Positions 1 through 64,000 of a stretch of 64,000 bases of DNA are shown here, one piece after another. The notes under the pieces were generated by a model. That model ran no database searches and was not told where the DNA came from. It saw only the letters and a list, made by a program, of their open reading frames with translations. The stretch comes from Escherichia phage P479. Positions within the stretch are counted from its first letter, which is position 1. Each line of letters opens with the position of its first letter. The DNA lies in the sequence record MW269952.1; one strand, 5' to 3'. The position numbers and the translations under genes are program-made.

Positions 1-1
1 T

Positions 2-2227
2 ATTGATATTGCTGCTAAGCTGCAGGAAGACGGTGGTGATGAAGTCCCTGAAGAAATCCTGGAAAAAATTGTTTATATGGCTTTCGATTCAGAAGAAGAA
101 ATGCTCCAGCAGTATTTGGTATTCTGGAACGAGAAAACTCCGGTTATGTTAACTGGTTGGAACATTGAGAAGTTTGATATTCCATATATCTACAACCGCC
201 TTAAAAATGTATTTGGTGAAGCTACAGCAAAACGTCTGAGCCCACATCGTCGTACAAAAGTTAAGGTCATTAACAACGGCTTTGGTGAAGAACAAGAAAT
301 CATTCAGATTCTGGGTATCTCTGTTCTGGATTATCTGGACCTGTATAAAAAGTTCAGCTTCACAAACCAACCGTCTTATTCGTTGGATTATGTTGCGGAA
401 TCTGAACTGGGTGTTGGTAAACTCCCGTATGATGGCCCGATTTCTAAACTGCGCGAATCAAATCACCAGCGGTATATTTCTTATAACATCATCGACGTTT
501 ATCGTGTTGTGCAGATTGACCGTAAGCGGCAGTTTATTAACCTGAGTCAGTCAATGGGTTATTATGCAAAGATGCAGATTCAGTCTGTATTCAGCCCAAT
601 CAAAACTTGGGATGCGATTATCTTTAACAGCCTGAAGACTCAAAACAAAGTCATTCCGGAAACCAAATCGCATGTTCGTCAATCGTTCCCTGGTGCATTT
701 GTTAAGGAACCGATTCCAAACGCGTACAAATATGTAATGAGCTGTGACTTAACATCTCTGTATCCGAGCATCATCCGACAGATTAACATCAGTCCAGAAA
801 CGATTGCCGGTTCATTTGCTCCAGCCCAGATGTATGAATACATCGCAGGAACTGCTGACCGTCCATCTGATACATTTAGTTGTGCTCCAAATGGTATGAT
901 GTATTTTAAAGATGTTGCGGGTATTATTCCGACAGAAGTCACCAAGGTGTTTAATCAGCGTAAAGAACACAAAGGCTATATGCTTGCGGCTCAACGTAAT
1001 GGTGAACTGATTAAGGAAGCTCTGCGTAATCCAGGAACTGGTACAACCGAGCCTGAAGTTGATTATCGTTATGACTTTGATGATAATATGAAAACAACCT
1101 TGCATGGTCTGAATCAAACAGTTCTGAATGGTATGTTGTACAAAGCGCAGATGGAAGAAGTTGCAGGCATGACCGCACAGATTAACCGTAAACTACTTAT
1201 CAACAGTTGTTATGGTGCTCTGGGTAATATCTGGTTCCGTTACTTTGACCTGCGAAATGCGACCGCGATTACATCTTTCGGACAACTTGCATTGCAGTGG
1301 ATTGAGCGTAAAGTTAACGAATACTTCGATAGTGTTTGTGGGACAAGCGGCGAAACTTATGTATTCTATGGCGATACTGACTCCATTTATATCCAGTGCG
1401 ATAACCTGATTAAAAAGGTTGGTGGCGAATCTAAATTCCGTGATACAAACCACCTGGTTGACTTCATGGACAAGTTTGCGAAAGACCGTCTGGAACCGGC
1501 AATCGATAAAGCTTTCCGTGAGCTGGCTGAATACATGAACAACAAACAGCACCTTATGTTTATGGACCGTGAAGCGATTGCATGTCCTCCGCTAGGTTCT
1601 AAAGGTGTGGGTGGATTCTGGACGGCGAAGAAGCGTTATGCGCTGAACGTGTACGATATGGAAGGCACACGATATGCTGTTCCGAAACTGAAAATCATGG
1701 GTCTGGAAACTCAAAAGTCGAGTACTCCAAAGGCATGTCAGAAAGCTCTGAAAGAATGTATCCGCCGTATGCTGCAAGAAGGTGAAGAATCTCTGCAGAC
1801 ATACTTCAAGGAATTCAATAAGGAATTTAATGAGCTTAACTACATGACCATCGCTGGTGTATCATCGGTTAACAACATCCAGAAATATAATGAAGGTGGT
1901 TTCCCTGGATTTAAGTGTCCGGCTCATATCAAAGGTGTGCTTGCATATATGCGTGCAACTAAAGGCCTGAAGACTGTTCCACAAATCATGGAAGGGGAAA
2001 AGGTGTATGTACTTCCTCTTAAAGTTGGCAACCCGTTTGGTGAAACCGTGATTGCATGGCCATCAGGGATTGAACTCCCGATTGAAATTCGTGACCAAGT
2101 CCTGCAGTGGATGGACTACAACACACTGTTCCAGAAGACTTTTGTTAAGCCATTAACAGGTTTCTCTGAAGCCGCAAAGGTTGATTACGAAAAGAAAGCA
2201 ACTCTTTTTGACATGTTTGACTTTTAA
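2..2227 (+). CDS. 43: DNA polymerase gp43, family B (5' end outside window)
   Basis: Frame open from the window edge; motifs KLLINSCYGALG and YGDTDSIY; followed by imm/uvsX as in T4. Confidence 0.93.
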   Translation: MDIAAKLQEDGGDEVPEEILEKIVYMAFDSEEEMLQQYLVFWNEKTPVMLTGWNIEKFDIPYIYNRLKNVFGEATAKRLSPHRRTKVKVINNGFGEEQEIIQILGISVLDYLDLYKKFSFTNQPSYSLDYVAESELGVGKLPYDGPISKLRESNHQRYISYNIIDVYRVVQIDRKRQFINLSQSMGYYAKMQIQSVFSPIKTWDAIIFNSLKTQNKVIPETKSHVRQSFPGAFVKEPIPNAYKYVMSCDLTSLYPSIIRQINISPETIAGSFAPAQMYEYIAGTADRPSDTFSCAPNGMMYFKDVAGIIPTEVTKVFNQRKEHKGYMLAAQRNGELIKEALRNPGTGTTEPEVDYRYDFDDNMKTTLHGLNQTVLNGMLYKAQMEEVAGMTAQINRKLLINSCYGALGNIWFRYFDLRNATAITSFGQLALQWIERKVNEYFDSVCGTSGETYVFYGDTDSIYIQCDNLIKKVGGESKFRDTNHLVDFMDKFAKDRLEPAIDKAFRELAEYMNNKQHLMFMDREAIACPPLGSKGVGGFWTAKKRYALNVYDMEGTRYAVPKLKIMGLETQKSSTPKACQKALKECIRRMLQEGEESLQTYFKEFNKEFNELNYMTIAGVSSVNNIQKYNEGGFPGFKCPAHIKGVLAYMRATKGLKTVPQIMEGEKVYVLPLKVGNPFGETVIAWPSGIELPIEIRDQVLQWMDYNTLFQKTFVKPLTGFSEAAKVDYEKKATLFDMFDF

Positions 2228-2296
2228 GTGTTTACAACGGCAATGGATTGCCGTATGATTACCGCATCAACTGATGAATAACTTAAGGATATTAAA

Positions 2297-2539
2297 ATGG
2301 AAACATTAATTGCGGGTACTGTTGTTCTTGGGGCTGGTTCTTTCTTCCTGGCTGCACTGACATATTTTCTGCCGTGGATTATCGCGCTGCTGCGTGGTAC
2401 CAAAAGTAATTGCGGAATCTTCTTTGTTAACCTCCTGTTAGGTTGGACAATGGTCGGATGGTTTATTGCATTTATCTGGGCACTCGTTGCTGAACGTAAA
2501 TCAAACGCACAAGTAATTATCATCAAGGAAGCAAAATGA
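2297..2539 (+). CDS. imm: Superinfection immunity (Imm)-like small membrane protein
   Basis: 80 aa, two TM helices, GW..AFIWAL motif; sits directly after gene 43 as T4 imm does. Confidence 0.6.
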   Translation: METLIAGTVVLGAGSFFLAALTYFLPWIIALLRGTKSNCGIFFVNLLLGWTMVGWFIAFIWALVAERKSNAQVIIIKEAK

Positions 2540-2679
2540 AGATAATTACAATTATTGTACTGATTGCATTTTTTAGTATGTCAATCTACTGGGCAATAAT
2601 GACTCCACATATGATTCCAACTTTAATTTTGGGTTGGGTATTTTTGGGGCTCCAAGCCCGCTATGAATGTTTTAATTAG
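2536..2679 (+). CDS. small membrane protein (47 aa)
   Basis: ATGA overlap with imm stop; hydrophobic; same AGGAAGCAAAATGAA initiation context as the next gene; not in ORF track (<60 aa). Confidence 0.4.
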   Translation: MKIITIIVLIAFFSMSIYWAIMTPHMIPTLILGWVFLGLQARYECFN

Positions 2680-2687
2680 GAAGCAAA

Positions 2688-3191
2688 ATGAAAAAGTTAG
2701 CTATCGCAGCTGTTATGCTGCTATCTGGTTGTGCTTACCAGGGCGATGTTGTTAATGCCAACGAGATTGGTAAAGCGCGAATTGCTGCAGACCGTCAGGT
2801 GCACAATGGTTCCTTTGATTTCAAAGGTGGTACTGGACTTATCTACAAACGCGACAACAATCAATGTGGAAACAACTGCGCGAAATATGCTCAACAAGAA
2901 ATTGAGTACAAACGCGAGCAAGCTGCGAAGCATGACGAAATCATTGCCAAGCTGGAAGCAGAAACCAAGCGACAAAATGACCTGGATACTGTTAACCAGA
3001 TTTCACAGGTCTGCATGTCATACATCAATATGCAGATAAACATCATGCGCGCAGAAGCTTATCAGGCAGCAGAGACGGGTTCTCCAAAAGCTAATGAGTA
3101 CCGCGATATGTATCAGCGTTCTGCTCAAAACCGTCTGAGCTATATTAATAAATGTGTAGCTAAAGAGAAAGCACGCCAAGGTATTAACTAA
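2688..3191 (+). CDS. putative lipoprotein
   Basis: Signal peptide with lipobox LLSGC; RBS-spaced ATG. Confidence 0.6.
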   Translation: MKKLAIAAVMLLSGCAYQGDVVNANEIGKARIAADRQVHNGSFDFKGGTGLIYKRDNNQCGNNCAKYAQQEIEYKREQAAKHDEIIAKLEAETKRQNDLDTVNQISQVCMSYINMQINIMRAEAYQAAETGSPKANEYRDMYQRSAQNRLSYINKCVAKEKARQGIN

Positions 3192-3212
3192 ACAAACTGC
3201 GAGAAGAATATT

Positions 3213-3341
3213 ATGATTGGTATGTTATTGATTAGCCTATGGTTGTTGTCTGCATTTGGTATTGGTTTTATGTACTGGTGGGACAAACGTCAGACCCGGA
3301 AGATTGTTGAACGTGCAATTAATCGTGGATTCAATCGTTAA
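3213..3341 (+). CDS. small membrane protein (42 aa)
   Basis: RBS GAGAAGAATATTATG; single TM helix; below ORF-track cutoff. Confidence 0.35.
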   Translation: MIGMLLISLWLLSAFGIGFMYWWDKRQTRKIVERAINRGFNR

Positions 3342-3420
3342 TTGCTCTGAAAATACAGTGATATAATTATCCTATCTTAAACCTGTGAGAAAAATATAAT
3401 GGTGCCTATGGAAAAAATGA

Positions 3421-4599
3421 ATGTCTATTGCAGATTTGAAATCCCGTTTGATTAAAGCTTCTACATCCAAAATGACCGCGACTCTTACCAAGTCCAAGTT
3501 TTTTAATGATAAAGATGTAGTTCGTACAAAAATCCCGATGCTGAACATTGCAATCAGCGGTGCACTAGATGGTGGTATGCAGTCAGGTTTGACTATTTTT
3601 GCTGGTCCGTCAAAACACTTTAAATCCAATATGGGTTTAACGATGGTCTCTGCATATATGAACAAATACCCCGATGCAATCTGTTTGTTCTATGATTCAG
3701 AATTTGGTATCACAGAAGCATATCTTCGTGCAATGAAAGTTGACCCGGAACGTGTTATCCACACGCCAATCCAGTCGGTTGAACAATTGAAAGTTGATAT
3801 GGTTAACCAGCTTGAAGCAATTGAGCGTGGTGAAAAAGTCATTATCTTTATTGACTCAATCGGTAACATGGCGTCGAAAAAAGAAACAGAAGATGCGATG
3901 AACGAAAAAGTTGTTGGCGATATGACTCGTGCTAAATCCCTGAAATCTCTGTTCCGTATTGTTACTCCATATTTTAGCATCAAGGATATTCCTTGTGTCG
4001 CGGTTAACCATACAATCGAGACGATTGAGATGTACAGTAAAACCGTTATGACCGGCGGTACAGGTGTTATGTATTCCGCGGACACCGTATTCATTATCGG
4101 TAAACGTCAGATTAAAGAAACTGGTAAAGAACTTGAAGGCTTCCAATTTGTTCTGAACGCCGAAAAATCCCGTATGGTCAAAGAGAAAAGTAAATTCTTC
4201 ATTGATGTAAAATTCGATGGGGGTATTGACCCGTATTCTGGCCTGCTTGATATGGCAATGGAAATCGGATTTGTGGTGAAACCAAAAGTTGGTTGGTATA
4301 ACCGTGAATATCTTGATGTTGAGACCGGTGAAATGGTCCGCGAAGAAAAATCATGGCGTGCAAAAGATACTAACTGCACCGAATTCTGGGGCCCGCTGTT
4401 CAAACACGAACCTTTCCGTGATGCAATCAAACGCCATTACCAACTGGGTGCAATCGATAGCAATGCTGTTGTTGATGCCGAAGTTGATGCGCTTATTGCT
4501 TCCAAGGTTGAAAAATACACTGCTCCTGAAGGTAAGACAAAACCGTCCGCTGCAGATATCGAAAACGATTTAGATATGATGGAAGACCTTGATGAATGA
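3421..4599 (+). CDS. uvsX: UvsX RecA-like recombinase
   Basis: 392 aa; N-terminus MSIADLKSRLIKAS and Walker A GPSKHFKS match T4 UvsX; acidic C-terminus. Confidence 0.93.
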   Translation: MSIADLKSRLIKASTSKMTATLTKSKFFNDKDVVRTKIPMLNIAISGALDGGMQSGLTIFAGPSKHFKSNMGLTMVSAYMNKYPDAICLFYDSEFGITEAYLRAMKVDPERVIHTPIQSVEQLKVDMVNQLEAIERGEKVIIFIDSIGNMASKKETEDAMNEKVVGDMTRAKSLKSLFRIVTPYFSIKDIPCVAVNHTIETIEMYSKTVMTGGTGVMYSADTVFIIGKRQIKETGKELEGFQFVLNAEKSRMVKEKSKFFIDVKFDGGIDPYSGLLDMAMEIGFVVKPKVGWYNREYLDVETGEMVREEKSWRAKDTNCTEFWGPLFKHEPFRDAIKRHYQLGAIDSNAVVDAEVDALIASKVEKYTAPEGKTKPSAADIENDLDMMEDLDE

Positions 4600-4933
4600 T
4601 ATCGATTTATCTGATTTAGATAATTTCGAGAAAGATGCGGAGGGAGCTAAGGCTCCTTCTGTACCTTACTACGAAAAAAGTTTGGAGATTATCCGGCAAT
4701 CCATGGGAACTGTGCGACAGGAAATTCTGTTATCACTCCCTGATGGGTCCAGTCACATTGTGTACGTAACCGGAATTAAAATTGAACCATCTGGAAAAGT
4801 TTCAGTTGATTTCGGCACCCCTTCTGAAGACCGCAAAGCGGAGCTTGCAGTGCATGTAGAAAAGTGTGTTACAATGCAAATACAAGATGAAATTGATAAG
4901 ATTAAAATGAAAAAGAGGTGGTGGAAGTGGTAG
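4589..4933 (+). CDS. 40: gp40-like protein (head vertex assembly chaperone in T4)
   Basis: 114 aa between uvsX and 41; assignment by position and size. Confidence 0.5.
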   Translation: MMNDIDLSDLDNFEKDAEGAKAPSVPYYEKSLEIIRQSMGTVRQEILLSLPDGSSHIVYVTGIKIEPSGKVSVDFGTPSEDRKAELAVHVEKCVTMQIQDEIDKIKMKKRWWKW

Positions 4934-6357
4934 AAACTATTTTATCCCAGCTACTCTTTAACAAGGAATATTTTGTTAAAGTCTGGCCATATCTGAATAA
5001 CACATATTTTGAAAAGGGTCCTGCAAAGACCCTTTTTAATACGATTAACGAACACGTAAAAGAATATCAAGCGGTACCAACTAAGACTGCACTTGATATC
5101 GCGCTCGACAGTTCTGACCTTTCTGAAGTCGAATATGAAGGCACAAAGAAACTCTTAGGAGTCCTGGCCGATACACCAGAAGACCAGGAATGGTTGGTTA
5201 AAGAAACCGAGAAGTATGTACAGAAGTCTGCGATGTTCAATGCCACATCCAGGATTATCGAAATCCAGAGTAATGCCGAACTTCCGAAAGACAAACGTGA
5301 TAAACGAATCCCGGATATTGGTGCCATCCCTGACATCATGCGCGATGCATTGTCTATCTGTTTTGACTCTGCTCTGGGCCATGACTGGTTAAACGATTAC
5401 GAAGCTCGATTCCAGACTTATCTGAACAAATCGAAGAAGGTTCCGTTCCGTATTAACATCCTGAATAAAATCACAAAGGGTGGGGTTGAGTACGGTACAG
5501 AGAATGTTTTACTGGCCGGGACGAACGTCGGCAAATCCCTTGGACTTTGTTCGTTAGCCGCTGACTATCTTCAGACTGGTCATAATGTGCTTTATATAAG
5601 CATGGAAATGGCTGAAGAAGTATGTGCCAAACGTATTGATGCCAACTTGCTGGATGTATCTCTGGATGATATTGATGAAGGTCATGTGTCATGGGCAGAA
5701 TACAAAAGTAAGATGGAAAAATGGCGCGCAGCAGGGACTCTTGGGACTCTGAAGATAAAACAATATCCAACTGGTGGTGCTCATGCGGATACCTTCCGCG
5801 CATTATTGAATGAATACAAACTGAAGCAAGGGTTTGTGCCGGATGTGATTATTGTTGACTACCTGGCAATCTGTGCAAGCTCAAGACTGAAAACGTTTAC
5901 CGAAAACAGTTACGGTCTGATTAAGATGGTTGCAGAAGAACTTCGTGGTCTGGCGGTCGAGAAAAATGTGGTCCTGTGGACTGCAGCACAGACAACCAGG
6001 GGTGCGAACGTTGCAGCTGAGATTGATATGGCTGACATTGCAGAATCCTTTGGTATTGCTCACACGGCCGACTTTATGTTGGGTGTTGTTGAGACCGAAG
6101 AATTCGCTCAAATGGGACTACAGTTAATCAAACAACTTAAGTCTCGTTATGGCGATAAGAACTACTATAATAAATTCAAGATGGGTGTTAAGAAAGGTAA
6201 TCAGCGCTGGTACGAGGTTGATGATGATTCAGCTCCTAAACAAGGCTCTACGGTTAAAGAAGCCACTGGTGAGATGAATCGCCAGGCTGAAATGAATAGA
6301 CAAACCAGGGTCAACAGGAGCGACCTGGACGACCTTGCTGCTCAAATGAAATTCTAA
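4918..6357 (+). CDS. 41: gp41 replicative DnaB-like helicase
   Basis: 479 aa; Walker A GTNVGKS; RecA-like core; T4 gp41 is ~475 aa. Confidence 0.92.
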   Translation: MVEVVETILSQLLFNKEYFVKVWPYLNNTYFEKGPAKTLFNTINEHVKEYQAVPTKTALDIALDSSDLSEVEYEGTKKLLGVLADTPEDQEWLVKETEKYVQKSAMFNATSRIIEIQSNAELPKDKRDKRIPDIGAIPDIMRDALSICFDSALGHDWLNDYEARFQTYLNKSKKVPFRINILNKITKGGVEYGTENVLLAGTNVGKSLGLCSLAADYLQTGHNVLYISMEMAEEVCAKRIDANLLDVSLDDIDEGHVSWAEYKSKMEKWRAAGTLGTLKIKQYPTGGAHADTFRALLNEYKLKQGFVPDVIIVDYLAICASSRLKTFTENSYGLIKMVAEELRGLAVEKNVVLWTAAQTTRGANVAAEIDMADIAESFGIAHTADFMLGVVETEEFAQMGLQLIKQLKSRYGDKNYYNKFKMGVKKGNQRWYEVDDDSAPKQGSTVKEATGEMNRQAEMNRQTRVNRSDLDDLAAQMKF

Positions 6358-6376
6358 AGACCTTCGGGTCTTTTTC
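6356..6376 (+). terminator. intrinsic terminator, UUCG tetraloop (after gene 41)
   Basis: AGACC-TTCG-GGTCT then TTTTT. Confidence 0.65.
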
Positions 6377-6384
6377 ATTTTAGA

Positions 6385-6446
6385 GGTTTACATCACCATA
6401 AAAAGGGTGTACTATTATCCCATCAACTACTGATGAGGATAATAAA
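6385..6446 (+). promoter_or_regulatory. early promoter-like cassette, degenerate copy
   Basis: GTTTACA and GGTGTAC then conserved leader CCATCAACTACTGATGAGGATAATAAAATG; -10 spacing atypical. Confidence 0.4.
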
Positions 6447-6695
6447 ATGTTATTAGTTAATGTGCATTACCAGTTCAAATCTGAAGAAGCTCTCCAAAAG
6501 TATGCTGATATTTGTGAGCATAATAAAAGAACAGCTGCCATTGTTGGTCTGAAGCCTTTTAAAATTTTGGATTGCTCCTTGAACAGAGCAAGGCGCTGGT
6601 GTAGTGTTGCCTGTCATGCTTCAGTTGAAGGGAATGATTATTTTTTCATTACTTTCAATGCACAAGATTTTCATTTAATTAATGAATTAAAATAG
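6447..6695 (+). CDS. hypothetical protein (82 aa)
   Basis: ORF preceded by conserved leader CCATCAACTACTGATGAGGATAATAAAATG. Confidence 0.55.
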   Translation: MLLVNVHYQFKSEEALQKYADICEHNKRTAAIVGLKPFKILDCSLNRARRWCSVACHASVEGNDYFFITFNAQDFHLINELK

Positions 6696-6750
6696 TGTAC
6701 AAGCCCCTTGTCTTAGGACATAATGATTTCATATTGAGTTACACAATAAA
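6691..6750 (+). promoter_or_regulatory. early promoter (GTGTACA, 17 bp, CATAAT) plus leader box
   Basis: GTGTACA 6696-6702, CATAAT 6719-6724, box CATATTGAGTTACACAAT. Confidence 0.6.
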
Positions 6751-6773
6751 CCAACTGTTAAAAGGAAAACCAT

Positions 6774-7076
6774 ATGTTTAATCAAACCGACATGAATCGT
6801 TACTATTTTGGACAATTCGCTCGCCGTGATGAAAACTGTGCTGCTCTTATCGCATCAGGCATTCAAACTGGTAAATTAATAAAGCTCAAAAGCGATGTTC
6901 AACCTTCATCTGTTCGCAGCTCTCTTCGTGAATATCTGCTTGCAGGCGGTGAAGTATATGTTATCGCTGAACCTTTTGTTAATGTGTGCGATGATTACAC
7001 AATTAGTGTGACTGTTATGCACCCAACTACTGGGAAAATTCGTTGTCTGACTATGCACAACTATGAGTTGGCATAA
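6774..7076 (+). CDS. hypothetical protein (100 aa)
   Basis: ORF with upstream promoter cassette and RBS AAAGGAAAA. Confidence 0.55.
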   Translation: MFNQTDMNRYYFGQFARRDENCAALIASGIQTGKLIKLKSDVQPSSVRSSLREYLLAGGEVYVIAEPFVNVCDDYTISVTVMHPTTGKIRCLTMHNYELA

Positions 7077-7085
7077 GTGAACAAA

Positions 7086-7137
7086 GGGGCTTACAGCCCC
7101 TTTTTCTTATGTTATAATGACCCTATCAACTACTGGA
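7086..7137 (+). promoter_or_regulatory. stem-loop with embedded -35, then TATAAT and leader box
   Basis: Hairpin GGGGCTTACAGCCCC (CTTACA in loop), TATAAT 7114-7119, box CCTATCAACTACTGGAG. Confidence 0.55.
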
Positions 7138-7144
7138 GAATAAA

Positions 7145-7462
7145 ATGAAAACCATTGATTGCAAGGCAGAATACAAAGTTTATTATCATGGGTCAAGCTC
7201 TAATGCTGGAATCCAAAATATGCTTTGTCCTCCTGATGCAACTGGTGTTCTGTCAGAAGTTGGGCGTAAGAAAAATTTAGGGCGTGTGTTTTTTACTGAA
7301 GATATTGGTTTGGCGCGTATCTATGCAGGAAGAGCAGCTCGCTCATATGGAGGAGAACCCCGTCTTTATCGTGTGATTGCACCTGTTGACGTGGTTTGTT
7401 TAAATGATACTAAAGGCGCAACAGTTTATCATGCTGCCTGGGCGTTTTGTGAGGAAATCTAA
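7145..7462 (+). CDS. hypothetical protein (105 aa) with YHGSS motif
   Basis: ORF with RBS GGAGAATAAAATG; H-G-S near N-terminus plus conserved Y and C-terminal EE. Confidence 0.55.
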   Translation: MKTIDCKAEYKVYYHGSSSNAGIQNMLCPPDATGVLSEVGRKKNLGRVFFTEDIGLARIYAGRAARSYGGEPRLYRVIAPVDVVCLNDTKGATVYHAAWAFCEEI

Positions 7463-7666
7463 ATGTATAAATTAGAGAACGTAGTGTTTATTGGTTGGTT
7501 TGAAAATGGCAATATGTTTACCAAAGAAACTGCGCTGGATGTCAGTGACAAAAATATGATTGAATGGGTTACAGTGCAGTATGCAGAAGTGAATAATGCG
7601 CTGGTTAAAGCCTTTGTTAATGATAATAAAGTTTTTGAATATGATTATCGTTCTAACGAAAAATAA
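7463..7666 (+). CDS. hypothetical protein (67 aa)
   Basis: Start abuts the stop of the 7145 ORF (TAAATG). Confidence 0.5.
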   Translation: MYKLENVVFIGWFENGNMFTKETALDVSDKNMIEWVTVQYAEVNNALVKAFVNDNKVFEYDYRSNEK

Positions 7667-7668
7667 CA

Positions 7669-7721
7669 GTTTACATCAAAGGGATAATGCTGTATATTAT
7701 CCCTATCAACTACTGAGGAGA
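7669..7721 (+). promoter_or_regulatory. early promoter plus stem-loop cassette
   Basis: GTTTACA 7669-7675; stem GGGATAAT...ATTATCCC over the -10; box TATCAACTACTGAGGAG. Confidence 0.6.
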
Positions 7722-7726
7722 TTGAA

Positions 7727-8020
7727 ATGAAAAAGTTATTAATCGCAGCAATTCTTACCGTAGCATCATGTGGTACAGCTCCAGTTACTGCTGGACTTGA
7801 TAAAGACCTTTGTGAGTGGTCTATGACCGCCGACCAGACTGATGTTGAACATCAGATTTATGCTGATATCATGAACATTACTAAACGTGACCGTCCAGAT
7901 ATGGTTAAAGAAGTATCTGACCAACTGGCTTCTGGTGACGTTATGCAGTATAACTATGTTCTGTATTGCGATGCTTCATTTGACAACAGCAAGATTGTTC
8001 AATGGGTTACAGGTGAATAA
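7727..8020 (+). CDS. putative lipoprotein
   Basis: Signal peptide with lipobox VASCG. Confidence 0.55.
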   Translation: MKKLLIAAILTVASCGTAPVTAGLDKDLCEWSMTADQTDVEHQIYADIMNITKRDRPDMVKEVSDQLASGDVMQYNYVLYCDASFDNSKIVQWVTGE

Positions 8021-8021
8021 A

Positions 8022-8459
8022 ATGATTAACAGAACTTTAGTTATCAAAAAACTTCGTTGTAAAAATCAAAATGCACAAGCATACAGGATGTTTTGGAGCG
8101 ACGAAATTCAATACCTGGGTTATTTTCTTGTTGATAGTGATAATAGAATTACGTTTGCTCATAAACTTCTTAACAAAGAATTAAACCATTGGCAAGAACT
8201 TATTGCGGTCAAGTCTAAATTATTTTCGCGCAATACAATGCACCAATTGGTTTATTTTTTCGCTGACGGTATTCCCGACAAGGTTGAGTTTGACGGGTTT
8301 GAATTTAAAGACATCAACCCTGATAATGAATTGAATGGCAGTATTGTTAATATGGGTATCCCAGGTAAGTACATCAAAAACAGTCTTTTGAAACTTCTGG
8401 AAACCCCTGTTTATTCAGTTGATGACCAGATTTTTAATGCCTTCATGAAGCGAGATTAG
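8022..8459 (+). CDS. hypothetical protein (146 aa)
   Basis: In-frame ATG at 8022 just after the previous stop (track ORF starts upstream at 7887); C-terminus DDQIFNAFMKRD. Confidence 0.5.
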   Translation: MINRTLVIKKLRCKNQNAQAYRMFWSDEIQYLGYFLVDSDNRITFAHKLLNKELNHWQELIAVKSKLFSRNTMHQLVYFFADGIPDKVEFDGFEFKDINPDNELNGSIVNMGIPGKYIKNSLLKLLETPVYSVDDQIFNAFMKRD

Positions 8460-8460
8460 T

Positions 8461-8817
8461 ATGAGTTATTATAATTTTCTGAATTTTGAACTGGCGAGCA
8501 ATAATGATGGTAATGCCCATTATGAATTCCGTGAGCCTCGGTTTAATCAGGCGATTGGTTATATTATCGTCAAAGATGATGTTATCATAAAGGCTCGCTC
8601 ATTCATGGTAATGAATGGACCTTATGAAGATACTCGCGGCTATCCATTTGATAAAAAGAATGTGCGCGATTGTGCAGCATGGATAACCGGAAACCCTGAA
8701 ATTGGGGTCATGATATCTACTGAAGCGAATGACATTCTGGAAGGGGTCGTCAAAGCTCAAGAACCGCCTACTGATATTGATGACCAGATTTTTAATGCCT
8801 TCATGAAGCGAGGTTGA
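8461..8817 (+). CDS. hypothetical protein (118 aa)
   Basis: ORF; C-terminus DDQIFNAFMKRG encoded by a 36-bp copy of the preceding gene's 3' end. Confidence 0.5.
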   Translation: MSYYNFLNFELASNNDGNAHYEFREPRFNQAIGYIIVKDDVIIKARSFMVMNGPYEDTRGYPFDKKNVRDCAAWITGNPEIGVMISTEANDILEGVVKAQEPPTDIDDQIFNAFMKRG

Positions 8818-8818
8818 T

Positions 8819-9040
8819 ATGTATGTTTTGACCCAATTCTCTAAAGCAATATATAGTTACTCTTGCCAGTGGGAAGTCTTTATTGATACCCCTTCGCCTA
8901 AGTATGGTGTTTTTGGGCGAGTAACTACGCAAGCTTACGTTGCGCGACCGACTAAACGTCAGATTCGTAAACTTAAAAAGGCACATCGTCAATTGATTAA
9001 AAGAAGGGAACAATATGAGTGCAATGTGTACGGGCTCTAA
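8819..9040 (+). CDS. hypothetical basic protein (73 aa)
   Basis: ORF, Lys/Arg-rich C-terminal half. Confidence 0.45.
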   Translation: MYVLTQFSKAIYSYSCQWEVFIDTPSPKYGVFGRVTTQAYVARPTKRQIRKLKKAHRQLIKRREQYECNVYGL

Positions 9041-9206
9041 GATTTCTGTCTTCCAGATTTTTGAAGAATATGAAATCGTGTCGCAAGACCAAGAAGCAAT
9101 CCATGTTATCGCTGATGATGGGGTTACCTGGATTATTCCGTTGTATCATGAAGACACTTATGAAGTGACTGATGCAAATGGTGATAAAGCTATCTTCGTT
9201 GTATAA
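9015..9206 (+). CDS. hypothetical acidic protein (63 aa)
   Basis: ORF overlapping the previous one. Confidence 0.4.
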   Translation: MSAMCTGSKISVFQIFEEYEIVSQDQEAIHVIADDGVTWIIPLYHEDTYEVTDANGDKAIFVV

Positions 9207-9209
9207 ATA
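9202..9209 (+). promoter_or_regulatory. late-promoter motif TATAAATA upstream of the 9226 ORF
   Basis: Exact TATAAATA 17 nt before ATG 9226. Confidence 0.4.
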
Positions 9210-9225
9210 GCGGAAAGGGGGTGTT

Positions 9226-9393
9226 ATGAAAACATTCAAAGATTTTATCAACGAAAATATGGTTGCCGGTGATGCAGGTGGAAACCCAACTAATATCGCA
9301 ACAGGTACCACTTCCGGGGCAGTTGTCAATAAAGGCCCTGAACAAATCCCATCAAAAAAGCGTAAGAACAAAGACGATAAACCTACAGTATAA
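9226..9393 (+). CDS. hypothetical protein (55 aa), possibly late-expressed
   Basis: RBS AAAGGGGGTG; exact TATAAATA 17 nt upstream; not in ORF track. Confidence 0.4.
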   Translation: MKTFKDFINENMVAGDAGGNPTNIATGTTSGAVVNKGPEQIPSKKRKNKDDKPTV

Positions 9394-9410
9394 TGGTCCT
9401 TCGGGGCCAT
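9393..9410 (+). other. imperfect stem-loop before gene 61
   Basis: ATGGTCC-TTCG-GGGCCAT, one mismatch, no T tract. Confidence 0.35.
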
Positions 9411-9425
9411 TGAAATGAGGAAACT

Positions 9426-10454
9426 ATGTCATATATTGATAAAGAATTTGCAGTCAGAGCTTTATCGTATCAACCACGTTATAGAGAAGTCACCGGGAGC
9501 ACATTTAAAGCAAACTGTCGTTGCAAGGTTTGTGGGGACTCCCAGAAAGATTCACACAAGGCTCGATTCTGGGCGTATACTAATCCGGCTGATGGCGCGG
9601 TTTACGTGAAATGTTTTAACTGTGACTACTCCACGCATATAAGCAAATACATAAAAGAGTTTGAGCCTGATTTACACCGGGAATATATGGTTGAGAAGTA
9701 CAAGGAGAACGCCTTCGGGCGACAACGTAATGAAGTTGCAGAAGCTCCGAAAGAACCAGAAAAAACTCCGGTTATCGAACAGCTTGCTTTTTGTGAAAGA
9801 CTCGATACTTTACCAGAAGCACATCCGATAGTTAAGTATGTAAAAAGTCGATGTATTCCAAGCAATGTTTGGAACCGACTATGGTTTACAAACCAATGGC
9901 CTGCATTAGTTAACTCCGTTAATCCTGGGACGTATAAGAATGAAACGAATGAACCACGCTTGGTTATTCCTATCTTCAACGGCAAAAAAGAAATCGAATC
10001 TTTCCAAGGACGAGCTCTTCGCAAAGATGCACCACAAAAATATATCACAATCAAAGCTCACCCAGAAGCTTCCAAAGTCTATGGCGTAGACAAGATTGAT
10101 GAGCGTAAACGCGTATGGGTAATGGAAGGTCCGATTGATAGTTTGTTTATCCCTAACAGCATTGCGATAACTGGTGGAACATTGTCATTGGAAGCCGTTC
10201 CTTATCCAGAAACCAGAGTATGGGTAATGGACAACGAACCAAGACATCCGGATACGATTAAACGTATGAAGAAGCTCGTTGAAGCTGGCGAAGCTGTTAT
10301 GTTCTGGGACAATGCACCATGGCATACGAAAGACATAAATGAGATGGTTAAATCAGAAGGAGCAACCCCTGAACAAATCGAATCATATATGGCCGATAAC
10401 GTTGCTCAAGGATTGATGGCGAGAATGCGACTTTCGAAGTACGCAAAAGTTTAG
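9426..10454 (+). CDS. 61: gp61 DNA primase
   Basis: 342 aa (same as T4 gp61); zinc ribbon CRCKVCGD...CFNCDYS; TOPRIM-like EGPIDSL. Confidence 0.9.
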   Translation: MSYIDKEFAVRALSYQPRYREVTGSTFKANCRCKVCGDSQKDSHKARFWAYTNPADGAVYVKCFNCDYSTHISKYIKEFEPDLHREYMVEKYKENAFGRQRNEVAEAPKEPEKTPVIEQLAFCERLDTLPEAHPIVKYVKSRCIPSNVWNRLWFTNQWPALVNSVNPGTYKNETNEPRLVIPIFNGKKEIESFQGRALRKDAPQKYITIKAHPEASKVYGVDKIDERKRVWVMEGPIDSLFIPNSIAITGGTLSLEAVPYPETRVWVMDNEPRHPDTIKRMKKLVEAGEAVMFWDNAPWHTKDINEMVKSEGATPEQIESYMADNVAQGLMARMRLSKYAKV

Positions 10455-10651
10455 GAAGGGATTCCGGTAAAGTAACCGATGATGGAATGGATATGTTCCA
10501 TTGTGACCTGGAGTAAGTGTACCCCTTGTGTTGCAGCGATAGGCACAACCAGTAAGTTCCACAGGAAAACATCAAGAGCTAAAAAGCCCATGATGAGCTT
10601 CTTGTCTTTCTTACTGGTTAATTTCCAAATCTGATAGAATAATGTTCCCAT
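10451..10651 (-). CDS. small membrane protein, paralog A (66 aa)
   Basis: Minus-strand ORF; TM helix LWNLLVVPIAATQGVHLLQV; paralog of 10660..10857. Confidence 0.5.
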   Translation of the reverse strand: MGTLFYQIWKLTSKKDKKLIMGFLALDVFLWNLLVVPIAATQGVHLLQVTMEHIHSIIGYFTGIPS

Positions 10652-10659
10652 AGTTCCAC

Positions 10660-10857
10660 CTATATAAGGCCGATTAATGCCAGTGAAACATCTACAACTG
10701 ATTCGAGCGCGACGACTGGTAATATAACACCATGTGCCATTGCAACTGGAGCAACAATGAAGTTCCAGAGTAGAACTAAACAGAGTACCGAAAGGACCAG
10801 AATCGTTCGCTTACGACTGCCTTTGATGGCTTGAATTAGACTAGATAGTTTTAGCAT
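10660..10857 (-). CDS. small membrane protein, paralog B (65 aa)
   Basis: Minus-strand ORF; strong RBS GAAAGGGGGA; late-promoter-like CATAAATA upstream; TM helix LWNFIVAPVAMAHGVILPVV. Confidence 0.55.
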   Translation of the reverse strand: MLKLSSLIQAIKGSRKRTILVLSVLCLVLLWNFIVAPVAMAHGVILPVVALESVVDVSLALIGLI

Positions 10858-10873
10858 ACATCCCCCTTTCTTG

Positions 10874-10881
10874 TATTTATG
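10874..10881 (-). promoter_or_regulatory. late-promoter-like CATAAATA (minus-strand membrane protein pair)
   Basis: 7/8 match to TATAAATA 17 nt upstream of ATG at 10857; strong RBS follows. Confidence 0.4.
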
Positions 10882-10941
10882 CTTTAAACCAATACGATAT
10901 AATTAACATACAAACAACATGAATTGATAAGGAAAAATATA

Positions 10942-11457
10942 ATGGCTCATTTTAATGAATGTTCTCAACTGATTGCTGGTGTTGATAAAGCTCAGGGCGC
11001 TTATGATAATGCAATTTTTGAAGGCACTGACCCACTGCAAGTTATGCTTGATATGCAGAAATCATTGCAGGTTCGTCTGGCTAATGACCGTGATTATTGC
11101 TACCATCCAGATAAATTAGCGACTGCTGGTGATGTTGTTGCTTGGATGCGCGAACAAAAAGACTGCATTGACGATGAATTCCGTGAACTGATTACTTCAT
11201 TGGGTGAAATGTCTAAAGGTGAAAAAGATGCATCTGCTGTCTGGAAAAAATGGAAGGCTCGTTATACTGAAGCGCAAGCTAAACCAATTTCAGAAATGTC
11301 CCCAGAAGACCAGCTTGAAATTAAATTTGAATTAATTGATATCATGCATTTCGTATTCAATATGGCTATTGGTTTGAATATGTCTGCGGAAGAATTGTTC
11401 AAACTGTATTATCTGAAAAATGCCGAGAACTTTGCGAGACAGGACCGTGGCTATTAA
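10942..11457 (+). CDS. 56: gp56-like nucleoside triphosphate pyrophosphatase (dCTPase/dUTPase family)
   Basis: 172 aa from ATG at 10942 (track starts at upstream TTG); all-alpha MazG-like pattern; T4 gp56 is ~171 aa; position between 61 and soc. Confidence 0.7.
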   Translation: MAHFNECSQLIAGVDKAQGAYDNAIFEGTDPLQVMLDMQKSLQVRLANDRDYCYHPDKLATAGDVVAWMREQKDCIDDEFRELITSLGEMSKGEKDASAVWKKWKARYTEAQAKPISEMSPEDQLEIKFELIDIMHFVFNMAIGLNMSAEELFKLYYLKNAENFARQDRGY

Positions 11458-12103
11458 GGCAAGATTTCATAGGACGTATATAATTAAAGTTAAAACGCCG
11501 AAAGGCGTTTTTTGGTATGGTGGTAAACACGAAACCAATGTACTAGACCCATATAAAGACCGATATTCAGGCTCCGGAAAAATACTCTGGAACATATATA
11601 AAAAGTATGGAGTCAAATATCAAATTCGCTGGTTTGTTGGTCACCAGAATAGGGAAATGGCGTTTGAACATGAAAGATATCTAATATCATTATTAAATTC
11701 TAAACATGGTTCAAACTGTATTAATATTTTACCTGGTGGGCAGGGCGGAGGCGGATATGAATGGACTGATGAAATGAAGTTGGCCCAAACACTACGTTTA
11801 AATAAGCCCGAAACTAAAGCTAAAATGAAAAGCGCCCAATGTGTTGCTCAAAATCGCCCTGAACGCAAATCCAGACAATCAAAAGCAATGAGCGAGTTTT
11901 ATGCAAATGGTGGAAATAAAATCGTATCAGAAGCCACATCTAAAGCGCAAAGAACTGCAGCTCATTGGCATGAACCATTGAAAAGTGAAATCTATCAGAT
12001 TTGGCTTTCATTAGGTAAACCCGGTGGAGCTTCTGCTGTGGTTAAAGCACTTAAGGGAAAATACGAAACAACCCCCAGCGCACTTAAACTTTTAATATAT
12101 TAA
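11420..12103 (+). CDS. GIY-YIG homing endonuclease (Seg-like)
   Basis: YIIKVKTPKGVFWYGG ... YSGSGK resembles Seg proteins; start overlaps last 38 nt of gene 56. Confidence 0.65.
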   Translation: MPRTLRDRTVAIKARFHRTYIIKVKTPKGVFWYGGKHETNVLDPYKDRYSGSGKILWNIYKKYGVKYQIRWFVGHQNREMAFEHERYLISLLNSKHGSNCINILPGGQGGGGYEWTDEMKLAQTLRLNKPETKAKMKSAQCVAQNRPERKSRQSKAMSEFYANGGNKIVSEATSKAQRTAAHWHEPLKSEIYQIWLSLGKPGGASAVVKALKGKYETTPSALKLLIY

Positions 12104-12117
12104 TTTAGAGGCATTTA

Positions 12118-12345
12118 ATGAAAAATAAATTACGCTTGGTTATAGACGCAGAAATTGATGAAAACATAAATTATGATTTTCAGCAAGTCACAATTGAAAA
12201 TTTTAAATCATCTCTTATGCGCACTGGATATGAAGTCAAGGAACACGAAGGTGTATTGTCCTTTATCAAAGATGCGAAAGCAACTATTGACTTTAGCGTT
12301 AGTTTAAATGGGGTTGAAGAAAAAGAAACATTTAAAATGTATTGA
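12118..12345 (+). CDS. hypothetical protein (75 aa)
   Basis: ORF. Confidence 0.45.
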   Translation: MKNKLRLVIDAEIDENINYDFQQVTIENFKSSLMRTGYEVKEHEGVLSFIKDAKATIDFSVSLNGVEEKETFKMY

Positions 12346-12353
12346 TATAAATA
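12346..12353 (+). promoter_or_regulatory. late promoter TATAAATA (soc)
   Basis: Exact TATAAATA 32 nt upstream of soc ATG, then RBS AAAGGAG. Confidence 0.7.
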
Positions 12354-12384
12354 CACCTGTAATTAAACAACAAAGGAGTTAATT

Positions 12385-12618
12385 ATGGGTGGTTTCGTTA
12401 ATATCAAAACCTTTACGCATCCAGCTGGTGAAGGTAAAGAAGTTAAAGGTGTTGAAGTATCAGTTCCGTTTGAAATCTATTCGAACGAGCACCGTATTGC
12501 GGATGCACACTATCAGACTTTCCCTTCGGCCGTTGCAGCCTATACTACTGTAGTGACTGATGCAGCCGATTGGCGAACTAAGAACGCGGCGATGTTTACG
12601 CCTACCCCAGTAGTTTAA
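12385..12618 (+). CDS. soc: Soc small outer capsid protein
   Basis: 77 aa; VNIKTF and AHYQTFPS match T4 Soc; exact late promoter TATAAATA upstream; terminator after. Confidence 0.85.
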   Translation: MGGFVNIKTFTHPAGEGKEVKGVEVSVPFEIYSNEHRIADAHYQTFPSAVAAYTTVVTDAADWRTKNAAMFTPTPVV

Positions 12619-12623
12619 TTATA

Positions 12624-12647
12624 GGGAACCTTCGGGTTCCCTTTTTG
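12624..12647 (+). terminator. intrinsic terminator (after soc)
   Basis: GGGAACC-TTCG-GGTTCCC then TTTTT. Confidence 0.75.
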
Positions 12648-12649
12648 CT

Positions 12650-12690
12650 TTTAATAGAGATGGTATAATTATCTCAACTACAGAGGAGAA
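12650..12690 (+). promoter_or_regulatory. stem-loop with TATAAT in loop plus leader box
   Basis: AGAGATggtataattATCTC; box CAACTACAGAGGAG. Confidence 0.45.
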
Positions 12691-12694
12691 TACT

Positions 12695-12892
12695 ATGTTA
12701 AACCGTTGGATTAAACCAAACAAAACTTTAGACGAAGTTATTGCCCATGATGTACATTTTAAGTATGGTCTGGGTGCGTTTGATGAGGTTGTCGTACATT
12801 CATTCATGATGCACGATGATGATTCTTTAGAATTCAATATTGAAATCCGTTGTGATGATGGTAAAGTTGAATTTAAACGAGGTTTCCTATGA
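12695..12892 (+). CDS. hypothetical protein (65 aa)
   Basis: ORF after promoter/stem-loop cassette. Confidence 0.5.
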   Translation: MLNRWIKPNKTLDEVIAHDVHFKYGLGAFDEVVVHSFMMHDDDSLEFNIEIRCDDGKVEFKRGFL

Positions 12893-13248
12893 TTAGTTGG
12901 CTCAAGAATTTATTCAAGACCAAAGCAGGCGAAGGTGTGGTTCCTGTTAGCCTACCAGATGTCAAGCTAAGAGAATATGTTTACATGGGCGATGGTATGA
13001 TGGAAGAAGTTCGTCGCCGACCAGAAAAAGCCGGTAATGTCGGACCAGGTGCATTGCCATTGAATTCGAAAAAGTTAAAAGAGCATCTGGATTCAAGACG
13101 TTCTACGAGTCATGTTGATACTACACCACATATCGATACTACTTCGATTGTGGTTACTGCAGCTGCAGTTAGTTCGTGGACTGGTGATTCGTCTTATTCC
13201 TCCTATGATTCAGGAAGCTGTGATTCGTCTTCCAGCTCGTGTGATTAA
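12889..13248 (+). CDS. hypothetical protein with Ser-rich low-complexity C-terminus
   Basis: 119 aa; tail DSSYSSYDSGSCDSSSSSCD. Confidence 0.5.
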   Translation: MISWLKNLFKTKAGEGVVPVSLPDVKLREYVYMGDGMMEEVRRRPEKAGNVGPGALPLNSKKLKEHLDSRRSTSHVDTTPHIDTTSIVVTAAAVSSWTGDSSYSSYDSGSCDSSSSSCD

Positions 13249-13443
13249 ATGAGAATTACAAGTTGGCTTAAAGATTGGTTGGTTACTCCAGGGATTGATG
13301 ATTCCTGGGTGGCCAGAGCCGAGGAAGAAATGCAGCGCGAAGCTGAAGAATGGGCCGCCGCAAGCGTCAAAGATATGCAGGAAAAGAAGACCGAACGAGC
13401 TGCGCTTAAACTGATGCGTGATATCTACGGAGATAAATCATGA
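13249..13443 (+). CDS. hypothetical protein (64 aa)
   Basis: ORF abutting the previous stop. Confidence 0.45.
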
Positions 13444-13589
13444 CACAAGAAGAAGCTGAACGTCAGGCAAAAGAAGCACTGGATTTGCTTTTGAAAATTG
13501 GCAGTAAAATGATGGAAGAAAATGAAAAGTACATCAAGGAAAATAAAGTTCCTGATGGTCCATTAGTTGGTAAGAGGAAAACATTATGA
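13440..13589 (+). CDS. hypothetical protein (49 aa)
   Basis: ATGA overlap; charged; hand-translated. Confidence 0.35.
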
Positions 13590-14068
13590 AAGTATATGAA
13601 TTAGAATTCTATATCCGTGATTCATCCGGCCAAACACGACCTTACGATGCAACAGCCTGTCTTATCATGGTTTACAATGGCATGGATTCGGTTACTGAGT
13701 TGGAAACAAAATTAATGAACCTGACGATGCCAGAAAATGTCACGATGAAGGTATTTCATAACAAAAACGTTAATGTGGCTGAAGGGTGTCCGTTTACTGT
13801 TTCCGAAGCTCTGCATATCAAAGGCTATCGCCACCCGGACCTTTATGGCGAAGATATCATTTTCTATAAAGATAGAGATAAAATGGCCACTGAACGCCTT
13901 AAAGGTCGCACATATCTGATTTCCACTACCGACGACCTTGCTGAAGTTGAACGTCAGATTTGGAAGCACTTTGATATCGGCTTGCGCTTTACTTTAACAG
14001 AAGAAGCTATTCAAGATACTAAAATGCGTGCTCGTATGTATGGTTACGGTCCTATCGGTGGCTACTAA
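13586..14068 (+). CDS. hypothetical protein (160 aa)
   Basis: ORF, ATGA-coupled. Confidence 0.55.
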
Positions 14069-14247
14069 TGGATTTATTTGAACTTTTTGAAGAGCCTAAA
14101 GCTCCCACAGAAGCCCGTGTGGACCTATTTGACGAACTTGATGCGATTATACAGAAGCATGGTTTTAGTCTCCCAATGGAAGTTCTACGCGACCTGGCCT
14201 CATATTACGACGACCCACCTCCATGGGCACCATGGGTGAAACGATGA
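14068..14247 (+). CDS. hypothetical acidic protein (59 aa)
   Basis: TAATG coupling; hand-translated. Confidence 0.35.
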   Translation: MDLFELFEEPKAPTEARVDLFDELDAIIQKHGFSLPMEVLRDLASYYDDPPPWAPWVKR

Positions 14248-14477
14248 ACTGGTTAACAAATATTCCCACATCGGCGCTGGATATCGACCGTAAACACGCT
14301 CATAAGGAAATTGAGCAACAAAAAATTAATCGCTTACAAAGGATTAAGACTGAATCCGAGACAATTAAAGTCAAACGCCCGACAGAATCGAAAAGTTCTT
14401 ACTCATCATATCAATCTCCGATTGGCATGGCCGCAGACATTGCAGTCTTTGGCGTCCCACTTGGAGTATTTAAGTAG
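14244..14477 (+). CDS. hypothetical protein (77 aa)
   Basis: In-frame ATG inside track ORF 14223..14477, coupled by ATGA. Confidence 0.45.
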   Translation: MNWLTNIPTSALDIDRKHAHKEIEQQKINRLQRIKTESETIKVKRPTESKSSYSSYQSPIGMAADIAVFGVPLGVFK

Positions 14478-14533
14478 TTTACTTACTCCCCTCCTAATGA
14501 CATAATGGTCTTTCTTACAACAGAGAGGCCATT

Positions 14534-15094
14534 ATGAACATCATCAAATCTGATACCGAACCCAACCAGTTAAAATTTAGTGAAATGGAGATAGCTTCAT
14601 TATTTGAATGCCGCACATCAAAAGTCGATAAGACCTTGCATTCAAACGTTAACTCAATCATCAAGTCAAGGTTATCTGTACCTGATACAGTCTTGTATCG
14701 TGGGGTTACCCAGCAAGAGATTGATTTGTTAGATGAAGCAAAAGAATCAATGCAACCTTTTGAATTTGGAAGGATAACCTCCTTTACAGAAGACTATGGT
14801 ATTGCCAGGGATTTTGCTGCAATGGAATATGTGTCAAGGACTATCATCAGATTGAATCATACAAAAGCTTTTTGTTACCATGATGCGATGCGCAAAATCG
14901 CGCTTGATGTTCCACTGGAATTCTTCAATACAGCCTCTGGTTCCAAACAGGCAGCAACGTTAAGACGTGAAGAATACATGGACATGATTGATTCTGAGCT
15001 TGAATGGTTTGTTCCAGTTGACCAGAAATTCGTGGTGGTTGATGCTGGATTTGTTGGTGATTATTATGTTCTTGACTGTGTACAAGAGCAATAA
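14534..15094 (+). CDS. ModA/ModB-like ADP-ribosyltransferase (paralog 1)
   Basis: 186 aa; R-S-E triad candidates LYRG, SFT, ELEW; position between soc and dda as T4 modA/modB. Confidence 0.6.
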   Translation: MNIIKSDTEPNQLKFSEMEIASLFECRTSKVDKTLHSNVNSIIKSRLSVPDTVLYRGVTQQEIDLLDEAKESMQPFEFGRITSFTEDYGIARDFAAMEYVSRTIIRLNHTKAFCYHDAMRKIALDVPLEFFNTASGSKQAATLRREEYMDMIDSELEWFVPVDQKFVVVDAGFVGDYYVLDCVQEQ

Positions 15095-15138
15095 GACACG
15101 TTAAGATGTTCCTATCAACTACTGATGAGGATAATAAA
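15072..15138 (+). promoter_or_regulatory. early promoter (inside 3' end of upstream gene) plus leader box
   Basis: TTGACTGTGTACA then GTTAAGATGTTCC; box CCTATCAACTACTGATGAGGATAATAAAATG. Confidence 0.5.
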
Positions 15139-15753
15139 ATGCTGTACGCAAGTCACCAATTAGCAGAGTACATCAATGCAGTTAAATGTGAATATTTTCG
15201 TGAAAATACCCAGATTGAAATTGATGAAATTTACTCTGAGTTGGAACAGAGTACACTCTGGCAGTGCATGGAAAATAAGCCAGACACTATCCAGGAAACT
15301 TTGAACAAAATTATTCGTAAGAATTTGACTTCTGTTGTGCCTGGTAAGTTATATCGCGGGATTTCTAAGAAAACTTTGGCATATCTTGAAACCGTAGGAT
15401 GTGTTGGTGCTACGATTGAGTTTGACCGTGTAATGAGTTTCTCCAAAGATTTCAGTGTTGCGCGTAACTTTGCTTCCTTTAGCTTCTATGGAACCAAAAA
15501 TATTTTCTGTATTAATGATGCACCATTCGCATTTGATTATCAGGAAGCGATTTTTAAAATGATTTGTGCGGCACCTCCTGAAGAGTTCAACGGACTATAT
15601 CCTGAAATAACTCGTTCTTCAAACTTGCAATTAGTAAATGATGAAGATGAGATGATGTTCCCTGCGGGAACTACGCTACGCGTGGACTCTATTGAGAGCA
15701 TTTATAGATGGGAAGACTATAAATTATGGAATCTTTCCGTTCTTTCTTACTGA
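15139..15753 (+). CDS. ModA/ModB-like ADP-ribosyltransferase (paralog 2)
   Basis: 204 aa from ATG 15139 (track N-terminus reads through the conserved leader); LYRG, SFS, EDE motifs. Confidence 0.6.
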   Translation: MLYASHQLAEYINAVKCEYFRENTQIEIDEIYSELEQSTLWQCMENKPDTIQETLNKIIRKNLTSVVPGKLYRGISKKTLAYLETVGCVGATIEFDRVMSFSKDFSVARNFASFSFYGTKNIFCINDAPFAFDYQEAIFKMICAAPPEEFNGLYPEITRSSNLQLVNDEDEMMFPAGTTLRVDSIESIYRWEDYKLWNLSVLSY

Positions 15754-15827
15754 AGTATTCTGGGTTAACAAAAGGCCAAAGACCTTAGAACCATTATACA
15801 CAGTAAAAATAAAAGCGTTAAAGGCTA

Positions 15828-15880
15828 AAAAGTAGTGTACATAAAAGATGTATAGTGTATAATGAATCCATACTGAGTTT
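15828..15880 (+). promoter_or_regulatory. early promoter cassette
   Basis: AAAAGTAGTGTACA; TATAAT 15858-15863 (17-bp spacer); box CCATACTGAGTT. Confidence 0.6.
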
Positions 15881-15909
15881 TCAATCGTCCGTAAGATGAG
15901 AAAAATATC

Positions 15910-16653
15910 ATGAATATGTCAAAAGAAGAGTTTGAATTAAAAGTTTACAAACGTCGCGAGCATACCAAAACGTCTGCAAAACGTCGTAACAAGGATTTCA
16001 ATCTGTCTAGTAAGTATATCGCCAATCTTTTGAAACAAGAATTCTGTGCGTATTCTGGTGAACGTTTTGATGAAAATTCAACTCAAGATAAAGTTTCCTT
16101 TGAACGCTTTAACAATGATATAGGTTATATTGAAGGCAATGTTATCCCTGTCAAAACTAAGTACAACGGTTTACGTGCTGATTTATCTCTTGATGAACTT
16201 AAACGTGCGCAGACTCGTTTGGCGGTGCGTATTAATGGCGGTTCTAAGATGCCCAATAGTTTTAAAGTAACTCCTGCTGACTATTATAAAATTCGCAAAA
16301 TTGTTAAAAATATTAAAGATACCGAACGTGGAATCAAGAAACGTCAAAAACATTTAAAAGAGCTTTATAAAAGTGGCGCTAAAGATACCACCCCTTCTGT
16401 GATTGCAGTCAAGGCTCGTATCCATGGACAAATGGCTTCCATCGGAACTAGTCAACGTGGGCTGAAAATGGTTATGGGTGGTCCTGACTGGCGTCTGAAA
16501 ATGAAATCATCTGACGCTGAAACGCGTTACGATATGTATGATAAAATTATTCAAGGTCTGGAGCGTTTAGATAAGTTGTCATTCATTGACCGCCTTAAAC
16601 TGAAACGTGGTCTACCTTTGAACGCGTCAATTTTTAAACTGATTAGAGGTTAA
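15910..16653 (+). CDS. srd: Srd-position protein with degenerate HNH-like segment
   Basis: 247 aa between mod genes and dda; basic; weak HNH-like FERFNNDIGYIEGNV without the catalytic His; assignment by position and size only. Confidence 0.35.
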   Translation: MNMSKEEFELKVYKRREHTKTSAKRRNKDFNLSSKYIANLLKQEFCAYSGERFDENSTQDKVSFERFNNDIGYIEGNVIPVKTKYNGLRADLSLDELKRAQTRLAVRINGGSKMPNSFKVTPADYYKIRKIVKNIKDTERGIKKRQKHLKELYKSGAKDTTPSVIAVKARIHGQMASIGTSQRGLKMVMGGPDWRLKMKSSDAETRYDMYDKIIQGLERLDKLSFIDRLKLKRGLPLNASIFKLIRG

Positions 16654-16657
16654 TGTG

Positions 16658-16954
16658 ATGTACTACGCATATGTGCTGGTTCACAAAGATAAAGATGGTT
16701 TTGAACGCCCATTGGAGTATGATGGAAAGGTTACCTTATACACCACAAAAGCGGGCGCAGAATATGAACTTGCCAACTATTCATATACTACAAACCGCTA
16801 TTTACGCATGGGACGTATTGAAACACGGTATACTCCCAGAAAATGGTGGTTTGATAAGCGGGAAACAAAAACTGTTTTTCCTACTGAAGAACACGCACGA
16901 GAATTGAAATTAGTTTTAGATACTTTATATGTTAAGCGAGTAAAATTGGCATGA
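16658..16954 (+). CDS. hypothetical protein (98 aa)
   Basis: ATG 16658 directly after GTG; overlaps dda start. Confidence 0.5.
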   Translation: MYYAYVLVHKDKDGFERPLEYDGKVTLYTTKAGAEYELANYSYTTNRYLRMGRIETRYTPRKWWFDKRETKTVFPTEEHARELKLVLDTLYVKRVKLA

Positions 16955-18279
16955 TTAAATTTGAAGACTTGAACACAGGACAAAAAGAAGCTTTTGATTA
17001 TATCACTGAAGCTATTCAGCGACGTTCAGGGGAATGTATCACTCTGAATGGTCCAGCTGGTACAGGTAAAACTACTCTGACAAAATTTGTCATTGACCAT
17101 TTAGTGCGTAATGGAGTTATGGGAATTGTGCTTGCTGCACCAACTCACCAGGCGAAAAAAGTTTTATCTAAATTGTCTGGTCAAACAGCGAATACAATCC
17201 ATAGTATCTTGAAGATTAACCCGACCACATATGAAGACCAAAACGTTTTTGAACAGCGCGAAATGCCTGATATGTCAAAATGTAATGTTCTGGTTTGTGA
17301 TGAAGCGAGTATGTATGACGGGTCTCTGTTTAAGATTATTCTTAACTCTGTTCCTGAATGGTGTACTATTCTTGGGATTGGTGATATGCACCAGCTGCAG
17401 CCAGTTGACCCAGGAAGCACACAACAAAAGATAAGCCCATTCTTTACGCATCCTAAGTTCAAACAGATTCATCTGACTGAGGTCATGCGAAGCAATGCTC
17501 CTATCATTGAAGTGGCGACAGAAATTCGTAATGGTGGCTGGTTCCGTGATTGTATGTATGAAGGTCATGGCGTACAGGGGTTTACCTCACAAACCGCTTT
17601 AAAGGATTTCATGATAAACTATTTCGGTATTGTAAAAGATGCTGATATGTTGATGGAAAACCGGATGTATGCTTACACGAATAAATCAGTTGAAAAACTG
17701 AACAATATTATTCGTCGCAAGCTCTATGAAACGGATAAAGCATTTTTACCGTATGAAGTCCTGGTTATGCAAGAGCCGCACATGAAAGAGCTGGAATTTG
17801 AAGGCAAGAAATTCAGCGAAACCATTTTTAATAATGGTCAGTTGGTTCGCATCAAGGATTGCAAATACACTTCCACCATTCTCCGTTGTAAAGGGGAATC
17901 ACACCAGTTAGTGATTAATTACTGGGACCTGGAAGTTGAGTCAATTGATGAAGATGAAGAATATCAGGTTGACCGCATCAAAGTTTTACCAGAAGACCAG
18001 CAACCAAAATTCCAGGCATATCTGGCTAAAGTTGCTGACACATACAAACAGATGAAAGCCGCTGGTAAACGTCCAGAGTGGAAAGACTTCTGGAAAGCTC
18101 GCCGGACCTTCTTGAAAGTTCGTGCTCTTCCGGTCAGTACAATCCACAAGGCCCAGGGCGTTTCAGTGGACAAAGCATTCATCTATACTCCATGCATCCA
18201 TATGGCCGAAGCTTCATTAGCGAGCCAGTTGGCTTATGTTGGAATCACACGAGCGAGGTACGACGCATATTATGTATAA
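16951..18279 (+). CDS. dda: Dda DNA helicase (SF1)
   Basis: 442 aa; Walker A GPAGTGKTT; T4 Dda is 439 aa. Confidence 0.9.
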   Translation: MIKFEDLNTGQKEAFDYITEAIQRRSGECITLNGPAGTGKTTLTKFVIDHLVRNGVMGIVLAAPTHQAKKVLSKLSGQTANTIHSILKINPTTYEDQNVFEQREMPDMSKCNVLVCDEASMYDGSLFKIILNSVPEWCTILGIGDMHQLQPVDPGSTQQKISPFFTHPKFKQIHLTEVMRSNAPIIEVATEIRNGGWFRDCMYEGHGVQGFTSQTALKDFMINYFGIVKDADMLMENRMYAYTNKSVEKLNNIIRRKLYETDKAFLPYEVLVMQEPHMKELEFEGKKFSETIFNNGQLVRIKDCKYTSTILRCKGESHQLVINYWDLEVESIDEDEEYQVDRIKVLPEDQQPKFQAYLAKVADTYKQMKAAGKRPEWKDFWKARRTFLKVRALPVSTIHKAQGVSVDKAFIYTPCIHMAEASLASQLAYVGITRARYDAYYV

Positions 18280-18511
18280 GGTACATAAAGAAGATTTAGA
18301 TAATCTTATCTATGGTATTCAGGACGCGGTTGAATTTTTCGAAGATAATCCGACTATCGTCGTGCAGGGTAATTACGTTTTACTGGAACTGAATCTTATT
18401 CGGAAACGTATGGCCGCGATTGAATATTTTAACAATGAAGAGCCAGGGATTTTTATCTCCGACTATGTTGCTGGCGAAATTCAGAAATTAAAAGAGATGT
18501 GCGATGATTGA
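18272..18511 (+). CDS. hypothetical protein (79 aa)
   Basis: In-frame ATG overlapping dda stop. Confidence 0.45.
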   Translation: MYKVHKEDLDNLIYGIQDAVEFFEDNPTIVVQGNYVLLELNLIRKRMAAIEYFNNEEPGIFISDYVAGEIQKLKEMCDD

Positions 18512-19187
18512 TGCTATTATTGACTTTGAAACTCTGGGAAACGGCTCGAAGGGAGCCGTTATTGACCTGGCTCTGATTACATTCGAATCTGACCCTGCTA
18601 TTGTAGAATCATTCGAAACTCTGGTTAATCGCGGCAAACGCATTAAGTTCAGCCTTGAATATCAAAAAGGTAAGCGGCTGTTCGACACAACAACTATGGG
18701 TTGGTGGAAAAAGCAATCAGCCGAAGCACGTGTTAACCTGGTCCCTTCTGCGCAAGATGTTGATACTTTAACTGGTATCCAACAGGCGATTGACTATCTG
18801 AATGGTAATGGAATTAACAAATATGAAAGCCTTATGTGGTGTCGTGGAATGTCTTTTGACTTCCCGTTATTTGTTGACCTTATCCGTGACCTGCAGCGCA
18901 ATGAGGGCATTCCCGAGCGTGAATTGAATACCTATAACCTGGAGCCGGTTGTATTCTGGAACCAGCGAGATATCAGAACCGCAATCGAAGCCCTGTCACT
19001 CGTCCGTAAAATGTGTGAAACTCCATTACCAAAGGGGACTTTAGATGGATTCGTGGCACACGATTCGGTGCATGACTGCGCGAAAGATATTTTGATGTTG
19101 AAGTATGCCCAGCGCTATGCTCTTGGTTTAGATGAAGTTCCTTCCGAAGAAGATGCAGACCCATTATCTTTGCCGAAAAAACGATAA
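18504..19187 (+). CDS. dexA: DexA exonuclease A
   Basis: 227 aa (same as T4 DexA); DnaQ-like DFETLG start; follows dda. Confidence 0.85.
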   Translation: MIDAIIDFETLGNGSKGAVIDLALITFESDPAIVESFETLVNRGKRIKFSLEYQKGKRLFDTTTMGWWKKQSAEARVNLVPSAQDVDTLTGIQQAIDYLNGNGINKYESLMWCRGMSFDFPLFVDLIRDLQRNEGIPERELNTYNLEPVVFWNQRDIRTAIEALSLVRKMCETPLPKGTLDGFVAHDSVHDCAKDILMLKYAQRYALGLDEVPSEEDADPLSLPKKR

Positions 19188-19254
19188 AAAGTAGTGTACA
19201 AGGCCAATGGAAAGAGACATAATCATCTCATCAACTACTGATGAGGATAACAAA
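19187..19254 (+). promoter_or_regulatory. early promoter cassette
   Basis: AAAAGTAGTGTACA; CATAAT 19218-19223; box CATCAACTACTGATGAGGATAACAAAATG. Confidence 0.6.
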
Positions 19255-19512
19255 ATGATTACTTCTTTTGAAATTGGCCAACAATATGAAATGTCTGCTC
19301 TTCAAGCTGCTGAAGCAGGTCTGACTAAAGCGTTTGAATGCGCATTTACAAATATTCGTGGTAAAATCTTTACTGTCAATAAAATTGCGGTATATGATAA
19401 AGAAACAGACATGAACAAAGGCATCTACCTGAACGTGTCAAATGCAAAAGGTCGTCGTGAAATTATGGTTGTACAACCTAATCAACTGGCGATGTTCAAT
19501 AAGGTTGCATAA
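19255..19512 (+). CDS. hypothetical protein (85 aa)
   Basis: ATG after conserved leader; track start 19207 lies inside the promoter cassette. Confidence 0.5.
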   Translation: MITSFEIGQQYEMSALQAAEAGLTKAFECAFTNIRGKIFTVNKIAVYDKETDMNKGIYLNVSNAKGRREIMVVQPNQLAMFNKVA

Positions 19513-20267
19513 TGAAACCAGAATTTATTGACTTTGATGTTGTAAGTATGTATGTTCGCCCAATTAAACCATTAAAACTTGAGAAACAAAATATGACTAT
19601 TGAAATTAACAAAACTTATCAACTGATTGAACCTATTATTCAAAACGCAGCTATGGTTTCTGGGTATAATACTCTGGCTGATGCTTTAGGTGAAGGTGAA
19701 TTTATTGTTGAAACTTTTGTAAAAAGTAACTGGTTTGATAAAGCATATATTCTGCATGCACGTCGCCTTGATACAAATGAAGTAGAAAAAATTATGGTTT
19801 ATGAAGCTGAGATTGAACTCTTCAAAGAAGTTGAAGAAACTCCTATCAAAGTTGGTAAAACCTACCAGCTTATTGAAGATGATAGTCAATTTGGAAAGAC
19901 TGTCGCAATGCATGCTGGTTGGCGGGTACTGAAAGGTATTTTTGGATTTACTCCATTTACCGTTAAAACAGTTAAGTACCACAATCACCAAAGCATCTTT
20001 GAATTTACTGCAGTCAATGAATCAGGTGACAATCTTGAAGCTATCCTTTATCCGCGTGAATCTGTACTGCTGGAAGAAGTTAGCGAACTGGGCGACCCTA
20101 TTGACTTGCTATGTAAACCAGTTCAAATCAAACGCCCATTTAACAGTTCCATTTGTGGTTGGGTAACAGACCAGTGGATTGAAGATGGTGTTGAACTCCT
20201 GAACGTTGTCCATGCTGGTGAATTTACTGTTGTACCACGTTCCATGGTTGTTGAAATTTTTAATTAA
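19512..20267 (+). CDS. MotB-related protein with internal duplication (251 aa)
   Basis: C-terminus GWVTDQWIEDGVELLNVVHAGEFTVVP matches the C-terminus of the next ORF; internal repeat KTYQLIE. Confidence 0.5.
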   Translation: MKPEFIDFDVVSMYVRPIKPLKLEKQNMTIEINKTYQLIEPIIQNAAMVSGYNTLADALGEGEFIVETFVKSNWFDKAYILHARRLDTNEVEKIMVYEAEIELFKEVEETPIKVGKTYQLIEDDSQFGKTVAMHAGWRVLKGIFGFTPFTVKTVKYHNHQSIFEFTAVNESGDNLEAILYPRESVLLEEVSELGDPIDLLCKPVQIKRPFNSSICGWVTDQWIEDGVELLNVVHAGEFTVVPRSMVVEIFN

Positions 20268-20274
20268 ATTTAAA

Positions 20275-20318
20275 GTGTACAAACTCATGGGGTCAGAGTA
20301 TAATGACCCCACTGGAGA
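20275..20318 (+). promoter_or_regulatory. early promoter plus stem-loop cassette (44-bp repeat copy 1)
   Basis: AGTGTACAAACTCATGGGGTCAGAGTATAATGACCCCACTGGAG; -10 in hairpin loop. Confidence 0.65.
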
Positions 20319-20346
20319 ATAAACTTATTAATCAAGAGAGAAAATT

Positions 20347-20838
20347 ATGAAAGTTGAAGAAGGTGATATTGTACGTGTTTCTAAAGAATCTCGTTCTAAA
20401 GCTGCTGGTCGTTTTGTTGAGGTTGTGAGTCTTCGCACTAATTTAGTAGGTGGAATTAAAGAAGTTAAAGTGCGTATTATTCCTAAACATGGTCATGCTG
20501 AAACTCAATTGGCTTATGTACATCCTAAATTCCTGGAATCAACTGAATTTACTGGATACATCGCTCCAGTAGTTGAAGAAGTTGAAACCATCGACCAGTC
20601 TCATGTTGGGGTTGATTTTAAATGGAAATTAGGTAAAGGTGTCTTTTTCGTTTCACCTAAACCGTTTGAATACAATTGCATGTACGGTCCGACTTATGAA
20701 ACCACTAGTATGTCCGGTTACATCACCGACCAGTGGGTTGAAGAAGGTGTTAAGCTGTATAATATCGTGTTCCTTGGAACCTTTAAAGTAGTTCCTGAGA
20801 GCTTTATCGTTGAGTATGCCGATATTCATTTTGCCTAA
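20347..20838 (+). CDS. motB: MotB-like protein
   Basis: 163 aa (T4 MotB 162 aa); N-terminal KOW-like GDIVRV; position between dexA and 39. Confidence 0.5.
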   Translation: MKVEEGDIVRVSKESRSKAAGRFVEVVSLRTNLVGGIKEVKVRIIPKHGHAETQLAYVHPKFLESTEFTGYIAPVVEEVETIDQSHVGVDFKWKLGKGVFFVSPKPFEYNCMYGPTYETTSMSGYITDQWVEEGVKLYNIVFLGTFKVVPESFIVEYADIHFA

Positions 20839-20839
20839 A

Positions 20840-20884
20840 TTATAAAATAATGATAGGGTTTGCCCTATCATTGAGGAGAATATT
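20840..20884 (+). promoter_or_regulatory. stem-loop plus RBS cassette
   Basis: TGATAGGGtttgCCCTATCA (8-bp stem) then TTGAGGAGAATATTATG. Confidence 0.45.
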
Positions 20885-21109
20885 ATGTTTAATGAAGATT
20901 GTGTGACCACTTCCCTGACCGCTGAAGAGTTTTGGGAAACCGCTGAAAGTGATAAAGTGATTGTGAAGAAAAACATCAATGAATTTCTTTGTACCACTGA
21001 TATCATTTATGTGTATGCGTATGAAGGTGCGGAATTACCTAGCTATGCATTGTTCCGCGAAGAATCAGAAGATGGTACAGATTTCTGGAAGGAGACTTAT
21101 AATGTCTAA
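20885..21109 (+). CDS. hypothetical acidic protein (74 aa)
   Basis: ORF after stem-loop and RBS GAGGAGAATATTATG. Confidence 0.5.
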   Translation: MFNEDCVTTSLTAEEFWETAESDKVIVKKNINEFLCTTDIIYVYAYEGAELPSYALFREESEDGTDFWKETYNV

Positions 21110-21473
21110 ATTTGAAACTGACAAGTGGTATTATTTTAAAGATAATGTTGCTGAAAGCAGATTCCGTTTGTTATGCACAGATAATGATAATATAGCTGAT
21201 GCTATAATCAATGGCGAGGGATTTAGACCAGTCAGAATTGAAGGCGGTGATGTGTATAAAATGGAATTATCAACTGGTGAATTTGTGAGCCTATTCATAA
21301 AGGAAGATGAATTCCGTTTCTTTGAAGAAGAAAAAGATGGCGATACTGAAGATGAATGCGAAGACGCAGCTCCATCTGAGCCAAGCGAATTCCCTTTGAC
21401 TAAAATCACCATTTCTAATAACTCTGAAGCCTGGACCGTTTACCAGATGTTGAAAGCACACTTTAAGGAATAA
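21102..21473 (+). CDS. hypothetical protein with acidic tail (123 aa)
   Basis: In-frame ATG at 21102 overlapping previous stop. Confidence 0.5.
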   Translation: MSKFETDKWYYFKDNVAESRFRLLCTDNDNIADAIINGEGFRPVRIEGGDVYKMELSTGEFVSLFIKEDEFRFFEEEKDGDTEDECEDAAPSEPSEFPLTKITISNNSEAWTVYQMLKAHFKE

Positions 21474-21474
21474 C

Positions 21475-21651
21475 ATGCCACTTTATGACTATAAATGCCA
21501 ATCCAATGACTGCGCGAAAGAATACGAAAAAATCAAGAAAATCTCTGAAAGAGATAATGATGTTTGCCCTGATTGCCATCGGCTGGCTGTTCGGTTAGTC
21601 TCGGCTCCTAAACATGTTAATGGTGGTTTTTACGACCTGCTGACTAAGTGA
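21475..21651 (+). CDS. FmdB-like zinc-ribbon protein (58 aa)
   Basis: MPLYDYKC...C and CPDC pairs; hand-translated; below track cutoff. Confidence 0.5.
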   Translation: MPLYDYKCQSNDCAKEYEKIKKISERDNDVCPDCHRLAVRLVSAPKHVNGGFYDLLTK

Positions 21652-21657
21652 GAAATT

Positions 21658-21918
21658 ATGAAGTACATTAATCGTTCTATTGCAGCGCTGGTTCTGGCAG
21701 TTTCATTGGCTGGCTGTACTGATACAGATAATGCTATTCGTGTGTTAGATGCAAACGGCTATGAACAAATCCAAATCACCGGATATAACTGGTTCTCTTG
21801 CGGTAAAGATGATTTCCAACATACAGGCTTTACGGCCGTGGGTCCAACTGGTAAGAAAGTTGAAGGAACTGTTTGTTCTGGTTTGCTATTCAAGAACAGT
21901 ACCATCCGATTTGAATAA
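21658..21918 (+). CDS. putative lipoprotein
   Basis: Signal peptide with lipobox LAGC; terminator follows. Confidence 0.55.
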   Translation: MKYINRSIAALVLAVSLAGCTDTDNAIRVLDANGYEQIQITGYNWFSCGKDDFQHTGFTAVGPTGKKVEGTVCSGLLFKNSTIRFE

Positions 21919-21936
21919 GGCCTTCGGGCCTTTTTG
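21917..21936 (+). terminator. intrinsic terminator
   Basis: AAGGCC-TTCG-GGCCTT then TTTT. Confidence 0.7.
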
Positions 21937-21981
21937 CTTTAAAATATGTGACTTATAATACCTCCATACACAAGAGGAAAG

Positions 21982-22782
21982 ATGATGATTAATGAAGTAT
22001 TCGGGATAATAAAAAATAAATTTCCTGATTATATTCCACCATCGAGTGGAAATAGTGGGATTTATATAATTTATAATTTAATATCTCAAAAATATTATAT
22101 AGGAAGTTCAAATGATTTTCATCGTAGAATTGCCACGCATTTTCGGAATTTATCCAAAGGTGTTGGCATAAACAGCCATTTACAGTTTGCATATGACAAA
22201 TACGGTAAAGAATCATTTGTATGCGAACTAATAGAAAATATAGAAGTTTATAATAAAAAATATTTCTTGAAAAGAGAAAGTTTCTGGATAACTGAATTAA
22301 ATTCTATCAAAAACGGTTATAATATAACGTTGGCGGATTTTGGTGGTGACACAATGTCCAATCATCCAAGAAAAGCGGAAATTAATTTACTTAAAGGCGA
22401 AGCCGTTAAAAAACGGAATAAACTGTTAGATAAAACCGAATATAATAGAATATATGGAACTGGTGTTAAAAGAAAGCCATACCCCGATGATTTTGGTTAT
22501 AATGTCTCCCTGCGTAAAGCAGGCGAAAATCATCATTTCTTTGGCAAACATCTTTCTCTTGAACACAAAGATAAATTATCAAAATTATTCTCTGGTGGTA
22601 AAAATCCCGAGGCTAAAACGTACTCTATAAATGGGGTCATATTCACAACCCGAAAAGAAGCCGCCGAAGTTCTTGGTATTAGTTATCCTACATTACGAAA
22701 ACGCTGCAAATCCGATGATGTAAAATGGTCCAGTTGGAAATGTTTAGGTTATACTAAAAATTTAGAGGTCAAAAATGATTAA
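21982..22782 (+). CDS. GIY-YIG homing endonuclease (Seg-like)
   Basis: GIYIIYNLISQKYYIGSS; AT-rich; basic C-terminal DNA-binding region; overlaps start of gene 39 by 8 nt. Confidence 0.8.
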   Translation: MMINEVFGIIKNKFPDYIPPSSGNSGIYIIYNLISQKYYIGSSNDFHRRIATHFRNLSKGVGINSHLQFAYDKYGKESFVCELIENIEVYNKKYFLKRESFWITELNSIKNGYNITLADFGGDTMSNHPRKAEINLLKGEAVKKRNKLLDKTEYNRIYGTGVKRKPYPDDFGYNVSLRKAGENHHFFGKHLSLEHKDKLSKLFSGGKNPEAKTYSINGVIFTTRKEAAEVLGISYPTLRKRCKSDDVKWSSWKCLGYTKNLEVKND

Positions 22783-24607
22783 GAATGAAATTCAAATCCT
22801 TTCTGATGTAGCTCACGTAAAAGCTCGCCCATCAATGTACATCGGTAGTGTTACCAATGAAGACAAAGAAATTTTTCTGTTTGGTGAATATAAAAAGGTT
22901 CAATACGTTCCAGGTTTAATTAAATTAATCGAAGAAATTGCAAATAACTCTATTGATGAAGCTATTCGCACCAATTTTAAATTTGCAAACAAAATTTCAT
23001 TGAATATTGATATCAAAACAAACGAAGTGACCGTTGAAGATAATGGTCGAGGCATTCCACAGGCGATTGTTGTAACCCCAGAAGGCGAAGAAATTCCTGG
23101 GCCGGTCGCTGCATGGACCAAGGTTCGTTCGGGTGGAAACTTTAGTGATGATGCAAATCGTGTTACCACTGGGATGAACGGAGTGGGGTCCAGTCTTACC
23201 AACATTTTTTCAATATTGTTCACAGGCACCACATCAGATGGGAAAAATGAATTAACCGTTAATTGTTCAAATGGACTTGATAATATTTCATGGAAATCAA
23301 AACCATCAAAGTTGCAAGGAACTAAAGTTAAATTTATTCCGGATTTTTCGAATTTTGAAACGTCTGGTTTTGACGAAACATATGTCCAAATTATGCTTGA
23401 CCAAATCCAGACTCTTGCAGTCATTTATCCGGATATCGAATTCAAGTTCAATGGTAAAAAAGTGCAAGGTCACTTTAAAAAATATGCCAAGCAATACGAT
23501 GATGAAATCATTATTCAGGAACAAGATAATTGCTCAATTGCAATTGGTCGGTCACCCGATGGTTTCCGTCATGTGACTTATGTTAACGGAATCCATACAA
23601 AAAATGGTGGTCACCATATTGAATGTGTTATGGATGAAATGTGTGATGTGTTAATCCCGGCGATTAAACGCAAGTATAAAATTGAAGTAACCAAAGCACG
23701 CGTTAAAGAATGTATTACATTGTTGATGTTTATTCGCAATATGAAGAACATGCGATTTGATTCCCAGACCAAGGAGCGATTGACTTCTCCGGCTGGCGAA
23801 ATCAAATCACATATCCAGGTTGATGGCAAAAAGTTAGCTGGTTCGTTGTTAAAATCAGAAGCTGTTCTGATGCCTATTATTGAAGCTGCATTAGCCCGTA
23901 AATTGGCTGCAGAGAAAGCAGCAGAGACTAAGGCAAATAAGAAAGCTTCAAAGGCCAAGGTACAAAAGCATATCAAGGCCAACGAATGGGGCAATGATAA
24001 GCTGGAAACGACTCTATTCCTGACCGAAGGGGATTCTGCAACTGGTCCATTTATCAAGGTTCGCGACCGTGAATTGCAAGGTGCTTATCCATTACGTGGT
24101 AAGTTTAAAAACACATGGGGTTTGAAAGCGGTTGACGTTATGAAGAACGCTGAAGCCTTTGATGTGTGTGCAATTACTGGATTAACGATTGGACAACCAG
24201 CCGAGAATATGAATTACCGAAACATTGCTATCATGACAGATGCGGATGTGGATGGCGTCGGTAGTATCTATCCATCGTTATTGGCGTTTTTCAGTAACTG
24301 GCCAGAGCTGTTCCATGAAGGGCGAATTCGCTTTGTGAAAACTCCTGTTATTATTGCACAGCTCAAAGATAAACAAGAATGGTTCTATTCTCTTCCTGAC
24401 TATGAAGAAGCTAAGGATAAACTTCCGAAGCACACCATCCGATATATCAAGGGGCTTGGTTCTCTGGAAGATTCCGAGTACAAACGCGTATTGCTCGAAC
24501 CAGTATTCGAAGTTGTTCAATTACCTGACAACTGGAAAGAACTGTTTGAAATGTTATTCGGTAAAGATTCCCAGCAGCGTAAAGACTGGATGAATGCGAC
24601 GCTATAA
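22775..24607 (+). CDS. 39: DNA topoisomerase II large subunit, gp39 with gp60 region fused
   Basis: 610 aa; GHKL ATPase (IDEAIRTNF, GRGIP) plus TOPRIM (LTEGDSA) in one ORF. Confidence 0.9.
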   Translation: MIKNEIQILSDVAHVKARPSMYIGSVTNEDKEIFLFGEYKKVQYVPGLIKLIEEIANNSIDEAIRTNFKFANKISLNIDIKTNEVTVEDNGRGIPQAIVVTPEGEEIPGPVAAWTKVRSGGNFSDDANRVTTGMNGVGSSLTNIFSILFTGTTSDGKNELTVNCSNGLDNISWKSKPSKLQGTKVKFIPDFSNFETSGFDETYVQIMLDQIQTLAVIYPDIEFKFNGKKVQGHFKKYAKQYDDEIIIQEQDNCSIAIGRSPDGFRHVTYVNGIHTKNGGHHIECVMDEMCDVLIPAIKRKYKIEVTKARVKECITLLMFIRNMKNMRFDSQTKERLTSPAGEIKSHIQVDGKKLAGSLLKSEAVLMPIIEAALARKLAAEKAAETKANKKASKAKVQKHIKANEWGNDKLETTLFLTEGDSATGPFIKVRDRELQGAYPLRGKFKNTWGLKAVDVMKNAEAFDVCAITGLTIGQPAENMNYRNIAIMTDADVDGVGSIYPSLLAFFSNWPELFHEGRIRFVKTPVIIAQLKDKQEWFYSLPDYEEAKDKLPKHTIRYIKGLGSLEDSEYKRVLLEPVFEVVQLPDNWKELFEMLFGKDSQQRKDWMNATL

Positions 24608-24610
24608 ATA
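24603..24610 (+). promoter_or_regulatory. late-promoter motif TATAAATA at the gene 39 stop
   Basis: Exact TATAAATA overlapping the gp39 stop, upstream of ORF 24650. Confidence 0.4.
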
Positions 24611-24613
24611 GAT

Positions 24614-24629
24614 GTGGGAGAATATTCTC
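24614..24629. other. perfect 16-bp palindrome just after the gene 39 stop
   Basis: GGGAGAATATTCTCCC. Confidence 0.5.
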
Positions 24630-24649
24630 CCGTCTTATAGGAGAAGTCC

Positions 24650-24802
24650 ATGAAAAAGTGGTGGGTTACGTTGTCAAATGGCGAATACGGTTATCTGTGG
24701 GCCGATACTAAACCTTTGTTTGCATCCTTTGTCACCATTATGTGCGAGACCTGGGATGGCGAATACTATACCGCATATGGGCAAGTCTATAAAGTTGAGT
24801 AG
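24650..24802 (+). CDS. hypothetical protein (50 aa), possibly late-expressed
   Basis: RBS AGGAGAAG; exact TATAAATA at 24603; terminator follows; hand-translated. Confidence 0.4.
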   Translation: MKKWWVTLSNGEYGYLWADTKPLFASFVTIMCETWDGEYYTAYGQVYKVE

Positions 24803-24805
24803 CCA

Positions 24806-24829
24806 AAAGGACCTTCGGGTCCTTTTTTA
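24806..24829 (+). terminator. intrinsic terminator
   Basis: AAAGGACC-TTCG-GGTCCTTT then TTTT. Confidence 0.75.
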
Positions 24830-24831
24830 TT

Positions 24832-24878
24832 ATGTACAAGCCATAAAAATTGTGTTAAGATGTCCTTGAGGTGAAAAT
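24832..24878 (+). promoter_or_regulatory. early promoter
   Basis: TGTACA 24833-24838, 17 bp, TAAGAT in GTTAAGATGTCC; same -10 variant as at 15100. Confidence 0.5.
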
Positions 24879-25163
24879 ATGATTATGTCCGACGGAAGTT
24901 TAGTTAATCTGCAGAATGTTGCACGTTGTATTATGGAAGCTGGTCTGAGGAAGGTGCAGGAGCTCCCAGATAGCGACAGGAAGCGAAGTTACTTGTTAGC
25001 TGTAAGAACAGCAGCCATGAGCATTAAGGCTGGCCAGAAGGTCCCTGAGGAGCGAATTGAAGCACTCCTTGCATTGATATACCATGACCAAGAACATAAA
25101 GCTACCATGCGTAGTATGAGAAAAATATTACAGGAGATTGGAAATGACGAACTTCAAAGTTAA
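24879..25163 (+). CDS. hypothetical protein (94 aa)
   Basis: ORF. Confidence 0.5.
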   Translation: MIMSDGSLVNLQNVARCIMEAGLRKVQELPDSDRKRSYLLAVRTAAMSIKAGQKVPEERIEALLALIYHDQEHKATMRSMRKILQEIGNDELQS

Positions 25164-25347
25164 TATGGAACTGTTTGATAAAGCTGTTCATAAAGAATAC
25201 CGCGTTATCCAACGATTTTTTGATATAAGAGAAGCTGAAGAGTTTAAAGAACGCTTCAAAGAAATCCGTATTAAAATAGCTTCAGACACCGCAACAAAGG
25301 ATGAACTTCTTGAAGTTGCAGAATTAATCAAACGTAACATAAAGTGA
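25138..25347 (+). CDS. hypothetical protein (69 aa)
   Basis: ORF overlapping the previous one. Confidence 0.45.
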   Translation: MEMTNFKVNMELFDKAVHKEYRVIQRFFDIREAEEFKERFKEIRIKIASDTATKDELLEVAELIKRNIK

Positions 25348-25354
25348 GAAAAAC

Positions 25355-27589
25355 ATGATTTTAGAAACTGAAAAGGAAACAATCCTTGGTAATGGTGCCA
25401 AGGCATCAGCATTCACAATCCAGGCATCTCCGAAGGTGTTTAAGATTCTGACCAGCGACCTTTATACAAACAAGGTGCGCGCGGTTGTCCGTGAGCTGAT
25501 TACCAATATGATTGATGCTCATATGCTCAATGGCTGTCAGGATAAATTCATTGTGCAAGCTCCTGGTGAACTGGACCCACGTTTTGTATGTCGTGACTTT
25601 GGTCCGGGTATGAGTGATTTCCAGATTCGTGGTGATGAAAATACCCCAGGTCTGTATAACAGTTTCTTTGCATCATCCAAGGCAGAATCCAATGATTTTA
25701 TTGGTGGCTTTGGTCTGGGTTCTAAATCTCCGTTTAGTTATACAGAGACGTTTAGCCTGATTTCATATCATGATGGACAAGTTAATGGTTATGTCGCTTA
25801 TATGGACGGCGATGGTCCACAGATTAAGCCAACCTTTAGCGAACCAATGAAACCTGGTGACCGGACGGGGATTGAAGTTGTTGTCCCGGTTGATAGTAAT
25901 GATTTTGGTAAGTTCCGCCACGAGATTGCATATATCATGCGCCCATTTGCCGGACTGGCTGAAGTACAAGGCGTAGGCGAAATTAATTACTTCCCAGAAT
26001 TTGATGATTATTATGCTCCAGCGCGTATTGATTATAGCAGCCCAGAACGTTATGGACTTTATGCAATTTATGGTGGAATTGTTTATCCGATTGGTGATGG
26101 TTATACAAAGAAAACCTGGATGACTGCCAAAAATGATGTTGTCTTTATTAAGTTCCCGATGGGTTCGCTGGATATTGCACCTTCTCGCGAAGCGTTATCA
26201 CTGGACAAACGTACGGTCGCAAATATCGTTGAACGTATTGAAGCCCTTGATAAGAAAGTCATGGAAGATGATTGTAAGAAATGGCAGGAATCAGAATGTA
26301 TCCGCCATACGTATCGCGAATTGCAGAGTCTGAGTTATGAAGCTCGTAATTTTCTGAAAGCTCGTAATGCTGAAACGAAATTTACAAAATCACAATTGAC
26401 TTTTAACCAGATGTACGAAATGTTCGAGCTGGACAAAGACCTTATTAATGCCGGGGTTGTCTATGATATCTATAGCACCACCCGTCTGAAACGTCTGCGT
26501 AACTCAAGCTCGAACACGAATACTGCAAGCCTGACAAGCATGTTTGGTATTCATAATGATACCTTGAATATTGTTATTGACGATGCTAAAGGGCGAATTG
26601 CGATGATTCGTGGTATCAGTTCAATGCTGTATGACACCAGCGCGAAAGCCAAAAAGCTCAAAGCATCTGGTAAAGTCCCGACTGTACAAGGTAGCAGTCT
26701 ATTGTTCGTTGACCCAACCAGCGAAATTCAAACACGTCTGATGGTTCAACTTCAAGAACGATTTAAAGGCGATACAGTTAATATCTATCGTACGTCTGAA
26801 CTGACCGCCCTTGTAAAAGACTGGATTCCGGTTGCGGACCCGAAAGAGCGTGTTAAGTCAAAGACTCCATCGGTGATTCGTTGGACTAAAACCAATGGTC
26901 GCTGGCAGTCTGTTGAAGAATTTACATGTGCAGCTGATGCAGAGGAAATCGATGGTTATGCTGTATTCATTAACCGCAGTAGCATTTCCCCGTTGAATCA
27001 AGAATATGGCACCACGACCTTCGGGACTCAAACATTATGCAAACTGGCAAACCTGTTGGAAATCAATGAATTCTGTGTTATTCGTCCACAGCTTCAGAAA
27101 AAGGTTACCAAGCTGGCACAGTGCGATTGTCTGATTGAAGCTGCAGTCAATCGTTATGTGGAATTGATTGATGCGGTTGATGTGGACCAGTACATTGCCG
27201 CTTCAAGCCGTTCGCGTTATTATATTCCTATCCTGTCTGAATATGCAGAACTGAATTTTATGTTCAAGTATTTTTATGCAAAAGACGTTCAGAAAGATGT
27301 GAATACTGACTATGCTGAACTAATGCAGTTCAATAAGTTCTTTGCTTATAACGCATATAACAGTGGAACAGTTGATAAGACCATGCAGGAAACTCTGGTC
27401 CTTTGCAATAAGATTTATGACGACCTGACCAAAAACGCTTCGGTAACAAGCGATAAAATGGTTTTTGAATTTGAAAAGAATCACCCGATTGTTTCACACT
27501 TTTTATATAACCGTAACGCTATGTCAACTGAACAAGTACAGAACGTTGCTCAAATCATGAAGGCCGTGGAAGCGGCCAATAAGGAATAA
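25355..27589 (+). CDS. rIIA: RIIA lysis-inhibition / exclusion-protection protein
   Basis: 744 aa; GHKL-like ELITNMIDAH; followed by rIIB. Confidence 0.88.
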   Translation: MILETEKETILGNGAKASAFTIQASPKVFKILTSDLYTNKVRAVVRELITNMIDAHMLNGCQDKFIVQAPGELDPRFVCRDFGPGMSDFQIRGDENTPGLYNSFFASSKAESNDFIGGFGLGSKSPFSYTETFSLISYHDGQVNGYVAYMDGDGPQIKPTFSEPMKPGDRTGIEVVVPVDSNDFGKFRHEIAYIMRPFAGLAEVQGVGEINYFPEFDDYYAPARIDYSSPERYGLYAIYGGIVYPIGDGYTKKTWMTAKNDVVFIKFPMGSLDIAPSREALSLDKRTVANIVERIEALDKKVMEDDCKKWQESECIRHTYRELQSLSYEARNFLKARNAETKFTKSQLTFNQMYEMFELDKDLINAGVVYDIYSTTRLKRLRNSSSNTNTASLTSMFGIHNDTLNIVIDDAKGRIAMIRGISSMLYDTSAKAKKLKASGKVPTVQGSSLLFVDPTSEIQTRLMVQLQERFKGDTVNIYRTSELTALVKDWIPVADPKERVKSKTPSVIRWTKTNGRWQSVEEFTCAADAEEIDGYAVFINRSSISPLNQEYGTTTFGTQTLCKLANLLEINEFCVIRPQLQKKVTKLAQCDCLIEAAVNRYVELIDAVDVDQYIAASSRSRYYIPILSEYAELNFMFKYFYAKDVQKDVNTDYAELMQFNKFFAYNAYNSGTVDKTMQETLVLCNKIYDDLTKNASVTSDKMVFEFEKNHPIVSHFLYNRNAMSTEQVQNVAQIMKAVEAANKE

Positions 27590-27590
27590 T

Positions 27591-28565
27591 ATGTTTAATA
27601 TTAAAGCTTTATCCAAATTTGACCAAAACCAGGTAGTTTCTCTTTATAAAACTGGTAATTATACCCAACAGGAACTAGCAGATAATTTCGGTGTATCGGT
27701 TGACACCATTCGCCGCGTTTTGAAAAATGATAAAGAATCAAAATTAGCTAAAACCATTTCTGCATCATTGAAAGCCGCTGTCGGGGTGGCGATTAATGCT
27801 CCAGTGACAGTAACGGTTGAAGTTCCGGTTGTTGAAGATACAATCGGCGGTAGCCGTCCAGAAATCGTATGGAACGCATCAAGCAAATTCGTTTCCATCA
27901 CTGAAGGTCGTACAGTCTGGAACGCAACAAAAGACCATAAACACTTTGATGATATTATTCAGGCATTGATTGAATTCCGTTATGAAGATGCTATCGAGTT
28001 TATTTCAATCAAAGCTGCAGTACAAAAATATGTGAAAGGCGATGTGCGTATTGAAGGTGGTAGTCTGTTCTATCAGGGAATTGAACTGCGCTCCGGCCTG
28101 GTTACTCGTATCATTGATTCAATGCAAAATGGCGAAGACTTTGAATTCTATCTGCCGTTCCTTGAGAATCTCCTTGAGAACCCGAGTGAGAAAGCTGTAC
28201 AGCGTTTGTTTGACTTCCTGGTTGCAAACGATATCGAAATCACCGAAGACGGTCATTTCATCGCATGGAAAATGGTTCGTTCAACCTACAAAGATTGCCA
28301 CTCAAACACATTCGACAACAGCCCTGGCCAATATGTTAAAATGCCGCGCTCTCGTGTGAATGACAATGACGAACAGACCTGTTCAACTGGGCTGCACGTT
28401 TGTTCTAAAGGTTATATCGGAAGTGGCTTTGGCCATGGTGATGGCCGCATCGTATCCTGTAAAGTTCACCCGCGTGATGTTGTAAGTATCCCGGTGGATT
28501 ATGGGGATAGTAAGATGAGGGTCTGTGGTTACCTGGTTCTTGATGATGTAACTGAACAATTCTAA
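27591..28565 (+). CDS. rIIB: RIIB protein
   Basis: 324 aa directly after rIIA (T4 rIIB 312 aa). Confidence 0.8.
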   Translation: MFNIKALSKFDQNQVVSLYKTGNYTQQELADNFGVSVDTIRRVLKNDKESKLAKTISASLKAAVGVAINAPVTVTVEVPVVEDTIGGSRPEIVWNASSKFVSITEGRTVWNATKDHKHFDDIIQALIEFRYEDAIEFISIKAAVQKYVKGDVRIEGGSLFYQGIELRSGLVTRIIDSMQNGEDFEFYLPFLENLLENPSEKAVQRLFDFLVANDIEITEDGHFIAWKMVRSTYKDCHSNTFDNSPGQYVKMPRSRVNDNDEQTCSTGLHVCSKGYIGSGFGHGDGRIVSCKVHPRDVVSIPVDYGDSKMRVCGYLVLDDVTEQF

Positions 28566-28573
28566 ATTAATCG

Positions 28574-28587
28574 GGGCTTCGGCCCCT
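28574..28587 (+). other. GC stem-loop with UUCG loop after rIIB (no T tract)
   Basis: GGGGC-TTCG-GCCCC followed by RBS of the next ORF. Confidence 0.4.
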
Positions 28588-28598
28588 AATGAGGCTTT

Positions 28599-28796
28599 AT
28601 GTTAGGTTTCCAAGCACGTGCAGTTGAAGAACATGACCAGCTGGTTTTGAAAATCAATGCTCTTGAAGAATTTATTAAGGGCGGTGTTTTTGAAACTCTC
28701 GATGCTCGTCAACAAGGTCTTTTGATTGCCCAGTTAGACGCGATGGGCGCATATGCTCATGTACTGGCAACTCGTATCTCTTATTTTGGTGAATAA
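28599..28796 (+). CDS. hypothetical protein (65 aa)
   Basis: ORF after stem-loop, RBS TGAGG. Confidence 0.5.
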   Translation: MLGFQARAVEEHDQLVLKINALEEFIKGGVFETLDARQQGLLIAQLDAMGAYAHVLATRISYFGE

Positions 28797-28799
28797 ATT

Positions 28800-29069
28800 A
28801 TGATTAAGCATTTCAATGTGTCAGACCGTGACATCAAAGTTTCAAATCTCCGGGGTCATCATTATGCAGGAATAGTTTACTGCGGTAAGCTCATCAAGCA
28901 TGAAGGTGATGTTCACTATGGTTGGTTGGAATGTGATGAAGTAGTTGTTGGGGAATTCCCTGACCCGGATTCTGATACATTTGATGCTCATGACCGTTTG
29001 TATTATGGCGAGCTTCACATCCGTGGAATCGTCGGTATCGATGAGGTCGTAAATGATTCAGAAGAGTAA
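28800..29069 (+). CDS. hypothetical protein (89 aa)
   Basis: ORF. Confidence 0.5.
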   Translation: MIKHFNVSDRDIKVSNLRGHHYAGIVYCGKLIKHEGDVHYGWLECDEVVVGEFPDPDSDTFDAHDRLYYGELHIRGIVGIDEVVNDSEE

Positions 29070-29646
29070 AACATGGGAGCATCTGAAAAAGATGCCCTCC
29101 TTTCTTTATACAAAGGAAGACTTAAACCCCGAATCCCTGCAGAAGATTGTAGATACTGCCAGGTATTCATTGCGTAAAGACCCAGGTCAGGACCGTGAGC
29201 AAGTCATGCAAAGATGCATGGTTGCTACAATGGCTGAACAAGCTATTGCTAAATGGACCTCCGGTTTTTTATGTGGCGGCGATGAAGATTACGATAATCC
29301 TTACTCCTTTGCATTTGATGTAGTTTCGAAGGAAGGGGTAAGAATCGAAGTCAAGACCCACCAGTCTGGTTCCAAATGGATATCCGTGCATACTGGCCAC
29401 CAGGGCGATTATCCGCATGGTTACGGGATTAATCTTGGGCCATTTATGCAGCACAAGCTTGCTGACCTTATGATTATGCTCGATGTAAAAGAGACTCACA
29501 AAGGTTATAGATTTAAACCAAAATTCCTTGCTGGGCCTGGTGCTTTCGTTCCTGAGTCTGGTCTTGTGCAGAAGTCACAAGGGGATGGTTGGTACCTCCG
29601 TTCTTGTTCAGAAGAAAAATTTCCCTATCACCGGTTTACAAGCTGA
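29053..29646 (+). CDS. putative PD-(D/E)xK-type nuclease (197 aa)
   Basis: FDVVSKEGVRIEVKT resembles a D...E-x-K core; occupies the T4 denB position. Confidence 0.35.
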   Translation: MIQKSKTWEHLKKMPSFLYTKEDLNPESLQKIVDTARYSLRKDPGQDREQVMQRCMVATMAEQAIAKWTSGFLCGGDEDYDNPYSFAFDVVSKEGVRIEVKTHQSGSKWISVHTGHQGDYPHGYGINLGPFMQHKLADLMIMLDVKETHKGYRFKPKFLAGPGAFVPESGLVQKSQGDGWYLRSCSEEKFPYHRFTS

Positions 29647-29693
29647 ACCAACTGTGTAATAATGTCCTCATACCAACAAATGAGGACATTATC

Positions 29694-29969
29694 ATGGAAC
29701 ACGTTACTACTCACAACATCAAACAAATTCTTATCCAAGCACTCAAAAACAACAACATCAATTTTCCAACTCATGAAATTTTTGATGTAACATTCAACGA
29801 AGTCCAGGGTCAAGTTGCATATTATGACGTTATTGTTTATCTTTCAGAATTTGAAGTCTACCACCTGACTGAAATTGCTTTATATCTCTATCGCGGGACT
29901 GCAGATTTTACTGGGGTTGTGAATGCGGTTGGTGCATATAAAGAAGTTAAAGAACAAATGCACAATTAA
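29694..29969 (+). CDS. hypothetical protein (91 aa)
   Basis: In-frame ATG after a 10-bp hairpin. Confidence 0.45.
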   Translation: MEHVTTHNIKQILIQALKNNNINFPTHEIFDVTFNEVQGQVAYYDVIVYLSEFEVYHLTEIALYLYRGTADFTGVVNAVGAYKEVKEQMHN

Positions 29970-30044
29970 AAAGTAGTGTACATCAGTATGGAGTCAGTGC
30001 ATAATGGCTTCATACTGAGTTACCAAACAGTCTGGAGAAACAAA
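29968..30044 (+). promoter_or_regulatory. early promoter cassette
   Basis: AAAAGTAGTGTACA; CATAAT 30000-30005; box TCATACTGAGTTAC; RBS GGAGAAA. Confidence 0.6.
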
Positions 30045-30308
30045 ATGAAATTTAAATTTTACTATGTCAAGCATAAAGTTACTGGGGAATTTGTTGCATC
30101 CGCGACCTTTGTCACCGGCGAAGGCGATACATACACCACAATGTTTTTATCAAAATGGGAATCAGACCAACCATATCTGTCAACTCGCGAAGACCTTCAA
30201 CGTTTGATTGATGGGCAATATAATAATTCCTGGTCCATTGATGTGTATAAATGTATTCAACATGCAATTGTTGAAAATCAACTTGAAATCATTGAGGTGG
30301 AATTGTGA
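30045..30308 (+). CDS. hypothetical protein (87 aa)
   Basis: ATG after RBS GGAGAAACAAA; track start 29976 is a GTG inside the promoter. Confidence 0.5.
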   Translation: MKFKFYYVKHKVTGEFVASATFVTGEGDTYTTMFLSKWESDQPYLSTREDLQRLIDGQYNNSWSIDVYKCIQHAIVENQLEIIEVEL

Positions 30309-30391
30309 GCAGCAGAACCTGGTGTTTTATCTGGATGTTGTGCATCCCAGTAATTTGTGTTTGTTTTAGTTTATTATTATTGAAACTTGCA

Positions 30392-30453
30392 TAAAAGAGT
30401 GTACATCTCCGGTGGTTGTAGTATAATGAACCTATCAACTACTGGAGATGATT
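30392..30453 (+). promoter_or_regulatory. early promoter cassette
   Basis: GTGTACA 30399-30405, 17 bp, TATAAT 30422-30427; box CCTATCAACTACTGGAG. Confidence 0.6.
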
Positions 30454-30564
30454 ATGAAAAAGTTACTTAAAGCCATTTGGAACATGTTTGTACTGTTTGT
30501 TGTCCTGAGCATTTTCCCAATTGTTTTTATGATTGACCATGTGCGTGTTTACTTTAACTTCTGA
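30454..30564 (+). CDS. small membrane protein (36 aa)
   Basis: RBS GGAGATGATT; hydrophobic; hand-translated. Confidence 0.35.
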   Translation: MKKLLKAIWNMFVLFVVLSIFPIVFMIDHVRVYFNF

Positions 30565-30574
30565 GGAAAATATT

Positions 30575-30721
30575 ATGGGTAATCGAATTTATAAAGTAAA
30601 GCTGCATGGTAAAGTGATTAAAACCCTTAGCTTTAATGCTTATATCAGTGCTGATTGTGCTCGTGATATCCTCATTGAGGAAGGTTATAGCAAATACATT
30701 CAAATTGAAGAAATTCTTTAA
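30575..30721 (+). CDS. hypothetical protein (48 aa)
   Basis: Preceded by CTGAGGAAAATATTATG. Confidence 0.4.
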   Translation: MGNRIYKVKLHGKVIKTLSFNAYISADCARDILIEEGYSKYIQIEEIL

Positions 30722-30738
30722 TTACTGAGGAAAATATT

Positions 30739-30942
30739 ATGAAACTTTTTAAAGATGTGGTAGTCGGTGAGAGCTTTGTATTGCATAATGGCCAACAACT
30801 GATTCGTATTTCTCCTTTGCAAGTTGGGACCGAATTACAACCTGTTAATGCTACAGACCTCAATGATTCAACTAAGCGTTTTTGCGTAGGTCCTAGTGTA
30901 CAGTGTCTTACTGTTGATGAACTGATGGCTATTTCTGAATAA
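30739..30942 (+). CDS. hypothetical protein (67 aa)
   Basis: Preceded by the same CTGAGGAAAATATTATG context. Confidence 0.45.
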   Translation: MKLFKDVVVGESFVLHNGQQLIRISPLQVGTELQPVNATDLNDSTKRFCVGPSVQCLTVDELMAISE

Positions 30943-30952
30943 GGAAAATATT

Positions 30953-31297
30953 ATGTCTAAAGTATTTTTTGGTAATCGCAACATTATGTTCTTTAAACAG
31001 ATTAGCATATCAGAAGCATTTGATTTAAGTTATTCAGGTGGTACAAAAGCTGTTAGCCTTAAAAATTTGATGTCTGCAGAATTTGCATTCTATCAGGACC
31101 CTGAAACTGGTTTCTACAAATTTATTAAGTTCCGCATGACTATGGACCGCGATTATCGTGACGTTTATTATACAAGTTATGAAAGTGTTATCAATGCAAT
31201 TCGTGAAGCTTATGGATTGGATTCGTTGTCTCTTGACCGCCTGTACAATGCAAGCCTTTACACCAGCGGATTTATTTTAGAACAGCTTCAAAAATAG
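30953..31297 (+). CDS. hypothetical protein (114 aa)
   Basis: Preceded by AAGGAAAATATTATG. Confidence 0.5.
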   Translation: MSKVFFGNRNIMFFKQISISEAFDLSYSGGTKAVSLKNLMSAEFAFYQDPETGFYKFIKFRMTMDRDYRDVYYTSYESVINAIREAYGLDSLSLDRLYNASLYTSGFILEQLQK

Positions 31298-31370
31298 TGT
31301 ACAAACTCTTGGGGTCAGAGTATAATGACCCCACTGGAGCACAAAACTTTAACTTATTGAGGAAATTAAT
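31296..31370 (+). promoter_or_regulatory. early promoter plus stem-loop cassette (44-bp repeat copy 2)
   Basis: AGTGTACAAACTCTTGGGGTCAGAGTATAATGACCCCACTGGAG; 43/44 identical to 20275-20318. Confidence 0.65.
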
Positions 31371-31820
31371 ATGTCTACTTACATGACCCGTCGTGACGTA
31401 CTGAATGCTGGCGCTACTACTGTTGCTTACATCCATAATGGTAATTATGTTGCAGGGCGCCCAACTAAAGAAGCTGTCACTCAACCAGGTTTTTATTTCG
31501 TGGTTAAAGGCGAAGGCGAATCACGTATTGTTGCTGCACGTTTTTATGTTGGTAACCAACGTTCACAACAAGGGTTTGACACTGTATTAAGTCACATCCG
31601 CAAACAACGTTCACAACTGTCGCGCACAATGGCGAACAATGGTGTTATCTATGAAGTCCTGTTTGTTCCAGTTTCTAAAATGAAACCTTTGACAACTGGT
31701 TATGGTAAAGGTCAAATTGCGATGGCGTTCACACGCTCACATAGTTCTGATTGTCAGACCCTTTCAGAAATGAATCGCATGCTTGCTGATAACTTTAAAT
31801 TCATTCTACAGAGCTATTAA
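31371..31820 (+). CDS. ndd: Ndd-like nucleoid disruption protein
   Basis: 149 aa (T4 Ndd ~151 aa); [10 protein letters not shown] and [11 protein letters not shown] recalled as Ndd-like; between rIIB and 52. Confidence 0.5.
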
Positions 31821-31909
31821 TATGAGTAATTTCCATAATGAACATGTGATGCAATGGCATCGTCATAATCTGAAATTAACTGGCGTCTTTGGACGCCTGT
31901 GAGGAAAAT

Positions 31910-32074
31910 ATGCAATCAGTTTTTACTTTTATCTGGCTTGTAGCTGTTATCGTTGCTGTGACTCTTTTTGCTACAGGTGTATGGGTCCCAAGTACTCTTT
32001 TTGCAGGATTTATTTGCACATGGTTTGTACTGGATGCCTTAGTCAAATTTCTGGAATCAGCGGTTAATAAATGA
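31910..32074 (+). CDS. small membrane protein (54 aa)
   Basis: RBS GAGGAAAATATG; two hydrophobic segments. Confidence 0.45.
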   Translation: MQSVFTFIWLVAVIVAVTLFATGVWVPSTLFAGFICTWFVLDALVKFLESAVNK

Positions 32075-32211
32075 TTAAGAAAATCTTGGGCTACTCGTTA
32101 GCCCTTGCTACCTTATTGGTAGCGCTGTATTATGGAGTTATGTTTGCATTAGTGCAGGTTGTGCTTTTTATTTCTGATGCTATAATGGCAGTACATTCAC
32201 TGATATGGTAA
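32071..32211 (+). CDS. small membrane protein (46 aa)
   Basis: ATGA-coupled; hydrophobic; hand-translated. Confidence 0.35.
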   Translation: MIKKILGYSLALATLLVALYYGVMFALVQVVLFISDAIMAVHSLIW

Positions 32212-32215
32212 AAAT

Positions 32216-33547
32216 ATGCAACTGAATAAACGTGATTTAAAAGACATTATTGATGTGGAAGCATTGTCATATGCTATCTACACTGTGGAAGGTCGTGCCA
32301 TCCCAAACATGATTGATGGTTTTAAACCAGTTCACAGATTTGTTATGGCGAGAGCATTAGACCTGGCTCGTGGTGATAAGAATAAATTCCATAAGGTTGC
32401 ATCCATCGCAGGTGGCGTAGCTGATTATGGTTATCACCACGGCGAAGCATCAGCGGAAGAAGCAACTTCTGGTTTGGTCGCAACATATAAAAATGAATAC
32501 CCCATGTTTGATGGACAAGGCAACTTTGGTTCCAGAATGGTGCCAGAAGCATCATCAGCTCGTTATGTATTCGCAAGGGTTTCAAAGAACTTTTATAACT
32601 TGTTTAAGGATACAGAATATGCTCCGGTCCATCCTGATGAAGAACATAAGCCTCCTGCTTTTTATCTTCCTGTTATTCCTACTGTATTACTTAACGCCAC
32701 TTCTGGGATTGCTGTTGGCTTCGCTACTGATATTCTTCCTCATTCGTTCCAGGACGTCAAGGAAGCTGTTAAAGCTATCGTGGAAGGTCGTGAGCCGGTT
32801 GCTCCGAAAGTAAAATATCCAGAATTCCGTGGTGAAGTTGTTGAGTTGGAAGAGCCTGGTAAGTATGAGCTTCACGGCACGTACAAAATGACCTCCAGGA
32901 CTCAAATGGAAATTACTGAAATCCCGGTCCAATGGAACCTGGAAAAGTATACAAGTAAAATTCTGGACCCGCTGGAAGAGAAAGGTTTTATCACCTGGAA
33001 AGATAACTGCGGCGAGCATGGTTTTGGGTTTAAGATTAAATTCCGCAAAGAATACAAGTTGGATGGTACCGAAGAAGAGAATCATGAGAAAATCATGAAA
33101 GACTTTGGTCTGATTGAGAAGCTCTCCCAGAATTTAACGGTGCTTAATCACAAAGGCAAATTGGCTGAATACACCAACACGCTTGACCTGATTCGCGATT
33201 TCGTTGATGTCCGTAAGACTTATGTTCAAGTGCGAATTGACAGTAAGATTAAAGAAACTGAAGCCGCGTTTAAACTGGCCCGGGCAAAAGTCTTCTTTAT
33301 TAAAGAAGTGATTGATGGTAAGGTTGTTATCCAGGGGAAACCTCGTAAGAAGTTGATTGAGGAGCTCCAGGCGAGTGAAATATATGGCGATTATGCAGAG
33401 AAGTTAGTGGCGATGAACATCTACCATATGACCTCTGATGAAGCCAAAAAGCTTGCAGATGAAGCAAAGGCTAAGAAAGCTGAGCATGAGTACTGGAAGA
33501 CAACTGATGTTAAAACTGAATACCTTAATGATTTGGAGGCTCTATGA
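32216..33547 (+). CDS. 52: DNA topoisomerase II medium subunit gp52
   Basis: 443 aa (T4 gp52 442 aa); GyrA-like N-terminus. Confidence 0.88.
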   Translation: MQLNKRDLKDIIDVEALSYAIYTVEGRAIPNMIDGFKPVHRFVMARALDLARGDKNKFHKVASIAGGVADYGYHHGEASAEEATSGLVATYKNEYPMFDGQGNFGSRMVPEASSARYVFARVSKNFYNLFKDTEYAPVHPDEEHKPPAFYLPVIPTVLLNATSGIAVGFATDILPHSFQDVKEAVKAIVEGREPVAPKVKYPEFRGEVVELEEPGKYELHGTYKMTSRTQMEITEIPVQWNLEKYTSKILDPLEEKGFITWKDNCGEHGFGFKIKFRKEYKLDGTEEENHEKIMKDFGLIEKLSQNLTVLNHKGKLAEYTNTLDLIRDFVDVRKTYVQVRIDSKIKETEAAFKLARAKVFFIKEVIDGKVVIQGKPRKKLIEELQASEIYGDYAEKLVAMNIYHMTSDEAKKLADEAKAKKAEHEYWKTTDVKTEYLNDLEAL

Positions 33548-33642
33548 GTTTTGGAGTTGAGTTTGCATTGCTTTGTATTTTCGCGGCAATCGCAGGTGTG
33601 ATTGTTGGTATGTTTATTGGTAATAAGATAGATAAAGACTAG
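33544..33642 (+). CDS. tiny membrane peptide (32 aa)
   Basis: ATGA overlap with gp52 stop; single TM; terminator follows. Confidence 0.3.
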   Translation: MSFGVEFALLCIFAAIAGVIVGMFIGNKIDKD

Positions 33643-33665
33643 GACCCTTCGGGGTCCTTTTTTAT
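33641..33665 (+). terminator. intrinsic terminator (after gene 52 operon)
   Basis: AGGACCC-TTCG-GGGTCCT then TTTTTT. Confidence 0.75.
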
Positions 33666-33669
33666 TTTA

Positions 33670-33756
33670 AAAAAGTAGTGTACAATCCCCTTGACCTGAT
33701 GCATAATGATTCCATACTGAGTTACACAATGAATCACAAAAACTTTGGAGAATAAA
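33670..33756 (+). promoter_or_regulatory. early promoter cassette
   Basis: AAAAAGTAGTGTACA; CATAAT 33702-33707; box CCATACTGAGTTACACAAT. Confidence 0.6.
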
Positions 33757-33972
33757 ATGTTTACTGCACAACAGAATGAAGGTCAAGAATACATTAACGC
33801 TAAATTCAAATCCAATAAAGAAGCTTGCTATTATTACTTTGACATGTTCAAGCTGGCAAACTCTAAAGAAGAACGTAAACAAGCGATTGATGTGATTGTT
33901 TCTACTTCCCATATGAAACGTACTGTGGTACAATCATATGCATCAAATTATATGAAATCTATTAAGGGATAA
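33757..33972 (+). CDS. hypothetical protein (71 aa)
   Basis: ATG after RBS GGAGAATAAA; track start is an upstream TTG. Confidence 0.5.
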   Translation: MFTAQQNEGQEYINAKFKSNKEACYYYFDMFKLANSKEERKQAIDVIVSTSHMKRTVVQSYASNYMKSIKG

Positions 33973-33974
33973 TT

Positions 33975-34583
33975 GTGAACAAGTTAAATTATATCGTTAA
34001 ATGCTCCCAGAACACGCTGCATGAGACTGATGTCAATGCTCTGGTGTTTGTATACAAAAACAACTTCGTGCGTCCAGAGGTTGTTTTAGACCAGCAGAAC
34101 ACATCAATTGATAGCATACAGACCTTGTTGAATAACAACTATGTTGAAGCTTCTGGTGATGGTTTGATGGTTACAGAAAAAGGCGTTGACCTTATTCTGG
34201 ATGCAGCTGAACTTTGGGCAAATGAAAATAATCCTGACCTTCTGGAAGTGAAGAAGACAAGAACAAAACGCGGTGTGACTGATGAAATGGAAGCGACTGC
34301 AGAATATATCAAAGAGCAATTGTTGTCTATTGGTATTGACTTTAAGAGCATTTCAGAAGACCGCAGCAATCTGATTGTGAAGTTCAAACGTATCAAGACA
34401 TTAAAACAGATTGATGTACGTCGTGATGGTCAGATTCGTGTGCATGCGTATAATACTGAACAAAAGATAGTAAAACAGTTTACAGACGTGGGATTTAGCG
34501 TTAAAGTAGGTGGATTGAATAACTACATTGACAACGTTATGTCAACTGAAAACATTCAACATGTTATTAACATCTTAAAGTGA
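33975..34583 (+). CDS. motA: MotA-like middle-transcription activator (tentative)
   Basis: 202 aa, GTG start; SGDGL segment and size/position (between 52 and asiA) as T4 MotA. Confidence 0.4.
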   Translation: MNKLNYIVKCSQNTLHETDVNALVFVYKNNFVRPEVVLDQQNTSIDSIQTLLNNNYVEASGDGLMVTEKGVDLILDAAELWANENNPDLLEVKKTRTKRGVTDEMEATAEYIKEQLLSIGIDFKSISEDRSNLIVKFKRIKTLKQIDVRRDGQIRVHAYNTEQKIVKQFTDVGFSVKVGGLNNYIDNVMSTENIQHVINILK

Positions 34584-34593
34584 GGAAATTATT

Positions 34594-34770
34594 ATGAACA
34601 TCTATCTGATTAAGTACTTAAAAGATGGTAAAGAACGTGATTACCAAATCCCCGCAAAAAATGAATATGATGCGTGCGTTCGCCTTGGTCAGATTCATGG
34701 CGATGACCGTGAATATCGCGATGATGTTGAAATTGAAATCCAATCTGTAACTTTGAAAGTGAGAGGCTAA
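34594..34770 (+). CDS. hypothetical protein (58 aa)
   Basis: RBS TGAGGAAATTATTATG; hand-translated. Confidence 0.4.
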   Translation: MNIYLIKYLKDGKERDYQIPAKNEYDACVRLGQIHGDDREYRDDVEIEIQSVTLKVRG

Positions 34771-34772
34771 TT

Positions 34773-35105
34773 ATGAATAAGCTGAATATTGTTAATGAAT
34801 TACGCGCTTGTGTGGAACCTACTCAAGAAGGTTGGGATGTTTGGTATCATGGCGCTTACCTTGGAACTATTGTCAAGGTCAAAGCTGGTCAGTATCTTAT
34901 CCATCGTCAGGATGATGCAGTAGCTCCATTTGGTGCACGCAAGAACTTCATGGCAGCGATTGGTGCCTTTGTTCCAGCAGCATATGAAGTATATAAAGCT
35001 GACTATAAAGAATACCAGGAATCACAACCAGTTATTCGCTCAATTGGTGTTAATAAAGCTCAACAGAAAAGTCTGTGGCAACGTGTTAAAGGTTGGTTCA
35101 AATGA
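34773..35105 (+). CDS. hypothetical protein (110 aa)
   Basis: ORF with RBS GAGAGG. Confidence 0.5.
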
Positions 35106-35590
35106 ATCCATTAAAAGGTAAAGAATTATCCTTTAAAGACCGTATGACCTTGTTGGATAAAGCTCTTTCTCGCGAGACTCCTGAAAGTCTCGCTGCTAAA
35201 TTACAGGCATATGGTGATTACACCGAATATACAGAAGAGGATGTTTTAGAAGAAGTCCCGGAAATCTGTTGGCAGATTGCTCATTGGAACAACAATGAAA
35301 AATATCAGCGCAGGATTGTGTGTGCAGCTAACCGCTTTAAGTTAAAAAATGGTGGGACTCTGGTTATTCCTGGCGCCAGACATTATTCCAAGGATATGGC
35401 AGAAGTGCTTGACCAGGTAAGTGATAAACTCGTGTCAGACCATGTTTGTGGTGATAATCAAGGATTTATTGACCAATACAGCAATTATTGGACCCGCGAA
35501 GAAGCAATGATTATTGCGACTTATGCAAATCAGGTGCACATTGAACGTGGCGGTAGTGAGAAAGAACTTTATTCAGAGGACCTTTACTAA
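35102..35590 (+). CDS. hypothetical protein (162 aa)
   Basis: In-frame ATG 35102 with ATGA coupling. Confidence 0.5.
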
Positions 35591-35868
35591 TGAACCTTAA
35601 ACAACTCCAAATTGATGCGATTGAAAACCATATTAATCATATCAAACATCTGAATACCATGATGGAAGACAACTGGGGAACTTATGTCAACCAACCAGGT
35701 TGGGATGCCCTAGACCATGAATATATAAAGGATATTAGTGATAACACATATAGAGTTAGAGAAGGTCTGAAACCCTTCCTGCGTGATATGTATATTGCGA
35801 CTAATAAAGAAATTATTAGCTCTCTTGAATACCAATTAAGGAAATTACATGAACAACCTGGTAGCTAA
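35590..35868 (+). CDS. hypothetical protein (92 aa)
   Basis: ORF; same size as T4 Arn but similarity not assessed. Confidence 0.5.
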   Translation: MNLKQLQIDAIENHINHIKHLNTMMEDNWGTYVNQPGWDALDHEYIKDISDNTYRVREGLKPFLRDMYIATNKEIISSLEYQLRKLHEQPGS

Positions 35869-35967
35869 ACACGATTTCAATAAGGCGTCTGTCCATAAGG
35901 ATAAGAAGAAAAACTTTAAAGAATCTAATCGTAAACAGAAACATAAAGGTAAAGGCTATGATTACTA
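35848..35967 (+). CDS. small Lys-rich peptide (39 aa), doubtful
   Basis: Hand-translated ORF overlapping both neighbours. Confidence 0.2.
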
Positions 35968-36239
35968 AACTCCATACGTGCGAAGCAACTGAATTAGTTA
36001 TTCTCATTGATGAACTTTTTAAAATTCATGCTGCTGTCGGCGACGAAATCTATGCAGAAATTCTTTGTGATTTGGATAGTAGTTTTGGCTATATCCAACC
36101 AGAATACACAATTCGGTTTTCTTGTGAACGTCCAGGTTATGCTAAAGTAACTTTCGGGTCCGGTTTAGATGAAGAACAAGTCTTAAGTGAAATCCAGGAA
36201 GAAATTGATGATTTTGGTTTAGAAGATTATATTGATTGA
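35958..36239 (+). CDS. hypothetical acidic protein (93 aa)
   Basis: ORF. Confidence 0.5.
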   Translation: MITKLHTCEATELVILIDELFKIHAAVGDEIYAEILCDLDSSFGYIQPEYTIRFSCERPGYAKVTFGSGLDEEQVLSEIQEEIDDFGLEDYID

Positions 36240-36249
36240 GGAGTAAGCT

Positions 36250-36414
36250 ATGAGTCATAACTTAGAGAACACCATCACTGGGCAACGCACACGCGAGCAG
36301 GCTTGCTTTGAGGAATTCCTTGGAGCTGATTTTAAGTTCCAGGAACCAGTTGAACAGATGTATCAGGAATATGTTGTACAGATGAAAAATCATGTGTACA
36401 ACCCAGAGGAATAA
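36250..36414 (+). CDS. hypothetical protein (54 aa)
   Basis: RBS TGAGGAGTAAGCTATG; hand-translated. Confidence 0.4.
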   Translation: MSHNLENTITGQRTREQACFEEFLGADFKFQEPVEQMYQEYVVQMKNHVYNPEE

Positions 36415-36472
36415 TAGTACAATATCCTTACTGAATAATTGAATGTCTTATTGAATACTTGAGTAAATTAAA

Positions 36473-36748
36473 ATGACTAAATTTGAAATCGTTTCTGAAA
36501 TTGTTACTGTAACTTCAATTTTGATTAAAACCGACCGGGAAGATATTACGATGAAGCGTGATGTGTTTATCGCGTTTTTGAATGAGTTGGGATTGCGGAA
36601 TGAGAATGGGAATGAGTTAAACAATGTATCGTTTAACAAGTTGTTTAAAAGTTTATCCGAAGATGAAATTGAACAAATCATTGAACAATTTAACGAAGGA
36701 TTCGAAGATATACACCGTTATCTTATGATGTATACCTCCGGATTCTAA
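36473..36748 (+). CDS. asiA: AsiA anti-sigma70 factor
   Basis: 91 aa; VTVTSILIK, FIAFLNE, FNEGFE, RYLMMYT match T4 AsiA. Confidence 0.85.
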   Translation: MTKFEIVSEIVTVTSILIKTDREDITMKRDVFIAFLNELGLRNENGNELNNVSFNKLFKSLSEDEIEQIIEQFNEGFEDIHRYLMMYTSGF

Positions 36749-37398
36749 CGTGTACGCCCAAGCGTACGACCTGCTTGTCCACACATAGCAGAAAGCCTAT
36801 CAAAACCAAGGTTAGGTTTTTGCTTATACCAGTACAGTGAGACTGTACCTGCATAAACGTTTTCCAAATTAAAGAATGGGCAGCTGAACATATATGCGAA
36901 GCTGCTTTTTTTCTTTGTTGGTAAGAATACAGATTCCGTACTGGATTCAAAATAATTACCATTAACCCCCGCCAAATATTCCGCCGAAGTCTTATCTATT
37001 GGAAACCCACCTAAATTTTTTTCGTCGACTGTATCAGGCAATATCCCCTCGTATCCCACCATATCCACAAAGTAGTTAAGGTTAGTTGGTCTAAAAGAAT
37101 ATATTGCTGTAAAGTCTGCCCCACTTGACGAGTGGACTATCTGGATTTGCTCGATAGCTGCAATTTTAAATCTGTTATCCTGGTCTTGCCTTATCATTTC
37201 AGTGTATGAGGCATATGAAGCATCCCTGTACGCATCTAAAATTGCATCACCTTTATACCAGATTACCGCCATTAAAAATAATAGAACAATAACTAGTACC
37301 CTGGAAAAAACAACTTTCCCGGTCGCATTATCTTTAAAAATTCTATCAAGAAGTCCAAAAAGTAGGTCGGGTATTGATATTCCTACTTTTGGTTCCAT
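36745..37398 (-). CDS. t: Holin T
   Basis: 217 aa; LLFGLLDRIFKDNATGKV, N-terminal TM, MCGQAGRTLGR match T4 gpt; late promoter upstream. Confidence 0.9.
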   Translation of the reverse strand: MEPKVGISIPDLLFGLLDRIFKDNATGKVVFSRVLVIVLLFLMAVIWYKGDAILDAYRDASYASYTEMIRQDQDNRFKIAAIEQIQIVHSSSGADFTAIYSFRPTNLNYFVDMVGYEGILPDTVDEKNLGGFPIDKTSAEYLAGVNGNYFESSTESVFLPTKKKSSFAYMFSCPFFNLENVYAGTVSLYWYKQKPNLGFDRLSAMCGQAGRTLGRTR

Positions 37399-37416
37399 AC
37401 TTTTCTCCTTTAAAGA

Positions 37417-37424
37417 TATTTATA
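37417..37424 (-). promoter_or_regulatory. late promoter TATAAATA (holin t)
   Basis: Minus strand TATAAATA ~19 nt upstream of t ATG, RBS GGAG between. Confidence 0.65.
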
Positions 37425-37439
37425 ATTTAATACTTCGTA

Positions 37440-38240
37440 TTATAACCAACGCCCGTAGATTGTACCTGTGGCACCCCATGAAGGAGAACTTCCTGCAACT
37501 GCTGCGCCAGAACCGCCACCGGCTCCAACTTTAAGAACCTTACCCCCATCCGACCATGCGTCTGCACCATTACCGCCAGCATCACCGCCCCGACCTGAGT
37601 GGGCGTTACCATAATCGTATCCACCGCCAGGGCTTTCATAAGAAGCACCGCCGCCGGAATACCCGCCACCGCCGCCAGGGCCAAATGGACGTCCACCACC
37701 ACCACCGATATCTTGCCAGTTGGCACCTGAGTGAGGACGATACGCAATGCCGCCGCCGCCGCCGCCACCGCCACAGATAACCCCATAGTTCCATATATGA
37801 AGTCTGCCACCAATATCGTTTACAATGCAGTCACCACCCCATTGACCGTTACCGTCGCCACCTGAATGGGTCCATCCGCCGTGGCCACCTCGACCCCACA
37901 TATGAACCCCACCATGAATATTCAAAGTAACATATTCGTTAGGTGTGTCGGCCTTCATAAAGAACAATGGAACATCACGGGTATAAGATACCAAATCACC
38001 TGTGATATTAAACACAATAGGCGCACTACCGGCTTCAAAGCAACGGTCGCGGAACCATTGGCCGTTAAAGTTATGGTCTGCTCCAAGTGTATGAATAATT
38101 TCTCTTGAGCGACCTGCAAATTGACTCATCCAGCAAGGAACACCTAATCTTAATTGACCAGCTGCTTGACTCATCCAGCGCTGGCCCGTTTCATTTACGG
38201 CTGAACTTCCAATCCAGCCAGGAACACCAACTACTGCCAT
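37440..38240 (-). CDS. 38: gp38 receptor-binding adhesin (T2-type, glycine-rich motifs)
   Basis: 266 aa with poly-Gly tracts between variable segments; directly downstream of gp37. Confidence 0.8.
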
Positions 38241-38254
38241 AATTTATCTCCAAA

Positions 38255-38267
38255 GGGGCAAAGCCCC
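38255..38267 (-). other. stem-loop between genes 37 and 38
   Basis: GGGGC-TTT-GCCCC then TTTGGAG RBS of gene 38. Confidence 0.4.
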
Positions 38268-38273
38268 TTGTTG

Positions 38274-41200
38274 TTAGAATTTAAAATAATTACTAATTTT
38301 GCGAGCAATTTTAGTGAAGAAAGGCGTTTTTAATTCTTTAATTTCTTCACTCATTTCCTGAATAGCCTTAATTAAAAGAGCATTCACAGCAGAGTTAGAA
38401 ATTGTTAAAATCTCTTCTGGGTTATCAAGAGATCCGACATTAGAAGTGCTAACAGCGTCCGGTAATACTTCTTGCAAATCCTGTGCGATAATACCAATCT
38501 CATGGCCGATAACTTCGCGGTCAGAAAGAGATTTAACTTTATCATAGGTTTTAACTTTGAGTTTATTTACCTTATCCACCGCATTCTCTTCGTAGTCTTC
38601 AACATTAATTTTCAAACGACGGTCAGAACGAATATAAACGTCGTTACAATATACAGAAGCACTAGATGTGAAATCACCATTTGCAGACCATTCGTACCAG
38701 CCGCCTTTGTTCATATGCATCATTACGGTAGCGTTACCACCGCCAGCATGAACACCCATTGACGCAAGATAATCAGCACCCCAATGAACTGCTTTCCAAA
38801 TTGAATATGCTTGGTTTTGTGAATCCTGACAGTCTACCAACAATCCAGCCGGGCGATCTCGCCAGTCTACCCATGCACCACCAGAAACTTCACCGCGAAT
38901 AAGCCCTTGATCTCCGGCAAAAGGAACACGCTCTCCCGCTTTAATCATTGCACCCTGGAAGTGATGACTAAATGAACCCCCATGATTATTTCGTATATGT
39001 AAAATACCCTCATCTGTAGCCCAGATAACAGCCTTTTCTGCATCGCTATCATCTTTAAACCAGATGTGGCGAGCGCCAGCAGAGTTTTTGATGGTTATTC
39101 CGGAAGGTCCATGCGCAGTAAAATTGCCAGCAACATCAAAATTCAAACTGTTATCTGTCCTGCGTTCCGTATAGAAGTGATAACCTTTGGAATCACTGAC
39201 TTCCATCACTGCCGCGCGACCAACTTCTGAATTTCCCCAATTATTAATAGAGAATCGTTCAGAGCTATTATTCATCTGATTTAGGTATAATGTACCATCA
39301 GTGAATGTTTCGCCAAAGAAACGAGTTTTAATTGCACCTGTCGCTAAAGTACGTTCAGTGGAAAAATGGGCGCCTTGACTATCTTCTAACTGGATGATGT
39401 TATCACGAGCGTTATTGCTATCACCCCAATGGTTAAATTTAAAATAATCTCGTGATCCTAAACGTCCGGCGTCAAAAGTCATCAAGCCTTTCATGTTAAT
39501 ATCACCGCCGACCAGAACGTTATCCGGGAAGTTAACTGTACCATCAGCATTAAATCTTGATGTATGGCCCTGTGTTCCATCTTCTTTGATATGGTGTATC
39601 ACGAATGTACCTGAATTAATTTCAGTACCTAAAGACCAAACTGCTTTACCTTGAAGGTATTTTTGCTTAACAATCGGATAATATTTGTTTACAGCATCAT
39701 CATCGATTTCCTGGAAAATAGGAGCTGCTTGAACATACTGAATATCATAACCACCAGCGCCTGCGCCATGACCAGTAAATTTAATATAGCCGTTTGCTGC
39801 GAACGTATTGTAACTTGATTGTAAATCTGGAATAGTAACTTTACCAGTATCTAAAGCTATACTAAACGGGCGAAGTGGACCGATATCGCCATGTTTACCT
39901 TCACCGTAAGCAGTTGGAATAATATGAAGACTTCCTTCTGAACGTCTAAAAATGACCCCGTAATCGTTGTTCCAGATGCGGAGCCCGTTAACAGCACTTG
40001 TAGTAATTTCACCAGCGGTGTGGACCGCTCTATCAACCAAAATATCTTTTTTAACAACAAGATTTTCGTTAATAGTTTGTTGCCCATTTAATACAGCCTC
40101 AATGGTATTATCTTTATTGCGCTGGATATAATGCATTGTGCCAGTGACATCAGATATTTCCATTATGTTTTTACGAGTACCATCTACTGTATTAAAGGTG
40201 TTACCCCACACAGAAAGCCTCATATCATCAACAGAACTTTGTCCTGATGTATTTCCTTTAAACACCAAAGAAGATGAACTAGCTTGTCCATCAATAGCAA
40301 TTAGTCCGCCGCGAACATCAAGATTGCCAGGAGTAACCAACAACCCGCCATGAGTGTTAACGTTTGTTACACCTTTGCCACGAAAATAATGGTGATATTT
40401 GCCGCTTTGGTGATAACCTAAAAGAGTTTGACCGTCGCCGAAGCCGTTTTTATCATTAGTAGTATTAACAATAACTAATGGGTAGTTTTGAGTTGTAGGA
40501 AGAATTAAATCAGAACCGTTGGTTGAATAACCCGCAACTAACTGTTTAAGGCTTGTAACTTCAGTTGGAGTTGTAAGTAAAGTATAAGCTCCATTATTAA
40601 TTGTATGGAACTGGCCGTCTTGTCTCCATTTCAGACCGGTGTCATTATCGCCTAAAGCAATAGAACCTTTACCTAAGGCAGAACCGACCATCGGCCCGGA
40701 TTCAATACCTACTGCAATAGAATGTCCTGCCTGTAAGCCGCCGGAATAAGAAAATGACAACATGTACTCTGTTGGGGTCGAACCCGAATACCAACTTATG
40801 CCATTATTTTCGCAAATTTCATGAAGTATTGCAGATGCCGGGTCGGTACGTACAACGCGCAAATAGTTTTTATCCGTGACAGAATTATTATTTGCTAATG
40901 AAGATATATCGTAATCGCCAATATTCTTACTGTCTGCATTAACAGTATTAGTATAAATTACTGGAGATTTTACCGATGTTCCGGCGGAAATAGACGGAGC
41001 ATAAAATAAACCGTCGCCGTTGAATGCAAAAATATTAGATGTTGAATTAGTGTAATCCTGAACACGAACGTTCAAGATTTGCTTGGTATCCCCAGCACGG
41101 TTTTGAGAATAAATTATACCTCTTTCGCGGGCATCAGCCAAATCCTGGAATCGAACATGCGCAGTACCATTAGCACGTACCAAAATCTCGCCCATATCCG

Positions 41201-41519
41201 TCATTAGGCGAGATTTTGCTGTGACATCACCAGTTGCTGTTATACTACCAGTAGTAGTAAAATGTCCAGACGTTTGTGAAATGGCTCCGGCTATAGTATA
41301 GGTACCGGTTTGGGTGTAATTTCCTTTATGGATAACGTTACCATCGATATTACCACCTTTAGCAAAGCCAAGGTCGATGATGGCGCCGGTGTCATCTTTA
41401 GTAAAAAGTAAGCGGTCTTTCAGGTTGATAGCCAGTTCACCTTCAGCAAGAACTGTTGGCGCCGGGCGAACGCCGGCAACCTTACTTCTTTTAAATTGTA
41501 TTTGTTTTAAAGTAGCCAT
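38274..41519 (-). CDS. 37: gp37 long tail fibre distal subunit
   Basis: 1081 aa; N-terminus MATLKQIQFKRSKVAGV; position after gp36. Confidence 0.88.
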   Translation of the reverse strand: MATLKQIQFKRSKVAGVRPAPTVLAEGELAINLKDRLLFTKDDTGAIIDLGFAKGGNIDGNVIHKGNYTQTGTYTIAGAISQTSGHFTTTGSITATGDVTAKSRLMTDMGEILVRANGTAHVRFQDLADARERGIIYSQNRAGDTKQILNVRVQDYTNSTSNIFAFNGDGLFYAPSISAGTSVKSPVIYTNTVNADSKNIGDYDISSLANNNSVTDKNYLRVVRTDPASAILHEICENNGISWYSGSTPTEYMLSFSYSGGLQAGHSIAVGIESGPMVGSALGKGSIALGDNDTGLKWRQDGQFHTINNGAYTLLTTPTEVTSLKQLVAGYSTNGSDLILPTTQNYPLVIVNTTNDKNGFGDGQTLLGYHQSGKYHHYFRGKGVTNVNTHGGLLVTPGNLDVRGGLIAIDGQASSSSLVFKGNTSGQSSVDDMRLSVWGNTFNTVDGTRKNIMEISDVTGTMHYIQRNKDNTIEAVLNGQQTINENLVVKKDILVDRAVHTAGEITTSAVNGLRIWNNDYGVIFRRSEGSLHIIPTAYGEGKHGDIGPLRPFSIALDTGKVTIPDLQSSYNTFAANGYIKFTGHGAGAGGYDIQYVQAAPIFQEIDDDAVNKYYPIVKQKYLQGKAVWSLGTEINSGTFVIHHIKEDGTQGHTSRFNADGTVNFPDNVLVGGDINMKGLMTFDAGRLGSRDYFKFNHWGDSNNARDNIIQLEDSQGAHFSTERTLATGAIKTRFFGETFTDGTLYLNQMNNSSERFSINNWGNSEVGRAAVMEVSDSKGYHFYTERRTDNSLNFDVAGNFTAHGPSGITIKNSAGARHIWFKDDSDAEKAVIWATDEGILHIRNNHGGSFSHHFQGAMIKAGERVPFAGDQGLIRGEVSGGAWVDWRDRPAGLLVDCQDSQNQAYSIWKAVHWGADYLASMGVHAGGGNATVMMHMNKGGWYEWSANGDFTSSASVYCNDVYIRSDRRLKINVEDYEENAVDKVNKLKVKTYDKVKSLSDREVIGHEIGIIAQDLQEVLPDAVSTSNVGSLDNPEEILTISNSAVNALLIKAIQEMSEEIKELKTPFFTKIARKISNYFKF

Positions 41520-41527
41520 AATGCCTC

Positions 41528-42175
41528 TTAATAATATCCAAAATCTTGTACGGAGTCTTTAAGAACGATTTGGTCAAAACGGGGCACGTGAGCCGGGTCT
41601 GATGCTGGGTTCCTAGAGAAGAAATTAGGTGCTGACAAGTTACCTGTCATTGTTTGCAATGTACTATTATTTAGTTCTACCTGTTGCTGGTTAGTTACAT
41701 TACCAAGACCAACTTGAGCTTTTGACGGAGTATTTCCTGGAGAAAATACACGACCTGTTTCATCATAAATTTGTCGAGCTAACGTATCACCCATAACAGT
41801 AAGACGTTTTGCTCCTGTCGTAGTGTCAGGGTCAAAAATAACGAATGGTGTTCCCGTTTCAGTCTCAAATCCAAACGGCCCTTTAATACGGAAAGATGCA
41901 GTAAATGGTGTGCCGCCCGTTCTCGCTCCCAACTTAATCCCGTAACCATTTGAATCGTTAAATGTCAAGCCTTGTTCGAAATATACGTTTGCTTTATAAT
42001 TACCACCAAGAGCTTTAGAAACGAAATCGTTATCGACTGCTTGTGGTTTGTTGTATTCGGAATAAATTTTATAAGTTTTGAAATATAAGTCATTACTGAC
42101 TGGTGTTAATGGGAAATTACCCTGGTGCCAGAGGACCGAACCTCCGGCTGTTGAGCCTAGTTTTAAATCTGCCAT
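41528..42175 (-). CDS. 36: gp36 long tail fibre hinge protein
   Basis: 215 aa (T4 gp36 ~221 aa); late promoter upstream. Confidence 0.8.
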   Translation of the reverse strand: MADLKLGSTAGGSVLWHQGNFPLTPVSNDLYFKTYKIYSEYNKPQAVDNDFVSKALGGNYKANVYFEQGLTFNDSNGYGIKLGARTGGTPFTASFRIKGPFGFETETGTPFVIFDPDTTTGAKRLTVMGDTLARQIYDETGRVFSPGNTPSKAQVGLGNVTNQQQVELNNSTLQTMTGNLSAPNFFSRNPASDPAHVPRFDQIVLKDSVQDFGYY

Positions 42176-42210
42176 TTATAAGTCCTCTTCAACCGGCATA
42201 TGATATTTTG

Positions 42211-42218
42211 TATTTATA
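42211..42218 (-). promoter_or_regulatory. late promoter TATAAATA (gene 36)
   Basis: Minus strand TATAAATA ~36 nt upstream of gp36 ATG. Confidence 0.65.
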
Positions 42219-42220
42219 AC

Positions 42221-42244
42221 GAAAAAAGGACTCCGAAGAGTCCT
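42221..42244 (-). terminator. intrinsic terminator on minus strand (after gene 35)
   Basis: Minus strand AGGACTC-TTCG-GAGTCCT then TTTTTT. Confidence 0.65.
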
Positions 42245-43373
42245 ATTGTTTTTCTCGTAGTTCGGCTGCGTATATCTTGCCGGCTCTCGGAGCTTGTGCA
42301 TCTGGTAATGTTACAATTGTATTACCTGTATTTGTTGCATCGTTTGCATATGACATCCTTATGCCGTTGACACCAAATTCAGCTGGTTTGAATGCCGAGT
42401 CACCTCTGGTTATCTCACCAATAACAATATTACGTATTGACCCAGTTCCCGCAGCTACAGTCCTTGATGTTACTACTGTAAAGCCATCGGCTCCCGCTGG
42501 AATCTCGACATATCTTTCGAAACTTGCCCATGCACCAGCTGGAACGTTTGCTGCAATATCGATGTTTGTATTTGATATCGGAGAAGTGCTAGGGCTTTTA
42601 AAGAATCGAACCGAAGTCCTTACAGTCCCGGCGGCTTTCAGTGCAGCGTCAAATGACATCTGAAACTTCAGGTAAAGCACATCCAAAGGTAAAAGGTTAT
42701 AGGTGCTCATAGGAGTCACCAGGTCCTCTGTGGGGAACCTTCTAATCGCGGTTGATGTTCCATCACCTGTTGATGAATACGTGTTCTCGTCTTCCGTTAT
42801 GCGCACAGGATAGCCTGTTGCTCCTATATCACTAAAGGTATCATAAATGACTTCAAGCGGAGTCGAAACATCCTCAACTAACTTCCCGTCATTATACTTA
42901 ACATGCTCCGAAACAATTACGTTCCGGCCGGTTATGTAAAAAGCCGAGTACGATGTATCAACTTTGTCAATCAGCCATTTATCTGGGAATGCCCTTGAAC
43001 CGCATTTACGGAACCAATCAATTAATGGCTGTGATGCGTTTAGTTTCCCTGAAGAAATAAAAGCAATCAATCTTCCGGCTGGAACAGATTCCACAAAGGT
43101 GATTAATGCCTGACTGATTGCATCATGTGTGCTAGTCAATGAATAGTTTTTCGTGTTAACAATTTTATTCGTAGTTGTATCAATTTCCAATAGAGTCAGA
43201 CCATTACCAAAAGTAGTTGGTCCAATTCGTTCATCCTGAAATTTGATATACGATTTCACCGTGGAAAGAGTACAGCTCCCTGCTATACTCATTTTAAATT
43301 TAACGGCATTATTTTCTGATATAACTGGCGTTTGGACGTATCCTTGTCCAAACTCTGCCATAAATTTTTCCAT
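42243..43373 (-). CDS. 35: gp35 long tail fibre hinge connector
   Basis: 376 aa (T4 gp35 372 aa); between 34 and 36. Confidence 0.8.
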   Translation of the reverse strand: MEKFMAEFGQGYVQTPVISENNAVKFKMSIAGSCTLSTVKSYIKFQDERIGPTTFGNGLTLLEIDTTTNKIVNTKNYSLTSTHDAISQALITFVESVPAGRLIAFISSGKLNASQPLIDWFRKCGSRAFPDKWLIDKVDTSYSAFYITGRNVIVSEHVKYNDGKLVEDVSTPLEVIYDTFSDIGATGYPVRITEDENTYSSTGDGTSTAIRRFPTEDLVTPMSTYNLLPLDVLYLKFQMSFDAALKAAGTVRTSVRFFKSPSTSPISNTNIDIAANVPAGAWASFERYVEIPAGADGFTVVTSRTVAAGTGSIRNIVIGEITRGDSAFKPAEFGVNGIRMSYANDATNTGNTIVTLPDAQAPRAGKIYAAELREKQ

Positions 43374-43381
43374 ATTACCTC

Positions 43382-46300
43382 TTATTCAATCCATTCGAAC
43401 TTAACGGATTTAGTGGTCGGGTCTGGGATGATACGCACGTTACCGATACGCAACCAATCGAGAATGGTTAAGTTCCCCATCGTTGTGTTGTCAGCCGGTA
43501 ATGCACCAACATCCTCTGCAGATGGAGGGTTATCCGCGGTGTAAACCATTGCGAAAGTCGTCCATGCAGATTTATTTTTCTGCCAGGTACGGGTATAACG
43601 AATAGTACCACCGTTCAATCCAGTTGGATAGCAAACCCAATCTTGATAGCACGAATCCAGCGTATTACCGAACTGAGTCAATGTACCAGGATATTTAATT
43701 TGTTTATCACGAACTGAATAGTCAAACCAGGTTCCGCGCAGTTTCTGACCAGAACTACTCAATACTTCGTCACCGAGCGAGCCGTCATCATTACGATAAC
43801 GAATAGCAGGCGAGGCGAAAGTTCCGTTTTCAGTTAACCAACCAGAAGCATTCCAAACTTCATCAGTTACCCCAGCAGGTTTAGTTTGAACTGTATCAAT
43901 GTTTACCTGACGTTTTAACTTCATTGTCCAGTAGCCAGGGAACTGGCTATAAGTCGGTTCATCATTGATATCGACAGACCAGAAGCCAACAGTATCTGCA
44001 GTCGGAGCTTGTGCGATAAGACTTGGTTTCGTACCGAATACACGGACCGGAGCATTCACACGGAGCACACCAGACATTGTATCACCGGCTTGGTTAACAA
44101 AGTTTCTATCTACAATCTCAACAGCGTTTTTCTCGGTCAGGACTTTAAATGCACCGCCACCGTTTGCTATGATATTACCAGCATCAAGAGTTTTAAGCAC
44201 TAAATTCTGCGAGTTATCACCCAGAGCCAGAGTTGCGCCAGAAGCTTCACCCGTCGTGGTTGCAATAGTACGACCATTTAGAACGTAATTATTTTTGGCT
44301 TGAACATCGTTACCGGCGCTGAGGTTGTTCAATACAGCAACATTACCCGAGGCGGTGTTTAATGTCAATACGTTAGTCGTATCGCCAATAGTCATTGTCG
44401 TTCCGGCGGAAGGAGCAGTGATTTTCCACTTGTTAGTTCCGTTAACAACATTCACAGTTCCGAACGTCGAAGTGCCAGCCGTTACATCAGTAAACACTGC
44501 AGTGCTCGTCGATACAACCGGAGCAGAGATATTTGTCTGTTTAGTAAGAGTTAACACACCTTCAACAGTCTGAGCAATATCACGACGAATAAACTGGGTC
44601 GAATCAAGGTTATCCAGTTTTTCAGCATTAACAGCCATCGCATTTATCGGTAAGAAGTTTTGCAATACGCGGTTTAATTCGTAAGGCGAAACCGCATATC
44701 CAGATTTTGCATAGCTAACCAGTTTACTTGGGTCCGGAGTATACACACCATTTGCATATGTAAATCCTGCACCAGTCGTTGTAGTTGCGGCCGAAGTAGC
44801 TGCACCAGAAGATAAACGAACAAATCCACGCAGTGTTTCAGATGCTTCCCAGGTTGTTTCCGTTTGTGCAATATATTTCAGCGCCGACGGACTGATGGCC
44901 AAGACTTTTGATGTGCCTGCTGTTGCTTCTGTGTTTGTCGCGATGCGAACAATACCTTCGGCATTTTCAGTGGCTTTTTTCGACATCAATTTAAGCGGAG
45001 TAACGATTGTTTTATCGTCAGTGCCGGTATTGACTTCACCCTGAGTTGCTAATCTTGCCGTACCACGCTGAGTCTCATTTGCTTCAAGAATATTCAGGCT
45101 ATAATGGTCCCAGAGCGTCCCTGTTTCTACTAAACCACTTAATGCATTAACAGAAGTACGAGCAGTATTATTAAATCTATTTTTAATTTTTAATGGGGTT
45201 GAGATACGAGTATCATCAGTTCCAGTATCAAATTCTGATTGCGTAGCAATCTCGGCTATGCCGGTTAACGTTTCTGATGCTTTACGGTCATTTAACGTTT
45301 TGGGAGTCACAGCTCTGGTATAATCGGTTCCTGCATCTGTTTCAACCTGGGTAGCAATCTCGATTAAACCGATACGGGAATCAAGAGCAGTTTTGCGATG
45401 TAACATTTCTGGAGTAACGACTGCGTTTGCCCATCCAGATTGAGAAGTACCAGCAATTACTTCACTTTCAACCGCAAGAATAACCGCGCCTTGCTGAGTG
45501 TAAGTAGCTTTGTACTGGTCAAGAGCTTTCGGGGAAACAACCAGATTAACCGTATTTTTATTATAAACGTTTGTACCATTTAATTCACGTGAAGCAGCAG
45601 GAGTTGTACCAGTCGTTGAAACGTAAGTTACAATACCAGATAGCGATTCTGAGCCCTGACGCGCTTGCAGTTTCTTTGGAGTGATAATTGTGGTATCATC
45701 TACACCTGCATCGGTTTCTTGCTGTGTGGCGAGTTCTGCGAGCCCACGTCTCGTTTCTGTTGCCGTACGTTCATTGAGTTTTTTCGGGGAAATAATTACA
45801 TCATCAACAAATGCAAAATCACTGTTCTGATTTACTTGAGCAGTCGTTGCGATTCTGGCAATGCCTCGTTGGTTCTCTTTAGCAACACGGTTGGCCAAAG
45901 TCTGAGGGGTAATTGCGAGTTCTTTCTCTGGGTTATTTTCATGGTCAACGTTTGCCTGAGTCTGGTTTGCCAGAGCAATAACACCAAGACGCGTACGCGT
46001 GGAATCATTTAATGAGTCAACCCGTTCAACAGTCGGAACGTTTTGAGCAACAACCCAATAACTTGTTCCAGACACTTCATCTTCTGCATATGACAATTCA
46101 ATAACTGGAGTATAACTGATATTACCATTAAAGGTCAATGAATCAACCATCACCCAAGTTGTATCCGGTGGATACTCGGAACGTTTAGGGAATTGCAGCA
46201 ATTTAATGTCAGATGCAATCTTATCACCAACAGCAGCTCTTATATTAACGGTCTGTGATTTACGGAGATAGTTCAGTGCAATCTTAACAATGTCGCCTTG

Positions 46301-47338
46301 CAAAACATCAGTTGGTAAATCGATATTAATCGTTGCCGGAGTTGAGTTATCTTCGCCAAATACAATGACGCTTTCGTTTGGTAAAAGTTTAACACTGTCA
46401 CGAATAACGCGCAGACGAGTTTTAAAATCACCATCCCAAACATACCAGAGTTTTTCGGCAGCATTATAAACGAAGAAACCATCACCTGTGGTACGGAATT
46501 CCATTTGATGCTGACCAGCTTTACCAAGACTAGAACTGGTGTCAAAGGTTTCAACCATCAGGTGGAACGTTGGTCCCATGCCATCGATATCAACAGATTT
46601 GACAATATCACCCTGGTTTGCATACTTAGGAAGAATGAAAGTAATCGGTGCACCAGTTGTATAACGACGCATAATAAAGTCGCCAGCTTGTGCATGGAAA
46701 CGACCTGTCGATGGTTCTACTCTGATGCCACGTTCTTCGTTGCCAGCTTCCCAAAATTGCCATAAGCGGTTTGAAAAAATAAGCATGTTATAAGAGAATG
46801 GTTTGGTAATTAAAACTTCCGGATATTGATTACCAAAGCGAACAATCTTTTGGTTACCTGCCCCTGGTACGTTGCTTGACTGGATTTTAATTTCATTGTA
46901 ACCAACGTTCCCACCGATATCTTTAATAACGATGGTATCACCATCAACCGGGTTTGGAGGCAATGTAAATGTGGTAAAGCTTGCAGCAGAGTCGACGGCG
47001 ATAAATTCGCCCGAGTTAAGCTGACGAGTTGGAGATGCAACAGTTTCCCATTTAGGGTCAGTACGAGTTGCTAACCAATACTGAGGGGTAAATGCTCCCG
47101 CAGGAGCCGCGATATCACGTTGAGCAACCCAAATACGGTTATCATTAATAACTGCAAAGTTCTTTTTGTATCCGCGTGTTGCATCATATTGTTGAACTGT
47201 GTTTTCTTCTATAAAGAAATCTACGTTAACGCCGTCTGATAAAACTGAGTAATCAGCTTTTGCGACATTAATGACTTTCTCACCAGCAGCATCGAGACCG
47301 GATGTTGCTCTGAATGCTGGTTTTAAAATATCGGCCAT
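43382..47338 (-). CDS. 34: gp34 long tail fibre proximal subunit
   Basis: 1318 aa (T4 gp34 1289 aa); late promoter TATAAATA upstream. Confidence 0.88.
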   Translation of the reverse strand: MADILKPAFRATSGLDAAGEKVINVAKADYSVLSDGVNVDFFIEENTVQQYDATRGYKKNFAVINDNRIWVAQRDIAAPAGAFTPQYWLATRTDPKWETVASPTRQLNSGEFIAVDSAASFTTFTLPPNPVDGDTIVIKDIGGNVGYNEIKIQSSNVPGAGNQKIVRFGNQYPEVLITKPFSYNMLIFSNRLWQFWEAGNEERGIRVEPSTGRFHAQAGDFIMRRYTTGAPITFILPKYANQGDIVKSVDIDGMGPTFHLMVETFDTSSSLGKAGQHQMEFRTTGDGFFVYNAAEKLWYVWDGDFKTRLRVIRDSVKLLPNESVIVFGEDNSTPATINIDLPTDVLQGDIVKIALNYLRKSQTVNIRAAVGDKIASDIKLLQFPKRSEYPPDTTWVMVDSLTFNGNISYTPVIELSYAEDEVSGTSYWVVAQNVPTVERVDSLNDSTRTRLGVIALANQTQANVDHENNPEKELAITPQTLANRVAKENQRGIARIATTAQVNQNSDFAFVDDVIISPKKLNERTATETRRGLAELATQQETDAGVDDTTIITPKKLQARQGSESLSGIVTYVSTTGTTPAASRELNGTNVYNKNTVNLVVSPKALDQYKATYTQQGAVILAVESEVIAGTSQSGWANAVVTPEMLHRKTALDSRIGLIEIATQVETDAGTDYTRAVTPKTLNDRKASETLTGIAEIATQSEFDTGTDDTRISTPLKIKNRFNNTARTSVNALSGLVETGTLWDHYSLNILEANETQRGTARLATQGEVNTGTDDKTIVTPLKLMSKKATENAEGIVRIATNTEATAGTSKVLAISPSALKYIAQTETTWEASETLRGFVRLSSGAATSAATTTTGAGFTYANGVYTPDPSKLVSYAKSGYAVSPYELNRVLQNFLPINAMAVNAEKLDNLDSTQFIRRDIAQTVEGVLTLTKQTNISAPVVSTSTAVFTDVTAGTSTFGTVNVVNGTNKWKITAPSAGTTMTIGDTTNVLTLNTASGNVAVLNNLSAGNDVQAKNNYVLNGRTIATTTGEASGATLALGDNSQNLVLKTLDAGNIIANGGGAFKVLTEKNAVEIVDRNFVNQAGDTMSGVLRVNAPVRVFGTKPSLIAQAPTADTVGFWSVDINDEPTYSQFPGYWTMKLKRQVNIDTVQTKPAGVTDEVWNASGWLTENGTFASPAIRYRNDDGSLGDEVLSSSGQKLRGTWFDYSVRDKQIKYPGTLTQFGNTLDSCYQDWVCYPTGLNGGTIRYTRTWQKNKSAWTTFAMVYTADNPPSAEDVGALPADNTTMGNLTILDWLRIGNVRIIPDPTTKSVKFEWIE

Positions 47339-47369
47339 GTGCTTTATCCTTATTGATTTGGTATATGTG

Positions 47370-47377
47370 TATTTATA
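47370..47377 (-). promoter_or_regulatory. late promoter TATAAATA (gene 34)
   Basis: Minus strand reads TATAAATA ~32 nt upstream of gp34 ATG. Confidence 0.7.
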
Positions 47378-47434
47378 TTGCTTTAAAAATTTTATGCTAA
47401 TATAATCGAGTCAACTAATTGAACAGAGGTTCAT

Positions 47435-48379
47435 ATGAATTTAGATTTTTTACTCCCTGAAGAAGACCGCCAAAAAGATGGTTTTCAGTTACTCGATTTT
47501 AGTCAGCTCATCATGGCTGCAGCCTTTCAGGAATTCGGCAAAGACGCGGGCTTTCCTAAAGTAACAACTGCAATGACCAGGCACCTGGTTCTGAACTCCA
47601 TCAGAAAAAATATTGTGCAGTTCAAGAAGCTCGGTTATACGATTCCGATTATTTGTGTTGATAACTCGAAGAATGGCTATTGGCGCCGGACTAAATCTTA
47701 TTATTATAAGAAAAACCGTGCGAAAGCTCGTGAAGAGTCTCAATTCGATTGGGAAGGTCTACATGCTGCCATGCACATCATCATCGATGAAATGGAAAAA
47801 CACATGCCTTACATCGTGATGAATATGGATAAAGTCGAGGCTGATGACCATATTGCAGTATTAACGAAGTTGCTCACTGGTCTCGGACATCCGGTTATGA
47901 TTGTTTCTTCGGATGGTGACTTTACACAGTTGCATAAATTCCCTGGGGTGAAACAATGGTCCCCGATGCAGAAAAAATATGTCAAAACTAAATCAGGCGA
48001 TGCCCTTATGGATTGCGTGACAAAGGTTGTTAAAGGTGACAAAAAAGATAACGTGTCGAGCATCAAGGTTCGTGGTGATTTTTATTACACTCACGAAGAA
48101 GGTGAACGCACTCCACCGACCCGTGCAGCCGAGCTTGAACAAATTGCGCTCAACTATTACGACCATGACGTGCTGAAAACGCTTTTAACAGAAGAGCAAT
48201 ATAATAGATTCTGTGAAAACCAATTGTTGATTGATATGGACTTTATCCCAACGGAAATATCCGCTTCAATCTTAGAACGATATAATAACTACGTTATCCC
48301 AGCCAAAAGTAAAGTTTATCCTTACTTTGTTAAGTCTGGTCTGTCTAAACTAACTGCAAACATTGCTGAATTTTATTAA
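47435..48379 (+). CDS. rnh: RNase H (FEN-family 5'-3' exonuclease)
   Basis: 314 aa; CVDNSKNGYWRR..YYYKKNRAKAREES and SSDGDFTQLHK match T4 rnh. Confidence 0.9.
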   Translation: MNLDFLLPEEDRQKDGFQLLDFSQLIMAAAFQEFGKDAGFPKVTTAMTRHLVLNSIRKNIVQFKKLGYTIPIICVDNSKNGYWRRTKSYYYKKNRAKAREESQFDWEGLHAAMHIIIDEMEKHMPYIVMNMDKVEADDHIAVLTKLLTGLGHPVMIVSSDGDFTQLHKFPGVKQWSPMQKKYVKTKSGDALMDCVTKVVKGDKKDNVSSIKVRGDFYYTHEEGERTPPTRAAELEQIALNYYDHDVLKTLLTEEQYNRFCENQLLIDMDFIPTEISASILERYNNYVIPAKSKVYPYFVKSGLSKLTANIAEFY

Positions 48380-48387
48380 GGTATATT

Positions 48388-48657
48388 ATGAAAGAGAAAA
48401 AAGTGAAAGTTGAATTTTGTCCTGATACTCATGGTGCTGAACTGGCCAAGCTGATTAAAGCTGCTTCCGATACCAAATTAAAAATGGAAGCATATGCAGA
48501 CGAAATTAAAGACCTTAAAGACAAGGCAAAAACCGAATTAGGCGTTGACGGTAAGATGTTCAATACACAGCTCGGCCTGTATCATAAAGGCACCCGTGAG
48601 CGTTTTGAAGATGAAAAAACCGAAGCTGTGGAGCTCTATGATGTCCTCTTTAGTTAA
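48388..48657 (+). CDS. dsbA: DsbA-like double-stranded DNA binding protein
   Basis: 89 aa (same as T4 DsbA); between rnh and 33. Confidence 0.6.
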   Translation: MKEKKVKVEFCPDTHGAELAKLIKAASDTKLKMEAYADEIKDLKDKAKTELGVDGKMFNTQLGLYHKGTRERFEDEKTEAVELYDVLFS

Positions 48658-48931
48658 TTTTGATACACAGAAAACTGAATCGCCTTCCGGGGCGATTAGT
48701 AAGCAGCAAAACGGGCTTGATATTGAAGCCATGGTCGAGTCAACTGAAATGTCTTATCTGGAAGCTGCGACTGCCTGGTTGGAAGAACGTGGAATTCCTG
48801 AAGGTAATTTTGCTCGATATATCCCTGCGGGAATCGTCGATAAGATTATGAATGAAGCATATGATGATAACCTGCTTCGTCCGAGTATGTCTCGTACACA
48901 GAAAACTAATACGCTGGACTTTTTGTTATGA
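48638..48931 (+). CDS. 33: gp33 late transcription co-activator
   Basis: 97 aa from in-frame ATG 48638; between dsbA and 59. Confidence 0.6.
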   Translation: MMSSLVNFDTQKTESPSGAISKQQNGLDIEAMVESTEMSYLEAATAWLEERGIPEGNFARYIPAGIVDKIMNEAYDDNLLRPSMSRTQKTNTLDFLL

Positions 48932-49596
48932 TTACGATTCGCATGCCTCCAAATAACAACCGATATATAAATGGTAAATCAGTATACCAACTGTACTTAT
49001 CCATCAAACAGCATTTTTCGGGTCGTTATGATATTATCAAATATAACTGGACCATGCGAATCTCCGATAGTGCTTATCAAAAACGTCGCGATAAGTATTT
49101 TTTCGAAAAGCTTAGCGATAAGTACACTCTCAAAGAATTAACGTTAATATTCATGTCAAACCTGGTTGCAAACCAGGATGCATGGATAGGCGATATAAGT
49201 GATGCCGATGCTCTGATATTTTATAGAGAATACATTGGCCGACTTAAAAGAATTAGACAAGTATACGAAGATGATATAAAGAACATCTATTACTTCAGTA
49301 AGAAAGTCGAAGTCAAATCGCTCCAAGAGATTTTCGAGTATAATACTAAAGTGAATACAAGTTATATTTTCAAACTTCTCCAATCGAATGTTATCTCATT
49401 TGAAACGTTTTGTTTGCTTGATTCATTTTTAGGCATTATAAATAAACATGATGAACAGACTAACGACTTGGTTTGGGAAAAGTATTCAACCAAACTAAAT
49501 GCCTATAAGAAAATCTTAAATATAGATTCTCTTGAAGCTCGTAAATTGTTCATCGAGACCGTTAAAAACTGTCAAATAACGCTTCAATCACTTTGA
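48928..49596 (+). CDS. 59: gp59 helicase loader
   Basis: 222 aa; GKSVYQLYL..KQH, YNWTMR, KRRDKYFF, NLVANQDAWIGD match T4 gp59. Confidence 0.9.
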   Translation: MITIRMPPNNNRYINGKSVYQLYLSIKQHFSGRYDIIKYNWTMRISDSAYQKRRDKYFFEKLSDKYTLKELTLIFMSNLVANQDAWIGDISDADALIFYREYIGRLKRIRQVYEDDIKNIYYFSKKVEVKSLQEIFEYNTKVNTSYIFKLLQSNVISFETFCLLDSFLGIINKHDEQTNDLVWEKYSTKLNAYKKILNIDSLEARKLFIETVKNCQITLQSL

Positions 49597-49656
49597 AGTA
49601 TAATTAATACGTAATCAAAACAACTGCTAAAAATCAAATAATCTAAGGAAAATCAT

Positions 49657-50568
49657 ATGTCTATGTTTAAACGTAAAAACCCTGCTGACCTGGCTGCTTC
49701 CCTTAACGCTCTGAAAGGTGGTGCTGGTTTCTCTTCTGACGATAAAAAAGAATGGAAACTGAAAGATACTGATGGTGTCGGCTCTGCGGTTATTCGTTTC
49801 CTGCCTTCTAAGAATGAAGAAAATCCATCTCCGTTCATCAAGCTCGTTAACCACGGCTTTAAAAACGCGGGTCAATGGTATATTGAAAACTGTACTTCTA
49901 CTCACGGTGATTATGAAAACTGTCCTGTGTGTGCGTACATGAATAAGAATGACCTGTACAATACAAACGAATCCGAATATCGTAAACTGAAGCGTAATAC
50001 TTCTTACTGGGCTAACATCCTGGTCATTAAAGACCCTGCTGTTCCGTCTAATGAAGGTCAAGTATTCAAATACCGCTTCGGCAAGAAAATCATGGACAAA
50101 ATCAACCAGATGGTTGAAGTCGATGTTGACATGGGTGAAACTGCTATCGATGTAACTTGTCCGTTTGAAGGTGCGAACTTCGTACTGAAATCTAAAATGG
50201 TTTCCGGTTATAAAAACTACGATGATTCCAAATTCATGAACCAGTCTGAAATCGCTGGTATCAATGATGAAGCATTCCAGAAAAAACTTTGGGACGAAAT
50301 GTCTGACCTGAATGAATTGCTGGTATTTAAATCCCTTGAAGAGAATCAGAAGAAATTCTCTAAAGTAATGGGTACAGCTGCTCTCGGTGGTGCTGCTTCT
50401 AAAGCTGCTGCACAAGCCGATAAACTGGGCGCTGACCTGGACGATTTTGATAAAGATATGGAAGACTTCACTTCCAGCAAACCTGCTAAGTCTGAACGCA
50501 CTGCGACTGCTCCAAGCACTCCAGAGCCTTCTGATGATGGTCTTGACGACCTTCTGGCTGGCCTTTAA
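49657..50568 (+). CDS. 32: gp32 single-stranded DNA binding protein
   Basis: 303 aa; IRFLPSKN, zinc site [14 protein letters not shown], acidic C-terminus. Confidence 0.93.
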
Positions 50569-50572
50569 TATA

Positions 50573-50597
50573 AGGGGACCTTCGGGTCCCTTTTTTA
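50573..50597 (+). terminator. intrinsic terminator (after gene 32)
   Basis: GGGGACC-TTCG-GGTCCC then TTTTTT. Confidence 0.8.
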
Positions 50598-50602
50598 TTT
50601 TC

Positions 50603-50678
50603 AAAAAGTAGTGTACAAGTCCCTTGAGCTAAGGCATAATGATTCCATCAACTACTGATAACAACTGAGGAAATAAAA
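50603..50678 (+). promoter_or_regulatory. early promoter cassette
   Basis: AAAAAGTAGTGTACA; CATAAT 50635-50640; box CCATCAACTACTGATAACAACTGAGGAAA. Confidence 0.6.
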
Positions 50679-51041
50679 ATGGAAATCGGCAAAAAATATG
50701 AGTTCAATCCACATCGTATTAAATCTTTCATTGATATTAGTTCATCGAATGCTAGTATGGTCGACATCATCCAAGAAAATGGCGGTTGGTTTGAAGTTAA
50801 ATCAATATCAAGTGCAGACGGCTATGATTATGTAACCGAAATCATTTGTGCTAATGGTGCAATCTATAATGATGATGGCATGGGTGATGATTATTTTGAA
50901 CTTAGTGAAGAAGAGTTTTATTGCTTCCGTGAATACTCCAATTATACAAAAACACCTTCGGGGGCGGTTTCTATTAATTGTGTTGTAGATGCTAATAACG
51001 TCGACCAAATCATTGAACTTCTACAAAAAGCTTTCAAATAG
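50679..51041 (+). CDS. hypothetical protein, paralog of 51390 ORF (120 aa)
   Basis: GKKYEFNP, DDYFELSEEEFYCF, IIELLQKAF mirror the 51390 ORF. Confidence 0.55.
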   Translation: MEIGKKYEFNPHRIKSFIDISSSNASMVDIIQENGGWFEVKSISSADGYDYVTEIICANGAIYNDDGMGDDYFELSEEEFYCFREYSNYTKTPSGAVSINCVVDANNVDQIIELLQKAFK

Positions 51042-51043
51042 CA

Positions 51044-51103
51044 GTTTGCAACGGGTCTATGATTATGTTATTATAGACCTATCAACTACATGAGGAAAAT
51101 AAA
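51044..51103 (+). promoter_or_regulatory. stem-loop cassette with leader box
   Basis: GGTCTATgattatgttattATAGACC; box TATCAACTACATGAGGAAAATAAAATG. Confidence 0.5.
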
Positions 51104-51331
51104 ATGGCTAAGGTTAATATTGATATCGTTGATTTTGAATACACTTACGAAGTTATCCGTAATCGTTATCCTTCTTTGTGTATGACTTACATTAAAGATA
51201 CCCAATTCTTTAGTATTCAAATTGAAGTTCAAGGTCCTCTCAAAGACCTTACCCGCTTTATGCAAAATGAATATTGCGAAGGGATGCACCCGGAAGATGC
51301 TGAATTTTATATGGGCTTGATTCAAGCTTAG
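51104..51331 (+). CDS. hypothetical protein (75 aa)
   Basis: ORF after stem-loop cassette. Confidence 0.5.
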
Positions 51332-51389
51332 TATACAAACCAACGGGAACATGATAATATGTTCCCTCAACAAAAATGAGGAAATTAAA
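51331..51389 (+). promoter_or_regulatory. early promoter plus stem-loop cassette
   Basis: GTATACA; stem GGGAACATgataatATGTTCCC with GATAAT in loop. Confidence 0.5.
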
Positions 51390-51758
51390 ATGATGGAAAC
51401 TGGTAAATTTTACGTATTAGACCCTGCTGCTAAAAAACAATTCATCGCTGGTAGTCCTGATGATAATTCGTGCATGGTCAAGTTGATGGAACAACATGGT
51501 AGTTCCTTCAAAGTCCTGGATATGTGCTATATTGAAGGTGATTATTTTGTTGAAAAAGTTGAAATGAAAGATGGTACCATCCTGAATAGTATGGGTGATT
51601 TTGATGAGTACTTTGAACTCGCTGAATGGGAATTCTGTCACTTCCTGGAAGTTGATGGCGATGCTCCTGATGTTGATACCCAAACCATTCATGTGCAAGT
51701 CAATCACAAAAATGCCGCAGAAGTCATTGCACTGATTAAAGCAACTTTTGGGGTCTAA
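51390..51758 (+). CDS. hypothetical protein, paralog of 50679 ORF (122 aa)
   Basis: In-frame ATG 51390 after RBS TGAGGAAATTAAA. Confidence 0.55.
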   Translation: MMETGKFYVLDPAAKKQFIAGSPDDNSCMVKLMEQHGSSFKVLDMCYIEGDYFVEKVEMKDGTILNSMGDFDEYFELAEWEFCHFLEVDGDAPDVDTQTIHVQVNHKNAAEVIALIKATFGV

Positions 51759-52014
51759 TATGACTAAAGATGATTTCCTGGATGCAGTAGAAAAGGCGAG
51801 TGAACAGTTTGAAGTAATGGGTGTACGTTTACATAAAGACAGAAATTATGGTCTGGATGTTCAAACATACTCATTATGGCTTGTTGGTGAACATAGTCTT
51901 GCAACCAATCTGGTGATGGGTGTAGATACCTATCCTTTATTAGTTAAGTCCAGAAGTATGGAAAAAGCCACCAAGGAAATGACTAAACTTGGAAAATGGC
52001 TTGATAAAATTTAA
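51748..52014 (+). CDS. hypothetical protein (88 aa)
   Basis: ORF. Confidence 0.5.
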   Translation: MGSNMTKDDFLDAVEKASEQFEVMGVRLHKDRNYGLDVQTYSLWLVGEHSLATNLVMGVDTYPLLVKSRSMEKATKEMTKLGKWLDKI

Positions 52015-52089
52015 AAAGTAGTGTACAACCAAATGGGGCTATAATATAATGGTCCCATACTGAGTTACACAATAAAACTGGAGAATAAA
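52014..52089 (+). promoter_or_regulatory. early promoter cassette
   Basis: AAAAGTAGTGTACA; ATATAAT; box CCCATACTGAGTTACACAAT; RBS CTGGAGAATAAA. Confidence 0.6.
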
Positions 52090-52329
52090 ATGAAATTACA
52101 ACGTGAGAGCATCAAAGATTCAGAAGTTAAAGGCAAATGGTATTTCACAATCCAAGGTAACAATCCAGAAGCTCTGGAAAAAGCTGAAGAAGCTTTGTGC
52201 GCAATGGGTTGGAAAGATGAGTGTGATGGTTGTCCTCTTTATGAAGATGGTAGCTCATCTGGTTTCTGGATTCACCACTCTGACGTTGACCAATTTAAAG
52301 CTGACTGGAAAATCGCTAAGAAAGCGTGA
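52090..52329 (+). CDS. hypothetical protein (79 aa)
   Basis: ORF after promoter cassette. Confidence 0.5.
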   Translation: MKLQRESIKDSEVKGKWYFTIQGNNPEALEKAEEALCAMGWKDECDGCPLYEDGSSSGFWIHHSDVDQFKADWKIAKKA

Positions 52330-52339
52330 GGAAAATATA

Positions 52340-54115
<1,776 letters not shown>

Positions 54116-54116
<1 letters not shown>

Positions 54117-54313
54117 TGAATATTCGTATAGTAAACAATAGATACGGCACCAATGAGGTGCTGTTTGAAAAAATGAACATAAGTCTCGATGAACTGCCTA
54201 AAGAGAAAACAACGATTTTTGTCCAGGGTAAAGAACTTTATGTTATGCGTGTAATTAAATCGTATGAATATGATGATTTCAATCGGTCTATCTGGTTTAT
54301 TGTCGAGGTATAA
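54116..54313 (+). CDS. hypothetical protein (65 aa)
   Basis: ORF coupled to td stop. Confidence 0.45.
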
Positions 54314-54378
54314 TGAAAATTCAAATTGTCGGTATTTTATTTCTGGCCGTAATGGTCGGGCTTAACTTCCTACTATGA
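54313..54378 (+). CDS. tiny hydrophobic peptide (21 aa), doubtful
   Basis: TAATG and ATGA coupling; hand-translated. Confidence 0.2.
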   Translation: MKIQIVGILFLAVMVGLNFLL

Positions 54379-54674
54379 AAGCCTGTCGGGTTGTTAACAA
54401 ATATCAATCCGACTTTGATGTGAATATTCAACGGGGTACCATGTGGGGAAATCCATATAAAGATGGTACCCGAGAAGAAAACATAAAGAACTTTAAAGAA
54501 TATTTCATAGCAAAGATTAAATCGGGTGAAATCAAAAGAGAACACCTTGAAACTCTCCGCGGAATGCGATTAGCCTGCACATGCAAACCGAAGTCATGTC
54601 ATGGTGATGTTATCGCTTTGGTCGTTAACAAACTTTTCAAAGACACCTTTTCGCTCGAGGATTTGGGTACATAA
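54375..54674 (+). CDS. hypothetical Cys/His-cluster protein (99 aa)
   Basis: WGNPY and CTCKPKSCHGDV; resembles a DUF4326-like family from memory. Confidence 0.45.
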   Translation: MKACRVVNKYQSDFDVNIQRGTMWGNPYKDGTREENIKNFKEYFIAKIKSGEIKREHLETLRGMRLACTCKPKSCHGDVIALVVNKLFKDTFSLEDLGT

Positions 54675-54733
54675 ATACGATTCCGCTTCAGGGCACTGTG
54701 ATATAATTATTTAAAATTTAATGAGAGGAAATT

Positions 54734-54979
54734 ATGAATTTACGATTTAAACGCCAGTCAGGCGAAGTCATTTTTGAAATGCCACAATTTACCGAACAGG
54801 ATTTACCTGCGCCAAATTCTTATATCACTATTGACGGAATCAAATTTCTGGCCAAAAGACATGAACGTGTCTACTGTCATGATTCAGCCGGTGATGTCCA
54901 GTCATATTTTGACATCACTGTCCAGTCAGAAGAAGAATATAATGATGAAATGACTTCGGAACTACCAGAGACAATTTAA
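54734..54979 (+). CDS. hypothetical protein (81 aa)
   Basis: ORF with RBS GAGAGGAAATTATG. Confidence 0.5.
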   Translation: MNLRFKRQSGEVIFEMPQFTEQDLPAPNSYITIDGIKFLAKRHERVYCHDSAGDVQSYFDITVQSEEEYNDEMTSELPETI

Positions 54980-55012
54980 GGTTCCCAACCCTTTTGAACT
55001 ATAGAGGAAAAC

Positions 55013-57268
55013 ATGCAAGTACAAAAAAGTAGTGGTGTATCTCAAGATTTTGATGGCCAGAAAATTATTAAAGTTCTTTCTTGGTCATGTGAAGGAACCA
55101 ATATCGACCCATACGAATTATACGAAACAATCAAACCACATCTGCGCGATGGCATGACTACTCGCGATATTCAGACGGTTATCATCAAAGTGTCTGCTGG
55201 GCTTATCTCGGTTGAAGAACCAGATTACCAATATGTTGCAGCCAAAGCTACGATGTTTGCTCTGCGTAAAGATGTTTATGGACAATTTGAGCCGCGTTCT
55301 TTTATTGACCAGATTTCTTATTGTGTTAATGAAGGCAAATACGACCCGGAGCTGTTGTCAAGCTACTCGGCCGAAGAGATTACTTATCTGGAATCTCGTA
55401 TCAAGCATGAACGTGATTTTGACCTGACTTATGCAGGCGCGATGCAACTTAAAGAGAAATACCTGGTTAAAGATAAAACCACTGGTAAAATCTACGAGAC
55501 TCCACAATTCGCTATCATGGCTATCGGCATGGCACTGCACCAGGATGAACCAACGGACCGCCTGAAGCACGTTTGCCGTTTTTATGATGCAGTATCCACC
55601 CGACAGGTTTCGTTGCCCACACCTATCATGGCGGGCGCCAGAACACCTACCAGGCAGTTCAGTTCCTGTGTGGTTATCGAAGCGGCTGACTCCCTGAAGT
55701 CAATTAATAAGACTGCTAATTCAATCATCGAATATATCAGTAAGCGTGCAGGTATCGGTATCAACGTTGGCATGATTCGTGCCGAAGGTTCGAAAATCGG
55801 TATGGGCGAAGTCAAGCATACTGGTGTTATTCCGTTCTGGAAACATTTCCAAACGGCTGTTAAATCATGTTCACAAGGTGGAATCCGTGGCGGCGCTGCT
55901 ACTGCTTATTATCCTATTTGGCATTTGGAAGTTGAAAATTTACTCGTTCTGAAGAACAACAAGGGCGTTGAAGAAAACCGCATCAGACATATGGACTATG
56001 GTGTCCAGCTGAATAACCTGATGATGGAACGACTGGCTAAGAATGATTACATCACTCTGTTTAGTCCACACGAAGCTGGCGGTGAATTGTATTATTCATA
56101 TTTTGATAACCCGGATAAATTCCGCGAGTTATATGAAGCCTTAGAAAAAGACCCGACGGTTCGTAAGAAGCGCATCAAAGCAAAAGATGTATTCGAATTA
56201 TTCATGACCGAACGTTCCGGTACAGCCAGGGTTTATCCGCAGTTCGTCGATAACGTGAATGACTACACTCCGTTCATCCGTGACAAGGCTCCGATTCGTC
56301 AATCAAACCTTTGCTGCGAAATTGCAATCCCAACTACTGATGTGAACAGCGAAGACGCTGAAATCGGATTGTGCACATTGTCTGCATTTGTTCTGGATAG
56401 TTTTGACTGGCAGGACCAAGATAAGATTAACGAGCTAGCCGAAGTTCAAGTTCGTGCACTTGACAACCTGTTGGACTATCAGGGTTATCCGGTTAAAGAA
56501 GCTCTGAAAGCCAAAAAACGCCGCAACCTGGGTGTTGGGGTTACTAACTATGCTGCATGGTTGGCAAGCAATTTCGCTTCCTATGCTGATGCAAATGATT
56601 TAACGCATGAACTGTTCGAGAGATTACAATATGGCCTTATCCGTGCATCAATCAAGCTCGCCAAAGAAAAAGGACCTTGCGAATATTATTCAGACACTCG
56701 TTGGGCTCGAGGCGAATTACCTATCGACTGGTACAATAAAAAGATTGACCAAATCGCAGCTCCAAACTACGTTTGTGACTGGGCGCAGTTGCGGGAAGAC
56801 CTGGTTGAATATGGCATCCGTAATAGCACATTATCAGCACTTATGCCTTGTGAGTCATCTTCCCAAGTTTCTAACAGTACAAACGGTATCGAACCTCCGC
56901 GTGGACCAGTCTCTATTAAAGAGTCAAAAGAGGGTTCCTTTAATCAAGTCGTGCCCAATATTGAGCACAATAAAGGATTGTACGATTACGCATGGGTGCT
57001 AGCTAAGCAGGGTAACAAACCTTATCTGACCCAAGTCGCGATTATGTTGAAATGGATTTGCCAGTCGGCATCAGCAAACACGTATTATGACCCGCAGAAT
57101 TATCCGAAAGGAAAAGTTCCGATGTCAGTTATGCTTGACGACTTGATGTATGGTTGGTACTACGGAATCAAGAATTTTTACTATCACAATACTCGTGATG
57201 GCTCGGGAACAGACGATTACGAAATCGAAGCTCCTAAAGCAGAAGACTGCTCCGCCTGTAAACTGTAA
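55013..57268 (+). CDS. nrdA: Ribonucleotide reductase large subunit NrdA
   Basis: 751 aa; N-terminal ATP cone; class Ia core incl. NLCCEI; terminal Cys pair. Confidence 0.93.
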   Translation: MQVQKSSGVSQDFDGQKIIKVLSWSCEGTNIDPYELYETIKPHLRDGMTTRDIQTVIIKVSAGLISVEEPDYQYVAAKATMFALRKDVYGQFEPRSFIDQISYCVNEGKYDPELLSSYSAEEITYLESRIKHERDFDLTYAGAMQLKEKYLVKDKTTGKIYETPQFAIMAIGMALHQDEPTDRLKHVCRFYDAVSTRQVSLPTPIMAGARTPTRQFSSCVVIEAADSLKSINKTANSIIEYISKRAGIGINVGMIRAEGSKIGMGEVKHTGVIPFWKHFQTAVKSCSQGGIRGGAATAYYPIWHLEVENLLVLKNNKGVEENRIRHMDYGVQLNNLMMERLAKNDYITLFSPHEAGGELYYSYFDNPDKFRELYEALEKDPTVRKKRIKAKDVFELFMTERSGTARVYPQFVDNVNDYTPFIRDKAPIRQSNLCCEIAIPTTDVNSEDAEIGLCTLSAFVLDSFDWQDQDKINELAEVQVRALDNLLDYQGYPVKEALKAKKRRNLGVGVTNYAAWLASNFASYADANDLTHELFERLQYGLIRASIKLAKEKGPCEYYSDTRWARGELPIDWYNKKIDQIAAPNYVCDWAQLREDLVEYGIRNSTLSALMPCESSSQVSNSTNGIEPPRGPVSIKESKEGSFNQVVPNIEHNKGLYDYAWVLAKQGNKPYLTQVAIMLKWICQSASANTYYDPQNYPKGKVPMSVMLDDLMYGWYYGIKNFYYHNTRDGSGTDDYEIEAPKAEDCSACKL

Positions 57269-57909
57269 TGAATTATCAAAACATTTATAATAATTTAATA
57301 TCCCGGGGTAAAACCCGGGAACCTTTAACTGAGTATAAAGAGATTCATCATATTATCCCAAGATGTATGGGTGGCACTGATGAAAAGACAAACCTTGTTG
57401 AGTTAACAGGCCGCGAACATTTCATTGCACATTGGCTTCTTACAAAATTTACCAATTCTGCTGGACTTAATCAAGCCTTTGGTATGATGTGTCTTACCAA
57501 TAAAGGTAGACAATACAATGTTTCTTCTAGACTATACGAAATTGGCAGAAAGCTTTTATCGGAGTCTATGACAGGACGAAAAATGTCTGAGGAAACTAAG
57601 AAGAAAATTAGTGAGACTCTTAAAGGAAGAGAATTCACAAAAGAGCATATTGCTCGTATGCGGAAGCCAAAAACTGAAAAAGCCAAAAAGAATATCGCTG
57701 CAGCTAAGGTTGGTGCGCTTAATCCAATGTATGGTACAATATCTCCAACAAGAGATGTTCCACATACAAAAGAAACATGCGAATTGATTTCTTTAAAAAC
57801 CAAACAAGCCACTGATTATCCGCCCTGTCCACATTGTGGTAAAAAGGTCAATAAGGGTAACGCATTGAGATGGCATTATGATAAATGCAAATTTAAGGAC
57901 TTAAAATGA
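57268..57909 (+). CDS. HNH homing endonuclease (MobE-like) with NUMOD3-type repeats
   Basis: EIHHIIPRCMGG..NLVELTGREHFIAHW; repeats GRKMSEETKKKISETLKG; Zn-finger CPHCGKK; wedged between nrdA and nrdB. Confidence 0.8.
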   Translation: MNYQNIYNNLISRGKTREPLTEYKEIHHIIPRCMGGTDEKTNLVELTGREHFIAHWLLTKFTNSAGLNQAFGMMCLTNKGRQYNVSSRLYEIGRKLLSESMTGRKMSEETKKKISETLKGREFTKEHIARMRKPKTEKAKKNIAAAKVGALNPMYGTISPTRDVPHTKETCELISLKTKQATDYPPCPHCGKKVNKGNALRWHYDKCKFKDLK

Positions 57910-59084
57910 GTACAGTTTTTAACACCAAACAAGTTGATGTTTTGGAGGAGCCGATGTTCTTCGGTTCTGGATTGGGCATCGCCCGTTATGATATCCAACG
58001 TCATAAGGTATTTGAAGAACTTACTGAAAAATCCCTCTCATTTTTCTGGCGACCTGAGGAAGTAAACCTGATGATGGACGGAGCTCAATTTAATAAGCTT
58101 CCTGAACATCAACAAAATATTTTTACCAACAACCTGAAATACCAATCACTTCTGGATAGTATACAGGGTCGTGCTCCAGCTGCAGCATTAGCCGCATTAG
58201 TTTCTGACCCAAGTCTTGATACATGGATTCAGACCTGGACATTCAGCGAGACAATTCACTCTCGTTCTTATACGCACATCATGCGAAATCTCTATACTGA
58301 CCCGGCGAAGGTATTCGACGAAATCCTGTTAGATGATGCAATCATGAAGCGCGCAGAATCCATTGGTCATTACTATGATGATGTTCTGAATAAAACTCGT
58401 CAATGGCAAAACCAGATTGCTTTTGTTGAACTGGCCAAAGAAACTCCCGAAGCGGACGAACGTTTGGAACGAGCTATCAAACAAGAAGCTATCGCCAAAC
58501 GAGCATTGATGAAGTCTCTTTATCTCTGCCTGCATGTTATTAACGCCCTGGAAGCTATTCGTTTTTATGTATCTTTCGCATGTACTTTCAACTTCCATAA
58601 GAACATGGAAATCATGGAAGGTAATGCGAAGATAATGAAGTTCATCGCCCGTGATGAACAGCTTCACCTTAAGGGGACACAATATATTCTTCGTCAGCTG
58701 CAAACTGGTGTAGACGGTGACGAATGGGTTAAAATCGCTCACGAATGCGAAGCAGAAGCCGCAGCTATTTTCATGGAAGTTAATCGCCAGGAAAAAGAAT
58801 GGGCCGTGCATCTGTTTAAAGATGGTGGACTCCCTGGGTTGAGCGTCGAGATTCTTAACCGCTTCATCGATTACCTGACAGTTTCTCGTATGAAGCAATG
58901 CGGTCTCCCTTGTGAAATCGTGTTAGAATCTACTAAGCACCCGATTCCATGGATTCGCGAATATCTTAACTCTGATAATGTGCAATCTGCCCCACAAGAA
59001 GTTGAGTTGTCTGCTTACCTGGTAGCCCAGATTGACAATGACGTCGATGAGAATGTTCTTGCTGGTTTCCGTAAATATCTATAA
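57906..59084 (+). CDS. nrdB: Ribonucleotide reductase small subunit NrdB
   Basis: 392 aa; di-iron ligands; uninterrupted. Confidence 0.92.
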   Translation: MSTVFNTKQVDVLEEPMFFGSGLGIARYDIQRHKVFEELTEKSLSFFWRPEEVNLMMDGAQFNKLPEHQQNIFTNNLKYQSLLDSIQGRAPAAALAALVSDPSLDTWIQTWTFSETIHSRSYTHIMRNLYTDPAKVFDEILLDDAIMKRAESIGHYYDDVLNKTRQWQNQIAFVELAKETPEADERLERAIKQEAIAKRALMKSLYLCLHVINALEAIRFYVSFACTFNFHKNMEIMEGNAKIMKFIARDEQLHLKGTQYILRQLQTGVDGDEWVKIAHECEAEAAAIFMEVNRQEKEWAVHLFKDGGLPGLSVEILNRFIDYLTVSRMKQCGLPCEIVLESTKHPIPWIREYLNSDNVQSAPQEVELSAYLVAQIDNDVDENVLAGFRKYL

Positions 59085-59086
59085 GG

Positions 59087-59107
59087 AAAGGGCTTCGGCC
59101 CTTTTTG
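59087..59107 (+). terminator. intrinsic terminator (after nrdB)
   Basis: AAAGGGC-TTCG-GCCCTTT then TTT. Confidence 0.7.
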
Positions 59108-59110
59108 CCC

Positions 59111-59521
59111 ATGAAACAAATCGCTGATGAATACAGTTTTATAAAATATGCGGAGTTAGAGTTAGTCGATGGTAAAATCCCTATCCTTACTCTCGCAAAC
59201 AAGAAAAATGTTATCTATGCTATTTCAGTTGATGATGAACTAGTGTATATTGGTAAGACGAACAACCTTAAGAAGCGTATCAACTATTACCGGACTGCAA
59301 TTAACCGAATTGAACAGACGAGTGATTCAAACAAATCCCGGATGATACATGAAGCTTTACAAGAAGGTAAAAAGGTGATATTCTATGCACGACAATGTTT
59401 CAATCTGTCAATGACCAATGAACTTGGCACAATGTCAGTCGAAACGATGTCTCTGGAAGAGCCGATGTTCATCAAGCTTTTTAATCCCCCGTGGAATTAC
59501 CAACATAAGGTGAAGAAATGA
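59111..59521 (+). CDS. denA: Endonuclease II DenA (GIY-YIG family)
   Basis: 136 aa from ATG 59111 (T4 DenA 136 aa); VIYAISVDDELVYIGKT; adjacent to nrdB. Confidence 0.7.
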   Translation: MKQIADEYSFIKYAELELVDGKIPILTLANKKNVIYAISVDDELVYIGKTNNLKKRINYYRTAINRIEQTSDSNKSRMIHEALQEGKKVIFYARQCFNLSMTNELGTMSVETMSLEEPMFIKLFNPPWNYQHKVKK

Positions 59522-60654
59522 TTGAATTATATGATAACTTAATGAAGCTTTGCGCCGAATCCGATAAAGGTAAGTTTTTCTATACGGATTTTGTTTCTCC
59601 ATTTGAAACTAAGTTCCGCATCTTTAGCTATAACTATGCTTCCTATAGTGATTGGCTTCTTGATGATGCGCTGGAGTGCCGTGGCATTATGTTTGAAATG
59701 GATGACAATGGTCCAGTTCGCATTGCCGCTCGTCCTATGGAAAAATTCTTTAATCTGGGTGAGAATCCAATGACCATGGACCTTAACCTTGATGAGGTTG
59801 TCCTGGTTACTGCAAAAGCTGATGGTAGCTTGGTTTCTACTTATATGGACCAGACTAATATCGCCTTTAAATCCAAAGGGTCAATCAAAAGCTCCCAAGC
59901 TGCTGAATCCTTGCAGGTGTTTAAACAAGAGCATCGCAGTGCATTCAGGGCTCGCGTAACTGAAATTACTGAAGCTGGTTATACATGCAATATGGAATAT
60001 GTTGCACCAACCAACCGTATTGTTTTGCCTTACCAGGAACGTGACCTGATTTTACTGAACGTTCGTCATAATGAAACGGGTGAATATATTCCTTATCGGG
60101 AACTGTTCAAAGATGCTGCACTCCGTCCTTTCCTGGTTGAAGCATATGACCCGGCGAGCATTGAGAATGTTCGTGGTATGAAAGAGATTGAAGGCTTCGT
60201 CTACGAGTTGGTAAGTGGTCAGAAGTTCAAGCTGAAAACAGAATGGTATTGTGCTCTGCACCATACTAAAGACTCCATTAATAATAATGAGCGTCTGTTT
60301 GAAGTTGTTGTTGCTGGCGGCGCAGATGATGTTATTGCCATGTTTACTGGTGATGATTATGCTCGCGAAAAGGTTAATGCCTTTACCATTGTACATCTGG
60401 ATTATCTGTCTAATACGCTGGGATTGTTGCTTGATGCCCAGAAACAATTGGCAGGAAAAGACCGTCGTGAGTTTGCGATTAAAGGTCAAGAGTTGTGTAA
60501 ACCATATCCGGGATTGTTCTCCGTATTAATGAACACCTATCAACGCCCACAGGAAACTGAACAAACGATTGATCAAATCAATAAAGTTTTCCTTAAAAAT
60601 CATAAACTTTACATTCCGTCGGACTACCAAGCGGAAGTAATCCTTCCTGAATAA
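59518..60654 (+). CDS. rnlA: RNA ligase 1 (gp63)
   Basis: 378 aa; RIFSYNYASYSDWLL, ECRGIMFEMD, ligase lysine motif KADGSL match T4 Rnl1. Confidence 0.9.
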   Translation: MIELYDNLMKLCAESDKGKFFYTDFVSPFETKFRIFSYNYASYSDWLLDDALECRGIMFEMDDNGPVRIAARPMEKFFNLGENPMTMDLNLDEVVLVTAKADGSLVSTYMDQTNIAFKSKGSIKSSQAAESLQVFKQEHRSAFRARVTEITEAGYTCNMEYVAPTNRIVLPYQERDLILLNVRHNETGEYIPYRELFKDAALRPFLVEAYDPASIENVRGMKEIEGFVYELVSGQKFKLKTEWYCALHHTKDSINNNERLFEVVVAGGADDVIAMFTGDDYAREKVNAFTIVHLDYLSNTLGLLLDAQKQLAGKDRREFAIKGQELCKPYPGLFSVLMNTYQRPQETEQTIDQINKVFLKNHKLYIPSDYQAEVILPE

Positions 60655-60659
60655 TAAAA

Positions 60660-60725
60660 AAGGGGTGTACAAGCCCCTTCTTTCTATACATAATGGTTCC
60701 ATCAACTACTGATGAGGACTAAAAC
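60660..60725 (+). promoter_or_regulatory. terminator-like hairpin carrying -35 in its loop, plus -10 and leader box
   Basis: AGGGGtgtacaaGCCCCTT; CATAAT 60689-60694 (18-bp spacer); box CCATCAACTACTGATGAGGA. Confidence 0.6.
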
Positions 60726-60959
60726 ATGTTAAACTTAATTACAAATGAAAGAGTTACACAGGCATATGGTGACAGTAATGACGGAATCTATGTCTACAAG
60801 GGAGACCGCCGGATTGGTTTCATTACTGACCTGAAGGCCAAATTGTTAAAAGAACTGAAAGCTCAAACAGGTGATTCTGGGTTTAGAGCAAGAGCCAAAA
60901 AGAAAGATGAACGCCTGGGTGCCAACTCTTTTGGTCCTAGAGGTTACAACCGCTACTAA
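60726..60959 (+). CDS. hypothetical basic protein (77 aa)
   Basis: Shares DGIYVYKG..GF.TDL N-terminal module with the next ORF. Confidence 0.5.
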   Translation: MLNLITNERVTQAYGDSNDGIYVYKGDRRIGFITDLKAKLLKELKAQTGDSGFRARAKKKDERLGANSFGPRGYNRY

Positions 60960-60972
60960 TGAGGAAAATATT

Positions 60973-61476
60973 ATGAATATGCAACTGATTTCAAATGATA
61001 TGATTGTTGATGTATATGGTGACCGCCATGACGGAATCTATGTTTATAAAGGTTCCAAAAATGTTGGGTTCCTTACTGACTTAAGAAAGAAACTGGCGTC
61101 TGATAATAAGTTGAAGGCGAAACAAAAAGAATATCGTGATAAGAAATCAGAAGAGCGGAAAGAAGCCCTTCATGAATCTGTTCCCGAAATGGTTGACTTC
61201 TTAAAGAACCATTTGGTTAAATATGATGCAGAAGTGTTCATCAATCAGACCCAACCTAATGTGCATATCAATGGATGTGTTTGTTATGTTGTGGTTGAAC
61301 CCCTGACACTTCAACACCGCCTGGGAATTAAACACCCAGTGTTAACCCAGGATGATATGGCGGATGAAGTTGGTAATCAGTTCCGCATTTCAACATCTGA
61401 CAGTACAAATCACATCCTCCTGAATGGTTTATCCCAGGATGATATTGTTGAGGTAATCATCAAGTTATGCAAATAA
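60973..61476 (+). CDS. hypothetical protein (167 aa)
   Basis: In-frame ATG 60973; occupies the T4 alc position, similarity not assessed. Confidence 0.5.
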   Translation: MNMQLISNDMIVDVYGDRHDGIYVYKGSKNVGFLTDLRKKLASDNKLKAKQKEYRDKKSEERKEALHESVPEMVDFLKNHLVKYDAEVFINQTQPNVHINGCVCYVVVEPLTLQHRLGIKHPVLTQDDMADEVGNQFRISTSDSTNHILLNGLSQDDIVEVIIKLCK

Positions 61477-61820
61477 GTAATCTCACCACAGGGCTTATGC
61501 TCGCCCTGGTAGTAACTGCTGGTAGTGGTTTCTATCTAAAAGCAAAAGTGGATAATCTCAAGACGGCGGTGGCGGAAGTCACCAAAGTCGCAGAAGATAA
61601 TGCGAAAAATCTGCAATCAGTAAAAGACCAGGTTAATCAAATTAATCTCCTTGACCAACAGCGACAGGAATATGTTGAACACCTGCAGAAGGAAAATGAT
61701 AAACTTCGCGCAGATGCAAAACGTACTAAGGTTGTGGCAGCGAAGCCTAAATTAGTCGAAAAACAGATTAATCAGTCATTTGATAAGTTCGCCCAGGACT
61801 TCCAGGAGCTCACCAAATGA
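61467..61820 (+). CDS. i-spanin (PseT.3-like)
   Basis: 117 aa; N-terminal TM then coiled coil; start overlaps next gene; adjacent to pseT. Confidence 0.6.
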   Translation: MQISNLTTGLMLALVVTAGSGFYLKAKVDNLKTAVAEVTKVAEDNAKNLQSVKDQVNQINLLDQQRQEYVEHLQKENDKLRADAKRTKVVAAKPKLVEKQINQSFDKFAQDFQELTK

Positions 61821-62107
61821 TGAAATCTATCCTGGCAGTATGTTTGGCTATTGGACTCGTTTCATGCGCCCAGAAGCCCGTTGTGGAGCCCACAATCCAA
61901 GTTCATCCTAATTGGCCCGTTGCATTGGCTGATTACAAACAGCAATGGGAAGTGAAGGTAATTGAGGGTCAAGCCTGGGTTGGTATGCCTTTTGAAGCAT
62001 CGCAAGAATTCAGGATTTGGATGAATGATGTAAAAAGGTATGTACATGACCAAAAAGGCATGTTATGTTATTATCGTTCTGAACTAAAAGAGGAACGTTG
62101 CAAATGA
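61817..62107 (+). CDS. o-spanin lipoprotein (PseT.2-like)
   Basis: 96 aa; lipobox LVSCA; ATGA-coupled to i-spanin. Confidence 0.6.
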   Translation: MMKSILAVCLAIGLVSCAQKPVVEPTIQVHPNWPVALADYKQQWEVKVIEGQAWVGMPFEASQEFRIWMNDVKRYVHDQKGMLCYYRSELKEERCK

Positions 62108-62211
62108 TTGAGTCTTGTATTGATGGGTCGGATGTCATTCTATTTGGCTTTACATGCTTTTGTTTTGGAATCATGCTTAGCATGTGTATAAATGGTATTT
62201 TTGGAAAGTAG
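62104..62211 (+). CDS. small Cys-rich membrane peptide (35 aa)
   Basis: ATGA-coupled; hand-translated. Confidence 0.3.
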   Translation: MIESCIDGSDVILFGFTCFCFGIMLSMCINGIFGK

Positions 62212-62274
62212 TTTACAAACTCTTGGGAGCAGAGTATAATGCTCCCACGGATTATAAAATTTGAGGAAATTATT
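62210..62274 (+). promoter_or_regulatory. early promoter plus stem-loop cassette (third relative of the 44-bp repeat)
   Basis: GTTTACAAACTCTTGGGAGCAGAGTATAATGCTCCCA. Confidence 0.6.

Positions 62275-64000
<1,726 letters not shown>

Follow-up and report, generated by a model that had tools for sequence, protein, structure and literature searches.

A thymidylate synthase with aspartate at the uracil-reading position is a candidate dCMP methyltransferase in a T4-like phage lacking gene 42

Introduction

Phage T4 carries gp56, DenA, DenB, Ndd, Alc, Frd, and Td, excludes dCTP, and destroys or silences cytosine-containing DNA. For T4 to be viable on cytosine DNA, each of 42, 56, denB, and alc must be mutated (PMC1635256). 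The phage studied here resembles T4 in all of these proteins, but homologs of gp42, alpha-gt, beta-gt, Arn, and Dam are absent from the 64 kb analyzed. Its nearest relatives, Dhakavirus (JS98) and Mosigvirus (RB69), carry an arabinosyl-5-hydroxycytosine cassette. The RB49-like phages (Krischvirus), which are T4-like with unmodified cytosine, share with it the lack of gene 42 and glucosyltransferases and the retention of a gp56 homolog and denA; they are tabulated without denB, ndd, and alc (PMC12115623, Table 4), all of which the studied phage has.

In the Xanthomonas siphophage Xp12 and its relatives PaMx74 and AXL1, cytosine is fully replaced by 5-methylcytosine (5mC) via a dCMP methyltransferase that is a homolog of thymidylate synthase (TS). 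Co-expression of the Xp12 TS homolog with T4 gp1 yielded 5mdCMP, and for Xp12, which is without a second thymidylate synthase, dTMP/dTTP has been proposed to come from deamination of 5-methyl-dC nucleotides (bioRxiv 10.1101/2024.12.05.627091).

Canonical TS reads the O4 and N3-H of uracil through Asn177. The Asn177Asp switch was reportedly described by Hardy and Nalivaika, by Liu and Santi, and by Graves, all in 1992. As summarized in PMC8670742 and PMC13326640, this substitution changes the specificity from dUMP to dCMP, with 5-methyl-dCMP as the product; E. coli TS N177D and Lactobacillus casei TS N229D are reported there to have turned into dCMP methylases. Hydroxymethyl- and hydroxy-dCMP synthases carry an additional Asp or Glu at position 143, according to PMC13326640, and His147 is usually altered in TS homologs of modified-DNA contigs, according to PMC8670742.

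That Gaprivervirus lacks gene 42 has already been noted in print and left unexplained. Two papers, one from 2021 and one from 2025, flagged that the genes that make cytosine DNA lethal in T4 are all present and that no enzyme for a substitute base is, and it is partly because of this puzzle that their authors withhold advice on therapeutic use. Here, we propose a specific candidate answer, in which the phage Td, with Asp at residue 187, may make 5-methyl-dCMP.

Results

The 64-kb window, that is, the whole stretch of phage DNA analyzed, is from a Gaprivervirus (VR7/SP18 group), a T4-like coliphage. The ~106 kb of the genome beyond the window are represented by the relative VR7 only, which is ~95% identical at the nucleotide level. 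The region from gene 43 to uvsX contains the following features.

77..2227, + strand: gene 43 (DNA polymerase), 3' (C-terminal) part, 716-aa ORF; left anchor
2297..2539, + strand: imm (superinfection immunity membrane protein), 52% identity to T4 Imm (E = 3e-24), 85% to VR7, and 68% to JS98
2536..2679, + strand: 47-aa membrane ORF ("42.1" in the VR7 annotation; JS98 orf44), 98% identity to VR7 and 53% to JS98
2688..3191, + strand: 167-aa lipoprotein (VR7ORF049c/JS98 orf43) with lipobox MKKLAIAAVMLLSGC (LLSGC), 98% identity to VR7 and 52% to JS98
3192..3356, + strand: junction between the lipoprotein gene and uvsX; site of the JS98 cassette and of T4 42, beta-gt, and segA
3213..3341, + strand: 42-aa membrane ORF, 100% amino acid identity to a VR7 ORF without annotation
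3421..4599, + strand: uvsX, 79% identity to T4 UvsX; right anchor

VR7, JS98, and T4 each have a syntenic gene at the gene 43 position that carries a DNA polymerase annotation. The 47-aa membrane ORF has a 57% match inside a T4 stretch without annotation, between imm and 42, and the resemblance of the lipoprotein to T4 Imm.1 is confined to the signal peptide. The 42-aa membrane ORF is probably a real gene: it differs from its VR7 counterpart at four synonymous and no non-synonymous positions, and JS98 has a partial homolog just upstream of uvsX. This ORF layout matches exactly that of the initial annotation, which had placed only an Imm-like protein, a lipoprotein, and two small membrane ORFs between imm and uvsX.

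JS98 shares the flanks of this site (imm, the 47-aa ORF, the lipoprotein, the small membrane ORF, and uvsX). By blastn, window positions 1900-2980 align with JS98, reaching the lipoprotein gene, and positions 3357-3698 align from a point 63 nt upstream of JS98 uvsX, with no alignment between the 2980 and 3357 blocks. In JS98, the lipoprotein gene is separated from the small ORF by a cytosine-modification cassette of ~4.2 kb (orf42 to orf38) encoding a gene-42 homolog (orf39), a kinase, a sugar isomerase, and a glycosyltransferase, whereas the studied phage has nothing there.

Searches for the T4 modification genes were extended beyond this interval. T4 gp42, beta-gt, alpha-gt, and Dam gave nothing better than E = 0.4 by tblastn in six frames of the 64-kb window, and no homolog of T4 Arn was found in the same frames at E ≤ 1e-3. 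When the window and VR7 2552-146072 were searched with an HMM of the TS family, and by phmmer with the T4 gp42 sequence, no ORF resembling gp42 came up; td was the only TS-family ORF in either, and neither the window nor VR7 yielded a second TS or a ThyX motif. The VR7 annotation lists a-gt.2 to a-gt.5, with no a-gt and no glucosyltransferase. The initial annotation had stated that gene 42 and beta-glucosyltransferase were missing before uvsX, and this absence extends to the 64 kb by tblastn and to VR7 genome-wide. Of the further genes it named, a-gt is likewise missing from both, but cd is present in VR7, as is gp1, outside the region corresponding to the window.

Pfam searches of Gaprivervirus-specific ORFs provided no replacement enzyme. 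Window positions 21982-22782 (VR7ORF006c) encode a GIY-YIG/I-TevI-like homing endonuclease, VR7ORF148c is a T5orf172/MUG113 domain protein, and VR7ORF136c has DUF7275/DUF7277. VR7ORF147c, which is annotated as cytidine/dCMP deaminase-like, has neither an H/C-A-E nor a P-C-x-x-C motif and no Pfam hit.

The genes by which T4 acts against cytosine-containing DNA were identified in the window as follows.

10942..11457, + strand: gene 56 homolog (dCTPase/dUTPase, MazG-like), 77% identity to T4 gp56 over 171 aa, E = 4e-91
29053..29646, + strand: denB homolog (endonuclease IV; in T4, a dC-specific ssDNA nuclease), 45.5% over 178 aa, E = 2e-51
31371..31820, + strand: ndd homolog, 61% identity to T4, E = 3e-60
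59105..59521, + strand: denA homolog (endonuclease II), 71% identity to T4, E = 1e-66
60973..61476, + strand: alc homolog (in T4, blocks transcription of cytosine-containing DNA), 55% over 166 aa, E = 1e-60

These homologs, together with those of Frd and Td, occur in the same gene order as in T4. Four were compared with VR7, and dN/dS values of 0.12 for gene 56, 0.06 for denA, 0.12 for alc, and 0.05 for td indicate that gp56, DenA, Alc, and Td are under purifying selection. The initial annotation had recognized the gp56-like protein, the Ndd-like protein, and the nuclease at the denB position, and the T4 homologies listed above bear this out. It had also suggested that they might be repurposed, for which there is no need, since their T4 roles fit if cytosine is replaced by another route. 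The phage is 42-minus with 56, denB, and alc intact, a genotype that is lethal for T4 on cytosine DNA, so unmodified cytosine is not supported.

Published data on VR7 point in the same direction. PMC6326788, a BREX paper in which DNAs were treated with T4 beta-glucosyltransferase, describes VR7 DNA, on the basis of restriction analysis (Suppl. Fig. S4), as having "modified cytosines" and as unglycosylated. The wording there is "modified" and not "5-methyl"; T4(147) is called "hydroxymethylated," and VR7 only "modified."

The window contains a single TS-family gene, preceded by the gene for dihydrofolate reductase.

52678..53259, + strand: frd (dihydrofolate reductase), 65% identity to T4 Frd; its stop codon overlaps the td start (ATGA)
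53256..54116, + strand: td, sole TS-family gene and proposed dCMP methyltransferase (5-methyl-dCMP synthase), 64.6% identity to T4 Td
53814..53816, + strand: td codon GAC (Asp187), aligned with E. coli ThyA Asn177 and T4 gp42 Asp179

Td matched Pfam Thymidylat_synt (PF00303) with E = 6.5e-91, and the best solved structure was 1TIS (E = 2.8e-127). Residues are numbered by E. coli ThyA (264 aa), with the published landmarks E58, Y94, L143, C146, H147, and N177 all reproduced in the sequence used. Judged by this alignment, Td departs from a canonical TS at only one of the key positions checked, where Asp stands in place of Asn177. R21, E58, W80, Y94, R126/R127, L143, C146, H147, R166, S167, D169, H207, and Y209 are kept, and the C terminus (...APMAV) is as in TS; the canonical fold, catalytic Cys146, phosphate-binding arginines, and C-terminal closure are thus all present, and the uracil-reading Asn177 is absent, with Asp187 instead. 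The GAC codon is a single transition away from the Asn codon AAC. The residue aligned with position 143 is Leu in both Td and ThyA, Asn in Xp12, and Asp in T4 gp42. Because Asn in Xp12 is not a bulky hydrophobic residue, the rule that distinguishes methyl from hydroxymethyl synthases is only partly validated. Retention of His147 implies that the enzyme might keep substantial dUMP activity.

Xp12 resembles the studied phage in that its one TS-family gene encodes Asp at the position of ThyA residue 177, and the companions of Xp12-type systems (DHFR, dCMP deaminase, and NTP pyrophosphohydrolase) match frd, cd (in VR7), and 56. The phage Td is 65% identical to a dTMP synthase, T4 Td, with only the specificity residue altered, whereas the Xp12 enzyme is far more diverged and has Pro147, Asn143, and a different C terminus. 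The identical lone substitution, in an otherwise canonical TS, is that of the laboratory enzymes E. coli TS N177D and L. casei TS N229D. Those enzymes were engineered, whereas the Gaprivervirus Asp is natural, conserved, and recurrent in Acinetobacter phages.

The residue at position 177 was determined for 242 td homologs (241 sequences and ZZ1) and is Asn in 226 of them and Asp in the other 16. The Asp group includes every one of the five Gaprivervirus sequences examined, which are mutually 86-98% identical, as well as Acinetobacter phages 133 and ZZ1. In a neighbor-joining analysis of the td homologs, Asp was found in five separate all-Asp clades. Its conservation across Gaprivervirus and its recurrence in Acinetobacter phages imply selection. 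Phages 133 and ZZ1 are the very T4-like phages to which Nikulin 2021 ascribes DenB, Alc, and dCTPase without gene 42; their lack of gene 42 is literature-based for ZZ1 and for the last 6% of phage 133. In the 94% of the phage 133 genome that was scanned, there was only one TS-family ORF. A metagenomic ZZ1-like contig has Alc together with an Asp-type td. Another Asp-type td, P0052, comes from a 5.4-kb contig and has no close relative among sequenced phages. The contigs for P0163 and P0235 were too short or insufficiently syntenic to be informative.

Asn was found in the controls, namely T4 td, Bp7 (Dhakavirus), Acj9, and RB49. Dhakavirus is tabulated as hmC gene-positive (PMC12115623), and its member Bp7 differs in this residue from the studied phage; the gene-42 status of Acj9 comes from a group statement in Nikulin 2021. 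RB49, with neither gene 42 nor alc (none lies between rnlA and pseT.3, the syntenic site examined), has an Asn-type td (LPFNVASY, versus LPFDIGSY in the window). An Aeromonas Biquartavirus has a weak Alc-like ORF alongside an Asn-type td, which we take neither as support for this pattern nor as a counterexample to it.

Discussion

What the sequences show is which genes are present, a conserved Asp substitution in Td that goes together with the loss of gene 42, and purifying selection on the genes compared. We consider it probable that this phage, which is without gene 42 and glucosyltransferases, has a 5mC genome of the Xp12 type, with cytosine replaced via Td-Asp187. The substrate and product of the enzyme, the identity of the base, and the source of dTMP are what we infer.

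In the proposed route, gp56 would convert dCTP and dCDP to dCMP, as in T4. With the uracil-reading Asn replaced by Asp187, Td would take dCMP and convert it, with methylene-tetrahydrofolate, to 5-methyl-dCMP by reductive methylation, and Frd, translationally coupled to td, would recycle the dihydrofolate. Phosphorylation of 5-methyl-dCMP to the triphosphate would then fall to gp1, a dNMP kinase seen in VR7, and to the NDP kinase of the host; T4 gp1 is known from the literature to accept 5-methyl-dCMP as a substrate. gp43 would build DNA with 5mC for cytosine, and DenA, DenB, Ndd, and Alc would attack or silence cytosine-containing host DNA and leave the phage DNA unharmed. dTMP may be supplied by Cd deamination of 5-methyl-dC nucleotides, by host ThyA, or by breakdown of host DNA. 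The route would differ from that of T4 in that the dCMP modifier is Td and the product methyl instead of hydroxymethyl, and from that of Xp12 in its setting, a T4-like myovirus with the DenA, DenB, Ndd, and Alc exclusion set.

A wider version of the proposal is one on which we are evenly divided. It holds that Gaprivervirus and, independently, Acinetobacter phages 133 and ZZ1 and metagenomic relatives have 5mC DNA through a one-codon Asn-to-Asp change in td, which would replace both gp42 and Td; thymidylate would come from 5-methyl-dC deamination, and gp56, DenA, DenB, and Alc would discriminate cytosine from 5mC.

Td-Asp187 might instead use dCMP but yield 5-hydroxymethyl- or 5-hydroxy-dCMP, left unglycosylated, as a strict replacement of gene 42. 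Such an enzyme would be in keeping with the Asp177 shared by every natural dCMP hydroxymethylase and hydroxylase, with the 5hmC or 5hoC chemistry of sister genera, and with the description of VR7 DNA as modified and unglycosylated. We nevertheless regard this product as unlikely, given the Leu of Td at position 143, where hydroxymethyl- and hydroxy-dCMP synthases have Asp or Glu, its intact TS C terminus, His147, and 65% identity to T4 Td, the retention of frd coupled to td, and the contrast in the BREX paper between "hydroxymethylated" T4(147) and merely "modified" VR7. That same wording for VR7, and the retained His147 of Td, also count against 5mC.

An unrecognized enzyme encoded elsewhere, either a hypothetical protein or one acting at the DNA level, could make the base, with Asp187 in Td incidental or merely broadening specificity. 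Many Gaprivervirus ORFs have no Pfam match (e.g., VR7ORF134c, 135c, 149c, 232c, and 239c) and would leave room for it, but the Pfam search of the Gaprivervirus-specific ORFs yielded no enzyme-like candidate. Recurrence of Asp in unrelated Acinetobacter lineages with a gene-42-less, Alc- and DenB-positive genotype would not be expected if it were incidental, and, with an active dCTPase, post-replicative modification would have no dCTP for DNA synthesis. Such an enzyme therefore seems to us quite unlikely.

Ordinary cytosine DNA as in RB49, which the initial annotation had favored and which would require gp56 (e.g., as a pure dUTPase), Ndd, DenB, and Alc to be repurposed and Td-Asp187 still to be a dTMP synthase, would fit the loss of gene 42, alpha-gt, and beta-gt and has a precedent in RB49-like phages that retain a gp56 homolog and denA, but it is very improbable in view of the modified cytosines reported for VR7, the T4 requirement that 56, denB, and alc be knocked out, the 77% identity of gp56 to the T4 dCTPase, the purifying selection on 56, denA, and alc, and the differences from RB49, which is without alc and has Asn177, as do the 226 Asn-type td homologs.

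If 5mC is the base, methyl would be a third cytosine chemistry of T4-like phages, beside hydroxymethyl and hydroxy, and a single transition would have re-routed a nucleotide pathway in nature. It would also raise the question of how Alc and DenB discriminate between cytosine and 5mC, and the behavior of the phage DNA in sequencing and cloning would become predictable. Phages that are candidates for therapy would be predicted to be sensitive to McrBC-, McrA-, and Mrr-type defenses. A full 5mC genome is an expected target of McrBC, McrA, and Mrr, yet no Arn homolog was found in the 64-kb window, which speaks against the 5mC reading.

Position 177 is worth checking in phage genes annotated as "thymidylate synthase."

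An RB69-type cassette is missing upstream of uvsX

The window comes from a T4-like myovirus of the genus Gaprivervirus and, over the tested stretches, is 95–98.5% identical in nucleotide sequence to phages DK-13, SP18, VR20, VR26, and VR7; no record identical to it was found. The ~106 kb of P479 outside the window are represented by the relative VR7 only. The orientation is opposite to the T4 map, and the genes are arranged as follows.

First block: 43 (77–2227), imm, uvsX (3421–4599), 40, 41, 61, 56
Second block: rIIA, rIIB, denB, ndd, 52
Third block: tail-fibre genes, minus strand
Fourth block: rnh, 59, 32, frd, td, nrdA, nrdB, denA, rnlA, alc, pseT

The interval between gene 43 and uvsX holds exactly the four ORFs listed in the initial annotation.

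2297–2539: Imm, 52% identical to T4
2536–2679: membrane ORF, 47 aa
2688–3191: lipoprotein, 167 aa, lipobox LLSGC
3213–3341: membrane ORF, 42 aa

The last is not annotated in VR7, where its protein sequence is nevertheless 100% identical and the four nucleotide changes are all synonymous; it is therefore probably a real gene. The T4 equivalent of this interval contains imm.1, imm, 42, beta-gt, and segA. In Dhakavirus JS98, of the sister genus, imm, a small ORF, and the lipoprotein gene are the same as in the window, but are followed by ~4.2 kb (orf42 to orf38) before a small membrane ORF and uvsX. JS98 orf42–orf38 are homologous to the RB69 cassette, including orf39 (a gene 42 homologue), a kinase, a sugar isomerase, and a glycosyltransferase; the product of the RB69 cassette is arabinosyl-5-hydroxycytosine (PMC13326640). 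The window/JS98 nucleotide alignment stops where the lipoprotein gene ends and restarts 63 nt upstream of uvsX, indicating that the RB69-type cassette is cleanly and wholly missing from the window. The JS98 record (3070–7244) gives the cassette genes no names beyond hypothetical protein, thymidylate kinase, and phosphoheptose isomerase. Since orf39 is labelled "hypothetical protein", a keyword search for gene 42 would overlook it in records of this kind.

T4 gp42, beta-gt, and alpha-gt had no tblastn match in any frame of the window. A thymidylate synthase (TS)-family HMM and phmmer with gp42 recovered a single TS-family ORF, td, from the window plus VR7 2552–146072 (the remainder of VR7 being the counterpart of the window). 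The VR7 annotation lists a-gt.2 to a-gt.5, but neither a-gt nor gene 42. These searches bear out the initial annotation, which saw no gene 42 or beta-glucosyltransferase between imm and uvsX, an absence of gene 42 previously published for Gaprivervirus (PMC8056088, PMC12115623).

Functions directed against cytosine are retained

Five proteins with T4 roles against cytosine-containing DNA or in the exclusion of dCTP are kept in the window.

gp56 (10942–11457): 77% identity to T4
DenA: 71% identity to T4
DenB: 45.5% identity to T4
Ndd: 61% identity to T4
Alc (60973–61476): 55% identity to T4

Against VR7, 56 and alc each have a dN/dS of 0.12, denA 0.06, and td 0.05; these four are working genes rather than relics. 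T4 can grow with cytosine DNA only if 42, 56, denB, and alc have all been mutated (PMC1635256); a phage lacking 42 with 56, denB, and alc intact should be self-killing unless its own DNA is protected. RB49 has no alc between rnlA and pseT.3, and Krischvirus is tabulated without denB, ndd, and alc (PMC12115623). This is the true unmodified-cytosine pattern. VR7 DNA has been probed with enzymes sensitive to methylation or glycosylation, both after T4 beta-glucosyltransferase treatment and without it. It was reported to be unglycosylated DNA with "modified cytosines", in contrast to VR5 and T4 (glycosylated), T4(147) (hydroxymethylated), and VpaE1 (unmodified) (PMC6326788, Suppl. Fig. S4). Both reviews that remarked on the lack of gene 42 deduce the existence of an unknown base or enzyme (PMC8056088, PMC12115623). 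With these five proteins kept and VR7 cytosines reported as modified, the earlier proposal of unmodified cytosine, as in RB49, appears largely wrong.

Two further features of these genes were observed. For gene 56, dS against VR7 is 0.85, far above the 0.08–0.27 of td, frd, denA, alc, and uvsX, which suggests mosaic exchange, its low dN/dS nonetheless. Just upstream of full-length alc, a 33-aa stretch (60729–60827) that is 64% identical to the T4 Alc N-terminus is a partial tandem duplication of alc; its VR7 counterpart, VR7ORF243c, is annotated "similar to Alc".

Td carries Asp at the substrate-specificity position

53256–54116: td, 286 aa, start overlapping the frd stop

Td is 64.6% identical to T4 Td, and its best solved structure match is T4 TS (1TIS). 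In an alignment with E. coli ThyA, T4 Td, and T4 gp42, all catalytic and binding residues of a canonical TS are intact in it, including Leu143, Cys146, His147 (ThyA numbering), and the C-terminal ...APMAV; the only difference is at the specificity position, where LPFNIASY becomes LPFDIGSY. Its Asp187 (codon GAC) is the equivalent of ThyA Asn177 and gp42 Asp179. Asn177Asp is a dUMP-to-dCMP switch, the single mutant of E. coli or L. casei TS being a dCMP methylase (PMC8670742, PMC13326640). Hydroxymethyl- and hydroxy-dCMP synthases also have Asp or Glu at 143 (PMC13326640), versus Leu in the window Td. As a caveat to a dCMP-methylating Td, the enzyme retains His147, unlike many TS homologues from modified-DNA contigs. 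Td-Asp187 is unlikely to make a C5 product other than 5-methyl-dCMP: Leu143, an intact TS C-terminus, and the way in which the VR7 glucosyltransferase test was described all speak against it.

Xp12, a Xanthomonas phage with 5-methylcytosine (5mC) in place of cytosine, served as the positive control: its sole TS homologue likewise has Asp at 177, and its co-expression with T4 gp1 in E. coli yields 5-methyl-dCMP (bioRxiv 10.1101/2024.12.05.627091). Its companions DHFR, dCMP deaminase, and NTP pyrophosphohydrolase are the same set as frd, cd, and 56; position 143, however, is Asn in Xp12, which is not hydrophobic, and Leu in Td. The mechanism proposed below would be of an already known type, namely a TS-homologue dCMP methylase like that of Xp12.

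Asp177 recurs in phages without a known modification enzyme

The td homologues compared number 242: 120 related to the window protein, another 118 related to the phage 133 protein, three reference sequences, and ZZ1. Residue 177 was Asn in 226 of them and Asp in 16. The Asp set comprised every Gaprivervirus sequence sampled (the window and proteins P0001 to P0004; mutual identity 86–98%), P0052 from one unknown T4-like contig, Acinetobacter phage 133 and three relatives, five further metagenomic proteins, and the separately fetched ZZ1 td. It is precisely phages 133 and ZZ1 that a published list names as the remaining T4-like phages with DenB, Alc, and dCTPase but no known modification enzyme (Nikulin et al., PMC8056088). 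This was borne out for phage 133, whose imm–uvsX interval contains no gene 42 and in which 150 of 160 kb hold a single TS-family ORF, alongside 56, denB, ndd, and alc. A 108-kb metagenomic ZZ1-like contig encodes an Asp-type td together with a Pfam ALC gene. The controls all have Asn: T4, Dhakavirus Bp7, Acinetobacter phage Acj9, and RB49. A neighbour-joining tree contained five maximal all-Asp clades, and the nearest neighbour of each Asp sequence also had Asp rather than Asn, indicating that the Asp state is old, maintained, and either arose more than once or was transferred.

Synthesis of the modified base by an unrecognised enzyme elsewhere in the genome is slightly less probable still than a different Td product: Pfam scans of genus-specific ORFs gave no candidate, and the recurrent Asp would be left without explanation. 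Plain cytosine is very improbable, conflicting with both the VR7 data and the genotype logic.

The P0052 td (LPFDIASY; Logan contig SRR24146912_91236, 3953–4831) adjoins frd and gene 32. This T4-like phage has no close sequenced relative (the best phage match covers only 12% of the contig) and is possibly another lineage without gene 42. Aeromonas phage avDM14-QBC (Biquartavirus) has an Asn177 td (11219–12058) and a weak Alc-like ORF (13995–14534; 33% identity over 69% of the query).

Proposed route to 5-methylcytosine DNA

We infer that gp56 would convert dCTP and dCDP to dCMP, which Td-Asp187 would methylate to 5-methyl-dCMP while Frd regenerates tetrahydrofolate. gp1 and host NDP kinase would then produce 5-methyl-dCTP for incorporation by gp43, and DenA, DenB, Ndd, and Alc would act on unmethylated host DNA. 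Thymidylate could come from deamination of 5-methyl-dC nucleotides, an idea from the Xp12 work (bioRxiv 10.1101/2024.12.05.627091), or alternatively from host ThyA or host-DNA breakdown. A Cd gene is present in VR7. VR7ORF147c (VR7 19064–19489), annotated as similar to cytidine/deoxycytidylate deaminase, has no zinc-binding motifs and no Pfam match, and that annotation looks spurious.

A genome made entirely with 5mC would be expected to attract McrBC, McrA, and Mrr, yet no homologue of arn, the McrBC inhibitor, was found in the whole window. The 61–56 gap (10455–10941), the site of dam in T4, is without a dam methyltransferase. Both absences bear on the case if the DNA contains 5mC.

The searchable literature contained no mention of the Asn-to-Asp change in Td as an explanation for Gaprivervirus, phage 133, or ZZ1, and a 2025 paper still terms the Gaprivervirus base unknown (PMC12115623). 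The absence of gene 42 was already known; the Td explanation makes this stated open question directly testable.

Additional ORFs

Between td and nrdA (54116–55012), ~900 nt are filled by small ORFs of 65, 99, and 81 aa, of which the 99-aa one is Cys/His-rich; the spacing in VR7 is only 131 nt. Three further sequences are a homing endonuclease or resemble MobB.

21982–22782: 266-aa homing endonuclease of the GIY-YIG/I-TevI type, with Pfam matches to GIY-YIG, NUMOD3, and the I-TevI DNA-binding domain; an insertion immediately upstream of gene 39, equivalent to the "unique" VR7ORF006c
57268–57909: MobB-like HNH endonuclease ORF between nrdA and nrdB, with 49% identity to the N-terminus of T4 MobB
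63843–63998, minus strand: second MobB-like fragment, adjoining pseT at the very end of the window

Follow-up and report, generated by a model that had tools for sequence, protein, structure and literature searches.

A repeated early promoter, stem-loop and leader cassette of the PeSL type in Escherichia phage P479

Genomic setting and census of the cassettes

The window analysed here is a stretch of 64,000 nucleotides from Escherichia phage P479 (MW269952.1). This coliphage is T4-like and belongs to the genus Gaprivervirus, in the VR7/RZ group, with ~95% identity to its nearest relatives. In the window, the + strand is the one for early genes; of those known from T4, it carries imm, sp, modB, modA, srd, motB, ndd, the motA region and asiA. 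These very genes have a composite cassette upstream. Reading the gaps by eye, we counted 23 cassettes, 23/23 on the + strand (Table 1). An earlier sequence-only reading had reported about 21 copies between 6385 and 62274; the repeat is real, with 22 copies in that range and one outside it. Each cassette runs from an A-tract through GTGTACA or GTTTACA, a spacer, YATAAT, a predicted start ~7 nt further on and a leader of 10-43 nt to the RBS and ATG. The spacer counted from the heptamer is 17 nt in 20/23 cassettes, within a measured range of 16-18 nt rather than 17-19.

The motif GTGTACA-N16-18-YATAAT matches 11 times, always on the + strand, where 0.01 matches are expected. Allowing GTKTACA and at most one mismatch gives 18 matches on the + strand and 0 on the - strand; noise enters at two mismatches (28 vs 17). 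An nhmmer profile of all copies, a check suggested by the sequence-only reading, recovered just the same 23 in the window, with the - strand empty at E<=10. Four related genomes hold 17-20 copies apiece on the + strand and none on the - strand, and blastn places the sequence family in this genus alone, all matches being in 34 Gaprivervirus records. Only 6/23 cassettes have a TGn extended -10.

The notion that nearly every gap holds a cassette was overstated: about 22-23 of the 33-37 gaps of at least 35 nt do, the others being occupied by plain hairpins, by a late promoter or by middle promoters with a MotA box. Genes 3' of the cassettes are unrelated, in line with the earlier claim about flanking genes; modB/modA and 50679/51390, each a pair of paralogues, are the exceptions. 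Two leader boxes had been described as a general feature. Both exist, box A (CCATCAACTACTGATGAGGA) with 5 copies when up to 3 mismatches are allowed (0.00 expected) and box B (CCATACTGAGTTACACAAT) with 3 copies (0.03 expected), but as a rule the statement goes too far, with either box as written present in just 8 of 23 copies.

Table 1. Cassettes of the window (boxes A and B as in the text; types of hairpin are discussed below)
No.	Coordinates	Strand	-10 start	Promoter	Leader and RBS	Downstream gene	Other features
1	2218..2299	+	2254	GTTTACA-N17-TATGAT	CATCAACTGATG	imm-like 80-aa membrane protein	spacer hairpin CGGCAAT/ATTGCCG
2	6358..6449	+	6410	GTTTACA-N17-TACTAT	box A		terminator AGACCttcgGGTCT + T-run upstream; 12-bp hairpin, discriminator to SD, -13.7 kcal/mol
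3	6683..6776	+	6719	GTGTACA-N17-CATAAT	box B variant
4	7077..7147	+	7113	-35 GCTTACA; TATAAT	ATCAACTACTGGAGAATAAAATG, containing an exact RegB/S1 11-mer		terminator hairpin AAAGGGGC/GCCCCTTT + T-run encloses -35
5	7657..7729	+	7693	GTTTACA-N17-TATATT		sp (spackle)	hairpin GGGATAAT/ATTATCCC encloses -10
6	14465..14536	+	14501	GTTTACT-N17-CATAAT		modB	15-bp hairpin, -10 and discriminator paired with SD and AUG; -20.2 kcal/mol, z -8.3
7	15066..15141	+	15102	-35 GTGTACA; TAAGAT	box A	modA	-35 within 3' end of modB
8	15823..15912	+	15858	GTGTACA-N16-TATAAT	5' part box-B-type; 3' part orthologous to T4 srd leader	srd
9	19182..19257	+	19218	GTGTACA-N17-CATAAT	box A		identical in 5/5 genomes compared
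10	20263..20349	+	20299			motB	helix GGGGTC/GACCCC encloses -10; orthologous to T4 motB promoter (T4 helix GGGACC/GGTCCC)
11	24803..24881	+	24856	ATGTACA-N17-TAAGAT			terminator GGACCttcgGGTCC + T-run upstream; weakest profile match of the set (nhmmer E=0.002)
12	29622..29696	+	29658	GTTTACA-N17-AATAAT			13-bp hairpin, -10 to SD, -17.3 kcal/mol
13	29964..30047	+	30000	GTGTACA-N17-CATAAT	box B variant		helix GGAGTC/GGCTTC held by G.U wobbles; rearrangement breakpoint nearby at 30050
14	30387..30456	+	30422	GTGTACA-N16-TATAAT			long hairpin, spacer paired with leader and SD GGAG; -18.2 kcal/mol
15	31285..31373	+	31321			ndd	spacer and helix near-identical to cassette 10
16	33643..33759	+	33702	GTGTACA-N17-CATAAT	box B; RBS GGAGAATAAAA	motA.1/motA region	terminator upstream
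17	36382..36475	+	36418	GTGTACA-N17-TACAAT		asiA
18	50574..50681	+	50635		box-A-type
19	51032..51106	+	51069	GTTTGCA-N18-TATTAT			hairpin GGTCTAT/ATAGACC encloses -10
20	51319..51392	+	51355	GTATACA-N17-TAATAT			hairpin GGGAACAT/ATGTTCCC encloses -10
21	52009..52092	+	52045	GTGTACA-N17-TATAAT	box B; RBS GGAGAATAAAA		helix GGGGCT/GGTCCC, two G.U pairs
22	60655..60728	+	60689	-10 CATAAT	box A		-35 enclosed by hairpin AAGGGG/CCCCTT with T-rich tail
23	62199..62277	+	62235	GTTTACA-N17-TATAAT			helix GGGAGC/GCTCCC encloses -10; in relatives, additional gene 3' of leader

Three types of hairpin

The promoter segments fold more stably than shuffled sequences, with a mean z of -1.76 and negative values in 21/23 (Wilcoxon p ~1e-6); single cassette hairpins have z -3.3 to -8.3. 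As these hairpins lie upstream of or across promoter elements, they can form only in RNA from an upstream promoter. Six of them, type (a), combine a GC stem with a T-run, two having the -35 in the loop; they are, as predicted from this anatomy, ordinary intrinsic terminators that would insulate units. About nine, type (b), close around the -10 and stop at the start site. A terminator role for these is unsupported because U-tracts are missing, and they might instead act in attenuation or supply upstream RNA with a stabilising 3' end.

In a comparison of paralogues, orthologues and the motB promoter of T4, the -10-enclosing helix is 98.8% paired; shuffles reach 87%, and slid registers 37-61%. 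Double compensatory changes at two pairs, together with a count of 12 G.U cells to zero A.C cells, indicate that this helix is selected on the sense strand. Overall folding energy does not differ between the strands (p=0.38), so the sense-strand argument has two supports, the G.U asymmetry of a single helix class and substitutions compatible with wobble pairing.

In type (c), comprising 3-6 cassettes, the -10 and discriminator pair with the SD and AUG. Members are 6410, 14501 (modB) and 29658, with weaker forms in 30422, 50635 and 60689. In the first three, the upstream RNA lowers the unpaired probability of the RBS from 0.50-0.64 to 0.09-0.18, values that at most 5% of shuffled-upstream controls reach. 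RBS occlusion on read-through RNA is not general among the cassettes (mean 0.48 vs 0.49 with shuffled upstream sequence, p=0.87). The architecture of the modB hairpin is common to T4 (-20.3 kcal/mol, z -6.9) and VR7, with differing sequence.

A type (c) gene would be translatable from RNA of its own promoter and occluded on read-through RNA. The same logic underlies T4 e, soc, 49 and I-TevI, whose RBS-sequestering hairpins with an embedded promoter are described in PMC3014915; in both cases the 5' arm is upstream of the proximal start, making SD and AUG occludable on read-through RNA only. In contrast to those T4 genes, the embedded promoter is early here, not late, and a minority of cassettes is concerned. 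The predicted effect of an early embedded promoter is translation confined to the period of early-promoter firing.

Mosaic descent and rearrangement

Similarities within cassette subfamilies beat every column permutation and are discordant among the upstream, spacer and leader segments. Cassettes 10 and 15 have 94% of the spacer in common, and four box A leaders share 80-90%. The upstream halves of cassettes 16 and 18 are 91% identical, which, given its box-A-type leader, makes cassette 18 a mosaic. At srd, the lineage's own box-B-type sequence has taken the place of the 5' leader, while the 3' leader is still orthologous to T4. The relative TH54 has, in one case, the same leader and gene with another promoter half. 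Being dispersed direct repeats of ~80-100 bp, the cassettes probably trade segments among themselves, and the mosaic halves result from this.

A more far-reaching reading takes the cassettes as recombination modules foremost, in which exchange between neighbouring copies, via the PeSL mini-circle, excises or inserts genes and drives differences in gene content. Mini-circles and crossovers between -10 and ATG have been published for RB49/phi1 (PMC2839356). Besides the discordant segments, this reading can point to the block 6358-7083 (a pair of genes with one cassette apiece), which is missing from TH40 and TH55 and replaced in TH54 with junctions inside cassettes, at 6397 and 7107, and to a junction at 7665, at the -35 of cassette 5, in TH40 and TH54. 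However, the 6358-7083 indel ends at cassette 5' edges without evident homology there, the deletion at 62278, by cassette 23, is a microhomology event (TATGA at start codons) rather than a cassette-cassette exchange, and several variable segments are homing-endonuclease genes. Relative to four related genomes, 6/21 cassette junctions have a breakpoint, and so do 29/77 of the other gene junctions; there is no enrichment (odds ratio 0.66, Fisher p=0.61), and 38/48 breakpoint ends lie at gene junctions of whatever kind. In this data set, the cassettes are not preferred sites of gene gain or loss. Modular gene shuffling, which the sequence-only reading had associated with PeSLs, is therefore not borne out here; what remains of it is the mosaic make-up of cassette halves and a small number of rearrangement junctions within cassettes. 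We consider a primary role in recombination doubtful, if still worth keeping in mind.

Leaders and their possible control

The leader can be divided into a 5' and a 3' part. The 3' part bears on RegB, which is encoded by the genus and annotated in VR7. In T4, RegB with S1 cuts early mRNAs at GGAG/U within the consensus GG*AGRAYARAA (Uzan & Miller 2010, PMC3014915). The 11-mer GGAGRAYARAA occurs exactly at three sites in the window, all three being cassette RBSs (GGAGAATAAAA); three box A copies have the GGAU form (GGATAAYAAAA), and one further leader is one mismatch away. As in T4, the sites lie in translation-initiation regions of early genes, here matched by sequence. About half of the cassettes differ, having a GAGGA-type RBS with no GGAG/GGAU in the right context. 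The view of the 3' leader part as a candidate RegB/S1 cleavage site is thus partly supported. A shared site of RNA-level control, as previously suggested, agrees with the RegB/S1 matches; for the 5' part, no binding factor was identified.

The 5' part (ATCAACTAC / ATACTGAG) is located at the predicted 5' end of the transcript and is constrained. The looser core TCAACTAC occurs 10 times on the + strand, each time at the predicted start, just 3' of a -10, with 1.8 expected on both strands; CATACTGAG occurs four times, and other leaders differ. The leader boxes diverge by ~3% vs 10% at third codon positions, a three- to fourfold stronger conservation. The core also follows one MotA-type middle promoter, at 12674, and hence does not go with the early -35 alone. 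It is found in this genus only, and five T4 early leaders lack it. All this could be taken to mean that the 5' cores (ATCAACTAC..., ATACTGAGTTAC...) are operators of a dedicated RNA-binding regulator or small RNA, apart from RegB/S1 and the promoter. Yet an Rfam search gave no match, and the sole stem in RNA from the own start (AUCA/UGAU) has 4 bp and is missing in ACTGGAG variants. Promoter-escape effects or an unstructured, G-poor S1-binding leader predict conservation of +1 to +12 equally, and homogenisation through cassette exchange can likewise keep copies alike. A dedicated operator hence seems unlikely to us.

Constraint and common origin

Constraint was measured as the pairwise difference between orthologues, by cassette segment, with third codon positions (0.103) as yardstick. 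Values are 0.016 for the -35, 0.017 for the -10 and 0.064 for the spacer, and in the transcribed part 0.033 for the initial transcribed region and 0.026 for the remaining UTR. Constraint strongest at the -35 and -10, breakpoints without enrichment at cassette junctions and an adjacent deletion via 5-nt microhomology at start codons would all suit independent promoters that converged on a polymerase-optimal consensus, with no common ancestry and no role as repeats. Such convergence does not account for low-consensus spacers, upstream terminator regions and leaders that are near-identical within subfamilies, above all in view of the permuted controls, nor for the leader swap at srd, and we judge it quite improbable.

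There is hardly any chance that the boxes are coding, as N-terminal extensions of downstream ORFs: ORFs 15106-15753 and 19207-19512 do read box A as STTDEDNKM, and RefSeq RZ annotates the long forms (215 aa and 101 aa), but this read-through arises only where a chance in-frame ATG (15106, 19207) falls inside the promoter, in the -10 or spacer and without SD, whereas ORFs 6447 and 60726 have identical boxes ahead and no in-frame start codon 5' of the post-SD ATG, the GAGGA-to-ATG distance is constant at 7-8 nt in all copies, and VR7 modA is annotated at 204 aa. The boxes lie outside genuine coding sequence, the point on which the sequence-only reading had been prepared to fall; judged by comparison of the copies and their orthologues, they are non-coding and constrained.

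The cassette as a probable early start unit and its known relatives

Very probably, each cassette serves a T4-like phage as a start unit for immediate-early transcription and for translation. Host sigma-70 RNA polymerase would read the A-tract (UP-like), the -35 GTGTACA/GTTTACA, a spacer of usually 17 bp and the -10 YATAAT, and initiate, as predicted from sequence, at the A of a conserved CC-A-T ~7 nt 3' of the -10. The RNA would open with a leader that is short and poor in G (ATCAACTAC... or ATACTGAG...) and close in a stereotyped RBS, in many copies GGAG/GGAU followed by AAYAAAA. Cleavage there by the RegB endoribonuclease with ribosomal protein S1, the form cut in T4, would shut off early mRNAs.

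T4 early promoters (Pe) have been described as "UP/-35/TGn/-10" (Hinton 2010, PMC2988021). The cassettes share with them the same immediate-early genes downstream, the A-rich UP region, a GTTTAC-type -35, a -10 of the TATAAT type and the 17-bp spacer. At motB, srd and modB the orthologous T4 sequence reads GTTTAC-N17-TATAAT, and the motB promoter is recognisably orthologous, -10-enclosing helix included. In contrast to T4, most heptamers are GTGTACA, CATAAT is a frequent -10 and TGn is infrequent, and the five T4 leaders examined have no common box.

The closest parallel is the PeSL, defined in Arbiol 2010 (PMC2839356) as an AT-rich tract, sigma-70-type early promoter, stem-loop, SD and ATG between small early genes, the stem-loop occupying one of five positions, including over the -35 or -10, with G-T pairs allowed. 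According to the same paper, promoter and terminator activity of PeSLs was demonstrated experimentally in RB49/phi1; PeSLs were later extended to T4/PST and KVP40/nt-1 (Comeau 2014, PMC4122927). The likeness that the sequence-only reading had noted holds for this definition, hairpins over -35 and -10 included: the composite order, variable stem-loop position, G-T pairs, SD and ATG, the intergenic placement of many copies among small early genes in a single orientation and the mosaic exchange within cassettes all recur. Differences are the -35, GTGTACA/GTTTACA here and near-perfect TTGACA in RB49, the leaders in a few conserved families, a trait absent from the PeSL descriptions consulted (PMC2839356, PMC4122927), the restriction of the sequence family to the genus and the lack of excess indel breakpoints at cassettes. 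As the PeSL type has been described before, the present cassettes are no new kind of element; the repeated element is the known PeSL cassette type in a VR7-like coliphage, and a well-characterised example of it.

Results

All three parts of the window match Gaprivervirus T4-like coliphages (VR7, RZ, PSD2001, P896 and the TH series) in megablast, at about 95% identity and with many indels. Judged by the annotated relatives, the + strand corresponds to the T4 early-gene strand, with the end of gene 43, imm, uvsX, 41, dmd, sp, 61, 56, soc, modB, modA, srd, dda and dexA followed by motB, 39, rIIA/B, denB, ndd, 52, motA and asiA. A tail-fibre/holin block comes next on the - strand (36.7-47.3 kb), after which 59, 32, frd/td, nrdA/B, rnlA and the alc and pseT regions lie again on the + strand.

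The composite intergenic element that the sequence-only reading had described among these genes is real and recurs far beyond chance. Reading gap by gap yields 23 cassettes, named here by the start of their -10 hexamer; 22 of them lie within the range for which about 21 copies had been estimated, and one more falls outside it, at 2218-2299. The motif GTGTACA-N16-18-YATAAT has 11 matches, all on the + strand, with 0.01 expected. Its GTKTACA form with at most one mismatch is found 18 times on the + strand and 0 times on the - strand, background setting in at two mismatches (28 vs 17). In each of four relatives, the equivalent strand has 17-20 copies of the motif and the opposite one has 0. A profile built from the 23 aligned cassettes recovers no further copy on either strand. 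A generic sigma-70 and terminator scan is uninformative (59 matches vs 55 expected); what sets the cassettes apart is therefore their phage-specific extended consensus aaaaAGTA-GTgTACA-N17-tATAAT-G..CC-A-T.

Every cassette (23/23) is intergenic or overlaps the 3' end of a gene, and none lies within the tail-fibre block. About two thirds of the gaps of at least 35 nt hold a cassette, fewer than the "nearly every gap" previously claimed; the other gaps of this size contain middle promoters with a MotA box, a late promoter or simple hairpins. The flanking genes had been described as unrelated from site to site, which applies to the downstream proteins with the exception of modB/modA and one other pair. 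Two of the five MotA-box gaps have a GC hairpin and T-run ahead of the promoter, and the middle promoter at 12619-12694 combines a -10-enclosing hairpin (GAGAT/ATCTC) with a TCAACTAC leader, as in the early cassettes. Ahead of genes 56 and 61, the middle-promoter sites have counterparts in P56/69 and P61, which are listed for T4. The late-promoter motif precedes soc, a late gene on the early-gene strand.

The cassette alignment contains 11.1 bits of information in the -35 and 8.0 bits in the -10, with a spacer of 17 nt in 20 of 23 cassettes and a TGn at the spacer end in only six. An aaaaAGTA consensus abuts the 5' side of the heptamer, and A+T amounts to 56-92% over the 25 nt upstream. Transcription is predicted to start at the A in the conserved CC-A-T, 6-8 nt past the -10, which gives leaders of 10-43 nt, all 23 with an SD-like motif and ATG at the 3' end. 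From these features, the cassettes are predicted to be sigma-70-type early promoters, as in the promoter-early stem-loop (PeSL) elements. Between orthologous cassettes of five genomes, the pairwise difference is 0.016 in the -35, 0.017 in the -10, 0.033 at +1 to +12 and 0.026 in the rest of the UTR; it is 0.052 in the discriminator, 0.064 in the spacer, 0.067 upstream and 0.103 at third codon positions. The low values relative to third codon positions argue that purifying selection acts on the promoter hexamers and the leader.

In 21 of the 23 cassettes, the segment from -70 to the start folds better than its dinucleotide shuffles (mean z -1.76, p about 1e-6). The hairpins differ in position (see table): six have a GC stem and T-run, and the class that encloses the -10 is without a U-tract. 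When 14 distinct sequences of this class (paralogues, orthologues and T4 motB) are aligned in the same register, 98.8% of cells are paired, compared with 87% for shuffles (0/500) and 37-61% when the register is slid. Both-sided changes occur at two pairs, one position appearing as U-A, C-G and G-C, and this covariation supports the predicted helix. The alignment contains 12 G.U cells and 0 A.C cells, and single substitutions in the other hairpins are likewise wobble-compatible. The G.U versus A.C counts in this one helix class, together with those substitutions, point to selection on the sense strand, i.e., on RNA coming from upstream. Total folding energy displays no strand difference (p=0.38) and was dropped as an argument for the sense strand.

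Positions of hairpin classes, candidate RegB sites and other features in the window and in related genomes
Feature	Position	Observation
Upstream GC hairpin + T-run	6410, 24856, 33702, 50635	
Terminator-like hairpin, -35 in loop	7113, 60689	
-10-enclosing helix	7693, 20299, 30000, 31321, 51069, 51355, 52045, 62235; 36418 weakly	3' arm = discriminator
Hairpin reaching SD or AUG	6410, 14501, 29658, 30422; 60689, 50635 weakly	from -10/discriminator (from spacer in 30422)
Exact RegB/S1 consensus	7135, 33747, 52080	each a cassette RBS
RegB/S1 consensus, one mismatch	20314	
GGAU form	6437, 15129, 19245	box A end, GGATAAYAAAA
MotA-box middle promoter	3342-3420, 10880-10941, 12619-12694, 21919-21981, 54675-54733	TGCTTtA ~12 nt before TATAAT
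Late-promoter motif	12346-12384	TATAAATA, directly upstream of soc
Short gap, strong hairpin abutting SD	20839-20884, 24608-24649, 28566-28598	TGATAGGGtttgCCCTATCA, GGGAGAatatTCTCCC, GGGGCttcgGCCCC; no recognisable promoter
GIY-YIG/I-TevI-type homing endonuclease	21982-22782	missing or replaced in relatives
HNH/NUMOD3-type homing endonuclease	57268-57909	missing or replaced in relatives
ORF in segF position	11420-12103	variable; no Pfam match
Start-codon region, modA	15106-15138	SD-preceded ATG gives 204 aa (= VR7 annotation)
Start-codon region, second ORF	19207-19254	SD-preceded ATG gives 85 aa
RZ modA, long form	NC_070780.1 22277-22924	215 aa; start ATG in -10 or spacer
RZ second ORF, long form	NC_070780.1 18515-18820	101 aa; start ATG in -10 or spacer
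T4 modB promoter + leader hairpin	AF158101 about 13131-13186, - strand	-10/discriminator vs SD/AUG

The leaders are less uniform than the two conserved boxes, A and B, had suggested. As written, the boxes are present in only 8 of 23 cassettes, box A in 5 copies (0.00 expected in the window) and box B in 3 (0.03 expected). A shorter core, TCAACTAC, occurs ten times on the + strand, each time at the predicted start, and CATACTGAG occurs four times; the remaining leaders differ. The 5' core of the leader reads TCAACTAC / TACTGAG from +2 to +11. It is confined to Gaprivervirus, is missing from five T4 early leaders and also follows one middle promoter, at 12674. Rfam returns no family at threshold anywhere in the window, and the CUGAUGA of box A does not belong to a hammerhead. 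Box A is found in 17 IMG/VR stretches, most from three contigs and the others single isolated matches, and blastn matches of a 74-nt cassette are confined to 34 Gaprivervirus records.

The 3' part of the leader resembles a known target. Strong RegB/S1 sites follow GG*AGRAYARAA, with RegB cutting GGAG/U (PMC3014915), and cassette ribosome-binding sites account for all three exact matches in the window. The candidate RegB-site leaders with GGAG or GGAU are GGAGAATAAAA and GGATAATAAAA, and in RNA from the own start, the RBS of six RegB-type sites has an unpaired probability of 0.43-0.86. A regB gene is annotated in VR7. These matches and the VR7 gene make it plausible that the 3' part of the leaders is a control site of a known kind, shared between them and acting at the RNA level. 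The earlier suggestion of such control is partly supported in this way, through the RegB/S1 consensus.

Whether the boxes might be coding sequence had been raised as a point against a leader element, and they proved to be non-coding: no in-frame start codon lies upstream of the ORFs at 6447 and 60726, and modA is annotated in VR7 at 204 aa. The long ORF forms in RefSeq RZ start from ATGs that occur by chance within the promoter; they probably reflect misannotated start codons, a pattern that recurs in related records. The cassettes are of practical use here, as they flag probable RefSeq start-codon errors in which ORFs are extended into promoters.

Similarity within cassette subfamilies exceeds every column-permuted control, and the groupings are discordant between segments. 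The upstream segment of 33702 resembles that of 50635, and the spacers of 20299 (motB), 31321 (ndd) and 62235 are alike. The leaders form the groups 6410, 15102, 19218 and 60689; 6719, 33702 and 52045; and 7113 and 30422. The leader of the srd cassette combines a 3' part orthologous to T4 with a 5' part of the lineage's box-B type. The phage TH54 has the gene at 7145 with the same leader and a different promoter half; its region corresponding to 6397-7107 is replaced, with junctions falling within cassettes. At 7665, a rearrangement junction lies at the -35.

The cassettes had been thought to drive modular gene shuffling. Individual junctions inside them do exist, yet with gene junctions as the null, breakpoints are not enriched at cassettes (6/21 cassette junctions vs 29/77 other gene junctions, p=0.61), and the idea of cassettes as breakpoint-enriched sites was rejected. 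Gene junctions of any kind account for 38 of 48 breakpoint ends. In RZ (64086-64610) and TH55, a gene of ~160 aa separates cassette 23 from the gene that follows it in the window, where exactly this gene is missing (62270-62280). The junction, at 62278, joins two TATGA microhomologies, each at a start codon; the event is a microhomology deletion without inter-cassette exchange. Several of the variable segments are homing-endonuclease genes.

The unpaired probability of the RBS was compared between own-start RNA, read-through RNA and shuffled-upstream controls for all 23 cassettes. Overall, read-through does not occlude the RBS (0.58 own-start, 0.48 read-through, 0.49 shuffled upstream; p=0.87), and occlusion was rejected as a general property and retained for 3-6 cassettes. 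At 6410, 14501 (modB) and 29658, the probability falls to 0.09-0.18 in read-through RNA, with at most 5% of controls that low; the effect is marginal at 30422, 50635 and 60689. The modB hairpin comprises 15 bp, pairing CAUAAU and the discriminator with the SD and AUG (-20.2 kcal/mol, z -8.3), and VR7 retains it with wobble positions swapped. T4 modB has an 18-bp hairpin with this architecture but another sequence (-20.3 kcal/mol, z -6.9). A review of post-transcriptional control in T4 does not list modB among its RBS-sequestering examples (e, soc, 49, I-TevI; PMC3014915).

Discussion

The cassettes are of the already known PeSL kind, here in Gaprivervirus, and the sequence-only reading, which had likened them to PeSL elements, was right on their anatomy. 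Like the elements of RB49 and phi1 (PMC2839356), they combine an early promoter, an AT-rich tract and an SD with ATG, and lie intergenically among small non-essential early genes. A stable PeSL stem-loop takes one of five positions relative to the promoter. Here it sits upstream, spans the -35, spans the -10, or runs from the -10 to the SD; both sets of elements include hairpins that overlap a promoter box (-35 or -10) and contain G-T pairs. PeSL stem-loops are also described as terminating or attenuating transcription that comes from upstream, a role for which the six hairpins with GC stem and T-run are candidates, and neighbouring PeSL cassettes as recombining into mini-circles. PeSL elements are further associated with sites where close relatives differ by insertion, deletion or replacement; the breakpoint test does not support such an association here, and the explicit gene-junction null tempers the claim of a shuffling driver. 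Earlier reports of PeSL-like elements cover T-even, pseudo-T-even and schizo-T-even phages and mention JS98. The literature searched, which did not include the original VR7 genome paper, contains no promoter description for Gaprivervirus. Our analysis offers a quantified catalogue of early promoter/leader/RBS cassettes for VR7-like coliphages and extends the PeSL anatomy to the genus.

The cassettes also match T4-type early promoters, those upstream of motB, srd and modB occupying the same positions in the window and in T4. The exception is the TGn of the T4 arrangement of UP, -35, TGn and -10 (PMC2988021), which is infrequent in the cassettes. RegB/S1 target sites have the form GGAG/U-RAYARAA, unpaired and in the initiation region of early genes; six cassette leaders share these properties, and their cleavage by RegB is predicted. 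Hairpins that sequester the RBS are known at T4 e, soc, 49 and I-TevI (PMC3014915) and follow the same logic as the modB cassette, except that the embedded promoter here is an early one. Three details are open to direct test: the sense-strand helix over the -10, with compensatory changes and kept as far as T4 motB; the leaders with RegB/S1 consensus; and the RBS-occluding modB hairpin common to T4.

The sense-strand hairpins and homogenised leaders might together form a system that discriminates transcripts by origin, although we regard this as rather unlikely. RNA from the cassette's own promoter would be without the 5' arm of the hairpin and would be translated and then cut by RegB. Read-through RNA would contain the full hairpin and have its RBS occluded, in the manner of modB, a type kept from T4 to Gaprivervirus. 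Alternatively, RegB could cut read-through RNA at the GGAG just 3' of the hairpin, so that the upstream message would retain the hairpin as protection at its 3' end. If discrimination by origin were to hold, hairpins embedded in early promoters would keep toxic genes (such as modA and modB) from being translated beyond the first minutes after infection, a temporal control so far reported in T4 for late promoters only.

Follow-up and report, generated by a model that had tools for sequence, protein, structure and literature searches.

The interval between genes 41 and 61 of Escherichia phage P479, an expanded counterpart of the anti-TA island of phage T4

The block of ten small ORFs between the genes for the replicative helicase gp41 and the primase gp61 of Escherichia phage P479 is the syntenic counterpart of the 61.1–dmd interval of phage T4, expanded from five to ten ORFs. 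It is very likely to be the Gaprivervirus version of a hyperplastic 41–61 interval that T4 also has. This explanation best accounts for the synteny, the family matches, the literature, the promoters and hairpins, the homology breakpoints, a tail-coding repeat, the predicted fold of one product (O3) and the purifying selection. The block is largely ordinary, the exception being O3, an uncharacterised gene for a mini ADP-ribosyltransferase-like protein.

The window, i.e. the whole stretch of 64,000 nucleotides that was analysed (record MW269952.1), belongs to a Gaprivervirus and is 98.8% identical to phage CJ20. As the first-pass annotation had proposed, the ORF list contains ten genuine plus-strand ORFs between gp41 and gp61 (O1–O10; Table 1). 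They span positions 6447–9393 and, from their coordinates, cover about 89% of the 3,068 nt interval. The same annotation took genes 41 and 61 for neighbours in T4, which is incorrect. The T4 record reads 41, dmd, 61.4 (tifA), sp, 61.2 (adfA), 61.1, 61, with five ORFs and 1.65 kb in between, and this interval has been termed the 'anti-TA island' (Srikant et al., 2022; PMC9391042). Its early genes disarm bacterial toxin–antitoxin defences and block superinfection. T4 and the window share the gene order 41 > dmd > (tifA) > sp > (adfA) > 61.1 > 61 as well as the orientation.

Table 1. Features of the 41–61 interval and its flanks (positions in the window).
Feature	Position	Strand	Description
gp41, replicative helicase (left flank)	4918..6357	+	ORF; annotated gp41 at the corresponding place in SP18 and CJ20
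UUCG-tetraloop hairpin and T-run after gene 41	6356..6373	+	Terminator-like; dG -8.1 kcal/mol, z -4.0
P1, early-promoter-like site	6387..6415	+	TTTACA-17-TACTAT; consensus match; leader ATCAACTACTG at 6422-6432
O1, 82 aa	6447..6695	+	Putative GoF N-terminal domain paralog; single-gene promoter cassette; phrog_2980, E 3.6e-20
P2, early-promoter-like site	6696..6724	+	TGTACA-17-CATAAT; consensus match; different leader
O2, 100 aa	6774..7076	+	Gaprivervirus-only ORFan; phrog_17014
PeSL-type composite	7079..7118	+	Hairpin 7079-7106, loop and stem contain the P3 -35; dG -15 kcal/mol, z -4.3
P3, early-promoter-like site	7090..7118	+	CTTACA-17-TATAAT; consensus match; leader at 7125-7135
O3, 105 aa	7145..7462	+	Predicted minimal ADP-ribosyltransferase fold
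O4 (Dmd)	7463..7666	+	PF17587, 74.1 bits (cut-off 27)
P4, early-promoter-like site	7670..7698	+	TTTACA-17-TATATT; consensus match; leader at 7705-7715
O5 (Spackle)	7727..8020	+	PF25676, 147.8 bits
O6, 145 aa	8022..8459	+	Fast-evolving ORFan body with AdfA-type C-terminal tail; phrog_8539
Tail-coding direct repeat, copy 1	8419..8463	+	O6 3' end, stop, O7 start
O7, 118 aa	8461..8817	+	Probable AdfA C-terminal-half relative, same tail; phrog_4122
Tail-coding direct repeat, copy 2	8777..8821	+	O7 3' end, stop, O8 start
O8, 73 aa	8819..9040	+	TifA family (DUF7279), PF23945, 72.2 bits; non-T4 position
O9, 63 aa	9015..9206	+	phrog_3249; very acidic, pI 4.05, net charge -10
O10 (gp61.1 homolog)	9226..9393	+	83% identity over 42 aa to T4 gp61.1; phrog_1823
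UUCG-tetraloop hairpin between O10 and gene 61	9391..9412	+	dG -11.8 kcal/mol, z -3.2
gp61, primase (right flank)	9426..10454	+	ORF and annotation comparison

Profile and PHROG searches found phage homologs for all ten ORFs. O4 is 56–57% identical to the Dmd proteins of T4 and RB32 (56%, E = 3e-21 for T4). Dmd is an antitoxin mimic that inhibits RnlA (PMC9391042) and, by analogy with the T4/RB69 homologs, O4 would bind and inhibit RnlA-type RNase toxins. O5 aligns with T4 Sp over 97 aa without gaps (66% identity) and retains Cys29, Cys81 and the hydrophobic N-terminus. T4 Spackle is a periplasmic inhibitor of the gp5 tail lysozyme that acts in superinfection exclusion; it is cleaved and soluble, and the mature 75 aa protein is a helical bundle with a Cys29/Cys81 pair (PMC7677548). 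O5 would likewise be exported to the periplasm and there inhibit the gp5 lysozyme that superinfecting T-even phages carry in their tails. Two ORFs had been described as lipoprotein-like, but only O5 combines a lipobox-like motif (VASC) with a hydrophobic N-terminus. The second candidate needs a GTG start for O6 at position 7887, which would overlap sp; the ATG at 8022 is the start that is conserved.

With the profile that detects O8 (cut-off 24.5 bits), T4 TifA scores 72.7 bits, and the two proteins are 39% identical (E = 8e-14). TifA has a conserved Pro-Thr cap and, after it, a basic C-terminal helix that binds RNA (PMC10853763), and O8 carries the PT motif and the basic helix (ARPTKRQIRKLKKAHRQLIKRRE). 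The gene is neither in one operon with dmd nor directly 3' of it, but follows O7 within the sp operon. Two TifA-family copies are present in VR7, one syntenic (ORF041c) and one of the O8 type, and O8 is absent from EAWsc9 in the genome comparison. TifA proteins form a family of ToxN inhibitors and, judging from the T4/RB69 homologs, O8 may bind a ToxN-type RNase together with RNA; distant TifA homologs neutralised none of the ToxN or TenpN proteins tested (PMC10853763).

O1 is probably a partial relative of GoF, resembling its N-terminal part: the match to T4 GoF (141 aa) is confined to the N-terminal 63 aa (33% identity, E = 1e-7). The C-terminal part of O1 is unlike GoF, being Cys-rich with a sub-threshold zf-CGNR match (18.3 bits, cut-off 24). 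A 57% identical homolog lies between tifA and sp in RB3-type phages; O1 is absent from VR7 and EAWsc9 in the genome comparison. O1 may be a GoF-like modulator of RNA metabolism, and O2, O9 and O10 may be further small effectors. The start of O9 overlaps O8 by 26 nt. The ORFs had all been listed as unknown, which is incorrect for O4, O5 and O8 with the profile matches given above. For O2 and O9, profile and homology searches gave no functional lead. The accompanying guess of anti-defence or superinfection-exclusion functions gains support from the homology of Dmd, Spackle, the TifA-family protein and the AdfA-related ORFs.

The four promoter cassettes of the earlier annotation were recovered by a promoter scan as σ70/early-promoter-like sites (P1–P4), all in intergenic gaps of the plus strand. 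These calls are consensus matches in AT-rich DNA, where 23 sites were found compared with 10.2 ± 3.3 in shuffles. The leader ATCAACTACTG lies 3' of three of the four (P1, P3 and P4), and eight exact plus-strand copies of it are present in the window where about one is expected. Host RNA polymerase would transcribe the block from these early promoters right after infection, in four putative units: P1–O1, P2–O2, P3–O3–dmd and P4–sp–O6–O7–O8–O9–O10. No T-run follows the hairpin that separates O10 from gene 61, and transcription from P4 may therefore continue into gene 61.

Promoter-early stem-loop (PeSL) cassettes are known from hyperplastic regions of T4-like phages (Arbiol et al., 2010, PMC2839356; Comeau et al., 2014, PMC4122927). 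A stem-loop overlaps or abuts the early promoter at P3 and P1, the hairpin that follows gene 41 being 14 nt upstream of P1, but not at P2 and P4, where the fold test gave no significant hairpin (z of 0.1 and -1.5). The cassettes are located at points of indels and exchange between related phages. Homology to relatives breaks at window positions 6695/6714, 7083–7124 and 7658/7668 (query positions 338/357, 726–767 and 1301/1311), and annotation comparisons together with the junction alignment show that relatives have gained and lost genes precisely at the promoter cassettes and at the tail-coding repeat. In the junction alignment a P2-type cassette joins the gene 41 hairpin directly in VR7, while a P3-type cassette joins gene 41 directly in EAWsc9. 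Whole cassettes would be gained and lost via homologous recombination at the repeated PeSL-type promoter/hairpin cassettes and at the tail-coding junction.

O3 is predicted to have a minimal ADP-ribosyltransferase (ART) fold as in Tpt1, Arr and AcrF11, and the predicted fold includes the ART core. Among 34 family sequences His15, Gly16, Phe49 and Tyr60 are invariant and Glu103 is at least 90% conserved. These residues were tentatively assigned to the NAD+-site triad (the His of HG[ST], an aromatic pair and a catalytic acid) by pattern, namely the Phe49–Tyr60 spacing and the position in the last strand. O3 has no match in Pfam, NCBIfam or PADLOC, nor among PDB sequences at E values up to 10. 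By sequence it does not belong to Arr-ms (PF12120), which two of the 34 family members match at E = 0.084 or weaker. No experimental study of O3 was found in the literature. The Tpt1/KptA NAD+ lobe, the rifampin ART Arr and AcrF11 are all longer than O3; the RNA-binding lobe of Tpt1 is absent, and sequence-level membership of Arr and other small ART-fold proteins is lacking. The stop codon of O3 abuts the dmd start (TAAATG), the two genes are translationally coupled, and O3 may be an NAD+-using ADP-ribosyltransferase that is co-produced with Dmd. Elsewhere the genomic contexts of O3 are unrelated (in Slopekvirus and Aeromonas phages it lies nowhere near 41 and 61), and its link to Dmd is therefore lineage-specific.

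AdfA (T4 gp61.2, PF23813) is anti-DarT factor A. O6 and O7 fill the adfA slot 3' of sp and end like AdfA in DDQIFNAFM(K/N)R(G/D), the underlying DNA being almost identical; the O6 tail is 85% identical to that of AdfA over 13 aa. The window contains no full-length AdfA, and O6 (145 aa) and O7 (118 aa) are shorter than its 208 aa. O7 probably represents a half-length, single-domain AdfA relative, as suggested by sequence comparison. It is 47% identical to RB32ORF033c, which matches the AdfA profile with 32.2 bits at positions 113–211, and the family of O7 gives a weak alignment to AdfA over the C-terminal half of the latter. With the tails removed, the hhalign score of O7 against AdfA is 21.7, compared with 13.0 ± 2.5 in shuffles, and was reached by two of 500. 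O7 itself stays below the Pfam cut-off of 27 bits (20.6 bits over the last 14 residues only; T4 AdfA scores 450 bits), and its AlphaFold2 model is too poor for fold comparison (pLDDT 49.9). O6 does not match the AdfA profile, and its body has no significant similarity to AdfA in the tail-less alignment (score reached by six of 100 shuffles); for O6 against O7 the score was reached by three of 100.

The tail-coding repeat is 45 nt long and its two copies are 93% identical. In 19 copies from nine phages and the window, the core DDQIFNAFM varies only synonymously, and behind each copy come a stop codon, a single T and the ATG of the next gene. Across 705 phage records the repeat was found in 902 places. 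O7, and possibly O6, may be AdfA-type factors in which the variable body would determine target specificity and the DDQIFNAFMxR helix would have a common role.

A bolder and more tentative reading is that O3 is an active minimal NAD+-dependent ART with an AcrF11-like function in counter-defence or takeover, and that DDQIFNAFMxR is a common docking peptide on AdfA, O6 and O7; we regard it as possible, though doubtful. AcrF11 is an anti-CRISPR protein that modifies Cas8f. If the first part were true, O3 would modify a conserved host defence protein or a nucleic-acid end; if the second were, body domains would be interchangeable and exchanged as cassettes to meet different toxins. No description of either was found in the literature searched.

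Codon comparison points to purifying selection on the ORFs. Differences between O2–O10 and their VR7 and/or SP18 orthologs are mostly synonymous or at third codon positions, with synonymous changes exceeding non-synonymous ones in O2 (13 to 5 against VR7), O8 (21 to 2 against VR7 and/or SP18), O9 and O10. This speaks against the improbable alternative that O1, O2, O6, O7, O9 and O10 travel with recombinogenic cassettes as selfish or neutral passengers of no benefit to the phage and that only Dmd and Spackle matter, as do the retention of O9 in 288 phage records and of O3 in 609 T4-like phages and the purely synonymous variation of the tail core. Presence and absence do vary among near-identical phages, and two families are extremely narrow: relatives of O2 occur in just 21 phage records, with identities of 95% or more throughout, and those of O6 form only three clusters among 1.84 billion representative proteins. 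O6 differs from its VR7 ortholog by 42 non-synonymous and 21 synonymous codon changes, and deletion of T4 adfA has no phenotype against DarTG1 (PMC11257639). Patchiness and fast evolution are, however, also what arms-race effectors look like.

We give almost no credence to a lineage-specific 3 kb insertion of novel ORFs that split a 41–61 pair adjacent in T4-type genomes. The interval exceeds that of T4 by about 1.4 kb, and in T4 nothing between the two genes corresponds to O1, O2, O3, O6 or O9. The gene order of the T4 record nevertheless refutes an insertion between adjacent genes: four of the five T4 ORFs have homologs in the window (dmd, sp, tifA-family and 61.1), three of them in the same relative order, and the interval is also filled in RB3, RB32, phiD1 and VR7. 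It is equally far-fetched that the ORFs are accessory factors of the helicase–primase replisome placed between 41 and 61 for joint expression, as their location and the potential read-through into gene 61 might suggest, since the characterised homologs target host RNase toxins and the periplasmic tail lysozyme rather than replication, gene content varies among phages with nearly identical gp41 and gp61, and O3 is found far from both genes in other phages.

As a Gaprivervirus form of the T4 interval, the block adds a further and richer case to the T-even counter-defence islands, and the cassette-by-cassette rebuilding of such islands can be followed in it to the base pair. Candidates for new anti-defence activities are O3, O6 together with O7, O8 and O9. 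Phages of the genus Gaprivervirus are used in therapy cocktails, and their cassette content could influence which defended strains get infected.

Like PeSL cassettes, the junctions in the window are repeated composites of a short hairpin and an early promoter that lie at indel or homology breakpoints of related phages. They differ in that a true overlap of hairpin and -35 element occurs at P3 only, the gene 41 hairpin being just upstream of P1, and in that the window uses a second type of junction, a coding repeat in which an AdfA-type tail is joined, through its stop codon, to the start codon of the following gene. Compared with the T4 anti-TA island, there are ten ORFs instead of five. No tifA gene directly follows dmd, the TifA-family gene being four genes further downstream, and instead of a full-length adfA there are O6 and O7, which have just its tail or half. 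The interval further has two additional single-gene promoter cassettes (O1 and O2) as well as O9. As in T4, RB3 and RB32, dmd belongs to the first conserved operon 3' of gene 41, but in the window O3 stands between the promoter and dmd. Flanking genes and orientation are the same, early promoters precede both the dmd unit and the sp unit, and the window retains homologs of Dmd, Spackle, TifA and gp61.1 together with the AdfA tail.

Ten plus-strand ORFs, O1–O10, lie between gene 41 (gp41 helicase), whose stop codon is at 6357, and gene 61 (gp61 primase), which starts at 9426; they cover about 89% of this interval. Genes 41 and 61 had been taken to be adjacent in T4 in the first-pass annotation. 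This is not the case: the T4 record, read in transcriptional order, gives 41, dmd (61.5), 61.4, sp, 61.2, 61.1, 61, and five ORFs in 1.65 kb separate helicase and primase. Because T4 also has genes between 41 and 61, the block is the syntenic counterpart of the T4 interval and not an insertion. The ten ORFs and four promoter-like cassettes that had been noticed are real; their framing is what falls away.

Features of the helicase–primase interval, in window positions
Feature	Position	Strand	Detail
Hairpin after gene 41	6356-6373		stable
P1	6387-6415	+	early-promoter-like (sigma-70), TTTACA-17-TACTAT
O1	6447-6695	+	
P2	6696-6724	+	early-promoter-like (sigma-70), TGTACA-17-CATAAT
O2	6774-7076	+	
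Hairpin after O2	7079-7106		stable, includes the -35 of P3
P3	7090-7118	+	early-promoter-like (sigma-70), CTTACA-17-TATAAT
O3	7145-7462	+	
O4	7463-7666	+	
P4	7670-7698	+	early-promoter-like (sigma-70), TTTACA-17-TATATT
O5	7727-8020	+	
O6	8022-8459	+	
O7	8461-8817	+	
O8	8819-9040	+	
O9	9015-9206	+	
O10	9226-9393	+	
Hairpin after O10	9391-9412		stable

Two phages of the genus Gaprivervirus match the block region, Escherichia phage CJ20 at 98.8% identity and Shigella phage SP18 at 97%. Compared with their VR7 and SP18 orthologs, O2–O10 differ mainly at third codon positions or synonymously and are thus real genes, with O6 evolving fast (42 non-synonymous versus 21 synonymous codon changes). O1 shows zero differences from SP18, which makes the substitution test uninformative, and its support comes from a 57%-identical homolog located between tifA and sp in RB3-type Tequatroviruses. 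Two ORFs annotated in CJ20 are judged spurious: a minus-strand ORF of 137 amino acids antisense across O9 and O10 (8997-9410; L002 6640-7053) and a GTG-started long O6 that overlaps sp (7887-8459; L002 5530-6102). Both were rejected because the conserved plus-strand genes they overlap vary mainly at third positions of the plus-strand frame. The CJ20 record omits dmd, O8, O9 and O10, yet carries these two ORFs, which are probably annotation artefacts.

P1–P4 occupy the four plus-strand intergenic gaps of the block. From computed hairpin stabilities, no significant hairpin is present at P2 or P4. The leader ATCAACTACTG lies downstream of three of the four promoter-like sites and has eight exact plus-strand copies in the 64 kb window, where about one is expected. 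Outside the block it recurs at 15114, 19230, 30434, 50647 and 60701 on the plus strand, and these five copies probably mark more early-promoter cassettes of the same type. The arrangement suggests the transcription units P1–O1, P2–O2, P3–O3–dmd and P4–sp–O6–O7–O8–O9–O10. Packing is tight in two of these units: the ATG of dmd abuts the O3 stop codon, and later genes lie one base apart or overlap.

Similarity to related phages begins at P2 (6695/6714), P3 (7083-7124) or P4 (7658/7668). In EAWsc9 a P3-type hairpin–promoter cassette is joined straight to gene 41, with O1 and O2 absent, while in VR7 a P2-type cassette is joined to gene 41 and O1 is absent. Cassette exchange in the block follows the promoter-early stem-loop (PeSL) mechanism described for hyperplastic regions of T4-like phages (PMC2839356, PMC4122927).

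A second, in-frame junction for this exchange is provided by a tail-coding repeat. The C-terminus of both O6 and O7 is DDQIFNAFMKR(D/G), the peptide with which AdfA also ends, and their tail-coding DNA forms a 45 nt direct repeat with 93% identity. Among 19 copies from nine phages and the window, the nine core residues of the tail undergo synonymous changes only, and after each of them come a stop codon, a single T and the start codon ATG of the gene that follows. In RB32 an O7-like gene is inserted precisely at the junction of the adfA tail with 61.1, and in phiD1 an O7-like gene is duplicated in tandem. The tail was found at 902 places in 705 phage records.

Beyond the tail, O7 is a probable single-domain relative of the C-terminal half of AdfA. 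O7 itself reaches 20.6 bits on the AdfA Pfam profile, below the cut-off and through the tail only; RB32ORF033c, 47% identical to O7, scores 32.2 bits on profile positions 113–211. Against AdfA, a tail-less O7-family profile has a score of 21.7, where column-shuffled controls give 13.0 ± 2.5 and two of 500 shuffles come as high as the real profile. For the tail-less O6 body the score is reached by six of 100 shuffles, and kinship to AdfA is not demonstrable. When O6 and O7 are aligned to AdfA over their full length, hhalign gives a probability of 96–97%, but this was rejected as a sign of body homology since the tail carries the score. The idea that AdfA arose when an O6/O7-like module was duplicated internally was likewise discarded, as the hhalign self-comparison has an E of only 0.13. 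The families are narrow in large-database searches: three clusters for O6 among 1.84 billion representative proteins searched exhaustively, eight for O7 and 16 for T4 AdfA. The AlphaFold2 model of O7 is unusable (pLDDT 49.9; alignment of eight sequences, 84–97% identical to O7).

O3 is strongly conserved at 52–99% identity, and the 609 phage records that contain it include Escherichia, Klebsiella, Acinetobacter, Aeromonas and Vibrio phages, among others. It lies directly 5' of dmd in Escherichia T-even relatives and in other contexts in Slopekvirus, Acinetobacter and Aeromonas phages. It has no match in Pfam, NCBIfam or PADLOC, Pfam searches over 34 family members gave only two weak Arr-ms matches, and its profile finds no PDB sequence up to E = 10. 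The AlphaFold2 model is confident (pLDDT 87), and Foldseek searches of the PDB and BFVD both agree with a predicted ADP-ribosyltransferase fold. His15–Gly16, Phe49, Tyr60 and Glu103 are invariant or nearly so and would fit an NAD+ site of the H-Y-E type. Literature searches returned no characterised homolog and no experimental study of O3.

None of the ten ORFs has a meaningful match in NCBIfam or PADLOC, and the searches provided no functional lead for O2 or O9. O2 is confined to 21 records, in all of which the identity is 95% or higher; O9 occurs in 288 and is highly acidic (pI 4.05, net charge −10).

In the neighbouring region, a 227-residue ORF overlapping the 3' end of gene 56 (11420-12103, plus strand) is a homolog of the homing endonuclease SegF (phrog_314; 63% identical to the T4 protein, E = 3e-106) and occupies the position of T4 segF. 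SP18 and CJ20 annotate no segF-like gene after 56, which looks like a presence/absence polymorphism. Antisense between 61 and 56 lie two tandem paralogous ORFs of ∼65 residues (10451-10651 and 10660-10857, minus strand), membrane-protein-like and both phrog_2024; in relatives only one copy is annotated, under the name 'holin family protein' or dam.1.

Several ORFs can be assigned T4 counterparts from their sequences. O4, which scores 74 bits on PF17587 (cut-off 27) and is 56% identical to T4 Dmd, is identified as Dmd, and O10 as gp61.1 (83% identity over 42 residues). Directly 3' of dmd, phage 212, EAWsc9 and VR7 have an ORF of 110–113 residues (L004 1620-1961, L006 2094-2435 and L005 2128-2460, respectively) that is absent from the window. 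Its N-terminal half is 31% identical to the window Dmd (E = 5e-5; PF17587 19.5 bits, below the cut-off), and the protein resembles a C-terminally extended Dmd paralog. O5 is assigned as Spackle (PF25676, 148 bits; ungapped 66% identity to T4 Sp), with Cys29, Cys81 and the signal sequence kept. Its lipobox-like VASC corresponds to LASC in T4 Sp, the mature form of which is a cleaved periplasmic protein of 75 residues (PMC7677548). The first 63 residues of T4 GoF are matched by O1 (33% identity, E = 1e-7), but the cysteines of O1 are missing from GoF across the aligned stretch. The C-terminal part of O1 (residues 41–58, 6567-6620) is Cys-rich, DCSLNRARRWCSVACH, and scores 18.3 bits on zf-CGNR, below the cut-off of 24.

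The T4 interval has been named an anti-TA island, in which the product of dmd inhibits RnlA, that of tifA (61.4) inhibits ToxN and adfA (61.2) counters DarT (PMC9391042). Superinfection exclusion is caused by Spackle, which inhibits the tail lysozyme gp5 (PMC7677548). The anti-defence and superinfection-exclusion roles guessed for the block are of the right kind, and T4 was already known to have them; the parts that merit experiments are O3 and the AdfA-tail cassettes. O8 is classed as a TifA family member (72.2 bits on PF23945, compared with 72.7 for T4 TifA; 39% identity, E = 8e-14) and shares with TifA the reported Pro-Thr cap and basic helix (PMC10853763). It is absent from EAWsc9; in VR7 a copy of the O8 type is present alongside a syntenic TifA. 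Unlike T4 tifA, which follows dmd, O8 follows O7.

Follow-up and report, generated by a model that had tools for sequence, protein, structure and literature searches.

The open reading frames ORF1 and ORF2 of an Escherichia T4-like phage, lying side by side directly downstream of the sp gene, end in an identical stretch of DNA which encodes the same C-terminal tail in both proteins. With a probability of roughly 0.7, both are diverged tandem paralogs of the AdfA superfamily that have kept the C-terminal helix of this family, and the resulting repeat is a substrate for recombination. The simplest and most likely reading is that the tail was inherited within one fast-evolving gene family, its DNA identity being refreshed by recombination.

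The repeat, TTGATGACCAGATTTTTAATGCCTTCATGAAGCGAG, occurs in the 64-kb window (the whole stretch of DNA that was analysed) in two exact copies on the plus strand with 0 mismatches. Copy 1 (8419..8454) encodes (V)DDQIFNAFMKR(D) at the end of ORF1 (8022-8459, 145 aa, ATG start), whose C-terminus reads VYSVDDQIFNAFMKRD directly before the stop codon, while copy 2 (8777..8812) encodes (I)DDQIFNAFMKR(G) at the end of ORF2 (8461-8817, 118 aa), terminating in TDIDDQIFNAFMKRG. An earlier note on this DNA had claimed that a 36-nt repeat ends both genes, which is borne out by the location of the exact copies and by the complete absence of matches, even with 3 mismatches allowed, in 100 dinucleotide-preserving shuffles. 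Similarity between the copies reaches beyond the exact match to 45 nt (8419..8463 versus 8777..8821, 93% identity, plus strand). This extended repeat spans the tail, the stop codon (TAG in copy 1, TGA in copy 2), a spacer of 1 nt and the start codon (ATG) of ORF2 in the first case and of a tifA-like gene in the second. The final tail codons of copy 1, GCGAGA, lie at the position expected for the ribosome-binding site of the next gene, and GAGG in the final tail codons of copy 2 could serve as Shine-Dalgarno sequence of the gene that follows. The two-copy arrangement recurs in about 30 independently sequenced phage genomes as well as in metagenome contigs. As ORF1 and ORF2 are conserved across so many independently sequenced phages, the repeat is not an assembly artefact; it is real and beyond chance.

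The window derives from a phage of the Gaprivervirus group of T4-like phages, and over the segment 7400-9500 it shares 98.5% identity with phage CJ20 and 95-97% with SP18, RZ and VR20. Gene order in this region starts with the gp41 helicase gene (4918-6357) and a goF-like gene (6447-6695), followed by two small ORFs and dmd (7463..7666, plus strand), the product of which is an antitoxin against RnlA/LsoA and which marks the 'anti-TA island' of T4-like phages. Next comes sp (spackle; 7727..8020, plus strand), the left neighbour of the tail-gene slot in all T4-like phages examined. ORF1 (plus strand; phrog_8539, JS98 ORF030c / VR7ORF039c type) starts 1 nt past the sp stop codon, and ORF2 (plus strand; phrog_4122) is the second gene of the post-sp slot. 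A DUF7279 gene (8819..9040, plus strand), the tifA-like gene mentioned above, begins 1 nt past the ORF2 stop codon and codes for a homologue of T4 gp61.4/TifA (39% identity, E 8e-14); two further small genes precede the primase gene gp61 (9426-10454). Because of this homology, the region corresponds to the gene 41-61 region with dmd, tifA and adfA that was termed a possible "anti-TA island" by Srikant et al. (PMC9391042). Judging from the 1-nt gaps from sp onward, these genes probably form a single early transcript with coupled translation, and a sigma-70-like (early-type) promoter match upstream of sp (7670..7698, plus strand; consensus match only) is the likely start of a sp-ORF1-ORF2-tifA-like transcript. 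Elements resembling the PeSLs of T4-type phages are located nearby at 6356-6447, 7083-7150 and 7670-7730, none of them at the repeat junction. No further paralogs of ORF1 or ORF2 were found elsewhere in the 64-kb window.

The tail connects both genes with a characterised member of the same slot, T4 gp61.2 (AdfA), which binds and neutralises the DarT1 toxin. T4 gp61.2 ends in NVSIDDQIFNAFMNRG and its stop codon, followed as TAAT-ATG by the start of gene 61.1. In a Pfam scan, the last 14 residues of ORF2 match positions 198-211 of the 211 positions of PF23813 ("Anti-DarT factor A") with 20.6 bits, a score that stems from the tail alone and stays below the gathering threshold of 27 bits, and ORF1 gave no Pfam match. 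The T2-type homologues of ORF2 exceed this threshold (32 versus 27 bits, positions 112-211). In the PHROG scan, full-length HMM matches assign ORF1 to phrog_8539 (E 5.4e-92) and ORF2 to phrog_4122 (E 2.1e-52), with cross-matches between the two running through the tail only; the tail is also linked to the end of a 210-position family. The AdfA C-terminal motif (I/V)DDQIFNAFM(N/K)(R/K)G is present in ORF2 and, with a final D for G, in ORF1, and the slot occupied by both agrees with AdfA synteny, that is, the early region between genes 41 and 61 directly after sp. By length, neither protein corresponds to AdfA, which has 208-216 aa and two tandem domains, compared with one domain each in ORF1 and ORF2. 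The "gp61.2" of T2 is a distinct short protein (108-118 aa for this type), 47% identical to ORF2 and with the same ending; T2 is treated in the literature as a phage without adfA (PMC11257639).

The proposal of the earlier note to look for the tail on other proteins of relatives led to T4 AdfA, T2 gp61.2 and three additional proteins, P0035 (143 aa), P0049 (125 aa) and P0052 (120 aa). Together with the ORF1 and ORF2 types, at least six body types bear the tail, and all carriers for which genomic context is available sit directly after sp. Among INPHARED records, the ORF1 body is found in 85, the ORF2/T2-type body in 332 (ORF2 proper in 33) and the AdfA body in 487, and the pair of AdfA and T2-type gene is common in Tequatrovirus. 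Exact-peptide scans were run at DNA level with extraction of ORFs against IMG/VR, metagenome contigs and 185,579 bacterial and archaeal species genomes (one per species). In T4-like contigs the motif is always C-terminal and placed three residues ahead of the stop codon, and no C-terminal tail was detected in these scans outside T4-like contigs. The few motif matches in other sequences were internal chance occurrences, located in an aminotransferase, a histidine-kinase-like protein and non-coding frames.

According to the earlier note, the remainder of the two proteins is unrelated. This holds for plain BLASTP, where the alignment of ORF1 and ORF2 is limited to the last 27 residues, and is probably wrong at the level of the fold, as indicated by the element order of structure models, reciprocal Foldseek matches and tail-trimmed profiles. 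The AlphaFold2 model of ORF1 (pLDDT 70, a moderate confidence) comprises strands at residues 5-11, 19-25, 30-37, 42-51 and 56-59, a helix at 70-81, a strand at 87-91 and helices at 116-125 and 133-142. That of ORF2 (pLDDT 81) comprises strands at 6-15, 18-25, 30-38, 41-47 and 55-57, a helix at 65-76, a strand at 82-85 and helices at 87-100 and 106-115. The order β-β-β-β-β-α-β-α-linker-α is thus common to both models. In ORF1, the β5-α-β unit is followed by a long segment with pLDDT <50 that includes a short predicted helix and then by the tail helix, while in ORF2 a β5-α-β-α unit leads through a short linker to the tail helix. In both models the tail forms a separate helix of low pLDDT (about 50) behind a low-confidence linker, and this linker between body and tail helix is probably flexible as far as the models can tell. 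As regards an amphipathic character of the tail helix, its hydrophobic moment does not differ from that of shuffles (p 0.32), so that none is claimed.

In Foldseek searches against BFVD, the only significant match of the ORF1 model beyond its own orthologue was an entry identical to ORF2 (E 1.5e-5, TMt 0.52). The ORF2 model, in turn, retrieved the ORF1 homologue of VR25 (E 1.5e-4, TMq 0.57), and additionally a Yersinia phage protein of 157 aa and a protein of 212 aa that is presumably of AdfA type. TM-scores of the reciprocal ORF1/ORF2 matches range from 0.43 to 0.57 with large RMSDs; the identical tail makes the E-values look better than they are, while a 12-residue helix alone does not account for the TM-scores. 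Alignment of profiles without the tail by hhalign, based on broad alignments, gave P-values of 6e-4 to 3e-2 and probabilities of 1.5-29% (6-29% where homology of ORF1 of the window with ORF2 is concerned), compared with P-values of 0.03-0.9 for the reversed controls. Each time, the hG(Y/F)IhVxDxxI hairpin and helix α1 were in register. A tail-trimmed HMM of the short family matched each half of AdfA bodies in register, with 10-23 bits, and gave 8.6 bits for P0035, a divergent relative of ORF1; with 200 shuffles each, four of five AdfA bodies and P0035 scored above all shuffles and the fifth AdfA body tied with the best one. For ORF1 of the window this HMM yielded 0.1 bits, which is not significant, and the tail-trimmed HMM of ORF1 placed ORF2 third among 697 segments, likewise without significance (E 0.26). 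At sequence level, the case for a common origin of the ORF1 and ORF2 bodies is weak. When 1.84 billion representatives were searched exhaustively with HMMER, AdfA was reached at 48.7 bits in 2 stretches; there were 7 matches only, with no new tail-bearing family among them, and the ORF1 type was not reached. A BLASTP match between T2 gp61.2 and the C-terminal half of AdfA (E 3e-9) was discarded as a sign of body homology, its score coming mostly from the tail. No solved structure was found for ORF1, ORF2, the T2 type or AdfA. Taken together, it is quite likely that one domain gave rise to ORF1, to ORF2, to the T2 type and to each half of AdfA, ORF1 being a probable single-domain member of this superfamily. 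AdfA would accordingly be a two-domain version within a broader group of single-domain proteins to which T2 gp61.2, ORF2 and ORF1 belong.

The tail DNA itself gives insight into the level at which it is maintained. Among 49 tail copies, 22 DNA haplotypes occur, and the nine codons of DDQIFNAFM contain 7 synonymous and 0 nonsynonymous segregating sites, the zero count being partly a matter of ascertainment because the pattern scans required the peptide. The motif is also invariant in alignments of representatives found by homology, down to 27% identity, and the only exceptions elsewhere in the set are D-to-E and M-to-L exchanges. A peptide that stays constant while its codons vary, also in proteins found by homology, indicates from sequence comparison that the tail is under selection as a peptide. 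The synonymous states, in turn, track the phage lineage and not the gene body. In Tequatrovirus, the tails of AdfA and the T2 type have CAA/GCT/TTT/AAT/AGA in common and are identical in T4 and T2; ORF1 and ORF2 tails of Gaprivervirus and Dhakavirus have CAG/GCC and CGA in common; and the Mosigvirus-like AdfA tail carries ATA/GCA. Within a genome, the two tails of a pair differ at 1-6 of 39 positions (the 36-nt repeat, the preceding codon and the final D/G codon), and a GAT/GAC polymorphism resides in either tail copy, depending on the Gaprivervirus. These patterns suggest that the identity of the tail DNA results from concerted evolution or from repeated recombinational resetting. The tail states in Gaprivervirus and Dhakavirus are all G/C-ending alternatives, and lineage codon bias rather than gene conversion could be behind part of the codon states.

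Relatives of the phage display the gain or loss of a gene precisely at the repeat. Dhakavirus E33 has the order sp-ORF1-tifA-like gene with a single tail, and the alignment gap starts and stops inside the repeat. The Gaprivervirus VR26 is without ORF2 while its flanks are identical to VR7, its junction consisting of VR7 copy 1 through TTAATATG and then the sequence of the gene after copy 2. T4 equals the arrangement of AdfA plus T2-type gene seen in contigs L040 and L022 minus the T2-type gene, with the boundaries lying in the two tails. T2, finally, keeps TAGAGGTTAGTATG, the end of an AdfA tail, directly after the sp stop codon. Each of these events can be read as deletion or as insertion, since unequal crossing-over yields both products. 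That T4 gains and loses DNA at short homologies in the same region was already reported (PMC9391042). The earlier note had interpreted the repeat as a possible scar of recombination and proposed a search for relatives with a single gene and one repeat copy. Such relatives exist in E33, VR26 and T4, where one gene goes along with a single tail and the edges of the indel fall within the repeat, which supports this interpretation. The opposite picture, a tail on only one of the two genes with no boundary at the repeat, was not encountered.

Breakpoints of this kind would also be expected if the bodies were unrelated and the 36-45 nt of tail plus stop-N-ATG were a linker in the phage backbone for the swapping of cassettes between co-infecting T-even phages, the peptide being a by-product or an acquired tag. 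Five different genes occur downstream of the tail and at least six body types ahead of it, its DNA goes with the phage lineage instead of the body, and AdfA and the T2 type of Tequatrovirus have identical tail plus downstream sequence; moreover, the similarity of ORF1 and ORF2 beyond the tail is not significant in BLASTP and HMMER. Nevertheless, such a linker is an improbable explanation, as the models share their element order and are reciprocal structural best matches with a TM-score of about 0.5, as the short-family profile recognises the AdfA halves and P0035 even when the tail is removed, and as the 5' side of the cassettes lacks any conserved linker of this sort. Furthermore, codons that are free between lineages with an invariant peptide speak for selection on the protein rather than on a DNA site. 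The same observation weighs on a reading in which the repeat is a nucleotide-level element, i.e., a translation-initiation region (standby site, Shine-Dalgarno sequence, coupling), an RNA structure or a protein-binding site, with the peptide as side effect: seven of eight synonymously variable tail codons differ between lineages without amino-acid change. For this reading, it can be stated that each of the 49 tail copies runs into a stop codon with an ATG one nucleotide beyond it, that the final codons provide GAGG/GAGA 7-10 nt ahead of the next start, and that a published T4 adfA deletion (61.2 delta 65-196) keeps exactly the 12 tail codons. The need for a ribosome-binding site, however, covers at most the last 3-4 codons and not DDQIFNAF, and folding of both junctions gave no RNA structure beyond shuffles (z = +0.7 each), so that a nucleotide-level element appears very unlikely. 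An Rfam search of the junction RNA returned nothing relevant, and no terminator-like site overlaps either repeat copy; as promoter at the repeat, the sole overlapping consensus match, a weak 9/12 site on the minus strand at the level of the shuffled background, was rejected. Finally, the idea that the two copies resemble each other by chance or arose as an artefact of assembly or duplication has only the short length of the repeat in its favour and can practically be dismissed in view of the shuffles and the recurrence in independent phage genomes and metagenome contigs.

A different question is whether the tail acts as a portable C-terminal tag, which the earlier note had offered as its other interpretation. 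One part of this idea stands, namely that at least six body types end in a peptide which is conserved while its codons vary, in keeping with a functional motif at the C-terminus; its transplantation onto unrelated proteins is improbable, because all carriers occupy the same post-sp slot, the models have the same element order and find each other in Foldseek, and the AdfA halves match without the tail. In an extended version, the tail would be a portable docking motif, directed to one common partner, for instance a replisome- or ssDNA-associated factor at the site where DarT-like toxins act, or to other family members. Combined with the invariant stop-N-ATG junction, it would at the same time be an in-frame cassette boundary with which co-infecting T-even phages stack, swap and shed inhibitors. 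This version is rather doubtful. The segment QIFNAF is only loosely similar to clamp-binding or PIP-box motifs, and a link to these is speculation.

In the preferred reading of diverged AdfA-superfamily paralogs, the post-sp slot of T-even-type phages would be a hypervariable site in which ORF1 and ORF2 are very diverged tandem members, each ending in DDQIFNAFM(K/N)(R/K)(G/D). The repeat would exist since strong selection on the peptide has preserved the family motif in both paralogs, and its copies would be homogenised by gene conversion, unequal crossing-over or exchange between co-infecting phages; as a minor contribution, the final tail codons may double as ribosome-binding site of the next gene. 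Homologous recombination at the repeat could then add or remove the downstream paralog as a clean in-frame cassette. Regarding function, the R164H variant of RB69 AdfA binds DarT1 directly, with the histidine at position 164 deciding on binding (PMC11257639). Residue 164 lies within NNIN[R/H]IASVY, a segment that aligns with helix α1 of ORF2 (residues 63-76) and ORF1 (residues 68-81) in weak hhalign alignments. Based on this correspondence and their probable kinship with AdfA, ORF1 and ORF2 are proposed to be toxin-binding counter-defence proteins, presumably with diverged specificity. The invariant C-terminal helix would give them a common function such as docking to a shared partner, oligomerisation or stability, and the idea that it docks all family members onto one common partner is speculative.

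The relevance of these genes results from their location, as any uncharacterised gene of the "anti-TA island" (dmd, tifA, adfA) is a leading candidate for a protein that inhibits a bacterial toxin. No new kind of biology is involved; what the analysis adds is a better annotation of a known counter-defence locus and a clearer view of its evolution. Its main value lies in the annotation of single-domain AdfA relatives, including that of T2, and in a sharply defined motif. The 12-residue C-terminal helix is the sole invariant feature of a family otherwise diverged beyond recognition, and is a direct target for studying AdfA action. In addition, three natural cases are provided in which an anti-defence gene was cleanly gained or lost with a coding repeat as breakpoint. 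If the docking-motif reading were true, the tail would be the equivalent, within coding sequence, of shuffling sites such as PeSLs or attC-type sites.

Several known systems can be compared with the situation described here. In concerted evolution, a segment of adjacent paralogs stays identical within a genome while it diverges between lineages; in the present case, only about 40 nt at the 3' end are homogenised, whereas the remaining gene has diverged beyond sequence recognition. The closest relative is AdfA (T4 gp61.2, RB69; PF23813), which shares with ORF1 and ORF2 the C-terminal motif IDDQIFNAFM(N/K)RG and the post-sp position in the early 'anti-TA island'. It differs from them in its length of 208-216 aa with apparently two domain copies instead of one, and ORF1 and ORF2 both fall under the PF23813 threshold. 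Modular shuffling by PeSLs in T4-type phages (Arbiol et al. 2010, PMC2839356; Comeau et al. 2014, PMC4122927) likewise relies on short repeats in hyperplastic regions of T4-like genomes that are recombination points at which small non-essential genes are inserted, deleted or replaced. A PeSL, however, consists of an intergenic promoter and a stem-loop terminator, whereas the present repeat makes up the last 12 codons of a gene with a conserved peptide; being coding and without terminator-like site, RNA structure or promoter match above background, it is not a PeSL. The amplification of dmd-tifA in T4 by microhomology recombination (Srikant et al. 2022, PMC9391042) took place in the same neighbourhood, and there, too, direct repeats flank the unit gained or lost and one copy is left behind. 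Those events, however, used fortuitous microhomologies of 6-10 bp in the laboratory, whereas the repeat of ORF1 and ORF2 comprises 36-45 bp, is maintained in natural populations and is coding in both paralogs.

In the anti-TA island between genes 41 and 61, the DUF7279 gene located 3' of ORF2 (window 8819-9040) is a homologue of TifA, the ToxN inhibitor gp61.4 of T4, with which its product shares 39% identity (E 8e-14). While tifA is placed between dmd and sp in T4, the tifA-like gene of the window follows ORF2; a DUF7279 gene is found upstream of sp in contigs L045 and L047, and the annotation of VR7 displays gp61.4-like genes on both sides. Hence, based on these different placements, the tifA-like gene shifts its location inside the island.

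Gene content varies among relatives as well. Between dmd and sp, several of the window's close relatives, among them 212, TH15 and UPEC01, have an additional gene of approximately 340 bp (1777-2118 in the phage 212 sequence L002), which is absent from the counterpart interval of the window (7667-7726). This gene is another presence/absence polymorphism of the island, unrelated to the 36-nt tail repeat that ends ORF1 and ORF2. In metagenome contig L036 (OBRI01000039.1, 673-1549), ORF1 is followed by an ORF2 with a different N-terminus (MYIQSDLSYLNFELV...), which runs straight into a phrog_3249-type gene (MTAMCTGSK...), skipping the tifA-like gene, and the tail junction therefore has yet another downstream gene. 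In T2 (L006, 1415-1474, considered together with L040 and L005), a 14-nt remnant of the tail of AdfA (anti-DarT factor A, T4 gp61.2), TAGAGGTTAGTATG, is retained immediately 3' of the sp stop codon. T2 has been described as naturally lacking an adfA homologue (PMC11257639); T2 gp61.2 scores above the Pfam threshold for AdfA.

In the CJ20 record (L001), ORF1 is begun at an upstream GTG, giving a protein of 190 aa that overlaps sp (window 7887-8459), and a 137-aa CDS is placed on the minus strand (window 8997-9410), where it overlaps three small plus-strand genes that are conserved. These two annotations are probably artefacts, because the records of phage 212 and VR7 start ORF1 at the ATG equivalent to 8022 and annotate the plus-strand small genes. 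One source attributes P0041, a phage protein of the ORF2 family, to a Limosilactobacillus reuteri MAG, which most likely reflects a T4-like coliphage contig binned into that MAG.

Other direct repeats are present nearby. A 27-nt repeat of 78% identity links dmd (7548-7574), where it is internal and encodes NMIEWVTVQ, with the end of sp (7986-8012), where it forms the last codons (KIVQWVTGE*); this similarity may be due to chance. A 34-nt family with the core CCC(T)ATCAACTACTG...GAGGA...ATG occurs in three copies (6414-6447, 7117-7150 and 7697-7730), each directly 3' of a sigma-70-like -10 box and extending into the start codon of the gene at 6447, 7145 or 7727, respectively. Terminator-like stem-loops (6356-6373 and 7083-7103) lie ahead of two of the three copies. 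Judged by sequence, the copies and their flanking elements resemble promoter/stem-loop cassettes of the PeSL type that share a conserved leader.
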